A stretch of DNA of 64,000 bases. Source: Hemiscyllium ocellatum (taxonomy: Eukaryota). Within the stretch, counting starts at the first letter, position 1, and each line of letters opens with the position of its first letter. The stretch lies in NCBI RefSeq assembly GCF_020745735.1, contig NW_026867443.1, positions 186,001 to 250,000 on the forward strand, read 5' to 3'. The notes under the pieces were generated by a model. It saw only the letters and a program-made list of their open reading frames with translations, ran no database searches and was not told where the DNA came from. Made by a program: the position numbers and the translations under genes. Positions 1 to 64,000 of this stretch are shown piece after piece.

Positions 1-2639
1 GGCAAGAATGTGGAATAATCAGGTCAGCCATGGGGAGCAGGCTCAAGAGGATGAATCTCCTTCCTCTGCCCCTCACTCATTTGATCGTGTGTCCAGTTCC
101 ACCGTTGAAAGAACAGCGCCTTGAAAGCTTGTGGTTTTCAATAAAGCAGCTGAAGTGGCTGCTGGTTTGTGTGGGCGCGAATGGAAGGGGACTTTACCCA
201 TAATCCTCAGCAGCCGCGCAAGCTCTCTCTCGCCACTAGAGGGCAGCTGCTTCACTGTCCCTGATCAGTAAAAGGTAAAGTGGGACTCTGCTTGGAGCTG
301 ACAGGCTCAATCTGCAGAGACCCATAGAGAGACAGTGCAGCTTTAGAAGTAGGGTACTGAGGGCTCCATAATGAAAATATCCCCTGTGATAAGAAAAGTA
401 CTTTGATGGGACTTTTGTTTGTCTTCACAGTGTGCTGTTTTGTTCATTCTGTGAAACACGTAGATGATGCCAGTACTGAGTAGCACAAAGTATATTTCCT
501 CCTCTAACCCCTTTCCAAAACACCCTCTCCATCTTGCTTTACTCCTTATTGACTCTTCTACAATTGTCCCTGTTCCGTCACTCTGTCCCAGTCCCTGAGA
601 GATTGATGGCCGGAGTTCATGACACCGCACTGTGTGAAGGTTGGTGTGAAGTGAGGCCAGTGTGTTGGAGCTTGGGCTCCTGCCTCAGGCCCAGGTGTAG
701 GAGCCTGTTCAACAATCTGCACATTGTCCTTTTTCTCTTTCTGACCGTACTGGAGTTTTCAAGCTGCAGTAACTTGCTGGCAACAAGGCGTCTTGTCTAA
801 AATGTTCCCAGCACTGGACAGATCTCTGCGGTTGATTTTTTTCACTCTCTCTGGAGTCAGCTCTGTATTCAGTGCTTGTTATCATTTTGTTAGAGTTCAT
901 AAGTCAGCTACTGCTTCCTTGCTATGGACTTGGAAAAAAAATCATCAATGCCTCTTGAGATTTAAATCATTTAACATTCCAATGATGTGAATGCATCAGT
1001 GTTGTTAAAAGCAGGGAGCATTTAACATCATGGTTCTAGTTTTTAATGGATCCTCTCTCGTGATAATACAGTTTGCAATGTTTCTCTCCCCTTCCATGTT
1101 ATTCAGATGCTTGCAAACCTGTTATGATGAGGACAGTGCGTCTTCAACACCGTGTGACGGAGTGGATGGGTGTTTGATTTCTCATCTCATTATCGTCCAG
1201 TTTCCAAAGAAAATGCTGTAGTCTTTGAAATGAGATTATCTATAATGTGTTTGGATTTTATTTTTGCAATGCCAATTTTCATAAACAATATCTTGTTCCA
1301 TTTTATAGTTATGTTTGTCAATGAATGTTCCCTGAGATACTGAGAGTTTACATAACGCGCCATTTGCCTGTGACCCAGTTGTTGGCTGAAGCCTCTGGTT
1401 GTTCGGTGAGTCCAAGCCATTGCCTTGCTCTCTGCAGTTATACCATCAACTTGGTTTCTCAGTGTGAGCCAGGAGACCATTGCGTGGTAACTTCCTGTTC
1501 CACTGTCGGTGTAAAGGCAAGTGGGAACTGTCGTGGTTAATCCCATCATGAACATCAGAACATTCTGCTCAGCTGGAACTACATCCACTGACTCATTTTT
1601 CTGGCCACCATCGCAGTAAAACCAAATCTCTCCCTTTGTCAGCACAAAGGGAAAGTGCCCATCAGATTCCCTCGTGTGTGATGGTTTAGCCCAATAGGAG
1701 CAGCACTGGTAGACCATGCTGCATCAGCCTGGACAGAAACCTGGGCAACCTCCAAATGAAACTGTGATCTTCAATGGATCTGCTGCTACAGGAAATATGT
1801 AATTGGAATCCTTGTTAATGAATCACCTCATCAAACCTAAATACAACTGAGAAAATAGAAACCAAACCAATTTCCTAAGGTCACAACACAACAAGAAAGT
1901 GTGGAACAGACAGATACTGTCCCCTGTCTTTAGGGAGCATTGCTTTTCCTATCCTCTCTCTCTCTGGGTTAAAATTTTTACTATCCTTTCTGTGTGAGAA
2001 TATTACTGTTCCTGTCCCCACTCTCTTGGGGACAGGTGGGGATGTCACATCCACCCAGTTCGTTTGTTCCATTTACTCTTCTGAAATGGGGAATCCCTCC
2101 TTCACCATGTGTGTGAGCCATGTGTGAAAGTCCAGCACAGCTCACCCTTCATCTCAATCAGATCACAGGGCTCTAAGGTTAGTCAGTACTGTCTGGACCA
2201 GACAAAAGCACTGACTGACTGGAGACAATTCAGATCAAGTCCCAATGAGACTGCTATTGACCTTCACCCTCAAAGCCCACTGAGGGTGTGGTCATTAGAC
2301 TCAGTGTTGTCACAAAGTAAGTTCTCCCAGAGATTCATGATCCATTCTAGATTTTATACAAGTGTGCGATGTTGTTGGATGACAGGTGGGAAGGCTTGGA
2401 GACAAAACATAAAAGGAGAGAGAATTATATTTCTATGATGCCGTTTTTGAGCTTGGATGTTGGAAAATGTTTTACAGCCAATTCAATACTTCCGAAGTCC
2501 AGGCATTGTTGTGATGTGGGAATTGTGACAGCCTGGGCAAGGCAGATCATATGGCAGCACCACCCAGAGACTGTAGGCTGCTACTGCAGGCAGGGGACAA
2601 ACCAGTTGTGCTGTGAGGGAAGGACACTGGAGCACACAA

Positions 2640-3000
2640 GAACATGAGAAATTGAAGCAGGAGTAGGACTCCAATGACTGTCCATCCTTTCTTAAATACA
2701 GGGACCAAAATTGCACACAATACTTCAACTCCAGGCTCACTAACACCCTGTAAAGTTTCAACAAGATTTCTCTACTTTTAAATTCCAACCCCAGACAATA
2801 AAGGTGAAAATTCCATTTGCCTTCTCAATTCCTTGCTGCACCTGCACTAACTTTCAATGTTTCATGCACAATACTACACCGATTACTCTGTACTGCACTT
2901 TGTTGGAATCTCTCACTATTTAAATAATAGTCAGCCTTTCGATTATTCCAAACAAAGTGCATGGTCTCACACTTTCTGATATTAAATTCCGTCCACTGTG
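2640..3000 (-). mobile_element. CR1-type LINE 3' fragment (RT C-terminus and 3' tail)
   Basis: The minus-strand ORF reads EFKSREILLKLYRVLVSLELKYCVQFWSLYLRKD, the typical CR1 ORF2 C-terminal motif (LYxxLVRPxLEYCVQFWSP). Boundaries approximate. Confidence 0.8.
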
Positions 3001-3134
3001 AATGAGTGCTTCATTTTCAGTTTGGTGTTCTCTTTGTGATTGACTGTCTCAATGCATTATCTGTAGTGTGTCCCATTCCCATTTGTTGATGGCCCTGACA
3101 CTTGATTGTCCAGCCCTTTCCTGCTGGTTCCGTT

Positions 3135-5580
3135 CAATGACAGGCAGGAGGTTGGAGGAACACAGCAAGCCAGGCAGCATCAGGCGGTGAAGAAGTTGAT
3201 GTTTTGGGTGTAACCCTTCTTCAGGAATGGCGGTGAGTGTAGGCGGAGCTGCAGATAAAGCGGGTGGCTGGGGCAGGGTGGAGAATGGGGATAGATGAAG
3301 ACAGGCAGATGACACGACCTGGTTCGTTAATGGAAGGAATGAATCTGTTTGGTGGCAGAGAGGAGTGGAAGAGATGGGAGGGGCTGGGGAGGGAGTCCGG
3401 GGATGGGAAGGGAAGGTGTTTGAATTTGGAGAACTCAGTGTTGAATCCTCTGGGCTGTAGGCTGCCCAGGCGGAAGATGAGGTATTGTCCCTCCAATTTG
3501 CGATTTGGTTCATTGTGGCAATGGAGGAAGCCAAAGATGATCATGGTAGAAAGGGAGTGGGAAGGGGAATTAAAATAGGTGGTGACTGGGAGGTCTGGTC
3601 GGCTCCTACAGGCCCAGCTGAGATGCACGAGCAACCGCTGCCTAAGTTTATGTTTGGTCTTCCCGATGTAGAGAAGACCACATCGCCGTCACCTGAAGCA
3701 GTAAACTAGGTTGGAGGAGAGGCAAGTGAACCTCTGTCTCACCTGGAAGGACTGTTTAGGGCCCTGGATGGAGGTGCTGGGGTTGGTGTACCAGCAGGCT
3801 TTGCATCATTTCCGTTTGCAGGGGAAGGTACCGGGGGTTCAGGAGAGATGGTGGAGAGAGTGGTGCAAACCAAGAATTGTCAAAGGGAACAGTCCTTGTG
3901 GAAGGCAGACAGGGGTAGGGTGAGGAAGACATTCTTGGTGGTGGGGTCTTGTTGGGGTTGGCGGAATAGGATGATGTGTTGGATACAGAGATTGGTTTGG
4001 GTGATAGGTGAGGGCAATGGGGTCTTTGTCTTTATTCTGTTTGGAGGGGGGTGGGTTTAGAGCAGTGGAATGGAAAATGGAGGTGGTGCGATGGATGACA
4101 GAGGGAGCAAAAGCATGTTGTTCGAAATAGGTGGACATCTAGAATACTTGGGAGTGGAATGTCTCCTCATCCGAGCAGATAGAGCAGAGGCGGAGGAATT
4201 GGAAGAATGGGATGGAGAAAGTATAGTCCGTGTAATAATGGGAGTCTGTGAGTTTGCAGTAAATGTCTATCTGAACACGGTCACTGGAGATGGGAATGGA
4301 GAGGTCAATAAAGGGGAGGGAGGTGTCCGAGGTGGACCAAGTGAATTTGAGGGTAGGGTGGAAGTTGTGGGCGAAGACGATGAACTGCTCCAGTTCAGCC
4401 TGGGTGCAGGTCACTGCACCAATGCAGTCATCGATGTAATGGTAGCAGAGCTGGGGCACAGTGCCTGTGTAGGCACTGAAGAGGGACTGTTCAGCATAGC
4501 CAATAAAGGGGCAGGGGGAGCTGGGGCCCATCCAGGTACTCATAGCCATCCCTGGATTTAGAGGAACTGGGAGGAGTTAAAGGAAAAGTTGTTGAGGGTG
4601 AGGACCAGTTCAGCCAGATGGAGGAGGGTATTGGTGGAGGGGGAGTGGATGGATCTGTTGGAGAGAAAAAAGCAGAGGGCCAGGAGGCTGATCTTGTTGG
4701 GTATTGACGTATATAAGGACTGTCCATAGTGAAGATAAAGTGCTGGGGGCCTGGGAACTGAAGGTTACTGAAGAGATGGAGGGCATGGTTGGTGTCACGG
4801 ATGTAGGTGGGAAGTGCCTGAACCAAGGAGGAGAGGATGGAGTTGAGGTAGGATGAGAGGAGTTCGGTGGGGCAGGAGCATGTTGAGATGATGGGTCGGC
4901 CAGTGTAGTTGGGTTTATGGATCTTGGGGAGCAGGTAGAACTGGGCAGTGCAGGGCTGGGGGACTATGAGATTGGAGACAGTGGAGGGGAGATCACTGGA
5001 GGCAATGGGGGCACAGACAGTGTGAGTGATCTTGGCCTGATGGGTCACGGTGGGGTCATGGGCAAGGGGGAGGTAGAACGTGGGGTCAGAGAGTTGGGGT
5101 TCAGCCTCTGTGACATAGAGGTCCGTTCCCCAGACTACCACCTTTGTCAGTGGGTTTGATGGTGAACCGGGGGTGGTACGGAGAGAGTGGAGGGCTGCAC
5201 GTTTGGAGGAGGGGTGGTTGGAGAGGGTGAGGGGGTTGGAGAAATTGAGGCGGCTGATTTCACATCAGTGGTCAGCAATGAAGACCTCTAGGGTGTGTAC
5301 ACACCTGGTGGTGGGGGAGGTTGGGGGGTGACCAAGTGGAGGAGGAAGGTTGAAGGTGGGAGGAGGGGTCCTCAGAGGGAGTTTGGGAGTTTTTGTTAAA
5401 GAAGAAGACACGGAGGTAGAGGCGGCGGAAGAAGAGCTCCACGTCCTGGTGGGTGCGGGATTTTTTGAAGTTGGGAACAAATGTGAGCCTTTTTCTCAGG
5501 ATGAACCTTTTGGACTCAGAGAGTTCGAGGTCGTGGGGGGATAGTAAATAAAGGGCAAGGCTCGGGGTGGGGGACAAGGT
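3135..5580 (-). mobile_element. Penelope-like retroelement, near complete but frameshifted (RT plus GIY-YIG endonuclease)
   Basis: Successive minus-strand ORF pieces: LSESKRFILRKRLTFVP (N-terminus); FYLLPKIHKPNYTGRPIIS...LPTYIRDT...FTMD (RT); GMAMSTWMGP...YIDD...HPTLKFT...LPFIDL (RT core); RKLEGQYLIFRLGSLQPRGFNTEF (GIY-YIG C-terminus). A hammerhead-like core follows at 3198-3224. Confidence 0.9.
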
Positions 5581-5925
5581 TTTCAGGGGGCTCCGAGATG
5601 GCTGAAGGAGGGGAGGGGGAAAGGGTAATGGGAATGGGAGAGAATGGGTGTGGGAGAGAAAGGAGATTGGAGTGGAGGTGGGTTATGGAGTGAGGTGTAG
5701 GAGTGGGAAGGTGGGGATGTGGTGAAGAGGGAGAAGTGGAGGGATAGGGTGCACTGTGGGGGTGGATGGGTGAGGAGGGAGAGCGAGTGTGCTGGCTGGC
5801 TGCAGGTAGGCAGTTGGACTCAGGGGGACTGTGGGAATTGTAGTCTCAGTCCTGGTTGCAGAGTGGGAGGGGCCAGAAGTGGAGGCAGATGCTGGAGCGA
5901 AGTCAAGGCTGGATTGGGTGTTTTG

Positions 5926-6226
5926 ACCCAGGTTCAATTCCAGCCTCAGGCGACTGTCTGTGTGGAGTTTGCACATTCTCCAAGTGCCTGCGTAGGTTTC
6001 TTCTGGGTGCTCTGGTTTCCTCCCACAGTCTAAAGACGTGCAGGTTAGGTGAATTGGCCATGCTAAGTTGCCCACAGTGGTCAGGGATGTGTAGGTTAGG
6101 CTCATTAGTCAGGGGAAAAGCAGAGTAATAAGACAGGGGATTGGGTCTTGGGTAGGTTACTCTTCCAAGGTCAGTGTGGACATGTTGGGCCAAGTGGCCT
6201 GTTTCCTCACTGTAGGGATTTTATGA
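5926..6226 (+). mobile_element. HE1-type (V-SINE) elasmobranch SINE, 5'-truncated
   Basis: B-box GGTTCAATTCC followed by the V-SINE core GTCTGTGTGGAGTTTGCACATTCTCC...GGTTTCCTCCCACAGTC and a CR1-like tail. Confidence 0.8.
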
Positions 6227-6948
6227 CAGACCATTCCGGATTCCCACCACCTGTTGAGTGAAAAAGTTCTTCACCAAATCTTATTTGCAGTGTCCATAAT
6301 GAAATCTTTCAAACCGTTCATTTTGTTTAATGTCATTTAGCTCTTGAGCTCCTTGTTCAATAAATGTTTTATTCTTTTTGATGAAATATGAGTTCCCTGA
6401 CAGGGACAGTTAACTTTCTCCAATCAGGGAGCCCTGGCTGACAGATAAACAGAGGAGTGTCAGAAGGACTGATACTCTGGGACCTGACTCTGAATAACAA
6501 CCTGCCAACCAACTTGCCCCCCCTCCCGCTTCTGTCACCCTCAATCTCCCCATGCTTACTCTTGTTTCACCTTCGATCCAGCCTGTGCTGCCTTTGGGAG
6601 AGGTTGGCCTTCCCTCCATCACCCAGGAATGTGGTCATCATCCCAGAGCAGTCACACTTTTAACCTGAGGGTCATCACAGCTGGGGCAGGGGGAGAGAAG
6701 GTGGCACCTTCATGGTGGTCATACCTGTCATTAATCCACCGCAACCTCTCTTGGGGCTGCAAGAATTCAACCTCCCTCCCTCAGACAGCTCCCCTCCCTG
6801 GAAGGTAATATTGCTGCACCTTGTTTTGGGTTAATTAACCACTGAAATATGACTATGGGGAGCCAGCACTGGCTGGGCAGGCAGCCACGATTGACCCTGG
6901 ATTCAGAAAGTCCCCGTGTAATTGGGCAACACATTAGGGAGCACAGTC

Positions 6949-7020
6949 TAGATTAGAGTAGTGCTGGAAAAGCACAGCAGGTCAGGCAGCATCTGAGGAG
7001 CAGGAAAATCGACATTTCTG
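6949..7020 (-). mobile_element. Penelope-type terminal repeat fragment
   Basis: Reverse complement of 7630-7703 (GCTGGAAAAGCACAGCAGGTCAGGCAGCATCTGAGGAGCAGGAAAATCG). Same family as the 3' end of the Penelope element. Confidence 0.65.
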
Positions 7021-7604
7021 CATTAGGGAACACAGTGCCCACTGCCTCTGAAATCCCTCCCTTACTGAGAATACACTCTCAGTATTAACTTTCTCAGCTG
7101 CCATCTGAATTTACTATAAATTCTGTGTCAAATGATCCTGCCCCTCCAGCTACCTGATGAAGAAACAGTGCTCTGAACGTTTCTACTTTCAAATAAACCT
7201 GTTTGACTATCACCTGGAGTTGTGTGATTTTTAACTTTGGCCATCTGAATGAGCTGCCATCTCAGACTGAATCAGCAGAACTGTTTTCCATTCATGATTT
7301 GAGAAGATTAAAGCCTAATCTTCAATCCCCAGCACAAAGCCCATTCTCAATCCATCGCTCGGAGACACATACCTCAGAGAGACACCTATAGACAGCACAG
7401 AGTAACACACTCACTCTGTGAGACAGGTAGCACTGAGGAACATGATCACACTCCATGCTGCAGATAGGTGTCTCCGAATGTGGGTCGTTACTGAACGCTG
7501 CCTGTATGTGTCTCTCTGAGTAACAAATCCACACTGAGAGAGACCCCTCCAAGCAGCATTAAGTTAAACACTCGCCCTCAGAGAGGCACACATTCCAGAT
7601 AGAG

Positions 7605-7737
7605 CTTTATTCCTGATGAAGGGCTTTGCCCGAAACATCGATTTTCCTGCTCCTCAGATGCTGCCTGACCTGCTGTGCTTTTCCAGTACCACTCTAATCT
7701 AGAATCTGGTTTCCAGCATCTGCAGTCCTTGTTTTTA
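7605..7737 (+). mobile_element. Penelope-type terminal repeat with minimal hammerhead ribozyme core
   Basis: CTGATGA(7613-7619)-A-GGGC-TTT-GCCC-GAAA(7632-7635)-CATC, followed by the shark Penelope tail GATGCTGCCTGACCTGCTGTGCTTTTCCAG. Confidence 0.65.
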
Positions 7738-8112
7738 CCTCAGAGAGACACAACTGACAATGTCAGTGATTGGCCGAAGATTGTTTCAGCAGCTACCCAA
7801 CATGCAGCAGAGATTGCACAGTGCGATCCCATCAGCTGGGCCTGGACCAACAGAGTGAAGAGGGAATGCATCAGATTGTACTTATTGAGTCCTAACAGCT
7901 TTCGGTTTCTGTTCTTTTTGGAATCTTGTAACCTGCATAAATTCCTGATCAAAGGGATCATTTGAAAATGATTAATGATTGATGATTGTAATTGATTGAC
8001 AGGCCAACCAGCCAATCTTGACAATGACCTGCTGAAATGCAGCCAATCAACTGGGGGGCGGGGAGGTTATCTATTTCCAAAGCATACACCAGACAGAGAC
8101 TGAATCTTCACC

Positions 8113-8118
8113 TTTATT
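8113..8118 (-). terminator. Distal polyadenylation signal candidate, cluster 1
   Basis: AATAAA on the minus strand ~525 nt after the C stop, at the homologous position to 58965-58970. Confidence 0.4.
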
Positions 8119-8316
8119 CCCTTTTCCACATTCACATTGACAGAAAAAAAACTGTAATTAACAGCCCAGACAGAGGAAGCTGCTCAAATTCACAGCCACA
8201 ATGGCGTTTAAGGAAAACACTTGTGGAGAATTGCTCAATAACATGAGAATCCTGTCCCTTTAAACAGTGACAAAACCTTAAATTGGAACTGGCAGCTGAG
8301 CAGGAAGGAGATCTGG

Positions 8317-8322
8317 TTTATT
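8317..8322 (-). terminator. Proximal polyadenylation signal candidate, cluster 1
   Basis: AATAAA on the minus strand ~320 nt after the C stop. The cluster 2 homologue reads AGTAAA (58761-58766). Confidence 0.45.
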
Positions 8323-8643
8323 GAAGCAGAGAATTCTGAGGTTCACATTGTTTTGTACAGCTGACAGTCTTCAGCAACTTCAAGAGATTTTACTTGGCAT
8401 CACAAGTCAACCCTGTCCCCATCAAACACTCCCAGAACAGGGACAGCATGGGGTTTGACACAGCATAAAGCTCCCTCGACACTGTCGCAATGATCTGCTT
8501 TAACATCCAAACCTCAGAAGGTTCCCTGAGCAGTCCTGAGAAGGAAGAGAGTTGAAATTCAGTGCTGACAATGACCTTTGACCTGCCAGCTCAGCCCTGT
8601 TCTATTTAAAGTTGTGTCTCCTCTGTGGACTGTCTCCAACACT

Positions 8644-8972
8644 CTACACACATTCTGATCTCCTGATGCTCTTGCTGAGGGGAGAGGGGAGGGTCACGTG
8701 GGTGAGGGCACAGGAGAAGCGAGCGTTGGACTCCCAGTCAGACCCAGAGAGGGTCAGCAGGCTGCTGACACTGTAGGTGCTGTCCGAAGCTCGCAGGTAG
8801 TTGCTGGTCTGAACCCCGTCCGAAATGACTGCACCGTCTTTCTTCCACTGCACCTCCAGCTCATCGGGATAGAAGTGATTGGCAAGGCACACCAGGGTGG
8901 CAGTGTCCTTGGCATTAATCTGCTCAGGGGAGGGGGGCAGCAGGGTCAGCTTGGGCTGAGAGTTGTCACGGA
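8644..8972 (-). CDS. IGKC: Ig kappa-type light-chain constant exon, cluster 1 (C1)
   Basis: Acceptor TTTTGTCTTTCAG, then a 329-nt open exon: (I)RDNSQPKLTLLPPSPEQINAKDTATLVCLANHFYPDELEVQWKKDGAVISDGVQTSNYLRASDSTYSVSSLLTLSGSDWESNARFSCALTHVTLPSPLSKSIRRSECV*. It has the C1-set Cys/Trp/Cys and the terminal ECV. Confidence 0.97.
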
Positions 8973-9559
8973 CTGAAAGACAAAAGAAACAATTTTAATC
9001 CCTGACATTTGAAGGGAATTCAACCCTCACAATATTCACTGGCAATACGGTCTTTTTGAACATTCTTAGTCAATACAGAATAAACCCAACAAATGAACAG
9101 ACACTGTTCAAATTGCTTCTTGCGATCTGAGTGTCACTGGCAGGGCCAGCATTCATTACCGTCCCTAGATGTCCCTGAGAAGGTGATGGTGAAGCAGCAG
9201 AGAGAGAAGGGACAATTTTGGACCATCAGTTATGGAATGAATGTGGGAAGCTGGAAGGGCTATCGATGGGGGAGCATTTTAGTGACACTGATTAGAACTC
9301 AGTGAGATTGAGAGTAGGGATGGAAATGGAGAACCATGGAGCAAGTGTAAAAGTTTTCATTTTCCTAAACTGTGCGGTGCTTTGGTAAAAGTGGATCGGA
9401 ACCAATGGCATGATGGGAAATCAGTGTCAGGGCAGTGGGAGCCCTCAAAGGATGAGACAAACTGTTCAGAATCTGTTCCCACAATGAGTAAGGGTGGGAC
9501 TCCCACATCTAGACCAAAGAAACAAGAGGATTGGGGTTCACGTACTGACATGGATTGGG

Positions 9560-12500
9560 AACTGGTTGGCAGGCAGCACAGAAAGAATGAGTCTTTTTCT
9601 GAATGGCAGGTAATAACAACTTAGGGTGCCACAGGGTCAGTCCTTGGTACCCAGTTATTCATAATAAATAACAATAGAGTCATAGGGGCCCAAAAGACCC
9701 ATCAGCCCATTGTGTCCATACTGGTCAAAAAACAACAACCCAATAATTGTCATCCATTTTTCCAGCAAAAGGGAATTAGATGCAATGTGTATTTAAGAAG
9801 GAATTAGATACAGTTCTTAGGATTAAAGGGATCAAAGAATGTGGGGAGAAAGTAGGAACAGGGGACTGTGTTGGATGAACAGCCATGATCATATTGAAGG
9901 GTGGAGCAGGCCTTGAAGGGCCGAATGGTCTACTGATGCTCCTGTGTTTGATGTTTCTATCTGTTTCTCAGATAATGAAGGAATGTCTCTCATCATGTTG
10001 AAGGTGGAAGTCAGATGAGTGTGGAGGTGGAAGATGTGGCCATGGTGATTAATGCAGGTCAGTAAGGTGGTTCAGAAGACACATGGGAGAAACTGTTTTT
10101 CTTTTTCCCTTAATGGAATGAGGGCATTGCTGGATCGGCAGCATTTATTGCCCATCCCTAATCACCCAGAGGGCAGTTTAGAGTCACCCACATTGCTGTG
10201 GGTCTGGGGTCACATGGTAAGGATGGCAGTTTCCTTCCCTAAAGGACATAAGGGAATCAGATGCTTTTCCTGACAATCAACGATGGTTTCATGGTCATCA
10301 TTAGACTCTTAATTGCAGATTTTGTTTTGATTGAATTTGAATGCCACCATCTGCTGGATTCTAACCCTGGTCCCCAGAACATTACCTGGATCTCTGGATT
10401 AACAGCTCAGCAATAACACCATTAGACCATCACCTCCCTTATCTCATTTTTGGTTGACTGTGAAAGCAAGGTATTTGTTTATTCTGGAACTGTATAAAAC
10501 CCCAGTTAGAGCACAGTGAGAGAACTGTGTACGGTTCTGGTCACCACATACAGGAAGGATGTGATTCCATTAGAGATGGGGACAGAGAAGGAGTTTGTCT
10601 GGAATGGGGACTTTGAGCTTTGCGGAATGATTGGATTGGCTGGGACTGTTTTCTTTGGAACACAGGAGGCTGAGGGGAGATTTGATGGTGGTGTGTAAAA
10701 TGATGAGGGGCCTGGACAGAGTGGGTAGGAAGGACTGATTTCCACCAGCACAGAGGGCAATAACCATGGGGAGAGATTGAAATCAGTTGGTGCAGGATTA
10801 GACGGGGGTTGAGGGTCTTTGTTTTCACCCAGAGCTTGGTGGGATGTGGGACTCACTGTCTGAAAGGGTGGGAGGGACAGAAACCCTCATCACATTGAAA
10901 AAACACTTAGATGTTCACTTGAAACAGCAAAGCTTCCAGAGCTATGGAGCAAGAGCTGGAAAGTGGGATGTAGCGTGGTATCTCTTTAACAAACCTCCGA
11001 TTACCCACAGATCAGGAGAACTTTATCCAAGAACATTGGAGAAGACTCGGATCCACACACGTCAGGAAAGAATCACGTTGGGTTGTCTGAGTAGAAGATT
11101 CTAGATTATATTTCAAACCTTGCTGCACACTATTGGGCTGAGGTCAAGGGTGAGGCTGCAAAGTGTCTCAGTGTCCTAGAGTCAGACAGGGTCACTGCTC
11201 CTAATGACCCCATGACTCCTGGAAGGTGAGAGTGCACAGACAATGGATGAGTATCCTGATCAGGAGACTCCAACCTTCAAGAAAGACTTGCACTTGTGTA
11301 GCACCTGTCCCCAACTCAGGGTGTCCCATTGGATCTTTCCAGCAGACTGTGCACAGCGAGATCCCAAACACCATGTGATAATTAGCAGAGAAATACATTC
11401 TGAGTGATTTTGACTGGGGGATAAATATTGACCAGGGACACCAGGGGGAACTGCCTGCTCTTCATCCAATAGTGCCATGGAATGGCATCTTTCACAACTG
11501 AAAGACTCTCAGTTATTCCAAAAAATGAAGAATAGTTCCTTGAAGATGAAGTTGCAGGTACATAGGGAAGTGACAAAGTTATTTGGTTTGCTTTCCTTTA
11601 TTTGTCAGTGCATTAGGTATTGGAGTTGGGAGCTGTTGCGGCTGTGCAGGACATTGGTTAGGGCACTTTTGGATTACTGTGTGCAATTCAGTTCTCCTTG
11701 CTGTAGGAAAAATGTTGCGAATCTTAAAATGATTTACAAGGATGTTGCCAAGGTTGGAGGGTTTGCATGAAAAGGAGAGACTGAATAGGCTGAGGCTGTT
11801 TTCCCTGGATCATTGCATGTTGATGGGTGACCGTATAGAGGTTTATAAAATCATGAGCGGCATAGATAAGGTGAATAGAGAAGATTTTTTCTCCAGAGTT
11901 GGGGAGTCCAGAACTGGAGGGCATAGGCTGAAGGTGACAGGGGAAAGATTTAAAAGGGACCTAAGGGACGTTTTCAATCAGAGGGAGTTAAATGTATGGA
12001 ATGAGCTGCCAGAGGAGGTGGTGAAGGCTGGGACAATTACAACATTTAAAAGACATGGGTATGTAAATAGAAAGATGTTAGAGGGATATGGGCCAAATGC
12101 TGGCAAGTGGGACTAGATTAATTTCGGATATCTGGTCAGCATGGACGAGTTGGACCAAAGGATCTGATTCTGTGCTGTCCATCTCTCTGACTCTAATTGT
12201 ATTTCAATCCAGCCCTTAACACATCAGGCTCTCCCAAAGACATTTACAGACAGTTTTGTTTGACAAGCAATCACTGTTGCAATGTCAGTAACGTGGCAGC
12301 CAGTTTCTGCACAGCAAGATCCCACTAGAAGCAATGAGATCAAAGACCAATAATGATGTTGGCTCAACGATAAATATTGGCCTGAACTCAACCCAAAGAG
12401 AAAGGAATTTGGTTCAGTTGGATGGAAAATGAGAAAATGGAAGGTAAAGGAGAAGGTAGGATTGCTGGTTAGTGATGGGATTGATTGTTACCAAAAATTA

Positions 12501-15310
12501 AAGAAAGGGATGGAATTTTTGAATATCAAAGGGATCATAAAAGTGCAGGGAAAATCAACAATAGAACAAACTTAAAGAGTTTGTATCTAAATGCACAAAG
12601 CAATCTGAGTAAGGTTGACAAAGTGATGTCACAAATCCAGGTAAATTGAGTTTCCAAGGAATTTAAACTAAAGTTGAGGAGGGCTCAGGAAAGGTTATTC
12701 AAGTTTCTAGAAGATGTAAAAGGACAGAGAGTACAGAAAGGATCAGGAATCGAACATAAAGCACAGCAGATAAGGGGACAATGATGGGAAGGAGGGCAAT
12801 CAATGCAGGACTGAGGGTGTTGTACTTAAATGCACACAATATACACAATGGGCTTGTAGTGCAGATTGAAACTGGCAGGTACGATGTTGTGGGTATCACA
12901 GAGACATGGCTGAAAGGGAATTCGGGCTGGGAACTAAATATTCAAGGATGCATGTCCCATCAAAAGGACGGGCAGATGGGCAGAGGGGGAAGAGTTGCCT
13001 TGTTAGTGAGAAATGAAATTAAATCAATAGCAAGAAGTGATGTAGAGTTAGAAGGTGTAGTATCTGTGTGGGTAGAGCTGAGGAACTGCAATAAATAAAG
13101 AATCTGATGCAAGTTATGTCCAGGTCTCCAAGCAGTGACCAGGGTGTGGGGAAGGAAATCAATTAGGAGACAGAAAATGTCAGGGCAGACTTCAATGGAT
13201 AGGTGGGCTGGGTAGTGTATCTCAAGGAAAGGATTTCATGGAATGTCGATGATTTTGGAGCAGCTTGTGGTTGAGCCATTATGGAACTGGCAGGTCTGGA
13301 TTCAGTGATGTGTATTGAGGCAAACTTGATTAGTGAGTTTAAGGTGAAAGTATCCCTGTGGATAAGTGACCATAATACGATAGAATTCCCCCTGTAGTTT
13401 GAGAGGGAAAAGTTGCAATCAGATTCAACAGTATTTCAGTTGAGTAAAGGTAACTCAATGTGGTGGAGAATAGTGGGAAGCCCGAGGATTAGGAAGCCTT
13501 TAAAAACCTGCAGGGGATAACTGAAAAAGCATTAAGGGTGGAGAATGTGAAATGTGGGAGTTATCTAGCCAGTAATATAAAAGAAGATTGCAGGAGTTTT
13601 ATCAGGTGTATAAAAAGGAAGAGGGAGTCAAAAATAGACTATGGATCACTGGAAAATGAGGCTGGAGAAAGAATAACAGGAAATGAAGGAATAGCAGAGG
13701 AATTGAATAGATATTTTGCCTCAGTCTGCACCATGGAAAACACCAGCAGTGTCCCAGTAATTCAAGACTGTCAGGGGCAGAGGGGAGTGCAGTGGCCATC
13801 ACTAAGGAGGAGGTACTGGGGAAGCTGAAAGGTCTGAATATGGATAACGCACCCAGACTGGATGAACTACACCCATGTGTTCTGAAGGAGATCGCTGAGG
13901 AGATTGTGGAGGCATTGGTGATGATCTTTCAGTAATCAATGGAGTCAGGGTATGGAGGTGAGATGGGGACGGATTTGGTGGGGGCAAGGGACAGGAAAAT
14001 GGCTCACATACCACCCCTGTTTCAGAAGGGAGGGAGGTAGAAGGTGGGACATTGTAGGCCAGTTAGCCAGGACTCAGTTGTTGGTAAGGTTTTAGACTTC
14101 AATTTAAGGATGAAATTGCAGAGGATTGGAAGTGCAATGGCTTCATCAAGGAGACGTCATGCCTGGCAAATCTGTTAGAATTCTTTGAGGAGGCAATGAG
14201 CCAGTCAGACAAAGGAGAGTCCGAGGAAGTAATCTCTTTGGATTTCCACAAGGCATTTGACATAAGATAAGCGCCCACAGTATTAGTGGCAATGTAGTGG
14301 CATGGATTGAAGACTGGCAGGTTGGCATAAAGCAGAGCATGAGGAACAATGGCCACTGGTGACTAGTAGAGTTCTGCAGTTGTCAATGTTATGGCCATAA
14401 CTATTCACGTTATACATTAACAATCTGGATGAAGGAAGTGAAGACATTGTTGCTAAGTTTGCACGTGACATGAGATAGGTGGAGGGACAGGTAGTGTTGA
14501 GGAAGTGGGAAGGCTGTAAAATCTCCTGGATAGGCTCGGAGAGTGGGCAAAGAAGTGGCAGATAGAACACAATGTGTGACAGTGTGAGGGTATGCACTTT
14601 GGTGGGAAGAAGAGATGCAAAGACTGTTTGCTAAATGAGGAAAGCTTTTGGAAATCTAAAGCACAAACCTCATTCAGGTTTCCCTTCAGGTTAACAGGCA
14701 GGTCCAGTTTGTGCTTGGGAAGGCAAATGAAATGTTCGCATTCATTTCAATAGGGCCAGAATACAAGAGCAGAGATGTACTGCTGAGGCTGTGTAAGGCT
14801 CTGGTCAGACCACATTTTGAATATTGTGAGCAGATTTGGGACCCATATTCTAAGTAACAATGTACTGGCATAGGAGGGGTTTACAAGAATGATCCTGGGG
14901 ATGAAAGGCTTGTCATATGAGGCGTGGTTGAGGACACTGTGTCTGTACTCGATGGAGTTTAGAAGAATGAGGAGGGATCTGATTGAAATTTGCAGAATAC
15001 TGATCGGCCTGGATAGAGTGGATGCAGGACAGACTCGGGAACCAAGGCACAGCCTCAGAATGAAGGGCCGACCCTTTTGAGCTGAGGTGAGGAGGAATTT
15101 CTTCAGCCAGAAGGTGGTGAATCTGTGGAACTCATTGTTACAGACGGCAGGGGAGGCCAAGTCACTGAGTGTATTTAAGACAGAGATAGATAGGTTCGTG
15201 ATTGTGAAGGGGATCGAACGTTCCTGTGGAGTAGGCAGGAGAATGGGGGTGAGAAGCATATCTGCCAAGATCAAATGGCAGAGCAGATTCAATGGGCTGA
15301 ATGGCTGATT
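9560..15310 (+). mobile_element. Nested decayed CR1-type LINE fragments in the J-C intron of cluster 1
   Basis: Endonuclease motifs LRVLYLNAHNI...YDVVGITETWL (12781-13098) and RT-tail motifs RLNRLRLFSL...EVYKIM...FNQR...WNELP (11742-12116, 14889-15308). Many stops and frameshifts. Confidence 0.8.
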
Positions 15311-17998
15311 TCTGCTCCTATTTCTTAAAGACTTCTGGAGAGTTTCCCCAAAACCTTGGAACACTGAACCCACTGGACTGTGAGCCCTGCTGGAGCTGTT
15401 TGTCATCAGAACTTTGCCAAGAGACAAACAAAGAGTGGAGAGAGTGTGCATCCATGTGGGAATTTCAGAATGTTTCCCAGCTCCTGGAATACCATGAGTA
15501 CAGGAAGTGAGGTCTGTGACAGCAGTTAGAGCTCTGTGTTTTGGAGCTTGAGCAGCAGCTGGTGTCAGCGCAGAGCGTCTGTGAGGCTGAGAGCTCCGTG
15601 GAGAGCACGTTTCTAGATGTGGTCACTCTGCAGCCTCAGAGTATGCAGGGAGAGAGGGAATGGGGGAGCAGCAGACAGTCCAAAAGGATCAGGCAGCTAG
15701 TATAGGAGTCCCCAGGCATCCTACTCTCCAACCAGGATACAGTTCAGAATCCTGATGAGAATTATGGTTCATCTGGAGAGTGCAGCCAGAGCCAAGTCCA
15801 TGGCATCACTGGTGACTCAGCTATAATGGGGGGTTGCCGGGGCGGGGGGGTGTGGGGGTGAGGGGTGGTGGGGTGGTATTAGCAAGACTGGAAGAGTGAT
15901 CGTAAAAGGAGATTTGAGACTGAGGGCATCGATAGGTGTTTCTGCAGCTGCAGATGGGAATCCAGGATGGTGTGTTGTCTCCCTGGTGCCAGCGTCAAGG
16001 ATGTCACTGAGCGACTGCAGAGCACCCTGAGGGGAGAGGGGGAATAGGCAGCAGTCGTGGTCCACATCGGTCCCAGTGACAGAGGGAGAAAAGGGATGTA
16101 GTCCTGCAGTCAGAATTTAGGGAGCTCAGAAGGGAATTAACATCAGGAACTCAAAAGTAGGAATCTTCAGGTTACTCCCAGTGCCCCAGGCAAGTGACAA
16201 GAGGAGCAGGAGGATAACACAAGTGACTGTGGGGCTGGAAAGAGAATCCAGGAGGGAGGCTTTTAGATTCTTGTGACATCGGGACTGGGTCTGGGGGAGA
16301 TGGGACCTGGATAGACCAGACAGCGTTGCTCCTGAACAGAGCTGGCACTGAGCTCCTTTGAGGTGATCTACTCGTGCTGTTGGAGAGGGTTTAAACTAAC
16401 TTGGCAGAGCTGTGGGAGTCAGGAGGGAATGTCAGAGAGGAACACCAAGGTCCACAGAATCATCAGTGCAGTCAATAAGTCACCACCCAATGGGAAGGAT
16501 TTAGAGGAATACATTTGCAAGGAATTTACAGTGACCTGCAAATATAATAGTCATTACAAATGGGGTTGGGGGGGTGGAATTTCTTTAATTTCTGAATATA
16601 GACTGGGGTAGTAGCAGTGTGAAGGACAGAGGGGCCAGAGTCGTGAGAGTGTGTTCATGTGAATTTTCTCCAGCTGCATGTTTCCAGTCCAATGAGAAAG
16701 GAGGCTCTGCTAGATCTGGATCTTGGGAATGAGGAGGCCCAAGTGGATCAAGTGTCAGTGAGAGGACACTTAAGGAAGAGTGATCATTGTATCACAAAGT
16801 TGAGGGTGACGGTAGAAAGGAACAAAGGCCTTTTCAGGGTCAAACATCTTCACTGGGGAAAATGCCAGCTTCTATAGGATATGGATGTATCGGATCTGAA
16901 TAAAGTGGGATCAAAGGTTGGCAGGAAAGTCCTGAAAAGAATAGTAGAGGATGTGGACCAGGTATAGTCGAGATACATTTGAAGGAGGGCAAACAATTCC
17001 TGAACTTACTCAAGGGGGAAAGTGGTAGAATTATGGTAAATAAGAAAAGGGCAAAAGAGTAACTAGAGAGAGAATAGGGCCCCATGAAGATGAACAATGT
17101 ACCTCTGGGTGGATCCACAGGAAATGGTTTAGGTCTTAAATGAATATTCCAGGTCAGTATTTATCATGGAGAAAGACATGGAAATTTGGGAACTTGGGAA
17201 ATAAATAGTAATGTCTTGACACAAGTCCACATTATAGAAGAAGATTTCTTAAAGTGCAAGACGGTAGATAAATCTCCAGGACCTGATCAGGTGTATCCCA
17301 GGACATTGTGGAAAGCGAGGAAAGAGATTGCTGGACCCCTTGCTGAGGTATGTTTCTGATTGACCGCCATGAGTGAGGTTCTGGAGAAGCAGAGAGGTTG
17401 GCTAATGTTAGCCATTATTTAAGAAAGGCTGTAAGGAAAAGCCAGGGAAATATAATCCAGTGAGCCTGAAGTCAATGCTGGGTAAGTTATTGGAGTGAAT
17501 TCTGAGGGACAGGATTTACATGCATTTGGACAATCAATGCAGTTTTGTGCATGGTAATCGTGTCTCACTAACGTGATTGAGGTTGTTTGAAGAGAAGATT
17601 GATGTAGGCAGAACAGTACACACTGTCTATATGGACTCCAGCAAAGCATTTGACAAGGTTCCACATGATAGACTGATTAGTAAGATTAGGCCACATGGGA
17701 TCCAGGGGGAGCTAGCCATTTGGGTAAAAAAAAGGACTTCAAGATAGGAGACAGAGAGTGGTGGTAAGTGGTTGCTTTTCAGACTGGAGGTCAGATGTCA
17801 GCTGTGTGCCACAAGGATTGGTGCTGGGTCCATGGCTTTTCATCATTTAAATAAATGATTTGGATGTGAATATAGGAATTATGGCGAGTTTGTAAATGAC
17901 ACCAAAATTGGTGGTACAGTGGATAGTGAAGAAGCTTATCTGAGAGTACAGTTTAACCTTGATCATTTGGGGAAATGGGCAGAGGTGTGGCAAATGGA

Positions 17999-18210
17999 CA
18001 AAAGTGCAGACTGCAGATGCTGGAAAACAGAGTTTAGATCAGAGTGGTGCTGGAAAAGCACAGCATGTCAGGCAGCATCCGAGGAGCAGAAAAATCGACT
18101 TTTCGGCTAGAGGAATACTAATGAAGGGCTTTTGCCCGAAATATCGATTTTCCTGCTCCTCGGATGTTGCCTGACCTGCTGTGCTTTTCCAGCACCACTC
18201 TGATCTAAAC
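17999..18210 (+). mobile_element. Short hairpin-forming Penelope-type element with target-site duplication
   Basis: 75-bp inverted arms at 18032-18106 and 18136-18210. 14-bp flanking duplication GTGTGGCAAATGGA (17985-17998) / GTGTGACAAATGGA (18211-18224). Degenerate hammerhead core CTAATGA...GAAA. Confidence 0.8.
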
Positions 18211-18325
18211 GTGTGACAAATGGAGTTCAATTTAGATAAATGTGAGATGTTGCATTTTGGAAAATCAAACCAGGGCAGGAGTTATACTGTTAATGGTGGG
18301 GCCCTGTGGAGTGTTGCTCAACAAA

Positions 18326-18458
18326 NNNNNNNNNNNNNNNNNNNNNNNNNNNNNNNNNNNNNNNNNNNNNNNNNNNNNNNNNNNNNNNNNNNNNNNNNNN
18401 NNNNNNNNNNNNNNNNNNNNNNNNNNNNNNNNNNNNNNNNNNNNNNNNNNNNNNNNNN
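18326..18458. other. Assembly gap (133 N)
   Basis: Run of N within a CR1 fragment in the J-C intron of cluster 1. Confidence 1.
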
Positions 18459-19340
18459 GACAGTGAAGTCACAGGGAGACAGGGAGATGAAGAAGGTGTT
18501 AGGTACACTTGCCTTTATTGGTCACTGCACTAAGTATCAGAGTTGGGACATCATTAACAGCTGTACAGGAAATTGGTGAGGCTATTTTGGGAATAACGTG
18601 GACAATTCTGATCATCCTGTGATAGGAAGGATGCTGTTCAACTTAAAATTCTGCAGAAAAGATTTACATGGATGTTGCCTGGAACTGGAGGGTTTGAACT
18701 GTCGGAAGAGGTTATTTTTCCTGCAGGATCGGAGACTGAGGGGTGGCCTTATAGATGTTAATAAAATCTTGACAGGCATGGACAGGGTGTATATCCCAGG
18801 TCTTTGCCTTGGGAAAGGGAATGCAAAACTAGAGGGTATAGGTTTAAGATGAGAGGCAAAAGATCCAAAAGGGACCTAAGGGGTAACTTGTCACACAGAG
18901 GGTGGTGCGTGTCCAGATCGAGCTGTCAGAGAAAGTGCTGGAGACGGATACAATTATAACATTTAAAAGATGTTTGGATGGGTACATGAATAGGAAGGGT
19001 TTAGAGGGATGTGGGCTAAATGCTGGCAAATGGGATGAGGTCAGTTTTGGATATCTAGTTAGCATGGAAGAGTTAGACCGAAAGATCTGTTTCCACGCTG
19101 TCTGACTCTGTGACCATTAGTGGCTGGAAAAACAGATCTTTTACCCTGAAGTGCCGGAGGCTGAGGAGTGACCTTACAGAGGTTTATAAAATCATGAGGG
19201 ACATAAATAATGTGAATAATGCAGGAAGGAGGTGAATGTTTTGTAGAGCTGGCAAACATATGCACAAAGATCATTCCAGGGATGAGGAATATCAGTTATG
19301 AAGATAGATTGGAGAATTTGGGACTGTCTTCTTTGGAGAA

Positions 19341-19547
19341 AGTTACAGATCACACAACATCAGGTTATAGTCCAACAGGTTAATGTGGAAGCACTAGCTT
19401 TTGGAGCGCCGCTGACAACCATTTGATGAAGGAGGGGCGCTCCGAAAGCTGGTGCTTCCAAATAAACCCCCTGTTGGACTATAACCTGGTGTTGTGTGAT
19501 TTTTAACTTTGTCCACCCCAGACCAACACCGGCACATTCAATTCTTA
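19341..19547 (+). mobile_element. Second-family hairpin Penelope-type element with hammerhead-like core
   Basis: Inverted arms ~19349-19410 and 19436-19500. Core TTGATGA-A-GGAG...CTCC-GAAA-GCTG. GGAGAA duplicated at 19335-19340 and 19548-19553. Absent at the homologous site in cluster 2. Confidence 0.7.
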
Positions 19548-19740
19548 GGAGAAGGCAGCGAGGAGAATTGTTCCAGAAATTCAAAATCAGGAGGGGCCTG
19601 GAACAGAGTAAATCGGGAGAAAATGATTCCACTTGTGAAAGGATTGAGACCGAGAGGCCACAGATTGAAAGTAATTGGAATAGTAAGAAAAGTGAGATGA
19701 GGGAAAACATTTTCAGCCAGTGGGTGGTTAAGGTGTGGAA

Positions 19741-20232
19741 CATAGAAACATAGAAACAGAGAAAGATACAGCGCAGTACAGGCCCTTCGGCCCTCGATGT
19801 TGCGCCGACCGAATCCTACCTAACCTACACTAGCCCAATAACTTCCAAATGCCTATCCAATGCCCGCTTAAATGACCATAAAGAAGGAGAGTTCACCACT
19901 TCTACTGGCAGGGCATTCCATGAACTCATGACTCGCTGCGTAAAGAATCTACCCCTAACATCTGTCCTATACCTACCACCCCTTAATTTAAAACTGTGTC
20001 CCCTAGTAACACCTGACTCCATTAGCGGTAAAAGGTTCTCAGTGTCGACTCTATCTAAACCCCTAATCATCTTATACACCTCTATCAAATCTACCCTAAA
20101 CCTTCTCTTCTCCAATGAGAACAGCCCCAAGTGCCTCAGCCTTTCCTCATAAGATTTTCGTACCATTCCAGGCAACATCCTGGTAAACCTCCTCTGCACT
20201 CGTTCGAATGCCTCCACATCCTTCCTATAGAA
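19741..20232 (-). mobile_element. Young 5'-truncated CR1 LINE insertion
   Basis: Uninterrupted 130-aa RT C-terminus (ERVQRRFTRMLPG...YEERLRHLGLFSLEKRR...FFTQRV...WNALP), (TTTCTATG)n tail and retained CpGs. The empty site is present in cluster 2 near 50980-51000. Confidence 0.85.
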
Positions 20233-20889
20233 TGCACTGCCTGAGAGTGTGGTGGAGGCAGCTTCAATTGAAACATTCCGAAGGGAATGAGACTGTTATC
20301 TGAAAAGGAACAATGTGCAGGGTGACAGGGAGAAGGCAGGAGAATGACACTCAGTCAATTGCTCATTCGGAGAACTAGTCCAGACAGGATGGACGGAATG
20401 GCCTTCTTGTGCGCTGTAACAATTCTGTGATTGTGTGATTGAGCAGAGCTAAAGCTGGGGGAGGTGGGAGCTTGGTGTCTCACTGTGCTGCTGCTGCTGC
20501 TGCTGCTGCTGCTGAGGTCAGTGAGATCAGAGGCTGGGACAGGGAGCCAGAGCATACATCAAACTCTGCCCCGTGTCCGTCACACTGAGACTGGCAGGAG
20601 GCTACTCACTGATTTCACTCCATGCTGCAGGAATGGGACCACAGGCTGCAAATGGACAGAGCTCCTCCACACGGTGAGTAAAACTTACTGACTTATATCT
20701 TGCTTTTTTTAAAGCGGGCATGAAAGTAAAGAAATACAGCTGGACACCCTGTTAGACACAGTGCTCCTCAATCAACCATTTCATTCACTGCAGCTCCCCA
20801 CTAACACCTTCAACAAATCAGCAACTGTATTTTAGAAAGTGTGTTTCAGTATTGACAGGGTTAATAACAGAGGATTGAGGTTTACTTAC

Positions 20890-20924
20890 TCAGTCTGAGC
20901 TTGGTTCCTTTACCGAACGTAAGC
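20890..20924 (-). CDS. IGKJ: Ig kappa-type J segment, cluster 1 (J1), LTFGKGTKLRL
   Basis: G CTT ACG TTC GGT AAA GGA ACC AAG CTC AGA CTG A, with the FGxGT motif and a phase-1 GTAAGT donor at 20889-20884. Directly flanked by a 23-RSS. Confidence 0.97.
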
Positions 20925-20963
20925 CACAGTGAGAGCTCCCAGTGCAGAGGCTGTACAAAAACC
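20925..20963 (+). other. 23-bp-spacer recombination signal sequence of J1
   Basis: CACAGTG (20925-20931), 23-nt spacer, ACAAAAACC (20955-20963): perfect consensus. Confidence 0.98.
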
Positions 20964-21401
20964 TCAGCTCTCTGCTTTCCTCTTATCACTGTCAACCTCT
21001 CTCTGTCTCTGTCTGTCTCTCACTCACTCTCACCCTCTCCCTGTCCCTCTCTGTCTCTCCCTCATTCATGTGTCTTTCTCTCTCCGTCTCTCTGGGTTGT
21101 TTCCAGCTGGGCACAGGAGGTTTGTGAAATTTATTTTTCGATGTTAAATCTTGCAGCAGCTCTTCACATGTGGCCATGGAGTGTAAGAGGGAAACTAGAG
21201 GCCTTCAGTGAGCGTTGAAACACCACAGGGATTGGAGTGTGTCGTGGACAGTGGCAATCCCAGTTTGGGGTAATTTGATCAGTTTCATTTAGATCTAACT
21301 GTGGATATATCAGTTCAGGCAGTAAGACTGTGTGTCCATTATTATACATTTTATGTAACTGTGGGATGTGTCAGTACAGGAGGTAGTGCTTTATGTATTG
21401 A

Positions 21402-21429
21402 GGTTTTTGTACAGCTCTGTATCACTGTG
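21402..21429 (-). other. 12-bp-spacer recombination signal sequence of V1
   Basis: On the minus strand CACAGTG-ATACAGAGCTGT-ACAAAAACC: perfect consensus. V-12/J-23 is the kappa configuration. Confidence 0.98.
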
Positions 21430-21728
21430 TAGAGGGTAGCTGTAATCCTGCATACAGTAATAATCAGCGACATCCTCATTCTGAACGTTGCTGATTGTCA
21501 GGGTGTAACTGGTCCCTGATCCACTGCCGGTGAATCGCTCGGAGACTCCTGTGAATCGAGTTGTTGCATCATAGATCAGGAGCGAGGGGTTCTGACCTTC
21601 TCGCTGCTGGTACCAAGCAAGGTTGCTGCTAATGCTTTGACTGGCCGTACAGGTGAGTGTTGCAGTCTGGCCCAGTCCCACTGACAGCACCGGGGGAGAC
21701 TGGGTCATGGTGATGTCCCCACTGATAC
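21430..21728 (-). CDS. IGKV: Ig kappa-type V exon, cluster 1 (V1), unrearranged
   Basis: Acceptor CCCCTCAG, then the open frame (G)[99 protein letters not shown] ending at the heptamer. Confidence 0.97.
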
Positions 21729-21914
21729 CTGAGGGGTCAGAGAGAAACACAGTGAAGTCAGAACTGTCACAGAAAGAGCCTGTCAAATGAGAGATTGTTG
21801 GAGACACTGAGCATTCCTCTGGTTTCAGCATTTTCCCTTCAATCACAAGTCAGTGGAATTGGAGTGAAATGGAGAGCAGCTAAAAATTCAAGGTGGAAGG
21901 AGAGAGATTTGTAC

Positions 21915-21963
21915 CTGCGACACAGAATGCCAGGGGCCAGATCAGCTGGATGTGTGAAATCAT
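21915..21963 (-). CDS. Leader (signal peptide) exon of V1, MISHIQLIWPLAFCVA-G
   Basis: 49-nt exon with CACC-ATG start and a phase-1 GTACAA donor. 186-nt intron to the V exon. Confidence 0.93.
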
Positions 21964-22023
21964 GGTGTGTGCTCCTGTCCCTGTGCCTGGTTCCTGATAA
22001 ACTCTCCCTTCACTGGGCTCTGC

Positions 22024-22121
22024 TTTATAAAGCTGCAGCCTGTGAGAGTCTGACTGGGTGTTCCTCAGTATGTAAATGGCATCAGGCAGAGAGAGCCACA
22101 TCAGCCCCTCACACTTCCTCT
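22024..22121 (-). promoter_or_regulatory. V1 promoter: PU-box, octamer variant and TATA
   Basis: Minus strand: AGAGGAAGTG (22121-22112), ATTTACAT (22077-22070, one mismatch to ATTTGCAT), TTTATAAA (22031-22024). Confidence 0.75.
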
Positions 22122-23199
22122 TCTCTCTCTCTCTCTCTATCTCACTCTCTTTGTCTCAGAGAGTGATTGATGTGAACAGCACTGAATGAGGCCATTTGGC
22201 CCATTGTGTCTGTGCTGGTAAACAAAGATCTGATGACACTAATCCCATCCTCCAGCTCTTGGCCCATTACCCTGGAGGCTACAGCAACACAAGGGAATAT
22301 CTAAACACTGCTCCAATGTCACGAGAGTTTGTGACTCAACCAGTCTTTCAGGCAGTGAGTTCCAGACTCCCACCACCCTCTGGGTGAGAACATTTCTTCT
22401 CAACTTTCCTCTCACTCTCCAACTCTCCAACTCGCCTGGCCATGGACTCACTCGTGTTCAGAACGATGAGAGGGGATCTGATTGAAACATAAAAAATTGT
22501 AAGAGGGCTGGGCAGGGAGGAGGGTTCCCCTGGTTGGGGAGACTGGAACCAGGGGACACAGGCTCAGGGGGATACAGGGTAGACCATTTAGGACTGAGAT
22601 GAGGAAACATTTCTTCACTCAGAGGGTGGTCAACCTGTGGATTTCTCTACCACTGAAGGCTGTGGAGGATAAGAAACTGAATATATTCAAGAAAAAGAGA
22701 GAGATAATTGTTTTGCATTTTAACAGCTTGAAGAGAATGGGGAGAAGGCAGGAGTATGGCTTTGAGAGAGAGGATCAGCCATAGATCATAGAATGCCTAC
22801 AGTGTGGAAACAGGCCATTTGGCCCGACAAGACCACACCGACCCTCGAAGAAATGATGACATTCAAAAATTGATACAGCCACGATCATACTGAATGACAG
22901 AGCAGACTCAAAGGGCCGAATGGCCTACTGCTGCTCCAAGTTTCTACGTGCCCATGTCTGTGTTACCTACAATCTCTGTCCCAGGTTATGAAGTCCTTTA
23001 CTCATGTAAAAAGTGCCATCCTACCCACCCTATCACTATCCTGAATAATCTTATCTCTCTCTATCAGGTCCCTTTTACGCCTTCACTGCTCAAAGCTCAC
23101 ATTCAGGCAGCATCCTGGGAAATCTCCCCTGTACCCTCTCAGGTACAATCACATTCTTCCCAGAGTGTGGTGACCAGGACCTGTCGCTCTCTCTCTCTG

Positions 23200-23920
23200 A
23201 CTCACATCTGCCATTTCTTGCTCTCTACCTCTATCTATCTCTCCCAATGTTAATCTCTTTCATGTTCTCTCTCGCTCTCTCTCTCCCCCAGTCTCTCTCT
23301 CTCTCTCTCTCTCGCACGCACACTCTGTCTCATAGCCACTCTCTCCAACTCACTGATGCTTTCTCACTCCATCTTATCATCTGTTTCTCCATCTCTCACT
23401 GTCTCTGTTACTCGCTCCCTCTCTCACTTCAATTAAAAGCCTCCAATTGTTACCTGTCACTCTCTATTCCTCCCTCTTTCTCTCTCCTTCCCTCTCTACC
23501 TCCCAATTTACAGTTTCTCTCCCTCTCTCTCTGTCATTATAAATCTACCCATAATCATCTCTCTCCCTCAAACTCAACCCTACCCTCCCTCTCAACTCTC
23601 TTCATGCTTAGTCTCACACCCATCCTGTCTCTCACTCTCTCTCTCCTTGTCTCTTTGTCTCTCTCCATCCCTCTCAGTCACTCTGACTCACATCTTGTTT
23701 CTCTCTCTATCCCTCAACCTCACCATTTCTACCTCCATCTACCTCTCTCTTGGTCCTCTCACGTATCTTACACCGTATCAGTTGCTCATTCCTCTATCTC
23801 TGTCTCTCTCTCACTTTCTTTCTTTCTTTCTTTCTCTCTCTCTCACACACAAACACACACACACACAATTTTTCACTCCATTTCTCTCTCTGTCTCACTG
23901 CTCTCTCTTTCTGACAATCT
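23200..23920 (+). repeat. (TC)n-rich polypyrimidine low-complexity tract
   Basis: Long CT-rich run with interspersed (CA)n. It accounts for the S/L-rich ORFs 23247-23939 and 23647-23985. Shorter inverted homologue at 48050-48420. Confidence 0.9.
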
Positions 23921-24759
23921 CCTGGGTGGTGCCAGTTGAATGCAGGATAAATCTCCCTCTACTCTGCCCCACTAATGGATGTTAACCTTTGCCCCCTGTC
24001 TTCCCCTGGAGTAAGGCCCTATTTCCACTATGACCAGGGTTTGGCCTCTCTCAGGAAGATGGACAGATTCTGGTCAAATGAAGGGCAGTTCTGTGCTGTT
24101 CTGTGCTGTTGGCCTATTCTCACTGGGGACTGATTTGGACACAAAGCTCATTCCATGAAGGCCCAGCAGAGAGAGGAGATCCTCAGGCCATCAGTGTCAG
24201 CTGGAGGGACAGGACAGGCTCTGACCCACTGACCCATCCTGTCCATTCACAACATGTTCCAATCCCTTCCCCTCTCCTTCCCCTTCCATGGTCAGTCTTC
24301 TCTGAAATGGAGTGGTCCCTTCCCTGTCTCACACCAAGGAGGAGATGGACAGATATTTAATGGGTAATGGGTTAAAGGATGATGGAGAGTGGGCAGGAAA
24401 ATGGAGTTGAGTCTGAGATGGGATCAGCCATGATTGTATTAAATGGTGGAGTGGGCTCGAGGGGCTGAATTGCCTGCTCCTGCTCCTAGTTCTTATCTTC
24501 CTCCACCCACTCCCCCATCCCTCTTACTGCAATTTTGTGAACATTCTTGGAATGTTTGGACATTGAAGGCGCTATGTGAATTCAAGATTTGTGTGGATTT
24601 AATGTGGGGACAGAATTGCGCACGGGCTGTGATAGCTCCTGCGGTTGAATATCCTGCTCGCAGGCTTCCGCCTTCCATATACAGAATGGCGAAGTGGGGG
24701 ATGTCGGAATGTACTGCCGGGGTACACGGCACTGTCCTCTAGCAATGTGGTTGACTCTC

Positions 24760-26560
24760 TAGTGCCCTCTGAAATGGCCGAGCAAGGCTCTCAGTTGTAT
24801 CAATTATGACAATGTTTCAACAAAGAAATGAGACCGGACGGACCACAGGCATCGATCTAGACACCGAAAAGACAATGACAGAAACAGTCCTGTCTACCCT
24901 GCTCTATCCTCCTTACTGACATCTGGGAGCTAGTCCCAAATTCAGGAGAGCTGTCTTACAGATGACTCAAGCAACAGATTGACACAGTCATACTCACAGA
25001 ACCATACCTTACAGACAATGTCCCAGACACCACCATCACTGTCCCTGCATGTGTCCTGTCCCACCAGAAAGGCAGACCCAGCAGAGCTGATGACACAGTG
25101 GGCTACAGTCAGGAGAGAGTTACCCGGGGAAATCTCAAAGTTGGCTCTGGACCCCGTGAAGAATCATGAAACTAAGTTTAACATGGGCGAGGAAACCTCC
25201 TGGTGATTACAAGGTATCTTGCTTCCTCGGCTGACGAATCAGTCTCTCCTGGATGTTGAACTGCATTTGGAGGAAGCATTGAGGGTGATGACAGCAGAGA
25301 GTGTACTCTGGGTGGGAGGTTTCAACGTCCACCACTGAGAGTGGCTCGGCAGCAGCATTACTGATCGAGCTGGTTGGTTCCTCATGGATGTAGCTGAGGG
25401 ACTGGCTCTGCAGCTGGAACCAAAAAGATGGAAAAAGATGCTTGAACCCACCCTCACAAATCTTGTGGCTGTAGATGCATCTATCCTTGACAGTATTGGT
25501 AAGAGTGACCATCACACAGTCCTTGTGGAAACAAAGTCTGACCTTCACAGTGAGAATCCCCTCTATTGTGTTGTGTGTTACTATCACCGTACTAAATAGG
25601 ACAGACTCCGAACAGATATTGCAACTCAAGGCAAACTCGTAAATGGGGATGATTGCCAAAAATTGCACAATGCTCAGCACTATTCTCAACTTTTCAGATA
25701 CTGAAGCAGTCCACGTGCAAATGCAATAATATGTGGACACTATCCAGGTTTTGTCTGAGAAGTGACATTTCCCATTGGTGCCGTGCAAATGCCAGCCAAT
25801 TACCATCACCAATAAGAGACAATCTAAACATCGCCCCTTGACAAATGCAATAATATGTGGACACTATCCAGGTTTTGTCTGAGAAGTGACATTTCCCATT
25901 GGTGCCGTGCAAATGCCAGCCAATTACCATCACCAATAAGAGACAATCTAAACATCGCCCCTTGACAATCAATGCTATTACCATCACTGAATCCCCACTA
26001 TCAACATTCTTGAGGTACCATTGACCAGAAACACAACTGGATTCACCAAAGAAACACAGTGGTTACAAGAGCAAGTTAGAGGCTAGGAATACTACATCCA
26101 GTAACCCACCTCCTGACCCCCCCCCCCCCCCAAAGCCTGTCAACCAAGTCAGGAGTGTGAGCAAATACTCCCCACTTGCCTGGACAGGTGCAGCTCCAAC
26201 AACACTCATAGATTGATAGTGTCACAGAGTCATACAGCACAGAAACAAACCCTTAAGCCAAACTTCGACATGCTGACCAGGTTTTCTGACGTGAACTCAT
26301 CTTATTTGCCTGCATTTCACACATATCCCTTGAAACCTTTCCTATCTATGTCTATTGTATCCTATGTCTTTCTTATCCACTCAAAAATCTTGATACCATC
26401 CAGAGCAAAGCAAACTCCTTGATTGGCATCGCATTCTCAAAGCATCAAAACTCACTGTCACTGACGCTCCAGAGCAGCAGTGTGTATTATTGATAAGAAG
26501 CACTGCAGAAATTCATCACCAATCTTCAGATAGCATCTTCCAAACCCATGGACAAAAATA
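24760..26560 (+). mobile_element. Decayed LINE (L2/CR1-related clade) endonuclease and RT remnant
   Basis: Reads VGGFNVHH*EWLGS...DSIGKSDHHTVLVET (APE GDFN and SDH motifs). A same-orientation relative at 44620-45130 is an independent insertion. Confidence 0.7.
25718..25965 (+). repeat. Perfect 124-bp tandem duplication
   Basis: Units 25718-25841 and 25842-25965 are identical, with CAA microhomology at the junction. Confidence 0.95.
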
Positions 26561-27319
26561 GAAATTGCAGGAAAAGCTCAGCAGGTTTGGCAGCATCTTG
26601 GAGAGAAATCAGAATTAACATTTTGGGTTGAGCATGAAATATTAACTCTGATTTCTCTTCACAAATGCTGCCAGACCTGCTGAGCTTTTCCAGCACTTTC
26701 TATTTTTGTCTCGGATTTACAGCATCTGCAGTTCTTTTGTTTTCCCTCCAAAAGAACTTCCATTTAGAACAAGAGCAGCAGATACATGGGAACACTGTGA
26801 GCTGCAAGTTCCCCTCGAAAAAGCTTAGCATCCTGACTTGGAAATATGTCACTGATCCCTCAGCCTTGCTGGGTTAGAATGCTGGCATTGTGGGTCAACT
26901 TACAGCTTGTGGACGATAACAATTCAAGATGGCAGCTTCCCACCACCTACTCCAGGGTAACTAGGGACAGGGTAAAAAATGTTGACCCAGCCGGTGAAGC
27001 CCACTTCCCACAGGTGAATATGCAAAACCAAATGAAGTGTCCCTCAGGAGGGGAGAGGGAATGTTCAGGATCCTGAACTCCATTTCCCAGCCCAGGCAGT
27101 TTGTCTCCCAATGAATGAATGAGATACCAATTTGAAGCCCAGGTTCAGGGCAGTCTCACTCTGTGGACATGAGGTTTATGAGAGGGAATTGGAGATTGAG
27201 CTGTAAAGGAAAGATTTGCTGGGTTACGGGGAGAGAGGGGGGAAGCAGTGGGACTAACTGGGTCATTCAAAGGATTGATGGGCTGAATGGCCTCCTCCTG
27301 TACTGTCAGATTCCAGGGA

Positions 27320-27560
27320 GTGCAGATGGTTCACAGTTTTCTCCCGTCTCAGTAACAAACATCCAGCTGCTCCGAGCTCCTTCTTTCACTTCCCCTGTTG
27401 GTGAAGTTTCAACCTTGTGCTCTGACAGTCTTTGCAGTTATTTGTTGCACTGGGGCTTTCTGCTGTGGTCAGAATCTCTAATAATAAGTGTCCAATCAGT
27501 GACAATCACAGCAGCTAAGAGCAGTCAGGACTGGGGAGCCAGGCTCACTGGGAAACACAT
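27320..27560 (-). promoter_or_regulatory. Candidate upstream B-cell enhancer, cluster 1 copy (EICE, RUNX, E-box)
   Basis: GGAAGTGAAA (minus strand, 27393-27384), TGTGGT 27464-27469, CAGCTG 27364-27369. ~95% ungapped identity to 44161-44390. Confidence 0.5.
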
Positions 27561-28699
27561 TGGGAAGATCCAAGTCATCCTATTCAGCTCCCAGTACAAA
27601 CTCCATCCCTCTCCCTGAGCACTGTCTGCAGTTCAACCAAACTCTTAACAATTTTGCCCTCATCTTTGGGGCTGATTTGAGGCACAAATCCTCCACATAT
27701 CAACGACTGAAAATCTCAACCATGTTTTTGAGACCATTCCAATGTTATCCAGGCCCACATCACAGCTATTGACTTCCGTAAACATCAGCTCATCCCAAAC
27801 TCTGCTGTCTGTGTTCAAACTCACACCAAGTCCACCCCACACCCCTGCCCACACCTCCCCACCCCACCATGACCACCACAATCCTCACTGACTGACATCA
27901 GCTCCTGGTCCAGCAATACCTCGATTTTCAAATTCTCATCCCTGTTCTCAATCTGCTCCCTGTACTTCCACCAGCCCTATCTCTGTGACCTCCTCCAAGG
28001 TGCCTCACACAGTGTGATCGATAATCTTGGATGTATGTCTCTCTGTTTCTTCATCCAAGTCATTGAGAAATATTGTGAAAAGCTGAGGTTCCAGCACAGA
28101 TCCCTGAGAATAGCACTACTCACATCTGGCTCATTGGAACACATGCACATTATCCTTCCTCTCTGTCTCCTAGGCAGACCCATTCCTGACCCAAGGTAAA
28201 TGCATTTCTCAAATTCCATCCAATTCCATGATTTGGAGATGCCGGTGTTGGACTGCCGTGTAAATGTTAAAAATCACAGAACACCAGGTTCGAATGCAAC
28301 AGCTTTTTTTGGAAGCATCAGCGTTTAGAGTGCTGCTCCTTCATCAGATGGTTGTGGAGTGTAAGATCTGAATCAATGTTTCTTTTGTGGAACATTCTTA
28401 AATGTCTTTTGGAATTCCCTATAGACAATAGCCATCGACATTCCCTTATATCCCACATGAGTGAGCTCCTAACAAAGTCTAACCCAGTTAGTTAAAGATG
28501 TCTGAACCTTTGTCAATCCATGCTGTCTATCTCGGACCAGTTCATATTTGTCCGTTATTCTGTCCCTAAAAACAGACTCAATCACTTCCTGACAACAGAC
28601 ATTCAATGGAGATGTTCATTATAATTGAGGCTCGTAAACAGCTAGCATTGACATGAGGGGCTGAACAGCCTCCTCCTGTGCTGGCACCTTCTCTGTCTC

Positions 28700-31400
28700 C
28701 TTGACGGAAATATTTTACAGATTAAAAACTAAAGACCAGCAGCAAATTTTAAAATATAAATTAAAAACTCCTCAAATAATTTCCACATACAGGGCCGGGC
28801 GATGTGTAGTAATTGTACGATAGGGAAGCTGGTGGAGCCCATTGTAGCTCAGAGTGACCACATCTACAGCAAGTGTTGGTTGCTCAAGGCACTCCAGCTC
28901 AGAGTGGTGTTGAGGATCCAGTTGTTGTTGTCTGTGTCGGGACCAACAACATCAGCAAAAATCGGCAAAAGGTCCTATTTGGACAATATCTGGAAAGCTA
29001 TCAGAAGGATATTGATTAAACAGATGGAGAGAAATAAGAAAGAGGTGAGTACAGCATCAGTGCTGAGGAACAGATTCCAGTGAATGGGCCAAATACGAGT
29101 TCTATATACGAATGCACGGAGCGTAAGGAATAAATACAATAATCTGCAGGCACAAATTCAAATTTAAGATTGTGGTATCGGATCAATTACTGAGCCATAG
29201 TTGCAGAATCATTCAGATTGGGAACGATATCTATCGGGTTAGAAGGTTCACAGGATGGATATGGGAAATGGCAGAAGAGGTGGAGCAGCTTTATTGATGA
29301 GGAAAAAAATGGCTTCAATGGTGAGGGAGGTCATAATGAGGAGAAAACATTCAGTGGAACTGAGGAGCAGGAAAGGATCGAAAACTGTAGTAGATGTTGG
29401 ATACAGACCCCCCTGACAGCAGCTCTGAGGTGCTGGATTGTATATATACAGAAATTAGACAAGTGTGTAGCAAAGCCAGTGTATTATTAATGGGGAAGTT
29501 TAACTTTAACTTAGATTGGGAGACAGACAAGCCCTCTGTCAGAAAGGTAGTGAATTGCTGCTGTGTGTCCAGAATAGTTTCCAACAGCAATAGGTCCTGG
29601 ATACAACAAGGGGACAAGCAATATTGGAATTAGTAATGAATAATGAGCCAGATTTAGTTCGTAACTATTTGTGCATGAACATTTATCAAATAGTGATCAT
29701 AACATGATCTAGTTTAGTGTCGCATTTGAAAGTAAAAAGCATGAATCAGCTGCTAGAGTTTGAGATTAAGGTAAGACTGACTTTAATGAGATGTGACAGA
29801 AACTGTCCACAATAAACTGGGAAAATCTGCTCATGGGTAAAACAACTGAAGAACAGTGGGGAATATTTAAAGGAACATTCAACACAAAACAAAGCCAGTT
29901 TATACCTGAGAGGGAAATGCGAACAAACAACAATGGTCAATTAAAGAGATAAGGGAAAGAATAAAATGTTTAAAAAAAGCTAACAGAAAAGCAAAAAATA
30001 AGGACAGATTCCGCTGAATGGGAAGAATACGAAAGGGCCCCATATCAGCTTCTAAGAGCTACCAAAAGGGATTCTGAAAGGAAACATGTAACAAAATCAA
30101 TAAGGAGAAATGTTACAGTTCCATAAAAGGGAAGCTGGGAGGTCAGGAGCAATGTTGGCCATTAAAAACTGAAAGTGAGGGATATTGTCAGTGACAATGG
30201 GGAAATGCCAGCCATGTTAAATAAATACTTTACCTCAAGATTTGCAGTAGAAAAGGAAGAGGACTTGCCTGAAGTCCCAAAGGAATTAACAGAGGATCTG
30301 TGTCAGGGACTGATTAGATTCCATGCAGTGTGCAAACATGCCTTTTGGCCCAACCAGTCCACACTGACCCTCCGAAGAGTAATCTATCCAGACCCATTTT
30401 CCCTCTGACTAATGCAATTAACACTATGGGCAATTTAGTATGGCCAATTCACCTGACCTGCACATCTTTGGATAGTAGGAGGAAACCCATGCAGACAATG
30501 TGTAAACTCCACACAGGCAGTTGCCCAACGCTGGAATTGACCTGGAACTCTGGTGCTGTGAGGCAGCAGTGCTAACCATTGTGTCACCTGAATAAAGTTA
30601 ATGTCAATATAACATGTGTAATAAGGAAAATAATGGAACTAAAGAGTGACAAATCCTCAGGACCTGAGAGTGATAAAGTAGTAATAGACCACATTGCAGA
30701 TACCCTGACTATAATCTTTCAGAGTTACCTGGATTCAGGAGTCGTACCGCTGAACTGGAAAATGGCAAATTTCATTTCACATTTAACAAGGATGTTAGAG
30801 AAAAGCCAGGGAATTACAGGTCACTCAGCCAACGTTTGTGGTGTGGAAATTGTTGTAGTCTATAATCAAGGATGGGGTAACTGAAGACCTTGAAAATGGT
30901 CAGTTACTCAGGGAGAATCAGCATGGATTCATGACAAGTTGGTCATGGTGAAAAACCACATTGAACATTGTTGAAGAGGAAACATAATTACTGGACACAG
31001 TAATGTCAATGGATGTTGTTTATAGGGACTTCCAGAAGGCATTTGATAAAATCCCATGTAAGAAACTGTCAACTCAGTTAGAAATCCACAGAATTTAAGC
31101 TAAAATACTGCCATACCGAAATTGGTTGAGTGACAGGTGACAGAAAATAGGGATCATGGATAAGTGCTGAAATCAGCAGGATGTGACCAGTGGTGTCCAA
31201 TAGGAATGTGTGCGCACACCTCAATTATTTACATTATTTAATAATGCATTGGATAATGGCAGAGAAAGTCAAATACTCTAGTTTGCTAATGACACAAAGT
31301 TAGGCAGCTTTGTAGGTAGTGTTCACAGAGTCAGAGAGTCAGCATTCATCCAGTGCAATCTTTAACAGAGTATAATTTATCTTTGACATAGAACTCCTTG
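28700..31400 (+). mobile_element. Old CR1 LINE (esterase ORF1 end, then ORF2), decayed
   Basis: DPVVVVCVGTNNISK (SGNH-esterase motif), then LYTNARSVRNK (endonuclease start) and RT remnants. Contains a SINE at ~30312-30590. Confidence 0.75.
30312..30590 (-). mobile_element. HE1-type V-SINE, internally deleted
   Basis: Reverse complement has TGGTTAGCACTGCTGCCTCACAGC, the V-SINE core and the tail. Confidence 0.75.
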
Positions 31401-31518
31401 ACTCCATCTCTCTCACTCTCACTCTCTCTCCCACCCCTCTCTAACTCAGCTGCATAGATCTCACTCTGAGTTCCATCCCTCTTTCTCTGTCCAAGCTCTA
31501 TCCCCCTCTCTTTTAGTG

Positions 31519-31560
<42 letters not shown>

Positions 31561-32869
31561 GTCTCTCTCCCTATGCTCCATCTCTTGCTCTCGAAGCCAT
31601 ATCCCTGCCTCCATTTCAGCTGCTGGGAGTTCGATCTAAGCCAATTCCAGTGAATCCCATGGAGAATAATGACGGGATATTTGGAGTGTGAGTTTGATGA
31701 TGTAAATGTGAACCATTGCAGCAAAGACATTACAGATGGTTTGTACAGACAGCAAAGCCCAAACCAGAGCATTGTGTCAATCAACACAGAACTTATGAAA
31801 GCTTCAATAAAAACAATTATTAATGTGATTCTCAGAGACATCATTATTCTAGTTACAAATGGCTATTTCCCAGTGAAGGTACATCCTGCTGAATATTAGA
31901 TACAGCTGGCCTTTGAAGAAATATTGGGCAGATGGAGTGTAATGTGGGGGAGTGTGACCTTGTTCACTTTCACAATAATCATTCAAATGTGACTGGATAG
32001 TTGTTAAGTCCACATAGCAAAACTTGCCATTGGGTATAATCCATTAGGTGTGATAAATACAGAAACTCGCTTCGTTCTAGTTATCAGTGAGTTCTTGTCA
32101 ACATCCTTTTAACAAATCAATTTTATACAAGAATGATATACTACAAACCCTCTCTATGCAACCTTCTCAGCTGGGAATAGGGAATGAATCTGGTTTTGTG
32201 ACGAGACTCACGTTCCTCGAGTCTACACAGAATTAAATTGAACAGTTTGGTTCAGGAGCCAATACTACAGGAGAACTCCAATTACTCTGATATGGTTCAA
32301 TCAGCTGATTCTCCAACATGGAAGCCCTTTGTTCCATTGCCGGTTTTGGTTGGTTTTTGTTTTATTTTGTCTGAATTACCAAATTCATGTTATAATTTAT
32401 TCATGTGGTAGATCTAAGTGTATCAATACAAGTCCACAAGATAAAGGAGCAGAATTGGGCCATTTGGCCTATCATGTCTGGTCATTTACAGTTGATAATG
32501 TTTCTCAGCCCCAATCCCTTCCCTTTTCCCTGTAAATCTTGATCCCTTGACCAATCAAGAGCCAATCTATCTCTTTCTTAAATACACTCAATGAATTGGT
32601 CTCCAAGGCCCTCTGCAGTTCCACAGATTAATGACACTCTGGCTGAAGAAATTCCTTCTCAACTCAGTTTGAAAGATCATCTCTTCACTCTGAGGCTGTG
32701 CCCTCAGGTCTCCAACTCTCCTATTATTAGAAACATCTCCTTCATGTCCACTCTATCCAGGCCACCCTGTATTCTGTAAGTTTCAATGACATTCCCTCTC
32801 ATCTTTCTAAACTCCATCAAGTATAGAACCAAAGTCCTCAACGACTCCTCATTTAAGCATCTTTGTATT

Positions 32870-34965
32870 GTCTGAGCAACTTCACTAAATCTACCTATTG
32901 ATCTTTCTCCAGATTCAAAAATACAGCGTCTGAAGTCTCAAATATCTCTGAATTTGTTCATCTAATAACAGGAAGTTTACTTTGGGAAGTGCCCAGGTCT
33001 TTTTTGATCTCAAGCTTTTTCTGATCCCCTTCTCTATTATACTCACTACTTGACAAACCTGTACATAATGGGATGGTTTCTCAAAAACTGGGAGAGGAAT
33101 TAAGGATGCTGGTTTTGTATTGAGGTTTACCTATAACTTGACAAGTAAGACACGTTTTATAAAACTGCACCACATCTTTATCCAATTTTGGCTCAGTAAA
33201 ATACCTGTTTCTGGATGCCTGTGTTTTCCAAATCCCCATGTGCCCTGCCATGGGAGTCTCATGTGCCCTTTGTACTATCTCCCTATGATAGCTGGGTGGG
33301 ACCACTAGCCAATGTCTAACTGACCATTCTTCTGGGGGTCTATGAGGGGGTCTCCATTTCCTCATCAGCGCTCCATTCTGAACACAATAACACTCTGAAA
33401 CTCCTTCAGCCTCGACCTCAGTATGAACTGACAGTGCTCATTTATTTCATTCAGGATCTGCTTTTTGGATCTGCTGTAATTAGTGACATCATACCAACCA
33501 CTCCACCTGGATTATCTTCACCCTTTCGGAAAGTTTCAGCGATCCTTTCACTTGCTGTGGTGTCACATCAACCCTTATTGATGGATTTTGTTTAACCATT
33601 GCCCTGGTTACCTCACACGAAGGAGAGAGACCAGGAACCTGTTCCTGTCATTGTTCTGTTTCTTGGCCCTCCTTTGGACATTCTGTAATTATCGGGGAAG
33701 CTACTGCCTTTAGTCCTGACAAAACATTCCCCAGAAGGAAATCGACTCCTTCGACATGGAATGTTTTCCCATTCCGACAATTATTTCTCCTGACAACAAA
33801 TCACATTCCAATTGTACTGTATACAATGGAAGTGGAATATATTCTCCACCAATCCCAGTGATTAATACTTTAGCTCCCATCGAGCTCTCTGGAGGGAAAA
33901 TCAATTCTTTCTCCAGTAAAAGGGACTGTGTTGCTCCTGTATCTCTCAGTTTGGTTCTGGGTTTAGCTGAAGAAAAAGGAGTCACCATTCCTTTTGATGA
34001 AAGGTCTATCCACCTCTCACCTACCTGACAACCTCCTTTACTAATGACAGAATTCACCTCCAGCCTTTTTGTTATAGTTACAGCTACAACCTGCTCCGTG
34101 GGATTATCTGTCTGTGTTCCCTTCTCTGACTCATTTTACTAACACCGATAAATCCCATGGATTTACCTCAACTTCCAACATTCCAAACATACATGGCCCA
34201 CCTTATTCCATGAGAAACATTTCAGCTTCTGATCATCACTCCCACCCTCAGCAATTTCCTTCTTAATCTGAGGAGGAGTTCTCGGGCTGTTTCCTCCTGT
34301 CCATTCTCTCCCCTGGCTATCTACCGTCCTTAGACTCTCCCAATTTTTATTTTTCTCCCATTTCTGGGCCTGATGGGAAAAAGTTTCTGGATCGGTCTCC
34401 CATCAGGTGACTTCTCCACCTCCTGATGCTGCTTGGCTTGTTGTGCTCTTCCAGCCTCATGTTTGTCTACTTTGGATTCCAGCATCTGCAGGGTTTTGGT
34501 TTTAACAATGTCTATAATCATTACCCATTATAGCTGCTTGTCTTACTGTCGTTCCCCTTTGGTCTTCTGCATGAATTCTGATTCTGGAAGGGAAGGAAGT
34601 TTTAAATTCTTCTCAAAGGATAACTTCTTTGAGAGCATTGTAAATATTCTCAGCTGTTAATGTTCTTATCCACCTGTCAACATTATTTTGTTGAACTCTC
34701 TTAAACTCAGTACAGGTTTGTCCAGGCTGTTTGTGTAAGTTCTGAAACATCTGTCTGTATGTTTCTGGGGCCAACTCATATGAGCTTAGAATAGCCGTTT
34801 TCACCTCCTCGTGATCCCAAGAACATTCCTCTGACAGGGATGTAGAAACCTCTTGTGCTTCCCAAGTTCATTTTTGCACGGGCAAGGTCCAACCTGTTTT
34901 TCCCATCTCGCTTGTGTTGCTATCTTCACTAACAACATGAAAAATGCTTCCACAACCATCTCTTC
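32870..34965 (-). mobile_element. Gypsy LTR-retrotransposon fragment, Gmr1-like (SCAN-gag, CCHC knuckle, protease, integrase N-terminus)
   Basis: KTAILSSYELAPETYRQMFQNLHKQPGQT (SCAN-like gag); LKCFSWNKVGHVCLECW (knuckle, ~34150-34230); LRDTGATQSLL (aspartic protease); LVVPPSYHREIVQRAHETPMAGHMG...CLTCQ (HHCC integrase), with no RT in between. Confidence 0.85.
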
Positions 34966-34969
34966 ATTG

Positions 34970-37470
34970 TCATAGAGTCATACAACAAATGAATAGGCCC
35001 TTCTGTTTGTCGACATGTCGATGCCAATCAGTAATCACCAAACTCCATTTACCTGCACTTGGTCCATAGCCTTCCATGCCCTGGCATTGTATGTGCTCAT
35101 CGGGATGTTTCTTAAATGTTGTGAGAGGACCTGCCTTCACCACCTTCTCAAACAGCACATTCCGTATTTCTACCACCCTCTGGGGAAAAAAGTCCTCAAA
35201 ACCCCTCTAAACCACTTTTTCACACGGTAAGCTTATTCCCTCTGGTCATAGACATGTCTGACATGGGGAAAAGATTCTCACAATTGGCTTTGTCTATGCC
35301 TTTCATATTTTTGTATACCTCAATCAGATTCCCCCCAGAGAAAACAAACCCCGTCTATCCAGTCACTCCTCATAACGAATACTTTACATCCCATGGAACA
35401 TTCTGGTTAATCTCCTCTGCATCCTCCCCAGTTCAATTATGTTCTTCCAACAGTGTCAAGACCAGAAATGTGCACAATATTCCAGACATAACCTAACCAG
35501 TGCTCTGTCAGGTAACAACAAGAATTTCTACTTCCTATATTCTACACCCTATCTAATAATGGCAGGCGTCCCATATGCCTTCTTCACCACCCTGTCTAGC
35601 TGTGATGATACCTTCTGGGATTGATGGACTTGTACACCAAGGTCCCTTTGTTCCTCAGTACTCCCAAGGAACATAAGAACATAAGAACTAGGAGCAGGAG
35701 TAGGCCATCTGGCCCTTCAACCCTGCTCTGCCATTCAATAAGATCATGGCTGATCTTTTCAGCTCCCACATAAGACCATAAGACAAAGGAGTGAAAGTAA
35801 GGCCATTTGGTCCATCGAGTCGACTCTGCCATTCAATCATGGGTGATGGGCATTTAACGGCAGTTACCCACACTCTCCCTGTAGCCCTGTATTCATTGCA
35901 AGATTAAGAATTTATCAATCTCTGCCTTGAAGACATTTAATATTTCAGCCGCCACTGCGCTCTGTGGCAATGAATTCCAAAGGCCCATCACTCTCTAGCT
36001 GAAGAAATGTCTCCTCAGTTCTGTTTTAAACTGACCCCCTCTAACTCTAAGGCTGTGCCCACGGGTCCTAGTACCCCCACCTAATGGAAACAATTTCCCA
36101 GCATCCACGCTTTCAAAGCCATGCATTATCTTGTCAGTTTCTATTAAATCTCCCCTTCGAAAGTCGAATGAATACTATCCCAGGATCCTCAGCCGCGCAT
36201 CATATATTAGGCTTACCATTCCAGGGATCATCCATGTGAATCTCCACTGGACATGGCCCAGTGTTAATATGTCCTTCCTGATGTGTGGGGCCCAAAACTG
36301 GACTAAATGGGGCCTAACCAGAGCTTTATAAAGTCTCAGTAGCACATCTCATTTTACATTACAACCCTCTTGAGATAAATTAGGAAAAGTGAGGACTGCA
36401 GATGCTGGAGATCAGAGCTGAAAAATGTGTTGCTGGAAAAGTGCAGCAGGTCAGGCAGCATCCAAGGAGCAGGAGAATTGACGTTTAGGGCATAAGCCCT
36501 TCTTCATTCCTGCTGAGCTTTTCCAGCAGCATTTTTCAGCTCTTGAGATAAATGACAACATTACATTTGCTTTCTTTACCACAGATTCAACCTGCAAGTT
36601 AACCTTTAGAGAATCCGGGACTAGCATTCCCAGATCACTTCGTACTTTGGCTTTATGAATTTTCTCACCGTTTAGAAAATTGTCCATGCCTGTAGTCTTT
36701 TTTCTAATGTGCAAGACCTGGCATTTGCTCTCACTGTATCTCTTAATTCCTTTAGTGTTCAAAAAAAATCTGTCTTAGCTTTAAAACATTTACTGAAGGA
36801 GCATCAATTTCTTCATTGAGCAAGGAATTTCATAGATTTATGACCCTCTGGGTGAAGAAGTTCCTTCTCAATTCAGTCCTAAATCTGCTCCCCTAATTTT
36901 GAGGTTAAACCCTCTTGTTTTAGTTTCATCTGCCAGTGAGAACATTCTCTCTACTTCTGTCTTATCTATTCTCTTTATAATTTTATTTATTTCTACAAGG
37001 TTCCCCTCATTCTTCTAAGTTCCAATGAATATATCCCAGTCTACGCAGTATCCCTTCATAAGCCAACCCCCTCCACCCCAGAATCAGCCTCGTGAACTTT
37101 CTCTGCACCCCTCCAGTGCCAGTATTGCCTTTTGCAAGTAAGGAGACCATTACTGCACACAGTACTCCAGGTGTGGTCTCACCAGCACCCTGTACAGCTG
37201 CAACATAACCTTCCTGCTTTTTAAACTCAATCCGTTTAGCAATGAAGGACAAAATTCCATTTGCCTTCCTAATTGCTTGTTGTACCTGTAGATCAACCCT
37301 CTGTGATTCATGCATAAGGACACTCAAAGCACATGCCTTTCATTGTGTATAACCTTCCCTTATTAGACCTCCCAAGTTGGATCACCTCAGAGGTATCAGG
37401 ATTAAATTACATCTGCCATTGCTCTGCCCAATTTACCAGCTGACCAATATCAGACTGTAGTCTGAGACCC
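34970..37470 (-). mobile_element. Stack of nested CR1 3' fragments
   Basis: Repeated minus-strand tails and ORFs such as QVQQAIRKANGILSFIAKRIEFK and RNSFTQRV-like motifs. Confidence 0.75.
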
Positions 37471-38759
37471 AGTAATCCAAGGCGGCATCAGAGTAGGATG
37501 CTTCAGACCGAGTTCATCTGCTCTGTCTGTTTCCTTTTCTTCTTTCTATTCCACTTCTCTTTTCCTTTTCTTTTGTGTTTTTCTTTTGTCCTTCTCCCTT
37601 ATTTCTTCTCCCGGGCTCGGACTCCCAGCCTCAGTTGCCAGGTCTCTGACCCAATGCAGAGCTAATAATGTGGCCTCTTGGCTTGGTGTGGCAGTGTCCT
37701 GGCCTGGCAGGGAGACCTTCCAGCCCAACGAGGCAGACTCTTGGTCCAACATGATGGCCTCTCAGTTTGATGAGGTGGCCTCTCAGCCCAGCATGCTGGA
37801 CTGTCAGCCCAGGCGTGATGGTCACTCGACCGAGTGTAGTGATCTCTGAGTGGCCCAGAGTGGTTGTCTCTCAGCCCACATAGTGGTCCTTTCTGTATAT
37901 GGTGGTCTCTCCACCCGGGAAGGCCTCATTGTGGACTTCTGGTCTCAAGATGATGACTTAAAGTATTATCCCATGGTAGCTAAGTTCTTACGAAAGGCTC
38001 TAATACTTGAACTTTCAGCTTTATTTCTTCATTTTCTACTTAAAACTAAAAAGATCTGCAACGTGTAACTTTGAACTTTATTCTTTCTTTCTACCTTGTT
38101 CTTAACGATTCTGTACTGAGGTCCTTGTACCTAAGATGGCACCTTGTGAGGTGATGTTACATTCTTTTCACTGTACTCCAATACTTTTGCACTCGAGTAC
38201 ACGTGACAATAAACTAAAATCAAATCAAATCAATATCAATAACACCACCAATTTATGTGGCCTCTGAAAACTTTCTAATTATACAATCACAGTCAATTTG
38301 TTAATGTACATTACAAACAGCAAGGGTCCCAGCCCCAGTCCCTGTCTTACATCACTGGTCACAGGCTTCCAATCACAAAGACAAACCTCTCCCATCACTC
38401 TTTGCCTCATATTTGGATCCAATTTGCCAAAATGCCTTGGATCCCATGGACTCTGACCATAACTCCAGGAAAGGCAACAGAGGTAGGCAAATAGTGCAGG
38501 AGTCTTCTGTGGCTATTCCCATTTCAAACAAGTATGCTGTTTTGGAAAATGCAGGGGGTGATGGAAACTCAGGGGTACTTAGCATGTGTAGCCAAGTTTC
38601 TGGTATTGACACTGGCTCTAATGTAATAAGAGGTAGGTTGGGTTCCAAACAATCGACTGTGTTAGGGGACTGTCTAGCGTCCCGGCCTCCACTGCACTCT
38701 GCGGCAATGAATTCCATAGGCCCACCGCTCTCTGGCTGAAGAAATGTCTCTGCATTTCT

Positions 38760-40800
38760 GTTCTGAAATTTGATATGTGGGAGGCTATTAAAGAGAGGTT
38801 GACTAGAGTTAGGACAGACATGTCCGGTTGAAAATAAGGGATTGAATTGGCAGGATTAGGAAACGCTGGATGACAGATGAAATTGTGAGATTAGCTAAGG
38901 GGAAAAAGGATGCATACATAAGGTCTAATTAGCTGAAAACAGACAAAGCTTTGGAAGAATATCGTGAAAGTAGGACCAATCTGAAGTGAGGAACTAAAAG
39001 GTCTAAAAGGGGTCACAAAACATCATTCACAAACAGGATTAAGGAAAATCCCAAATCCTTTTATTCATATATAAGGAGCAAGAGGTGACTAGAGAAAGGG
39101 TTGGCCCACTCAAGGACAAAGGAGGAAGGTTATGTGTGGAGTCAGAGAAAATGGATGTGATTCTTAATGAGTGCTTTACGTCGGTATTCACCAAGGAGAG
39201 GGAAATGACAGATGTTGAAGTTGGGGATAGATGTTTGATTACTCAGGGTCAAGTCGGTTTAAGGAGGGAGGAGGTGTTGGGTATTTTAAAAGGCATCAAG
39301 GTGGACAAGTCCCCAGGGATCGATCCCAGCTTACTGAGGGAAGCAAGAGAGGAAATAGTTTGGGGCCTTAATCGATATCTTTGTAGCAAGTTTGAACATG
39401 GATGAGGTCCCAGAGGACTGGAGAATTGCTCATGTTTAAGAAGGGTAGCCAGGATAATCCAGGCAACTATCAACCAGTGAGCCTGATGTAGTGGTAGGGA
39501 ACCTGCTGGAGAAGATACTGAGGGATAAAATCTATTTACATTTGGACGAAAATTGACTTATCAGTTATAGGGAGCATGAAGTTGTGCAGGGAATGTCATG
39601 TCTTACCAAATTTATTGAATCTTTTGAAAAAGTGATGAAGTTGATTGATGAGGGAAGGGCTATGGATGTCATACACATGGATTTCAGGAATACGTTTGAT
39701 AAAGTTCCCCATGGCAGCCTGATGGAGCAATTTCAGTCGCATGGGGTCCAGAGTGTACTCACTAGATGGATAGAGAACAGGCTGGGCACCAGGAGACAGA
39801 CAGTAGTAGTGGAAGGAGTTTCTCAAAATGGAGAACAGGAATCCGTGCTAGTACCGCCCTTGTTTTGGAAAGACATAAATGATCTGGAGGAAGGTATAGG
39901 TAGTCTGATTAGCAGGCTTGCAGATGACACTGAGATTGGTGGAGTAGCAGATAGTGAAAGGGACTGTCAGAGAATGTAGCAGAATATGGATAGATTGGAG
40001 AGTTGGGCAGAGAAATGGACAGATGGAGTTCAAACCAGGCAAATGCAATCTGATGAATTTTGGAAGATCCAAATCTGGAGTAAACTGTACGGTGAATGGA
40101 ACACCCTGGGAAAATTGATGCCCAGAGAGACCTGGGTGTTCAGGTCCATTGTACACTGGAGGTGACAACACAGATCGACAGAGTGGTCAGGAAGGCATAT
40201 GGCATACCTTCCTTCACCAGACGTGGTATTCAGTACAAGAGTTGGAAGGTCATATTAGAATTATATCAGACTTTGGCTTGGCCACATTTGGAATACTGTG
40301 TACAGTTCTGGTTGCCACATTACCAGAAAGATGTGGATGATTTGGAGCGGGTGCAGAGGAGGTTCACCAGGATTGCCTGGGATGGAGGGCACTAGCTATG
40401 AAGAGATGCTTAGTAGATTAGGATTATTCTGATTAGAAAGTTGAACGTTGAGGGGGGACCTGATTGGGGTCGGCAAAATCATGAGAGGTATAGACAGGAT
40501 GGATAGCAAGAAGCTTTTTCCCAGAGTGGGGGACTCAATTACTCAGGGGTCATGAGTTCAAAGTGAGAGTGGAAACATTTCAGGGAGATATGTATGGAAA
40601 GTTCTTCACACAGAGAGTGATTGGTCCTGGAACACGTTGCCAGTGGAGGTGGTAGAGGCAGGCACAATAGCATCATTTAAGATATATCTAGATAGATACA
40701 TGGATGGGCAGGGAGGAAAGGGAGATAGACCCTTGGCAAATTGATGACAGGTTTTGATGGAGGATATGGACCAGTGAAGGCTAGTAGGGCCGAAGGGCCA
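38760..40800 (+). mobile_element. CR1 LINE ORF2 RT (about 2 kb), decayed
   Basis: SCLTKFIESFE...MDVIHMDFRNTFDKVPH...ISRLADDTEIGG...HLEYCVQFWLPHYQKD, ending in a CR1 tail. Confidence 0.85.
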
Positions 40801-40839
40801 GTTCTTGTGCTGTAATTTTCATTGCTCTTTGTTCTTTGA

Positions 40840-43500
40840 ACTGAGGAAGTTCAAAGGAACAGAGTGATCTTGGGTGCTTCTCCACTGATCCCTGAATATG
40901 GCAAGACAGGTTAACAGAGCAGTTATGAAGGCATATGGGACACTTGCCTTTGTCATTTGAGGTATTGGTTATAAAAGCAGGAAGATATGTGGCAGTTAAG
41001 CAGAACATTGGTGAGGCCATAGCTGGAGTACTGTGTGCAGTTCAGGTCACCACACTGTTGGAAGGATGTGATTGCACTGGATGGGGTGCAGAGGGGAATC
41101 ACCAGGATGTTGTGTGGGATGGAACCTCTCAGTGATGAAGAGAAATTGGATCAGCTCGGGTTGTTTTCTTCAGAGCAGAGAAGGTGGAGGGGGGACCTGG
41201 TAGAGGTGTATAAGGTTTAGATTAGATTACTTACAGTGTGGAAACAGGCCCTTCGGCCCAACCAGTCCACACCGACCCGCCGAAGCGCAACCCACCCATT
41301 CCCCTACATTTACCCCCCTTTACCTAACACTACAGACAATTTAGCATGGCCAACCCACCTGACCTGCACATCTTTGGACTGTGGGAGGAAACCGGAGCAC
41401 CCGGAGGAAACCCACGCAGACACGGGGAGAATGTGCAAACTCCACACAGTCAGTTGCCTGAGTCGGGAATTGAACCCAGGTCGCTGGAGCTGTGAGGCAG
41501 CAGTGCTAACCACTGTGCCACCGTGCCGCCCCAAGGTTATGAGGGGAATGGACAGGGAGGAGAGAAAGCAGCTGTTCTCCTTCTTGGGAGGGTCAATAAC
41601 AAGTTGGCTCACATTCAATGTCAAAGATAGGAGGTTTCAATATGTTTTGAGGAAAGTGTTTTTTACCCAGAGGGTGGTGGGGGTCTGAAATGCACAGCCT
41701 GGGAAAGTAGTTGAGGTGGGAAACCTCACAAACTTTATAAAGTTTGGGTGACCAGTTGAAATGTCATAACATTCAAGCTATGGGCCTCCTGTTGGAAAGT
41801 GGGACTGGTACACGTTTAGTGCAGTTTGGCTGGTACACAGTTAATGGGCTGAAGGGCCTCTTCTACACTGTGTGATTTTATGATTCTGTTGTGTGCAGTT
41901 TGGGTTTCCTTATCTGAGGAAGGATGTCCTGGCTGTGGAGAGAGGGCAGCGAAGGTTTACCAGACTGATTCCTGGGATGACAGCACTTAGACCTGATGAG
42001 AAACTGGATCAGTTAGGACTATATTCACTGGGGGATAGAAGATTGAGAGGAATCACATTGAAACCTGTAAAATCCTAACAGGACAAGACCGGAAAACACA
42101 GGAATTATGTTCCTGATGACTGGAGAGTCCAGAACCAGGAATTACAGTTTAAAGAAAAGGGAAAGGCCATTTCGGACTGAGATGAGGAGACATTTCTTTA
42201 GCCAGAGAGTGGGAAGCTAGTGGAATATTCTGTCACAGAAAGCAGTTGATCCCAAAACATTAAAAGTTTTAAAGAAGGCGACAGGTATAGATCTTAGGAC
42301 GAAAGGGATTAAAGGTCATGGAGAAAAAGTGGGAACAGGGGACTAAGTTGGATGATCAGCCATGGTCATATTAACTGGCAGAGCTGACTCGAAGGGCTGA
42401 ATGGCCTCCTCTTGCTCCCAGTTCCTCTGTTTCTATGTTTGAGAGACTGTTCATAAACATGGAAACATATGGAATTATAGAGTCATAGAGTCATCGAGTC
42501 CTACAGCACAGAGACAGGCCCTTTGGTCCAAACAGGACCGTGCTGACCAAAATATCCATCCACACTAACCCCATTTCCCTGCATTTTGCTCATATCCTTC
42601 AAATTGCATACTGTCGATGTATTTGTCCAAATGCCTTTTAAATGTTGTTAATGTACCCGCCTCAATCACTTCAGCTGGCAGCTCATTCCATACGACTACC
42701 ACCCTCTGTGTAAAAATGTTGCCCCTCAGGTTCTCGTTTATTCTAACCTTCAACTGATGCCCTCTAGTCCTTGATTCCCCAACCCTGGGACAAAGACTGA
42801 GTGCATTCACCCTATCCATGTCTCTCAAGATCTTATACAATTCAAAAAGATTCCCCTTTAGTCTCCGACATTCTTAAGAATAATGTCCTAGCTTGCCTAA
42901 ACTCTCCCAAAAACTCAGATGTTGAAACCTGGCAATATCCTTGTAAATTTATTCTGCACTCTTTCCAGTTTAATAATATCCTTCATATAACAAGGTGACC
43001 AAAACTGAGCACAATACTCCAAGTGCAGACTCACCAACGTCATGTACAATTGAAACATAACTTCCCAACTTCTACACCCAGTGCCCTGACTGATGACGGT
43101 CAGTGTGCCAAAAGCCTTCTTCACTGCCCTGTCTAACTGTGACTCAACTTTCAGAGAATTGTGCACCTGAACTCCGAGATCCCACTGTTCCACTACAGTC
43201 CTTAAGGCTTTACCATTCACCATGAAGCTCCTACCTTGATTTAACTTTCTAAAATGCAAGACCTCATATTTATCTACATTAACCTCAATTTATCATTTCT
43301 TTCCCCACTTCCACACCTGATCAAGGTCCTGCTACAATATCTGATAACCTTCTTCATTGTCCACAATACTGGCTATTGTAATGTCTTCTAAATCATTGAG
43401 ATTGATAACAAACAATCATGGGCACAGCATCAATCCTGAGGAACTCCACTAGATACAGGCCTCCAGTCTGACAAGTATCCTTCCACTATGTCCCTCTGCT
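40840..43500. mobile_element. CR1 3' fragments in both orientations
   Basis: RT C-terminal ORFs on + (41035-42440) and on - (42565-43259). Confidence 0.75.
41218..41532 (-). mobile_element. Full-length young HE1-type V-SINE with 6-bp target-site duplication
   Basis: Complete tRNA-like head GGCGGCACGGTGGCACAGTGGTTAGCAC, B-box, core and (TAATC)-type tail. AAGGTT at 41212-41217 and 41533-41538. Inserted in a CR1 tail. Confidence 0.9.
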
Positions 43501-44160
43501 TTCTCCCGTTCTCGCCAGTTAGGGAAAAATATTTATCTTTGGTCAGAAATTAGTTTGGAGGTAGGAGACAGAGAGGAGGGATAATGTGTGTGCTCTCCAA
43601 TGAGCAAAATGTGGATAGTGGTGACCCCAGGGAATTGGGCTGGAACCTCAGCACTTCACGATATTTCTAAATGACTTGGATGAAGGAATAGACAGCCATA
43701 TATCCAAGATTGTTGATCACACTGAGTGAGGCAGTTTTGAGGAGGTTACAGAGATAGGGAGAGTGGAGGACAGGGAGGGACTTGAGAACAAGGATGAGAA
43801 TTTAAAAATCGAGATGGTGCTGGACCAGGAGCCAATGTAGGTACAGGGTGCAGGGGGTTGGAGGAATGGGATTTGGTGCGAGTTTGGATATGGGCAGCAG
43901 AATTTGGGATGAGCTGAAGGTCATGGAGGGCAGTGGCGGTGATGTGTGCAAGCACAACATTGGCATGGTCATGTTTGGAATCCCATGGACATGACAGAGA
44001 TTTTCAGTGGCTGATCTTTGTGAGATGGAGGATATGGGGCTCAGATCAGCCCCAAAGATGAGACAAAGTTTGTAAAGAGTCTGGTTGAGCAGCAGATAGT
44101 GCTCAGGGAGAGGGATGGTGTTGATAACGGGATCTGAAGGGGATGGCTTTGACCTTCCCA

Positions 44161-44400
44161 ATGTGTTTCCCAGTGAGCCTGGCTCCTCAGTCCTGACTGC
44201 TCTTAGCTGCTGTGATTGTCACTGATCAGACACTTATTATTAGAGTTTCTGACCACAGCAGAAAGCCCCAGTGTAAAAAATAACTGCAAAGACTGTCAGA
44301 GCACAAGGTTGAAACTTCACCAAAAGAGGAAGTGAAAGAAGGAGCTCAGAGCAGCTGGACGTTTGTTACTGAGATGGGAGAAAACTGTGAACTGTCTTCG
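44161..44400 (+). promoter_or_regulatory. Candidate upstream B-cell enhancer, cluster 2 copy
   Basis: GAGGAAGTGAAA 44326-44337, ACCACA 44252-44257, CAGCTG 44352-44357. Confidence 0.5.
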
Positions 44401-46079
44401 CTGCCTGGAACCTGACAGCACAGGAGGCTGGTTCTGGGATTTATCTTTTCAGAAACAGCACAGTGATGGAAAAAAGGACAGTCACTCTCTCACAAACACA
44501 CACGCCTGCCCTCGGAGATGAGAAACAGAATCCAGCAGCAGCTCTGTCTCCAAGCTGTGAAACCTGCACAGAATTGTTCCCTCATTCAGTTTTTAACTGA
44601 CAGAATAGACCAAGCAGGGGAGGCAACACAGTGGTGTGTACCGTCAGAAGGGAGTTGCCCTGGGAGTCCTCACCATTAACTATGGAATCCATGAAGCCTC
44701 ATGACAGCAGGTCAAACATGGGGAAGGAAACCTCCTGCTGATTACCACATAGCACCGCCCTCCCCTCCAACCTCAACTGAGCAGTCAGTCCTCCTCCATG
44801 TTGAACAACACTTGGAGGGAGGACCGAGGGTGGGAATGATGCAGGATATACTCTGAGTAAGGGACTTCAAAGTCCACCATCAAGAGCTGCTCAGAAGCAT
44901 CACTACTGAGCAAACTGGTCAAGTTCCACCTGATTCACCTGCTAGACTGGACCTGGGGCAGGTGGTGAGGGAATCAACAAGAGGGAAAAACATACTCACT
45001 ATCACCCTCACCAATCTGCCTGCTGCTGGTGTATCTGTCCATGACAGTATCAGTAAGAGTGACCATCGCACAGACCGTGTGGAGACAAAATCCCATCTTC
45101 ACATTGAGATTACCTTGCATTTTGTTGGGCAAGAGATATGGGATGTCAGGAAGAACTTTTTTTAGCAGCAATTGGTAATGACTTGGAAATTAGTGCTCAT
45201 TCAGGTGAGGCAGGTGAAGACACTCAGTGATTGCAATGGCAGATTGGATGGGCTCTTGATGGAAATAAACCTGCAAGGCTCTGGGGGTCGAGTAGGGGAG
45301 GGGGTGGGACTGACTGGATTGCTCCATGAAATGACAGCATTTACACACTTAGTCTCACCTTTACACAATGACTGGGAGAAACAGACAAACCAGTTCACAG
45401 AAGTGTTTTCTCAAGCAAAACACTCTTGAACCAACTCAGAGAACACACCAGTCTAGATTTACCAGAATAAATCAGCAAATCAATGGCAAGGGAACAGCGA
45501 ACCAAAAGTGATGGAACTGAACAGTATATTCAATAGCACAAAAAACGAGAGAGGGAGGGATGAAGGGCAGGAAGTCAGAGAGTACACTCTCGGGGTCTGA
45601 AGGCTCTGCTGTCAATGGTGGGATGGAGGAAGCAGCAATGGGTAGGAGACCAGAGACAGAAGGTGGAATGGGGAGGGAGGGAATGTGAGTCTACAGCAGG
45701 ACACAGAGTGAGGGAGGAGGGAGGCCATGGAGGCAATTGGCTGGCAGTGAGTTCGGGGTCATTCTTGAATGACGTCAGATGTCAGACAAGGAAGGGACCC
45801 TCCATATCAGACAAGTTGGGGTTTATGGAATGTGGCTTCAGGAAGCTGGGAGAGGACATTGAAATCATAGAGTCAGGAGGTAGGATGAGCAGGAATTTGG
45901 GTTTCTGTGGTCAAGAGGCTGAGGTAGTGCAGAGACAAACAATGTTGTGCAAATTGAAATAAAAGACCTACGTAATGGACAGGATGTGGGGTTACAGCTC
46001 AGGTACTGGACAGTGCGGTGGGAAGGAGGCCCATGTTTACTGTTTATTGGTCCTATGGGATGGTGCCCCATGTTTACAT

Positions 46080-47310
46080 CATCATAGAGTCATAGAGGTT
46101 TACAGCGTGGCATCAGGCCCTTCAGCTCTACTCATCCATGCCGACCAAGTTTCCAAACATGAACTAGTCCCATCTGCATCCGTTTGGCCCAATCCTCTCT
46201 AAATCCTTCCTATCCATGTTCCTGTACAATTGTCCTTGAAATCTAGTAATTGTACTCCCCTCTACCATTTCCTGTGGCAGCTTATTACACATACACACCA
46301 ACCTCTGTGTGAAAAGGTTGTCTCTCAGGCCCCTTCTAATTCTTTCCCCTCTCAACTTAAATCTATTCCTTCTCATACTGGACTCTCCTACCCTGGGGGA
46401 AAAAAAAACTTTCGCTATTCACCTTATTTATGGCCCTAATGATTCTATAAACCTGTCTAAGATCAGCCCTTAATCTCCTGCATTCACTGTAAAAATCTCT
46501 CGGCCTATCCATCCTCGCCTTATAATTCAAACTCACCAACCTTGGTAACATCCCTGTTCATCTTTCTTTTATCCAAACCAGTGTAATAACTTCCTTCCTA
46601 TAGCAGGGTGAGCAGGAATGTACACAGTGTCCAAATGTGGCCTTCCCAATGCCTTGTACAGCTGTAACATGATGTCCCAGCTCCTGTACTCCCTGCTTTG
46701 ACCAGTGAAGGTGAGCGTGCCAAATACCTTCTTCACCACCCTGTCTACCTGTGACACCACTTCCAAGGAACTATGCACCTGTACCCCTCAGTCTCTCTGT
46801 TCAACAACACTCCCCATGGCTCTACCATTAATTGTGTAATTCCTGCCCTGGTTGATCTTACCAAAATGCAACTCCTTGCATTTATCGAAATTAAGCTCCA
46901 TCTGGATTTGTTGCCCCACTGGCCCAGTTGATGAAGATGACATTGCATTCTTAGATAACCTTCTTCCCTGTCCATGATGCCAACAATTTTAATGTCAGCC
47001 ACAAACTCACTGACCATTCCTTCTATTTTCTCAAACAAATTGTTCATATAAAATGATGAACAACAGTGGATCCAGGATCGATTCTTGTGGCAGACGGCTG
47101 GTCACTGGTCTCCAGTCTGAAGAACAACCCTCTCTCACCAGCCTCTGCCTCCTTCCATCAGGCCCATTTTATATCCAATTGGTTAGCTCTGCCTGGATCC
47201 TCTGTGACTAAGCAGTCTACAATGGGGAACCTTGTCTAAGGCCTTGCTAAAGTCCATGTCGACGATATGTACTGATCTATCTTAAGCTATCTATTTCTTC
47301 AAAAACTCCA
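46080..47310 (-). mobile_element. CR1 LINE RT fragment inserted into a minisatellite
   Basis: Minus-strand RT motifs (SEFVADIKIVG; VVKKVFGTLTF; DNLFTQRLV). Minisatellite units lie on both sides. Confidence 0.75.
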
Positions 47311-47344
47311 CTATCCACTTGTCTCCATTAGAAGGACAAGTGAA

Positions 47345-47600
47345 TAGGTGGCCCACATTTACTGGTCTTCTTGGAGTATCCAGTCAGAAGGAGGTCCATG
47401 TTTACTGGTCTCCTTTGGAGAGTCCATTAGAAAGGAAGCCAACATTTCCTGGTCTTTATTGGAGGCTCAAGCAGGAACAATGCCCATGTTTACTGGTCTC
47501 TATTGGGAGCTTCAGTGGGAAGGAGGCCCATGTCTCTCCATGGGGCACTCTCGTGAACTGACGTCCATGTTGACTGGAATCTGTTGGAGAGTCCAGTGCA
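47345..47600 (+). repeat. Degenerate ~43-bp minisatellite, about 6 units
   Basis: The CCATGTTTACTGGTCTC...GGAAGGAGG unit recurs at ~47356, 47397, 47443, 47485, 47529 and 47566, with further units at 46015-46080. Confidence 0.7.
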
Positions 47601-48049
47601 TCGTGGACACCATGGTGGGTGTGGGGTTCAGTTCCTTTCTGTTGTAAATGTGTGATGGTCCAAGCGTCATCCCAGTAAAACACCCTGACTCAGAGACTGA
47701 TCGCGGAAGGGGAAGGAGAGGGGAAAGGATTGGAACATGTTGTGAATGGACAGGATGGGTCAGTGGGTCAGAGCCTGTCCTGTCCCTCCAGCTCACACTG
47801 ATGGCCTGAGGATCTCCTCTCTCTGCTGGACCTTCATGGAATGAGGTTTGTGTCCAAACCAGTCCCCAGTGAGAATAGGCCAACAGCACAGAACTGCCCT
47901 TCATTTAACAAGAATCTGTCCATCTTCCTGAGAGATACCAAAACCTGGTCAATGTGGAAATGGGCCTTTACTCCAGGAGAAGACATGCTTCTGGGGTCAA
48001 GGGTTAACATCCATTTGTGGGGCGGAGCAGAGAGAGATTTATCCTGAAT

Positions 48050-48420
48050 TCAACTGTCTCCACCTGGGACACTGTGAGAAAGAGAGAGAAGCGAGACAGA
48101 GAAAGAGAAATAGAGGTCAAGTGGGCTGCGGTGAAGGAGGGAGAGACAGAGGGAGAAATAGAGAGGGGTAGATAACATTTGGAGGCTTTCAATTGAAGTG
48201 AGAGATGGAGCGAGTGACGCAGGCAGTGAGAGATGGAGAAAGATTATGATACAGAGTGAGGAAGCGTGAGTGAGTTGGAGAGAGTGGCTATGAGACAGAG
48301 TGAGAGAGAGGGAATATGAGAGAGATTAACAGTGGGAGAAAGAGATAGATGCAGAGAGATCAAAGTAGCAGATGTGAGACAGAAAGGGGAAAAGAGAGAG
48401 AGAGAGAGAGAGAGGTCCTG
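48050..48420 (+). repeat. (AG)n-rich polypurine tract
   Basis: Inverted homologue of 23200-23920. Confidence 0.85.
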
Positions 48421-49400
48421 GTCACCACATTCTGGGAAAGATGTGATTGTACTTGAGAAGGGGCAGAGGAGATTTCCCAGGATTCTGCCTGGGATGGAGA
48501 GTCAGCTATGAGGAAAGATTGGAAAGGTTGGGGCAGTTTTCCTTGGAGCATTGAAGGTTGAGAGGGACCTGATAGAGAGGTATAAGATAATTGTTGGCAG
48601 TGATATGTTGCATAGGAAGGCACTTTATACAAGAGTAAAGGACTCAATAACCAGGGACAGAGATTGAAGGTAACACAGACATGGACACATAGAAACTTGG
48701 AGCATGAGCAGGCCATTCGGCCCTTTGAGTCTTGTGTGTCATTCAGTATGATCATGGCTGATCCTCTCTCTCAATGCTGTGTTGCTGCTTTCTCCCTATT
48801 TCCTTCATGCTGTTAAAATGCAAAACAACTCTTTTCTTTTTCTTGAATATATTCAGTTCCTTGTCCTCCACAGCCGTTTGTGGTAGAGAATTCATCAGGT
48901 TGACCATCCTCTGAGTGAAGAAATGTTTCCTCATCTCAGTCCTAAATGGTCTACCCTGTATCTCCCTGAGACTGTGTCCCCTGGTTCCAGACTTCCCAAC
49001 CAGGGGAACCTCCTCCCTGCCTGGGCATGTTAGAATTTTATACATTTCAATCAGATCCCCTCTCATCCTTCTAAACTCGAGTGAATCCAGGCCCAGTTGA
49101 GTTGCAGAGTGAGAGGAGAATTGAGGAGAAATGTTTTCAACCAGAGGGTGGGGGGAGTCTGGAACTCACTGCCTGAAAGGCTGGTTGAATCACAAACTCT
49201 TGTGACATTGGAGCAGTGTTTAGATATTCCCTTGTGTTGCTGTAACCTCCAGGGTAATGGGCCAAGAGCTGGAGGATGGGATTAGTGTCATCAGATCTTT
49301 GTTTACTAGCACAAACACAATGGGCCAAATGGCCTCATTCAGTGCTGTTCACATCAATCACTCTCTGAGACAAAAAGAGTGAGATAGAGAGAGAGAGAGA

Positions 49401-49498
49401 AGAGGAAGTGTGAGGGGCTGACGTGGCTCTCTCTGCCTGATGCCATTTACATACTGAGGAACACCCAGTCAGACTCTCACAGGCTGCAGCTTTATAAA
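49401..49498 (+). promoter_or_regulatory. V2 promoter: PU-box, octamer variant and TATA
   Basis: AGAGGAAGTG 49401-49410, ATTTACAT 49445-49452, TTTATAAA 49491-49498. Confidence 0.75.
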
Positions 49499-49558
49499 GC
49501 AGAGCCCAGTGAAGGGAGAGTTTATCAGGAAGCAGGCTCAGGGACAGGAGCACACACC

Positions 49559-49607
49559 ATGATTTCACACATCCAGCTGATCTGGCCCCTGGCATTCTGT
49601 GTCACAG
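49559..49607 (+). CDS. Leader exon of V2, MISHIQLIWPLAFCVT-G
   Basis: 49-nt exon with a GTACAA donor at 49608 and a 186-nt intron. Confidence 0.93.
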
Positions 49608-49793
49608 GTACAAATCTCTCTCCTTCCACCTTGAATCTTTAGCTGCTCTCCATTTCACTCCAATTCCACTGACTTGTGACTGAAGGGAAAATGCTGAAAC
49701 CAGAGGAAAGCTCAGTGTCTTCAACAATCTCTCATTTGACAGGCTCTTTCTGTGACAGTTCTGACTTCACTGTGTTTCTCTCTGACCCCTCAG

Positions 49794-50090
49794 GTATCAG
49801 TGGGGACATCACCATGACCCAGTCTCCCCCGGTGCTGTCAGTGGGACTGGGCCAGACCGCAACACTCACCTGTACGGCCAGTCAATATGTTAGCAATGAG
49901 CTTTCCTGGTACCAGCAGCGAGAAGGTCAGAAACCCTCTCTCCTGATCTATGCTGCAACAAATCGATTCACAGGAGTCTCCGAGCGATTCACCGACAGTG
50001 GATTAGGGACCAGTTTCACCCTGACAATCAGCAACGTTCAGAATGAGGATGTCGCTGACTATTACTGTATGCAGGATTACAGCTGGCCTT
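49794..50090 (+). CDS. IGKV: Ig kappa-type V exon, cluster 2 (V2), open but without a cognate J
   Basis: (G)[98 protein letters not shown]. Conserved Cys/Trp/Cys present. Confidence 0.95.
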
Positions 50091-50118
50091 CACCGTGATA
50101 CAGAGCCATACAAAAACC
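50091..50118 (+). other. 12-bp-spacer RSS of V2 with variant heptamer
   Basis: CACCGTG-ATACAGAGCCAT-ACAAAAACC: heptamer position 4 A>C, perfect nonamer. Confidence 0.93.
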
Positions 50119-50398
50119 TCAAAGCACACAGAATCACCTCCTGTACTGACACATCCACGGTTATATAAAATGCATAATAATGGACACACAGTCCCACTGC
50201 CTGAACTGTCATATCCCACAGTTAGATCTAAATGAAACTGCACAAATTACCCCATGCTGGGATTGTCACTGTCCGATACACTCCAGTCCCTGTGGTGTCT
50301 CAACGCTCACTAAAGGCCTCAAGTTTCCCTCTTCCACTCCATGGCCACATGTGAAGAGCAGCTGCAAGATTTAACAATGAAAAATAAAGTTCACAAAC

Positions 50399-50410
50399 TA
50401 GAGGCAGAGA
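50399..50410 (+). pseudogene. Deletion scar where J and its 23-RSS are missing in cluster 2
   Basis: Homology to cluster 1 stops at ...TCACAAAC (50398 = 21120) and resumes at TTGTTGAAGG (50411 = 20816). The ~303 nt containing J1 and its RSS are replaced by TAGAGGCAGAGA. Confidence 0.9.
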
Positions 50411-51399
50411 TTGTTGAAGGTGTTAGTGGGGAGCTGCAGTGAATGAAATGGTTGATTGAGGAGCACTGTGTCTAACAGGGTGTCCAGCTGTATCTCTTTA
50501 GTTCCATTGCCACCTTTAAGCAGCAACATAAAAGTCAGTAAGTTTTACTCTCCGTGTGGAGGAGCTCTGTCCATTTGCAGCCTGTGGTCCCATTCCTACA
50601 GCATGGAGTGAAATCAGTGAGTAGCCTCCTGCCAGTCTCAGTGTGACGGACACGGGGCAGAGTTTGATGTGAGCTCTGGCTCCCTGTCCCAGTATCTGAT
50701 CTCACTGACCTCAGCAGCAGCAGCAGTAGCACAGTGAGACACCGAGCTCCCACCTCCCCCAGCTTTAACTCTGCTCAATCACACAATCACAGAGTTGTTA
50801 CAGTGCACACGGAGGTCATTCCGCCCATCCTGTCTGGACCCGCTCTCTGAATGAGCAATTGACTGAGTGTCATTCTCCTGCCTTCTCCCTGTCGCCCTGC
50901 ACATTGTTCCTTTTCAAATAACATTCTCATTCCCTTCAGAATGTTTCAATTGAAGCTGCCTCCACCACACTCTCAGGCAGTGCATTCCACACCTTAACCA
51001 CCTACTGGCTGAAAATATTTTTCCCTCATCTCACTTTTGCTTCTTTTACCAATTATTTTCAATCCATGGCCTCTCCCTCTCAATTCTTTCTCAGGTGGGA
51101 ACATTTTCTCCTAGTTTACTCTGTTCAACCCCCTCCTGATTTTGAATTTCTCGTTCAAATCTCCTCTCTGCCTTCTTTTCTCTGAGGAAAAAAATTCCCA
51201 ACTTCTTCAGTCTACCTTCATAACTAACATCCCTCATCCTCGATGGGTCAGATAGCCCACTCGTGCTCCTATTTCTAATGTTCTTATTACCTTATCTTCC
51301 TATGTGAGAGACACACATCAGAATTCCACTTAACACTCTGTGGCTGTTCCTTCCCAGTCTTATTCCCAACACTCCGTGCAGACCCATCCTTACACAGTG

Positions 51400-54300
51400 A
51401 CCCTGATTTAGAATTTATTACTCTCTCTCCCTCACTCTGAAACTGGGTAAGAAGTTCTATTCCTTATTCTGGTGCTATCTATCTCTCCCAGGATTCTGTG
51501 CACCTCTGTGTTCCTCTCTGGTATTACCTCCTGGATCCCACAGGCCAAGATAGTTTAAACCCTCTCCAACAGCACGAGTAAATCACCCCAAAGGAGCTCA
51601 GTCCCAGGTCTGTTCAGGAGCAACCCGTCTGGTCTGTACGTGTCCATCTCCCCTCAAAGCCAGTCCCAATGTTAAAATAATCGAAAGACCTTCCTCCTGG
51701 ACTGTCTTTTCAGTTCCACAGTCACCTGTGCTATCCTCCTCTTTCTATTCTCAGTTGCGTGGGGCACTGGGGGTAATCTTGGAGATTCCTACTTTTGACC
51801 TCCTGCTGCTAATTCCCTCTGGAACTCCCTAAATTCTGACTGCAGGACTACATCCCTTTTCTCCCTCTGTCACTGGGACCGAAATGGACCACCACTGCTG
51901 CCTGTTCCCCCTCTCCCCTCAGGGTGTTCTGCAGCTGCTCAGTGACAGGCTTGACCCTGGCACCAGGGAGACAACACACCATCCTGGATTCCCATCTGCA
52001 GCTGCAGAAACATCTATCGATGTCCTCACTCTCGAATCTCCTCTATCACTCTTCCAGTCTTCCTTGTGCCCCACTGTACAGCTGAGCCCCCCCATGGTGC
52101 CAGGGACTTGGCTCTGGCTGCACTCCCCAGATGAACCATCATTCTCATCAGGGTTCCAAACTGAATCCTGGTTGGAGAGTGGGATGCACTCACGGGATTC
52201 CTGTACTAGCTGCCTGGTACTTTTGGACTGTCTGCTGCTCCCCCATTCCCTCTCTCCCTGCATACTCTGAAACTGCAGAGTGACCACATCTAGAAACGTG
52301 CTCTCCATGGAGCTCTCAGCCTCACGGACGCTCCGCACTGACACCAGCTGCTGCTCAAGCTCCGGAACCCGGAGTTCCAACTACAGTCACTGACCACACT
52401 TCCTGTGCTCATGGTATTCCAGGAAGCAGGACAAGCAGTTCCCTCATGCAACCTGATGCTCACTCTCACCACTCCCTGATTATCTTTTGTCAAAGTACTT
52501 TTGAGAAACAGCAACAGCAGGGCTCACAAACCAGGACTTTCAATGTCCATACAATCATAGAATTCCTACAGTATGGAAACAGGCCATTTGGTCCAACAAG
52601 TCCACACTAACACTCCGAACAGTAACCCACCCAGACCCATTCCCCTACCTTTTTAACCTACATTTACTCCTGACTAATGTACCTAACCTGCACTATGGGC
52701 AATTTAGCATGGCCAATTCATCGAACCTGCACAGTTTGGACCGTGGGAGGAAACCAGAGCACCCGGAGGAAACCCACGCAGGCACAGGGAGAACATGCAA
52801 ACTCCACACAGACAGTCACCCAAGGCTAGAATCAAACCTGGGTCCATAGCGCTGTGAGGCAGCAGGGCAAACCACTAAATGACCGTACTTCCAGTTTTCC
52901 AGGGATTCAAGGAACATCTACATAAACCCAAAATACTTAAGATATAGGAGCAGAATTGGGCCAGTCAGAAGAGAGTCTGCTCTGCCATTTGATCTTGTGT
53001 GATGTGTTTCTGTACCCCATTCTCCTTTTAACTTTTGATCTCCTTACTGATCAAGAACCTATCTGTCTCTGTTTTAAATACTCTCAACATCTTGGCATCC
53101 ATAGACCTCTGTGACAATGAATTCCGCAGATTCACCACCATGTGGCTGAAGAAATGCCTCCTTATCTCAGTTCTGACGGATCATTCTTCACTCTGAGGCT
53201 TTGCCTTCGGGCCCGAGTTTCTTCTATTCGTAGAAACACCTTCTCCATGTTCTCCAGGCCTCTCAATATTCTGTAGTTTCATTAAGATTCCCCCATCATC
53301 TTTCTGAACACAATTGTATACAGATCCAGAATCCTCAACCACTCTTTATATTACACCCCCTTTATTCCCAAGATCATTCTTATTCTTTCTCTCTTTTTCC
53401 TCTGGACCCTCTCCAATGACAGCACATCCTTCCTTAATAAGGAGACCAAATTCCAAATGCGGTCTGATCAGAGACTTATACAAACTCAGCAGTACACCTC
53501 TGACGTTAAAGTTAATGCTAACATTGTAATTGCCTTTCAAACAGCCAATGGTGAACCTGCACGTTAACCTTCAGAGAAACCTGAGCAAGGACTCCCAATT
53601 CTCTTTGTGCTTCAGATTTCTGAAATCTTTCCTCACTTAGAAAACAGTCTGTGCCCCTATTCTTCCCACCAAAGTATCTAGCCTCCCAAGTTCCCGCATT
53701 GTACTCCACCTGCCACTTCTTTGCACATTCTCCCAGCCTGACCAAGTCCTTCTGCAATCTCCCCCATTTCCTCAACTCAACTTGACTTTTCACCAATTTT
53801 TGCATCATCTACAAACTTATCAACAAAACTTGGTGAATGATAGGGCCTTAAGGAATATAGTGGAACAGAGGGAGCTTAGAATTCAGGTAAGCAGTTCTCT
53901 GAAGATGGAGTCACAGGTAGATAGAGCAGAGAGCTTTTTCTGCAGTACCCTTCATCAGTCAGGGCATTAACTACAGACGTTGGGAAGTTATGTTGCAGTT
54001 ATACAGGACATTGGTGAAGCCACACTTGGAATATTGTGTTCAGTTTTGGTCACCTTGTTACAGGAAGGATGTTATTAAACTGGAAAGAGTGCAGAGGAAA
54101 TTTGCAAGGTTGTTGCCAGGATTCAATGGTTTCGGTTAAAGGGAGAGTACTTTTTTCTTTAGAGTGTAGGAGACTGAGGGAGGACCTCAAAAGATCATGA
54201 CAGGCATGGATAGGGTGACTTCACTCACTCTTTTCCCCAAGGTTTGCGAATATGAGCTAGAGCGCATCAGTTTAAGGTTAGAGGGGAAAGAATAAACGGG

Positions 54301-55800
54301 AACCTGAGGGGCAACCTTTTTATACATAGGATTGTTCGTATATGGAATGAGCTGCCAGTGCAAGTGGTTGAGGTGGGTACATTAATAACATTTAAAAGGC
54401 ATTTGGACAAATACAGCAAAGGACAGGATTCAGAATGATATGGGCCAAGTGCAGGATTAGTGTAAATGGACATTTTGGTTGGCATGGGCCAGTTTGGTCC
54501 AAATGGCCTGTCTCCATGCTGTAGGACTCTGTGACATTGTTATGGACCAGGCCAGACCCTTCAAAACATTTTAAGAATGCAGCCCAGACCTTACCTTTTC
54601 GAATTGTGTTAAGCAAATGTAACCTGGATATTCGAAGATTGATACAACTGGTCAAACCACTCAGCTTGAAGGAAAAGAGAATTTATTTACACACAATCAA
54701 AAGAAAGCAGAATTTAGAATAACTTAACTGTTTGAAAACCCAACTGACAAGAAAATGCAACTTGACAAAGAGCTGTTCCAATTTGCTACAGTAGCCTTGG
54801 TAAAAAGGTAAATATAAACACAGAGGTTCTTACAGGAGAGGAGTTTCAGACAGTGAGTCCACTGGAAAATGTTGAATTGGGGAACCTTTCTCACCAGCAG
54901 CTTTCTTTATCCAGGAGCTTCCAACCGACTGTTCGTCAAAAACAGCAAACTGGAAGAACTGGCCACTCTCCTTTTATTGGACAAGGATTTAATATAAAAC
55001 CTCAAAGTTAATTGCATTACCAGTACATCTGACTCCAGATTCCCTGTCACAAACTGCAGGGTGAATTCTGTCATATTACGGTCAATGCCCCCAAGGGATT
55101 CCTTCACCCCAAGTTCCCTAATCAGGTCTGCTTCAATACACATCACCCAATCCAGAATTGCCTGTTCCATAGTGATCTCTACCACAAGCTGCTCCAAAAA
55201 TCACCTCGTAGACATTTCATTAATTCCTTTCCTTGAGATCCCCAAACAATTTAATTTTCCAGTCTCCCTGCATATTTAAGTCCCTCATGACCATTGTAGC
55301 AGGGCCTTCTCTATCACTTGATTTAGTTTCTTCCTCATATCCTGACTGCTGCTGGGGGGTCCTGTGCTAAGTTCTCATCATGCTCTTTCTCCCTTACAAC
55401 TCCTCACCTCTACCCACACAGATTAAATGCATTCCAACTCTAAATCCCTTCTTGTGATTGATCTCATTTCATTTCTTACCAAGAAGGTAACCCCACCCCC
55501 ATCTGCCCATCAGCATGTCCTGTCAATCGGATGTGCATCCTTGAGTATTTCATTCCCAGCCCTCAACCCCTTACGGCCAGATCTCTGTGATACTCAAAAC
55601 ATCATACCTGTCAATTCCAATCAGCGCTACAAGCTCATTTACCTCATTTCGGATACTCCCTGCATTCAGGTACGACACCCTCAGTCCTGCATTGACTGCC
55701 CTCCTTTTCATAGTTGTCCCCTTATGCACAGTGCCTAAAATTAATTTTCCGATCCTTTCCATAATCTATGTCCGATTAATTATTCTGGAAACTTTACTAA
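51400..55800. mobile_element. CR1 ORF1 remnant (-), HE1-type SINE (-, ~52555-52890) and further CR1 fragments in the V-C interval of cluster 2
   Basis: ELRVPELEQQLVSVRSVREAESSMESTFLDVVT (51919-52380, -), V-SINE core, and RT and endonuclease fragments (LRVSYLNAGSIRNEV...YDVLSITEIW). Confidence 0.75.
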
Positions 55801-57314
55801 CCTCTCCTGAGCCCTGCGTCACTTTAATGATTTTAAAGTCCTTGGGAACTCAAATTATCTCAATTTATGACATCACACTGTCTACCTTATTCCGAATGCT
55901 GCATGCATCATCATACAAAGACTTTTTAAGTTATTTCTATTGTCAAGTTTCCCTGCACTTCTGTATTGCCTTGTTACAATATGACATTCACAAATTCTGA
56001 CCCTTCCTCTTATTTTCTGGTAACAATCAAACCCATCACTAACCACGACTCCCACCTTCTGTACCTTTCATTTTCTCACGTTTTGTGCAACTGAACCAAT
56101 ATGCTTTCTCTTTGGGTTGGCTTCAGGTCAATATTTATCCCTGAAACATCACTGAACATGCTTCATAATCTCATTTACGATTGCGCGATATTGCTGTGTA
56201 CAAATTGTGTTTTCTGCATTACAACAGTGACCAGTATTCAGACAAGTCCCTCACTCTCTGTAAATGCTTTGGGAGAGCCTGACATACAAGTCTCTCTTTT
56301 GATGCACTGGGAGCCTTTCAGATATCAGAGATGCCATTCCATGGCTCTATTAGACAGACGGCAGGACGGTGTCTCCTGGTGTCCTGGTCAATATTGATTC
56401 CCTAATTAGCATCACTAAAAATCTGATCCTCGCCTGATTGTCACCCAGCTCTCTGGGATCTTGCTGAGCACAGTCTGATGGAAAGAGCCACTGCGACATC
56501 CTGAGGTGGAGGCAGGTGCAACATAAATGCAAGTCTTTCTTTGAGGTTGGAGTCTCCTGAACCTGACCCTTGCCCATTGGATGCACGCTTCCATCTTCCA
56601 GGGAATATGGGATCATTAAGAGCAGTGTCACTGTCTGATCCCAAGACACTGAGACTCTTTGCAGCCTCACCTTTGACCTTAACCCAGCGCTGAGCTGGGA
56701 GATTTGAAACAAAATCTAGAATGTTCTACATGGACACCCAACGTGACTCCTTCCTGAAGTGTGCTGATCCAACTCTGCTCCAATGTTGTTGGATAAACTT
56801 ATCCCGAGCTGTGAGTGATCGGAGGTTTGTTAAAGAGGTGTCGAACTCCACCCCACATACCAGCTCTTGCTCCATTGCTCTGGAGGCTTTGGTGTTTCAA
56901 GTGAATATCCAAGTGTTTTTTCAATGTGATGAGGGTTTCTGCCGCTCTCACCCTTTCAGCTAGTGAGGTCCTGATACCACCAACCACTGGGTGAAAACAA
57001 TTACTCTTCAACTCCCCTCTAACCCTGCCCCCAATTCATTTCAATCTCTCTCCATGGTTATTGCCCTCTCTGCCAATGGAAATCAGTCCTTCCTACCCAC
57101 TCTATCCAGACCTCTCATCATTTTACACACCATTGATCAAATCTCCCCTCAGCCTCCTGTGGTCCAAAGAAACCAGTCCCAGCCAAACCAATCATTCCTC
57201 AAAGCTAATACTCCTCATTTCTGACAAAATCCTCCACTGTCCCCATCTCTAGGGGGACCAGAACTGCACACAGTTCTCTCACAGTGCTCTAACTGGGCTT
57301 TATTTGAGGTCAGA

Positions 57315-57530
57315 AGTCACACAACACCAGGTTATAGTCCAACAGGTTTATTTCAAATCACAAGATTTGAGAGCACTGTTCCTTCAGCACTGAAGTCGCT
57401 TCACCTGAAGATGGAGCAGCATTTCAAAGCTTGTGATTTTAAATAAACCTGCTGAAGTGTAACATGGTGTCATGTGACTCCTGAACATGTCCACCCCTGT
57501 CGGACACCAGAGCCTCCACATCATATCGAT
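57315..57530 (+). mobile_element. Hairpin Penelope-type element, decayed, with hammerhead-like core
   Basis: Inverted arms and CTGAAGA at 57405-57411. Same family as 19341-19547. Confidence 0.6.
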
Positions 57531-58107
57531 AGTTTCACATCTTTGCTGAGACTCTCTCTTTGGGAGTGTCACTCTTACTCTTTTGGGAAAAGATTCTGAA
57601 TGATCTCTGTCTCTGTCTCATCCTTGGAGGCCTCCCACTGCCCTGTCACTGATCTCCCATCAAGTCGATGGTTCCAGTACTCTTTTATTAAATTACCACA
57701 CAGTTTGGTAAAATGAGTTGTTCCCAAATAAAAACTTTTACACTTGCTCCATGGTTCTCCATTTCCATCCCTATTCTCAATCTCACTGCGTTCCGATCAC
57801 TGTCACTAAATGCTCCCACATTGATAGCCCTTCCAGTTGCCCACATTCATTCCTTAAATGGTGGTCCAGGACTGTCCCTTCTCTTTCTGCTGCGTCACCA
57901 TCACCTTCTCAGAGACAGTTAGGGATGGGCAGCAACTGGCTCTGCCAGTGTTGTACACGTCCCAAAAAGCAATTTTTAAAATGCCAGTGCTTTTGTCAGG
58001 TCTGCTAGGTACTGGATACAAATGTTCAAATGTTTTACCAGTTAATGTTCAGAGAGTTTATGTACCTTCAAAAGGCAGGGATTAAAATTGTTTCTCTTGT
58101 CTTTCAG

Positions 58108-58436
58108 GCCGTGACAACTCTCAGCCCAAGCTGACCCTGCTGCCCCCCTCCCCAGAGCAGGTCAATGCCAAGGGCACTGCCACCCTGGTGTGCCTTGCCA
58201 ATCACTTCTATCCCGATGAGCTGGAGGTGCAGTGGAAGAAGGACGGTGCAGTCATTTCGGACGGGGATCAGACCAGCAACTACCTGCGAGCTTCGGACAG
58301 CACCTACAGTGTCAGCAGCCTGCTGACCCTCTCTGGGTCTGACTGGGAGTCCAATGCTCACTTCTCCTGTGCCCTCACCCACGTGACCCTCCCCTCTCCC
58401 CTCAGCAAGAGCATCAGGAGATCAGAATGTGTGTAG
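58108..58436 (+). CDS. IGKC: Ig kappa-type constant exon, cluster 2 (C2), open
   Basis: Acceptor CTTGTCTTTCAG, then 329 nt: (S)RDNSQPKLTLLPPSPEQVNAKGTATLVCLANHFYPDELEVQWKKDGAVISDGDQTSNYLRASDSTYSVSSLLTLSGSDWESNAHFSCALTHVTLPSPLSKSIRRSECV*. Confidence 0.96.
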
Positions 58437-58964
58437 AGTGTGAGAGACAGTCCACAGAGGAGACACAACTTTAAACAGGACAGGGCTGAGCTGGCAGGTC
58501 AAAGGTCATTGTCAGCACTGAATTTCAACTCTCTTCCTTCACAGGACTGGCTCAGAGACACTTCTGAGCTTCAGGGGTTAAGGCAGGTCATTGGGATAGT
58601 GTAGAGAAAAACTTTACTCTTTATCTAGCCCCATGCATTCCCTGACCTGGATGTGTTTGATGGGGACAGTGTTAACTTGCGATGTCAAGTATAACCTCTA
58701 GAAGATCCTAAAGACTGTCAGCTGTGCAAAAACAATGTGAACCTCAAAAGTCTCTGCTTCAGTAAAACAGACCTCCTTTCTGCTCAGCCGCCAGTTCCAA
58801 TTTAAGGTTTTGTCACTGTTTAAAGGGACAGGATTCTCATGTTATTGAGAAAATCTCCACAAGTGTTTTCCTCAAGCTCCATTGTGGCTGTGAATTTGTG
58901 CAGCTTCCTCTGTCTGGGCTGTTAATTGCTGACTGTTTTCTGTCAATGTCAATCTGGAAAAGGG

Positions 58965-58970
58965 AATAAA
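58965..58970 (+). terminator. Polyadenylation signal candidate, cluster 2
   Basis: AATAAA ~528 nt after the stop, homologous to 8113-8118. Confidence 0.4.
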
Positions 58971-61900
58971 GATGAAGAAGATTCAGTCTCTGTCTCTGTG
59001 TACTTTGGGAATGGCCAGAGCTGAGTCCTCAGGGATAGGTGTACGAAGTGAAAAGCTCCACCCCACCCCCAGGTATGGAGCAGGAAGGGGAGAATAGAGG
59101 GGGCAATGGGGAACACAATAATCTGATGGGAATTCCCCTGAACACCAACACATCCTTTCAGCACAGCAAGATCCCGAGCCAAGCAGTTCAGTACGCATTT
59201 TATTGATCAATTTGACCAGCAGGATGTTACTACCTAGAATAACAATACCATAGGGTTTGCAAAGTAAATATTCCATACAGCATTTGATTGGTATTTGGAG
59301 AGAATGTGCAAAATCCACATAGACATTCGCCTGAGGCGAGGATCGAACCTAGGTCCCTGGTACTATGAGGTAGTAGGGCTAGCCACTGAGCCACCATACT
59401 GACTGGATCCATCCCTGATACAAAATATTCTGATCACAATTCCCCCTCCACACCAACCCATCCATCAGGTACAGCAAGATCCTGAGCCAAGCAAATCAGA
59501 TCAGGGTCACTGGGGACACTCTATTGATCAATATGATCAGCAGAATCTTGGAACTCAGAATAACAATTCCACAGGGTTTGGGTAATAAATATTCCATAAA
59601 TTAGACTCTTCAAATGAGATGGAATTGCCCTGTGTGTCCATGGAGTCAGATTGAGAAGGTTCAGTCTGGGAGTCATGGCTGGGGGGACAGTCAATGATAA
59701 ACTGGTTCCAACTTCTGCTGTCACATTCTGTAGCTCCTGGGCCATCTCAGTGACAACCAGCCAGGGCTCAGGGTGGATTCCAGAGCAGCTCATTGTCCTG
59801 ACTGTTGTGTTCCTCAGTCCACATGTGGCTCCAGCAATCTCACTCCATGGTTCTCGTATCAGTGAGAACCGTGGGGCTGAAATCATATCCAAACGGAATC
59901 TCACACAGCGGGGAGGCTGCTGGTAGACCAGAAACCCCTTGGATTCAGTCCCAGATTCCACCGTGGCTCTTTCATCAAACACAGCATTAGCTCACTGACA
60001 CCACATTCAGAGGGTAATCCTGAGATGGGGCAAGTTTGGTTCTTGATTCCAATGTGAGGAAATGGGGGCTGGGTGTGAAATGTCTAGTCTGAAACTGGTG
60101 GGGGTACTTTATAATGAAGAATAGAAACTGATTTCAGGATAAAGTCAGATGTTGATGGGAGTGAGGAATATCTCAGTGATCTGTCTCCAGAATCCACAGC
60201 CTACACACATCCTCCTGTCAGACCCTGAAGTCTGAGAAAGCAGCTCATCGACATCCAATATTTCTCCAACCTTCCCAGAAAAGGTGAAATATTCTCTGTC
60301 TGAGTGATTCCCCGGGCAGTGCATTTTATAAAGGGCTGTGGGAAGGGAACCGTTGACTCTCAATGACAAAGCCAATGGAAGGATGTGGAGCTGACACTGT
60401 GAAACGTAACGGCGCAGAAGATGACACCAGAAGCAATTCAATGTTGTCACTCTCTCCTTTGGTAATAATTGGTTTTCCCTCATAATGTGCTCTCTTGTAT
60501 TCGATCCACCTGTCTTTCTTGCTTTGCTTCTTTTGACTTGAGTCTGTGGGTAGTTCCATCAAAACCCAATCTCCTCACACTCATCCTGGCCCCTGAAGAG
60601 ATTGGTTAGAGAAGACTGAATTACAGCAAGTGACACAGATATTTCTTATCTTACCACATTGAATCAAACCATTGATCCCATTAATCTTCAAAACAGATTT
60701 CAGCATTAAAGTCACATTTGTTGGTTATAAAAGTAACATATTTCTCAGGCTGAAAGAAGGAAGCTTCAGACTGAGAAATGATCTAACTTTACCCAGATCC
60801 TGAGCATTGGCAAGTGGAACTAGATTGCGTTGGGATATCTGGTCAGCGTGGACGAGTTGGACTGAAGGTTCTGTCTCCATGCTATACATCTCTATTACTC
60901 TAATAGCACAACAGAACAAAGTGATATCAATTAGCACCAGTATAAATACAGGGCAGCCTATATCCTGCAGTTGGCACTCAGTGCAGCTGGCACAGAGGGG
61001 AATGCTGGGAAGTTTGGTCAATGTGGGAGTTCGGTGAACTGTGGGAACTGTAGGAGGTCTACCTTTGCTTTACCAAACTGGTTTGGAACTGTCACTTCAG
61101 CTGATGGGAGCCTGCACATGCACTTGGATTGAAAATAGCAAAATAATAAACAAGGGGACAGGAGTCTGTTGACCAGATCAGCTGGGAAGAGCTTTGTGTA
61201 AGGAACCATATAAATAGTATGCTTAGGAAACCTCAAATAGGGAAATCCAAGAAATGAAAAGCACTGAAACATTGATCCAGAGACTGAGGACAATTACTAG
61301 TTTAATGAAAGAATTGATTTCTTTCATTTGTAAGTGGGATCAGCATTTGTTCATTAAACTGAAATGATTCAGGGTAAATACATCTGTAGTGTCTGTATAA
61401 AACTACAGCAACTCCCACTCAGGGGGTTTGGATTGGAAGCTGAGTTGTAAGAATCCTGATACATCAGGGAGGGGCAGCGATACCTGGAGACTTTGTTCCA
61501 GATGGAAGGTGCAAGCCTCAGGACTGGGCAGTCCGATTCCATGTTAGTAAGGGGCAGGAGGGTATGACCCATGAGGGAGGCAGATAGGGAGTTGGAGAAT
61601 ACAGTGGGACAGGAAAACCCCCCACTCTTCGAAACTCCAGTGAGATCAAGGCCAGCCTTTCCAATCCTTCCTCACCACACAGCCACCTCATACCATGGAT
61701 CAGTCGGGTAAAACTCCTCTGAAACACTTCCAATGGATTTATATTCTTTCTGCAATTAGGAGACCAAAAGTTCATACAAACCTTGAGATGTCCAGGATGA
61801 ACTGAAACATCACATTCTCACTTTCAGATCCCTAATCACACCTGCTCTTACTTTTCACCAGCCTTGTTACTGTCCATCTCTCATTGTCATGTACACAGTG

Positions 61901-63584
61901 GCGCTGAGCTGCTTTCTCGAACTGTTACAGTCTGTGTGCTGTAGGTAGACCCACAATGTGCGGAGGAAGGGAATTCCAGGATTCTGACCCAGTAACAATG
62001 TAGGAACAGTGATATATTTCCATATCGGAATGCTGAATGGCTTGGAGGTGTTCCTGTGTATCTGCTACCATGTCCTTCTTGATGGAAGTGGTCATGGGTT
62101 TGGAAGGTGCTCTCTCAGGATCTTTGCTGAACCTCTGCAATGTATCTTGTAGATAGTGCTCACAGCTGTTACTGAGGGTCAGTGCGGAGGCAATGGATAT
62201 ATGTCGATGTGGTGCCAACCAAGCCGGCTGAAATTTGATAAACAAGATTTAAATAAAACAAAATAACATAAAACAGTTTAAAATTAGATAAAATCATCAA
62301 AAACTGTGGTGTCTTTTTGATAAAACATCACTGAATCCAAAACATTATTCCCTCCTCTCTCTAAAGCGGCTGCACCTGTTCCCTTTCTCCAGCATCTTGT
62401 TTGATTTGAGATTTGCTGTATTTTACTCTTATAACCAATGGAATTAAAACAGATACAAGAGAAGCATTGGTCAGCACACTGGGGAGAGTTTCCCTGAGAT
62501 GGTCACAAAGCCCTTATATTCACATCGACCTGAGAGGGCAGTGGTTTAACTGATCATCCAGCAGATGGTGTCTTTGCCTTTGCCAGCCTCAGGATAGTGC
62601 TCCAGTGTCTGGAGTGGGGCTTGAAACCTGCAGGTTCAGGTGACGGTGTTACCACTGAGGCCGTCTATTCTTTCCTGGGATGTGGGTGTCACTGACAAGA
62701 CCAGCATTTGTTCTCCATCCCTAACTGCCCTGAAACTGAGTGGCTTGCTCGGCCTTTCAAATGGCAGGTAAGGGTCAGCCACATTGCTGGAGTCCTGGCA
62801 GAGTCAGACATCAACAACAGGTCTACAAGAACAAGGCCCTTCGGCCCAATGAGCCAAAGCCCCAGTCGAACAAACACCTCACTATTCTAATTCCATGTTC
62901 CTGCTCTTGGCCCGTAGCTCTGTATGCCTTGGCATCACAGCTGCACACCGAAATACTTCAATGTTATGGGAGAGCTTCTGCCTCAACTACCCTTACAGAA
63001 AGCAAGTTACAAATTACCACTACCTATTGCACGAAAGTGTGTTTCCTCACATCCCTCTTAATCTTCTGCCATTTCCCTCAAATCTCTGCCCCCAGTCATT
63101 GATCATGAAATAACTCCACATCATCAAGTCACCCTTTATTTACACATCAACCATCCTTGACTGTAATGTCCCATATAGAGTTGGCACCAGAGGTGCAGGG
63201 TCCCTAACACCCAACCTGTTTGATGTCAGTAAGTCATCTCCCTGTTATATCGTTTGTAAAGATTTGAGATTTTCTTGTGAAACTCCTTTGGGAGTTTTTA
63301 ATAGCACAGAGCCTTCCACACACTCCCATCTCTCTTGATGCTCACCCTTGTCTAGTTAATTCTTCCCATCTCCTTCTCTTCTTTCAGTTCATTCCATTTC
63401 AGTAAAGTCTGTGATATTCCCATGGAGGATGTGTACTTGAAACCGCCAGAGAGAAGCTCCTATGAAGAAGCACTTCAATAGAAGGAAGGCTGATATTTGC
63501 AGGAAGCCTGGACTGTGCCCTTGTAAACCTTTACAAACATTTCCATGTGATCTGTCAGCCTCCTTCAACTCTTCCCATTGCTTC

Positions 63585-64000
63585 CAAATCCAGTGGGTGG
63601 CCATGGGTCCCAGCTATGTCTGCTTGTAGTCGGCTACATCAAACAACACCTCACCAGTACATGCACAAGCACCGTTCCCCAAATCTTCCACCATTACATC
63701 AGTGATTGCATCAGTGCTGCATCCTGCACCCAGGCTGAACTGGAGCAGTTCATCTACTTTGCTAACAACTTCCAACCTGCCCTTAAACTCATGTAGTCTA
63801 TCTTGGACAAATTCTTCTCCTTTCTTGACCGCCCCATTTCCATCTCCGGTGGCAGTCTCGGAACAGACATTTACTGTTAACCCACAGGCTCACACAACTA
63901 CCTGGTCAACACCTTCTCCCAACCAGTATCCTGCAAGAACACCATCTCGTTTTCCCAATTCTTCCATCTCCGTCACATCTGCTCGAACGAGGAGACGCTC
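63585..64000 (+). mobile_element. Penelope-like RT fragment, runs off the window end
   Basis: MGPSYVCL...YISDCISAASCTQAELEQFIYFANNFQPALKL, closely similar to 4139-4549. Confidence 0.85.

What the first reader, a model, noticed from the sequence alone, without database searches (positions are those of the whole stretch)
20890..50118. V2 and J1 satisfy the 12/23 rule in inversional geometry: a two-V, one-J unit across clusters
Seen: on the + strand the order is J1 coding-23RSS ... V2 coding-12RSS, with both signals facing the same way. RAG cleavage at 20924/20925 and 50090/50091 would invert 29,166 bp and place promoter-L-V2 in front of J1-C1. Established: inversional V-J joining occurs in mammalian kappa and teleost IgL loci, whereas shark clusters are generally thought to rearrange within a cluster. 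Inference: a J-less inverted cluster could act as an extra V donor, giving combinatorial diversity (CDR1 YVSNELS instead of SISSNLA) and a step from cluster toward translocon organisation.
Basis: inference. Interest (0 to 1): 0.78.

Follow-up and report, generated by a model that had tools for sequence, protein, structure and literature searches.

The report
Orphan V in head-to-head kappa clusters
Two shark antibody light-chain mini-genes lie head to head; one has lost its J piece. Its V could in principle reach the neighbour's J by flipping 29 kb of DNA, but it shows signs of decay and its use could not be tested, so it is most likely an ordinary dying copy.

Summary
The window holds exactly two kappa-type V, two C and one J. 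Cluster 1 (minus strand) is an intact V1-J1-C1 minicluster with perfect signals. Cluster 2 (plus strand) has V2 and C2 but no J.

V2's 12-RSS (50091-50118) and J1's 23-RSS (20925-20963) point the same way. Joining them would invert exactly 29,166 bp and build V2-J1-C1.

New here:
- The likely Chiloscyllium punctatum orthologue of cluster 2 still has its J. The loss is therefore a lineage-specific 230-bp deletion, and it does not end at an RSS border.
- The heptamer CACCGTG is nearly as active as consensus in a published assay. However, a V2-specific 2-bp deletion leaves a CTT coding flank, which was about 30-fold worse in that assay.
- V2 carries Asp at a Gly that is invariant in all 30 relatives aligned.
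- Heptamers have drifted in this cluster's lineage in both species, but not in the other clusters.

My best reading is a recently crippled copy, with at most rare opportunistic inversion.

The scan has already noted head-to-head kappa pairs with this geometry (s1-228448, s1-213783) and another J-less cluster (s1-213640) on other DNA of this genome.

The parts
8644..8972 (-). C1 exon of cluster 1 (C1-set domain, stop included); has QINAKD, GVQ, NAR
   Evidence: (Pfam C1-set 81 bits)
20890..20924 (-). J1 coding segment (LTFGKGTKLRL), followed by donor gtaagt at 20889-20884; the only J in the window
20925..20963 (+). J1 23-RSS, read as CACAGTG-23-ACAAAAACC on the plus strand (perfect consensus)
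20990..21090 (.). GA/CT-rich low-complexity tract between V1 and J1. The homologous tract holds the left edge of the J deletion in cluster 2
21402..21429 (-). V1 12-RSS (CACAGTG-12-ACAAAAACC, perfect), 438 bp from the J1 RSS
21430..21963 (-). V1 gene: leader exon 21963-21915, intron, V exon 21728-21430; CDR1 SQSISSNLA
27341..27540 (.). Core of the conserved block about 5.3 kb upstream of V1
   Evidence: 94-96% identical to its cluster 2 copy, flanks about 80%
44180..44380 (.). Cluster 2 copy of the same upstream conserved block (approximate coordinates), inverted
49559..50090 (+). V2 gene: leader exon 49559-49607, intron 49608-49793, V exon 49794-50090. The reading frame is intact. CDR1 is SQYVSNELS and FR3 is DSGLG. 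The coding end is ...GGCCTT after a 2-bp deletion
50091..50118 (+). V2 12-RSS, CACCGTG-12-ACAAAAACC
   Evidence: assay values in PMC9723617
50411..50412 (+). Junction of the 230-bp germline deletion that removed cluster 2's J, its 23-RSS and the splice donor (AT microhomology)
58108..58436 (+). C2 exon of cluster 2 (intact, stop included); has QVNAKG, GDQ, NAH
   Evidence: (Pfam C1-set 78 bits)

Best explanation
This is a head-to-head pair of kappa-type (NS4/type III) light-chain miniclusters of a hemiscylliid shark. Cluster 1 (V1-J1-C1) is a normal, self-sufficient cluster that joins V1 to J1 by deleting 438 bp. Cluster 2 was crippled by a 230-bp germline deletion that removed its J, the J's 23-RSS and the splice donor. 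The deletion happened after the split from the Chiloscyllium punctatum lineage. V2 and C2 are therefore stranded, and most likely form a young, still-open pseudo-cluster in a large, turning-over gene family. Because V2 keeps its promoter, an upstream conserved block and a usable 12-RSS, RAG could occasionally pair it with the J1 23-RSS and invert 29,166 bp to make V2-J1-C1. I expect this to be rare and not maintained by selection. Shown: the anatomy, the deletion, the orthology and V2's derived changes. Inferred: the low frequency of joining and the lack of selection.
For: - Anatomy and geometry.
- J loss: cluster 1 positions 21120-20816 have no counterpart in cluster 2.
- Orthology: C. punctatum contig L001 matches cluster 2 at 93.3% over 2.7 kb, against 90.1% for cluster 1. 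Site patterns support it as well: 40 sites fit orthology, 7 fit species and 4 fit the remaining grouping.
- L001 still has a J and a 23-RSS. The deletion is exactly 230 bp, has AT microhomology, and has no RSS border at either edge.
- Decay signals on V2's own lineage:
  - a 2-bp deletion at the coding end gives a CTT flank, where the four relatives whose DNA I hold have a purine at position -1. In SARP-seq a CTT flank gave 3% of signal joints against 92% for an AC flank (PMC9723617);
  - the heptamer has A4C;
  - all 6 V2-unique exon changes are nonsynonymous;
  - Gly to Asp falls at a residue invariant in 30 of 30 relatives, from sharks to mammals, and Ser to Leu falls at a Ser/Gln position;
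  - V2's exon substitution rate (1.45%) is about the same as its noncoding rate (1.75%).
- Heptamer drift is confined to this cluster's lineage: 4 of 21 positions changed, against 0 of 42 in the other clusters (Fisher p = 0.010).
- Reviews say shark V-J joining is known only within clusters (PMC5192425; PMC12227049).
- Unchecked earlier notes of this scan call such pairs, and J loss, routine in this array.
Against: - V2 (leader and V exon) and C2 are fully open.
- Pfam V-set scores are equal for V2 and V1 (59.2 against 60.1 bits).
- The promoter region with its octamer-like ATTTACAT and TATAAA is identical in V1 and V2.
- The upstream conserved block is 94-96% retained.
- CACCGTG followed by AT scores 0.952, against 1.144 for consensus, in SARP-seq.
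- The C exons are far more alike than their flanks (2.5% against about 14.5% divergence, p = 4e-11).
- The flank effect was measured with core mouse RAG on plasmids and may be weaker in vivo.
- The substitution counts are small (6:0 against a pooled 41:20 gives p = 0.09), and V exons of this family evolve about as fast as noncoding DNA even in intact clusters.
- No expression data were available either way.
Confidence: 0.6

Rival explanations
1. One reading: V2 is a working extra V donor. It regularly joins J1 by a 29-kb inversion and is expressed with C1, adding combinatorial diversity. It is kept by selection and represents a step from cluster to translocon organisation.
For: - A correct 12/23 pair in inversional geometry on one chromosome.
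- Intact V2 reading frame, promoter and upstream block.
- A heptamer close to fully active in SARP-seq.
- A divergent CDR1 and CDR2 that would add specificity.
- Inversional inter-cluster light-chain joins are documented in zebrafish (PMC3014032).
- From my own knowledge, inverted V segments near J-C are used in mouse (V-kappa, TRBV31).
Against: - Asp at a Gly invariant in 30 of 30 relatives, and Leu at a Ser position.
- A poor CTT coding flank created on the V2 lineage.
- V1's RSS is 438 bp from J1, about 66 times closer.
- There is only one J, so there is no second attempt or editing gain.
- No excess conservation of V2 exons on its own lineage.
- Signals of this cluster have drifted in both species.
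- No V2-J-C protein exists in a 5.8-billion-protein collection, although that blank is weak.
Confidence: 0.15
2. V2 is rescued by, or serves, something outside this pairing. It might join a J of the next cluster beyond the right end of the window, or act as a germline gene-conversion donor for neighbouring V genes.
For: - Earlier notes say clusters alternate in orientation. A tail-to-tail neighbour to the right would then present a 23-RSS in the same inversional geometry (inference).
- Within the V exon, 3 sites group V1 with V2 against the two C. punctatum genes, compared with 4 such sites in about 1,330 non-exon sites. This hints at exchange between the V genes.
Against: - No further V, J or C lies in 1-8.6 kb or 58.4-64 kb, and no good 23-RSS lies downstream of V2.
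- The same decay signals count against any recombination role.
- The conversion signal is only a handful of sites.
Confidence: 0.1
3. The J-less state is an assembly error, or a deletion carried by only one haplotype, and not a fixed feature of the species.
For: Tandem and inverted gene arrays are hard to assemble.
Against: - The junction is clean, with well-aligned homologous sequence on both sides (92% identity either side).
- The other V2-specific changes are independent of the deletion.
Confidence: 0.05

Closest known systems
Cartilaginous-fish kappa (NS4 / type III) V-J-C miniclusters
   Same: One leader-V with a 12-RSS, one J with a 23-RSS a few hundred bp away, and one C exon, all in one orientation. 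Cluster 1 fits in every respect. The proteins are 85-89% identical in V to nurse shark, Hemiscyllium and Chiloscyllium kappa chains.
   Different: Cluster 2 lacks J. The two clusters lie head to head only about 27.6 kb apart, whereas reviews describe shark clusters as distant and joining only within themselves (PMC5192425).
Zebrafish inversional rearrangement between (VL-JL-CL) clusters (Zimmerman et al. 2008, PMC3014032)
   Same: A V of one cluster lies in opposite polarity to the J-C of a neighbouring cluster, with kappa-type 12/23 signals, so that inversion would place the V in front of the other cluster's J-C.
   Different: In zebrafish the joins were shown with cDNA clones, and there are several J segments, so the retained segments allow secondary rearrangements. 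Here nothing is shown, there is a single J, and that paper itself argued sharks probably lack such joins.
Inversional V-J joining of inverted V-kappa segments in mouse and human
   Same: Same signal geometry and the same outcome: a coding joint, with the signal joint retained on the chromosome (PMC3014032 discussion; general knowledge).
   Different: Mammalian kappa is a translocon with many V, several J and one C. Inverted V segments there are a regular, selected part of the repertoire.
Non-functional and germline-altered shark light-chain clusters (Lee, Fitch and Hsu 2000, PMC2193156; review PMC5192425)
   Same: A member of a large cluster family that cannot rearrange on its own because of a germline change.
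   Different: Here the change is a plain 230-bp deletion of J rather than a RAG-made germline V-J join, and the V and C reading frames are still open.

Membership tests
Kappa-type light-chain minicluster of cartilaginous fish | V segment with leader, V-set domain and a 12-bp-spacer RSS | tested here: met
   V1 and V2 both:
Kappa-type light-chain minicluster of cartilaginous fish | J segment with a 23-bp-spacer RSS a few hundred bp downstream of V, in the same orientation | tested here: not met
   Met for cluster 1 (438 bp). Not met for cluster 2: there is no J or 23-RSS between V2 and C2
Kappa-type light-chain minicluster of cartilaginous fish | A single C1-set constant exon downstream, close to known shark kappa C | tested here: met
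   C1 and C2 are intact, score 81 and 78 bits on Pfam C1-set, and are nearly identical to Hemiscyllium kappa models
Inversional V-J recombination substrate | One 12-RSS and one 23-RSS on the same DNA molecule pointing in the same direction, with V and J in opposite transcriptional orientation | tested here: met
   inverted segment 20925-50090 = 29,166 bp
Inversional V-J recombination substrate | Signals and coding flanks competent for RAG cleavage | tested here: inconclusive
   The J1 RSS is perfect. V2's heptamer with spacer start CACCGTGAT scores 0.952 against 1.144 for consensus, but its CTT coding flank is of the class that gave 3% against 92% of signal joints (PMC9723617). That assay used mouse core RAG on plasmids, not shark RAG
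Inversional V-J recombination substrate | Coding joints or signal joints observed in lymphocyte DNA or RNA | not testable with these tools
No V2-J-C protein was found in the protein collection
Immunoglobulin pseudogene or decayed cluster | Loss of an element needed for assembly or expression | tested here: met
   The 230-bp deletion took J, its RSS and the donor site
Immunoglobulin pseudogene or decayed cluster | Disrupted reading frames or loss of conserved structural residues | tested here: inconclusive
   There are no stops or frameshifts in V2 or C2. However, V2 has Asp at a Gly invariant in 30 of 30 relatives

The most novel reading that the evidence does not exclude
Shark kappa clusters are not strictly autonomous. 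In head-to-head pairs about 28 kb apart, a V of one cluster can join the J of its partner by inversion. A J-less cluster such as this one would then be kept open because its V is used that way. That would give a cluster-organised species some combinatorial V choice, and a living intermediate toward the multi-V organisation of bony vertebrates.
Probability: 0.15. Interest if true: 0.7.

Novelty: new member of a known kind. Interest (0 to 1): 0.3.

Why it matters
Textbook accounts say that shark antibody genes rearrange only within a cluster, partly because clusters were thought to be far apart and all in one polarity. This pair shows a geometry in which that rule could be broken, and a V that could be used in no other way. 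It is therefore a clean natural test case: any V2-J1-C1 transcript would prove joining between clusters in a shark. On present evidence, though, it looks like one more decaying copy in a large gene family, so its main value is as a PCR or repertoire target rather than as a discovery.

Tried and rejected

2. Transcript-derived proteins. I ran two searches of the 5.8-billion-protein collection with V2. One was set up so that full-length L-V-J-C chains were within the length range. They returned only germline gene models and old cDNAs of other sharks, the best at 89% identity. This blank says little.

3. Hemiscyllium ocellatum loci for P0016, P0029 and P0030. The DNA could not be fetched because the file was too large. 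Two of those gene models lack a J-like stretch, but they look like read-through predictions and I drew no conclusion from them.

4. dN/dS. V1 against V2 gives 0.42 in the framework regions and 0.93 in the CDRs; C1 against C2 gives 0.30. The counts are too small, and V exons of intact clusters evolve as fast as noncoding DNA, so this does not discriminate.

5. A RAG-made deletion or an open-and-shut joint as the origin of the J loss. Rejected: neither deletion edge lies at a heptamer border, the edges show a 2-bp microhomology, and the left edge lies in a GA-rich tract.

6. Other partners for V2 inside the window. None was found; the remaining RSS-like hits have 3 mismatches and no coding segment beside them.

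7. Literature on the orientation of shark light-chain arrays. No paper in the held library describes head-to-head kappa clusters in sharks.

The N run at 18326-18458, in the J1-C1 intron, was left alone.
Full report
WHAT IS THERE

The window carries two kappa-type light-chain miniclusters lying head to head. Motif scans and tblastn find exactly two V, two C and one J in the 64 kb.

Cluster 1 is on the minus strand.
- The V1 leader starts at 21963 and the V exon ends at 21430.
- Its 12-RSS is perfect and lies at 21429-21402.
- J1 coding lies at 20924-20890 (LTFGKGTKLRL, donor gtaagt).
- J1's 23-RSS is perfect and reads CACAGTG-23-ACAAAAACC on the plus strand at 20925-20963.
- The C1 exon lies at 8972-8644, after a 12-kb intron full of retroelement remains. 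That intron also holds an N run at 18326-18458, which I left alone.

Cluster 2 is on the plus strand.
- The V2 leader lies at 49559-49607 and the V exon at 49794-50090.
- Its 12-RSS, CACCGTG-12-ACAAAAACC, lies at 50091-50118.
- The C2 exon lies at 58108-58436.

The RSS patterns are far beyond chance. Shuffles expect 0.01 and 0.00 matches, against 2 and 1 found, and each match abuts a coding end.

On the plus strand the order is J1 coding, 23-RSS, then V2 coding, 12-RSS, with both signals pointing rightward. Cleavage at 20924/20925 and 50090/50091 followed by inversion of 29,166 bp would put promoter-L-V2 in front of J1-C1. It would also leave a heptamer-to-heptamer signal joint next to 50091. 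The quoted CDR1 and C-region differences are correct.

Direct joining without trimming would be out of frame for V2-J1, and equally for V1-J1. Both therefore depend on junctional processing.

WHY CLUSTER 2 HAS NO J

The two clusters are an inverted duplication.
- From about 0.8 kb upstream of the V genes (22795 / 48740) to about 280 bp past the V RSS they are 92% identical.
- They are 92.5% identical again from about 75 bp past the J donor onward.
- Roughly 300 bp of cluster 1 that hold the J and its RSS have no counterpart in cluster 2.

The best protein matches are Chiloscyllium punctatum V genes (89%), Hemiscyllium ocellatum kappa models (87%) and nurse shark NS4 (85%). The host is therefore a hemiscylliid or close relative.

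I fetched three C. punctatum contigs. Contig L001 matches cluster 2 at 93.3% over 2.7 kb without a break, against 90.1% for cluster 1. L003 is closer to cluster 1 (92.0% against 88.9%).

In a four-way alignment, 40 sites group cluster 2 with L001 and cluster 1 with L003. Only 7 sites group by species and 4 group the other way. The duplication therefore predates the species split, and L001 is the likely orthologue of cluster 2.

L001 still has a J (FTFGKGTKLRL) with a perfect nonamer. The loss in the window is therefore lineage-specific.
- It is a deletion of exactly 230 bp, with its junction at 50411|50412.
- It shows a 2-bp AT microhomology.
- Its left edge lies in a GA-rich tract, and neither edge lies at a heptamer border.

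It is an ordinary deletion, not a RAG product.

COULD V2 STILL RECOMBINE?

In favour:
- The promoter region, with an octamer-like ATTTACAT and TATAAA, is identical in V1 and V2.
- A block about 5.3 kb upstream of each V is 94-96% identical between the clusters, while its surroundings are about 80%.
- In the SARP-seq recombination assay, CACCGTG followed by AT scored 0.952 against 1.144 for CACAGTG. Heptamer position 4 was the least selective position (PMC9723617).

Against:
- The same paper found that a CTT coding flank gave 3% of signal joints, against 92% for an AC flank.
- V2's coding end is ...GGCCTT, because of a 2-bp deletion found only in V2. V1, L001, L002 and L003 all have a purine next to the heptamer.
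- That assay used mouse core RAG on plasmids, so the size of the effect in a shark B cell is unknown.

IS V2 MAINTAINED?

V2 and C2 are open, and their Pfam scores equal those of V1 and C1. Even so, every one of the six V2-unique nucleotide changes in the V exon is nonsynonymous.
- One puts Asp at a Gly that is invariant in all 30 relatives aligned, from sharks to mammals.
- Another puts Leu where the relatives have Ser (25) or Gln (5).

On the V2 lineage the exon substitution rate (1.45%) is about the same as the noncoding rate (1.75%).

The recombination heptamers of this cluster's lineage have drifted in both species.
- V2 has CACCGTG.
- The V of L001 has CACAATG.
- The J of L001 has CACTTTG.
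- The three V and three J heptamers of cluster 1, L002 and L003 are all consensus.

That is 4 of 21 positions changed against 0 of 42 (Fisher p = 0.010).

None of these tests is strong alone. The 6:0 ratio gives p = 0.09, and V exons of intact clusters in this family also evolve quickly. The strong conservation of the C exons relative to their flanks may simply date from before the J loss. Taken together, the signals point to relaxed constraint rather than to a V kept for use.

KINETIC ARGUMENT (INFERENCE)

V1's RSS lies 438 bp from J1's, and V2's lies 29 kb away in inverted orientation. There is only one J, so V1 and V2 compete for a single event. An inversion would strand V1 in turn, and there is no second attempt as there is in mouse kappa or zebrafish. 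I therefore expect V2-J1 joins, if they occur, to be a small fraction of J1 rearrangements.

COMPARISON WITH WHAT IS KNOWN

Reviews state that shark V-J joining occurs within clusters and not between them. They also state that segments share one orientation (PMC5192425; PMC12227049).

The zebrafish study that first showed inversional inter-cluster light-chain joins argued that sharks probably lack them, because of distance and polarity (PMC3014032). A head-to-head pair 27.6 kb apart weakens both of those arguments. I found no paper in the held library that describes this layout in sharks.

Unchecked notes of this scan say that such pairs are routine in a roughly 200-copy array of this genome. 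They also say another cluster has lost its J through a deletion of about 228 bp. The similar size may mean a shared origin or a deletion-prone tract; I could not check this.

WHAT COULD NOT BE DONE

The decisive test is reads that join V2 to J1-C1, or the signal joint itself. Protein databases held no repertoire data for this species, and Hemiscyllium DNA was not fetchable.

VERDICT

- The indirect evidence favours an ordinarily decaying cluster whose V may at most be used rarely.
- I give 0.6 to decay with at most rare inversion.
- I give 0.15 to a selected V-donor role.
- I give 0.1 to other partners or roles.
- I give 0.05 to an assembly or haplotype artefact.

Noticed in passing
window 20990-21090; L001 about 2680-2760; L002 and L003 homologous positions: A GA-rich low-complexity tract lies just upstream of the J 23-RSS nonamer in every cluster examined, in both species. 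The left edge of the 230-bp J deletion lies in it. Another J-less cluster noted elsewhere in this genome lost about 228 bp, so the tract may be deletion-prone.
   Followed up: partly
window 27341-27540 and about 44180-44380: A block about 5.3 kb upstream of each V is 94-96% identical between the two clusters, while its surroundings are about 80% or unalignable. It is a candidate cluster-specific regulatory element. It is also the subject of another note, s1-195812.
   Followed up: partly
L001:2840-2900 (C. punctatum BEZZ01019071.1): The C. punctatum orthologue of cluster 2 keeps its J. However, its 23-RSS heptamer has two changes (CACTTTG in canonical orientation), its donor site reads GTAAGG, and its V heptamer is CACAATG. 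The same cluster may therefore be weakening independently in a second species.
   Followed up: partly
window 8644-8972 and 58108-58436 with flanks: The C exons differ at 8 of 324 bases (2.5%), while the surrounding aligned intron and 3' flank differ by about 14.5%. This indicates strong purifying selection or gene conversion on C since the duplication.
   Followed up: partly
window 21650-21728 and 49794-49870 (FR1): At three FR1 sites V1 and V2 share a base that differs from the base shared by both C. punctatum genes. This hints at sequence exchange between neighbouring V genes within a species.
   Followed up: no
window 14700-20230 (J1-C1 intron): Cluster 1's J-C intron is about 12 kb, against 7.7 kb in cluster 2. 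The difference comes from inserted repeats with reverse-transcriptase-like open reading frames (for example 19825-20217, minus strand). The intron also holds the N run at 18326-18458.
   Followed up: no
proteins P0016 and P0030 (Hemiscyllium ocellatum gene models): Two annotated kappa light chain-like models run from the V exon through RSS-derived or unrelated residues straight into C, without a J-like FGXG motif. They may be prediction artefacts or further J-less clusters. The DNA could not be fetched.
   Followed up: no

What the first reader, a model, noticed from the sequence alone, without database searches (positions are those of the whole stretch)
50119..50460. Germline deletion of the only J segment creates a V-C (J-less) kappa cluster
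Seen: the V-J spacer aligns with cluster 1 up to 50398 and the J-C intron aligns from 50411. The ~303 nt that hold the (AG)-rich run, 23-RSS, J and its splice donor are replaced by ~10-12 nt (TAGAGGCAGAGA, resembling TAAGAGGAAAGCAGAGA just 5' of the J nonamer). I found no GGTTTTTGT-23-CACTGTG or FGxGT between 50119 and 58107. The breakpoints are not at a heptamer, so this is not a RAG coding or signal joint, unlike the known germline-joined shark genes. Inference: a distinct cluster state, neither split nor pre-joined, whose V, promoter and enhancer candidates remain well preserved.
Basis: seen in the sequence. Interest (0 to 1): 0.85.

Follow-up and report, generated by a model that had tools for sequence, protein, structure and literature searches.

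The report
Shark kappa cluster that lost J
One of two neighbouring shark antibody light-chain mini-genes has lost its joining (J) segment through a single clean 230-base germline deletion, so it can no longer assemble a light chain by itself; this looks like ordinary decay of one copy in a large gene family, not a new kind of antibody gene.

Summary
The window holds two head-to-head Ig kappa (type III/NS4-like) clusters. Cluster 1 (minus strand) has V, 12-RSS, a perfect 23-RSS, J and C. Cluster 2 (plus strand) has an intact promoter, leader, V, 12-RSS and C, but no RSS-23, J or J splice donor. There is no J anywhere else in the window.

Five bamboo-shark (Chiloscyllium punctatum) kappa contigs, fetched as outgroups, change the anatomy. 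The closest one, L001, is 93% identical to cluster 2 over 2.7 kb and groups with it (support 95/94). So the 12 nt are ancestral sequence. The cluster-2-specific event is one 230-nt deletion with 2-nt microhomology (AT) and no heptamer at either end. It arose after the split from the bamboo-shark lineage.

All six other clusters examined keep J. On its own branch V2 shows 6 replacement and 0 silent changes, two of them in the conserved FR3 GSGSG motif, plus a heptamer change. C2 is kept similar to C1 by homogenisation (dS 0.05 against about 20% intron divergence).

The best reading is a recently disabled cluster in a birth-and-death family. Inversional use of V2 with J1, 29 kb away, is geometrically possible but untested. 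A first-reader note (s1-213640, unchecked) reports another J-less kappa cluster elsewhere in this genome.

The parts
49445..49452 (+). Octamer-like promoter motif ATTTACAT of V2, about 40 nt upstream of a TATA-like TTTATAAAG. The identical motif is at 22070-22077 (-) for V1.
   Evidence: the promoter block 49200-49558 is 97-99% identical between the clusters
49559..49607 (+). Leader exon of cluster 2 (MISHIQLIWPLAFCVT, phase 1), donor GT at 49608
   Evidence: the nurse-shark NS4 leader primer NSL matches at 49561
49608..49793 (+). Leader intron, 186 nt, the same length as reported for nurse-shark NS4 genes
   Evidence: PMC2193156
49794..50090 (+). V2 exon. The V-set ORF is intact, with Cys23, Trp and YYC. 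It carries private replacements, including G->D and S->L in the FR3 GSGSG motif.
   Evidence: Pfam V-set E=5e-16; alignments; 89% identical to C. punctatum P0005
50091..50118 (+). V2 12-RSS: heptamer CACCGTG (position 4 off consensus), 12-nt spacer, nonamer ACAAAAACC
   Evidence: five of seven clusters compared have CACAGTG
50119..50411 (+). Retained part of the V-J intervening sequence. Its last 12-13 nt (50399-50411, TAGAGGCAGAGAT) are the start of the purine-rich run, shared with bamboo-shark L001.
50410..50412 (+). Deletion junction. The 2-nt microhomology AT makes the exact break ambiguous. Relative to L001, 230 nt are missing: about 86 nt of purine-rich run, the 39-nt 23-RSS, the 35-nt J, and the donor plus about 70 nt of intron.
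   Evidence: L001 with 2684-2913 removed reproduces the cluster 2 junction
50412..58107 (+). Remainder of the J-C intron of cluster 2. The first ~580 nt are 92-97% identical to cluster 1. It contains no RSS-23 and no J.
58108..58436 (+). C2 exon (C1-set, 108 codons in frame 58110-58433, stop at 58434-58436), with an intact AG acceptor at 58106-58107
58965..58970 (+). AATAAA poly(A) signal downstream of C2. Its counterpart in cluster 1 is at 8118.
20817..21119 (-). Cluster 1 segment with no counterpart in cluster 2: purine-rich run, 23-RSS, J, donor and 73 nt of intron
20925..20963 (-). Cluster 1 23-RSS, a perfect GGTTTTTGT-23-CACTGTG with a SacI site in the spacer, as in nurse-shark NS4
   Evidence: PMC2193156
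20890..20924 (-). J1, the only J in the window (LTFGKGTKLRL, donor GTAAGT at 20889-20884)
   Evidence: primer JL5 matches
21402..21728 (-). V1 exon (21728-21430) and its consensus 12-RSS (21429-21402)
8644..8972 (-). C1 exon. In the 324-nt reading frame it differs from C2 at 8 nt (4 silent, 4 replacement).

Best explanation
Cluster 2 is a kappa (type III/NS4-type) light-chain minicluster disabled by one germline deletion of about 230 nt. The deletion was probably made by end joining or replication slippage across 2 nt of microhomology, starting inside a purine-rich low-complexity run. It removed the 23-RSS, the single J, its splice donor and about 70 nt of intron. V2 now has no 23-RSS partner in cis and no exon that can splice to C2, so the cluster cannot make a light chain by itself. 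It is a structurally null copy in a birth-and-death, gene-converting multigene family. The following are shown: the deletion, its derived polarity, its clean junction, the absence of any other J, and the intact V and C ORFs. The following are inferred: that it is non-functional, that V and C look healthy because the event is recent and because gene conversion homogenises them, and the repair mechanism.
For: Anatomy and absence of J. Polarity: all five C. punctatum clusters fetched, plus cluster 1, have RSS-23 and J with almost invariant sequence. L001 is 93.3% identical to cluster 2 over 2709 nt, against 78-90% to cluster 1. L001 is sister to cluster 2 in an ML tree, with support 95/94. Removing L001:2684-2913 reproduces the cluster 2 junction, with AT microhomology and no CAC/GTG at the breaks. 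No rescue by splicing: the only GT at the V end (CC|GTGATA) gives phase 2 against the phase-1 C acceptor and reaches a stop after 2 codons (read directly). Relaxation: on the cluster 2 branch V2 has 6 replacement and 0 silent changes, including G->D at a Gly invariant in 8 relatives. The other two branches show 12:10 (Fisher one-sided p=0.049). There is also a private heptamer change and a 2-nt loss at the V end. Homogenisation: C exon dS is 0.053 against about 20-28% divergence in the flanking intron. The promoter-leader-intron block is 97-99% identical, and cluster 1 has almost no private changes there. Context: pseudogene and variant NS4 clusters are known (PMC2193156; PMC5192425).
Against: V2, C2, their splice sites, the promoter and the poly(A) signal carry no disabling lesion. 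C2 has no more replacements than C1 (2 against 2, polarised by outgroup proteins). V2's substitution rate on its own branch (2.0%) equals the noncoding rate (2.3%), but the same holds for the presumably functional V1, so rate alone does not show decay. The N:S contrast rests on 6 changes. No reads, second haplotype or expression data could be examined.
Confidence: 0.78

Rival explanations
1. The cluster is J-less but V2 is still used. V2's 12-RSS pairs with the 23-RSS of J1 in the head-to-head neighbour, 29 kb away. Joining by inversion gives V2-J1-C1, so cluster 1 effectively has two V segments and only C2 is orphaned.
For: The geometry is right. In + coordinates both V2 (RSS at 50091-50118) and J1 (RSS at 20925-20963) have the coding segment on the left and the RSS on the right. 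That is the inversional configuration, and it obeys the 12/23 rule. V2's ORF, nonamer, spacer length and promoter are intact. Inter-cluster inversional joining over up to 81 kb is documented in zebrafish IgL (PMC3014032).
Against: Published shark data indicate rearrangement within clusters only (PMC5192425; PMC3014032 discussion). V2's private changes are all replacements, with two in the conserved FR3 motif, and its heptamer has left consensus. Its nearest bamboo-shark relative is also drifting at both heptamers. There is no expression evidence.
Confidence: 0.1
2. The J loss is an assembly artefact, or a rare or heterozygous allele of the sequenced animal. The species' normal cluster 2 then carries a J.
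For: The missing stretch begins in a purine-rich low-complexity run, a sequence type that long-read platforms cover poorly (my own knowledge, not tested). Only one assembly was available. An N run lies in the paralogous intron at 18326-18458.
Against: The junction is clean. Two-thirds of the missing DNA is unique sequence (RSS, J, intron). The flanks differ from cluster 1 by about 8-10%, so a collapse between paralogs would not give this sequence. The retained AGAGGCAGAGAT matches the orthologous bamboo-shark sequence.
Confidence: 0.07
3. The outcome is the same (a dead cluster), but the initiating lesion was a RAG cut at the J heptamer border in germ cells, repaired after resection in both directions. 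This would be a failed germline rearrangement, related to the events that made germline-joined shark genes.
For: Germline RAG activity is inferred for NS4 genes (PMC2193156). In L001 coordinates the heptamer/J border (2808/2809) lies near the middle of the deleted 2684-2913, with 125 nt to the left and 105 nt to the right. V2 also shows a private 2-nt loss exactly at its coding/heptamer border, as an open-and-shut joint could leave.
Against: A border this close to the centre is expected by chance about 9% of the time for any deletion that contains it. No breakpoint is at a heptamer. Coupled cleavage would normally give a VJ joint. The purine-rich run alone is a sufficient cause of fragility.
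Confidence: 0.1

Closest known systems
Split (unrearranged) shark type III / NS4 kappa V-J-C minicluster (Lee et al. 2000, PMC2193156)
   Same: The window has a leader, a 186-nt leader intron, a V with a 12-RSS, one C exon and an octamer-like promoter. [quoted passage not shown] The published primers NSL, NS4A and JL5 match the window exactly. The V-J intervening sequence of cluster 1 is about 505 nt, against 502-524 nt published.
   Different: Cluster 2 lacks the 23-RSS, the J and the J donor. Its PstI fragment would be 950 bp instead of about 1250, and its EcoRI fragment is 2433 bp.
Germline-joined (VJ) shark and skate light-chain genes
   Same: Both are heritable departures from the split configuration within the same gene family, and both leave the promoter and C intact.
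   Different: Joined genes lose both RSSs and the whole intervening sequence, keep J fused in frame to V, and have junctions at RSS borders, which is a RAG signature. Here the V RSS and 290 nt of spacer stay, J is gone and the breaks are not at heptamers.
Pseudogene clusters and orphan segments in Ig multigene families (birth-and-death evolution), such as NS4 R6/R19 and the nurse-shark sigma-2 pseudogene locus (PMC2193156, PMC5192425)
   Same: One copy among many is disabled by a private lesion while its paralogs stay functional. Gene conversion keeps the exons looking similar.
   Different: The lesion is loss of a whole segment rather than a stop or frameshift, so V2 and C2 would each score as intact ORFs. 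I found no paper describing a J-deleted shark cluster, but the searchable library lacks most J Immunol papers.
Inter-cluster inversional IgL rearrangement in zebrafish (Zimmerman et al. 2008, PMC3014032)
   Same: Neighbouring clusters lie in opposite orientation with compatible RSSs, within tens of kb.
   Different: It is demonstrated by cDNA in zebrafish. Here it is only a geometric possibility, and shark data so far argue against inter-cluster joining.

Membership tests
Shark Ig kappa (type III/NS4) light-chain cluster | Kappa-type V-set exon with leader, split by a short leader intron | tested here: met
   Pfam V-set E=5e-16. 89% identity to C. punctatum kappa-like V. NSL and NS4A primers match and the leader intron is 186 nt.
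Shark Ig kappa (type III/NS4) light-chain cluster | Single C1-set constant exon with a C-terminal Cys (…RSECV) | tested here: met
   Pfam C1-set E=8e-22. 96% identical to C1 and 78-86% to other shark kappa C regions.
Shark Ig kappa (type III/NS4) light-chain cluster | V followed by a 12-RSS | tested here: met
   CACCGTG-12-ACAAAAACC at 50091-50118. Heptamer position 4 is off consensus.
Shark Ig kappa (type III/NS4) light-chain cluster | One J with a 23-RSS and a splice donor between V and C | tested here: not met
   No RSS-23, FGxG or J homology in 50119-58107 or elsewhere, apart from cluster 1.
Germline-joined VJ light-chain gene | V and J fused in one exon, with both RSSs and the intervening sequence absent | tested here: not met
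   The V RSS and 290 nt of spacer are retained, and J is absent.
RAG-made deletion (coding or signal joint) | Breakpoints at heptamer/coding borders | tested here: not met
   The breaks lie in GCAGAGAT|AGAAAG and GCTGAAT|TGTTG (L001 reference), with no CAC/GTG.
Classical Ig pseudogene (stop, frameshift or splice defect in V or C) | Disabling lesion inside a coding exon or splice site | tested here: not met
   The leader, V and C ORFs, the donors and acceptors and the poly(A) signal are intact. The defect is loss of a segment.
V segment used by inter-cluster inversional joining | Transcripts or coding joints linking V2 to J1-C1 | not testable with these tools
   Only the RSS geometry and the 12/23 compatibility could be checked.

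The most novel reading that the evidence does not exclude
The J-less cluster is not dead. V2 is kept as a second, inverted V for the neighbouring cluster and joins J1 by a 29-kb inversion. This would be the first inter-cluster V-J joining in a cartilaginous fish, and a living intermediate between the minicluster and multi-V (translocon-like) light-chain organisations.
Probability: 0.1. Interest if true: 0.65.

Novelty: new member of a known kind. Interest (0 to 1): 0.3.

Why it matters
Shark light-chain genes are the textbook minicluster system, and their genomic census is still incomplete. This case shows, with an outgroup-dated junction, one way such clusters die: the 74 nt of RSS plus J go with their flanks in a single small deletion that starts in the unstable purine-rich spacer, while V and C stay intact and are kept similar to their paralogs by gene conversion. 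Two practical consequences follow. Counts of 'functional' clusters based on intact V and C ORFs, or on gene models, will be too high; a catshark model was seen splicing V straight to C across a J. PCR screens that use leader and J primers cannot see such copies. The case would matter more only if V2 proves to be used with the neighbour's J.

Tried and rejected
1. A J hidden elsewhere. RSS scans allowing up to 4 mismatches in all (at most 3 in the nonamer, 2 in the heptamer), [FW]GxG scans in six frames, word-7 blastn with RSS+J and tblastn with the J peptide found only J1. The WGTG at 51760 is intron sequence shared with cluster 1 and has no RSS or donor.

2. Direct V-to-C splicing. The heptamer GT gives the wrong phase and an early stop. 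A weak in-frame donor inside the Cys codon (T|GTATGC) exists in both clusters, but it would remove CDR3 and the G strand, so it was rejected as a functional product.

3. The 12 nt as untemplated or templated filler. This was rejected because L001 has the same bases in place. Before the outgroup was available, the match to the purine run was not distinctive: 104 of 2000 shuffles scored as well.

4. Rate-based tests of decay. The V exon and noncoding rates are equal on all three branches, so the test is uninformative. C1 and C2 have equal numbers of lineage-specific replacements.

5. Fetching the Scyliorhinus torazame contig failed because the file is too large.

6. Pfam scan of the ten longest other ORFs in the window gave no hits.

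7. Literature searches for J-less or incomplete shark clusters found nothing relevant.

8. The scan's own index, searched by sequence, gave nothing.

Full report
**Layout of the window.** Self-comparison shows an inverted duplication. Cluster 1 lies on the minus strand, from about 28200 down to 8073. Cluster 2 lies on the plus strand, from about 43530 to 59012. The two are head to head.

Cluster 1 has:
- a leader (ATG at 21963) and V exon 21728-21430;
- a consensus 12-RSS at 21429-21402;
- a perfect 23-RSS at 20963-20925;
- J at 20924-20890 (LTFGKGTKLRL, donor GTAAGT);
- C exon 8972-8644.

Cluster 2 has:
- leader 49559-49607, a 186-nt leader intron and V exon 49794-50090;
- a 12-RSS at 50091-50118 (CACCGTG-12-ACAAAAACC);
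- C exon 58108-58436.

Pfam calls the V exon V-set and both C exons C1-set. tblastn finds exactly two V, two C and one J in the 64 kb.

**Check of the observation.** 48747-50398 aligns to 22790-21120, and 50411-50987 aligns to 20816-20230, both at about 92%. Between them, 303 nt of cluster 1 face 12 nt of cluster 2. Those 303 nt hold a purine-rich run (82% purine over 110 nt; TRF finds imperfect 6-, 10- and 38-nt periods), the 23-RSS, J, the donor and 73 nt of intron. No other RSS-23 or J-like coding sequence exists between V2 and C2 or anywhere else in the window.

**Origin of the window.** The V2 protein search gave its best hits in the brownbanded bamboo shark Chiloscyllium punctatum (89% and 86%), then the cloudy catshark (72%). 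The window also matches every landmark published for nurse-shark NS4 genes (PMC2193156):
- primers NSL, NS4A and JL5 match exactly;
- the leader intron is 186 nt;
- cluster 1's V-J intervening sequence is about 505 nt, against 502-524 published;
- there are PstI sites between octamer and leader and after J;
- there is a SacI site in the J RSS.

The source is therefore an orectolobiform shark. I did not determine which one.

**Outgroups change the anatomy.** Five C. punctatum contigs could be fetched (L001-L005). All five have a J with a 23-RSS downstream of V, and the RSS-23/J block is almost invariant across the family.

L001 is 93.3% identical to cluster 2 in one 2709-nt alignment (window 47710-50411). 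It is only 78-90% identical to cluster 1. In an ML tree of the promoter-to-spacer block, cluster 2 and L001 are sisters (ultrafast bootstrap 95, SH-aLRT 94), and cluster 1 is the next branch out. So in this block the cluster 1/cluster 2 split is older than the split between this species and the bamboo shark. L001 is the nearest available relative of cluster 2, probably its orthologue.

In the four-way alignment, cluster 2 and L001 share a 54-nt gap relative to cluster 1 and L002. Both then read AGAGGCAGAGAT.

Deleting L001:2684-2913 (230 nt) reproduces the cluster 2 junction over 61 nt, apart from a handful of substitutions. The left flank and the end of the deleted segment both end in AT, which is 2 nt of microhomology. 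Neither break is near a CAC/GTG. The deleted 230 nt are about 86 nt of purine-rich run, the 39-nt RSS, the 35-nt J, and the donor plus about 70 nt of intron.

V-J intervening length varies from 406 to 679 nt among the clusters, so this spacer is generally unstable. The '303 nt replaced by 12' is thus older spacer length variation plus one clean, private deletion.

**Can the cluster still work?** By itself, no. V2 has no 23-RSS partner in cis, and no exon can donate a splice to C2. The only GT at the V end lies in the heptamer (CC|GTGATA). It leaves 2 nt against a C exon that needs 1, which gives a stop after two codons (read). An in-frame weak donor inside the Cys codon exists in both clusters, but it would delete CDR3 and the last V strand.

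V2 could, in principle, join J1. In + coordinates both have the coding segment on the left and the RSS on the right, the spacers are 12 and 23, and the two are 29 kb apart. An inversion would therefore create V2-J1-C1 on the minus strand. Such inter-cluster inversions are proven in zebrafish (PMC3014032). The shark literature, however, reports rearrangement only within clusters (PMC5192425). I could not test expression.

**Signs of constraint or decay.** The exons are intact. The promoter keeps the same variant octamer (ATTTACAT) and TATA as V1, and a poly(A) signal follows C2. This preservation is weak evidence of function, for three reasons.

- C1 and C2 differ at 4 silent and 4 replacement sites, giving dS 0.053 and dN/dS 0.31. 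The flanking intron is 20-28% diverged, and the first ~130 nt of 3'UTR are also 96-99% identical. That pattern indicates homogenisation by gene conversion rather than selection on each copy.
- In the promoter-leader-intron block, cluster 1 has 0.3-0.5% private changes against 8.6-8.8% in the neighbouring upstream sequence and spacer. This is another conversion tract.
- Changes can be assigned to branches using cluster 1 and L001. On this basis V2 has 6 private substitutions in its exon, all of them replacements. They include G->D at a Gly that is invariant in eight relatives and S->L in the same FR3 GSGSG motif. The other two branches show 12 replacement and 10 silent changes (Fisher one-sided p=0.049).

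V2 also has a private heptamer change (A->C at position 4) and a 2-nt loss at its coding end. Five of the seven clusters keep CACAGTG. L001, the nearest relative, has its own drift: V heptamer CACAATG, J heptamer CAAAGTG and donor GTAAGG. So this cluster lineage may have been under weak constraint even before the deletion.

C2 shows no excess of replacements. Polarised by outgroup proteins, there are two on each lineage. Rates of change do not discriminate, because V exons evolve as fast as noncoding DNA on all three branches.

**Mechanism and verdict.** The best-supported reading (about 0.78) is an ordinary germline deletion by end joining or slippage. It started in an unstable purine-rich run and removed the small RSS-J target. 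It disabled one cluster recently, after the split from the bamboo-shark lineage and within a branch of about 2% noncoding change. The cluster belongs to a large family evolving by duplication, conversion and loss.

The rivals are:
- continued use of V2 by inversion to J1 (about 0.1);
- an assembly or allele artefact (about 0.07), which the clean junction, the unique flanking sequence and the agreement of the retained bases with L001 argue against;
- a RAG-initiated break at the J border with resection in both directions (about 0.1). The border lies 125 and 105 nt from the two ends, which is suggestive but expected by chance about 9% of the time.

**Comparison with what is known.** The gene is a member of the shark kappa/NS4 family by its V, C, V-RSS and promoter, but it fails the defining one-J requirement. 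It is not a germline-joined gene, because the V RSS and spacer are retained and J is absent. It is not a RAG joint. It is also not a classical pseudogene in the sense of a broken ORF.

Pseudogene NS4 and sigma-2 clusters are known. I found no paper that describes a J-deleted shark cluster, but the searchable library misses much of the relevant literature.

The published leader-to-J PCR step could not have amplified such a copy. In that study all 90 V-positive phages examined gave a leader-J product, which argues that J-less copies are rare in the nurse shark.

Earlier notes of this scan list many kappa clusters in this genome. These include a second 'J-less' one (s1-213640), an RSS shortened by 11 nt (s1-191582, followed up as a decayed copy) and an orphan C with a 308-nt deletion (s1-219789). 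These notes fit the birth-and-death picture, but I did not verify them.

**Scores.** The finding is real and is now well characterised, but it is an ordinary kind of event: a new member of a known kind. Interest is 0.3. It would rise to about 0.65 only if V2 is shown to rearrange to the neighbour's J.

Noticed in passing
window 44074-44422 (+) and 27299-27646 (-); L003:3268-3615: An element of about 350 nt lies 5 kb upstream of each V. It is 92-93% identical to a bamboo-shark kappa contig, while the sequence around it is about 80% identical.
   Followed up: partly
window 49200-49793 vs 22300-21729 (-): The promoter-leader-leader intron block is 97-99% identical between the clusters. Cluster 1 has only 0.3-0.5% private changes there, against 8.6-8.8% in the flanking upstream sequence and spacer. 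This looks like a gene-conversion tract, so different parts of the clusters have different histories.
   Followed up: partly
window 58050-58560 vs 9030-8520 (-): The C exon and the first ~130 nt of 3'UTR are 96-99% identical inside introns and flanks that are 72-88% identical. Silent-site divergence is only 0.053. The C regions are being homogenised.
   Followed up: partly
L001:2360-2366 and L001:2802-2808 (C. punctatum BEZZ01019071.1): The nearest bamboo-shark relative of cluster 2 has a J heptamer CAAAGTG (critical third base changed), a V heptamer CACAATG and a J donor GTAAGG. The four other bamboo-shark clusters and cluster 1 have CACTGTG and CACAGTG, and cluster 1 and three of the four bamboo-shark clusters have GTAAGT. 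This cluster lineage may be decaying in both species.
   Followed up: partly
proteins P0001, P0002, P0015: Shark kappa light-chain fragments (VJ-C, 75-83% identical to this window) are deposited as proteins of Aeromonas veronii and Salmonella enterica. They are evidently shark cDNA or DNA contamination in bacterial assemblies.
   Followed up: no
protein P0004 (Scyliorhinus torazame scyTo_0021752): This gene model splices V (…YYCQQS) directly to C (RENSQP…) and skips J. Automatic models of unrearranged Ig clusters therefore look 'J-less' whatever the DNA holds, and cannot be used for a census.
   Followed up: no
window 18326-18458: A run of 133 N lies inside the J-C intron of cluster 1.
   Followed up: no
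window 49962-49967: V2 carries a ClaI site (ATCGAT) in CDR2 and V1 does not. In the nurse-shark paper this site marks the S1/S31/R4/R7 group of NS4 genes.
   Followed up: no
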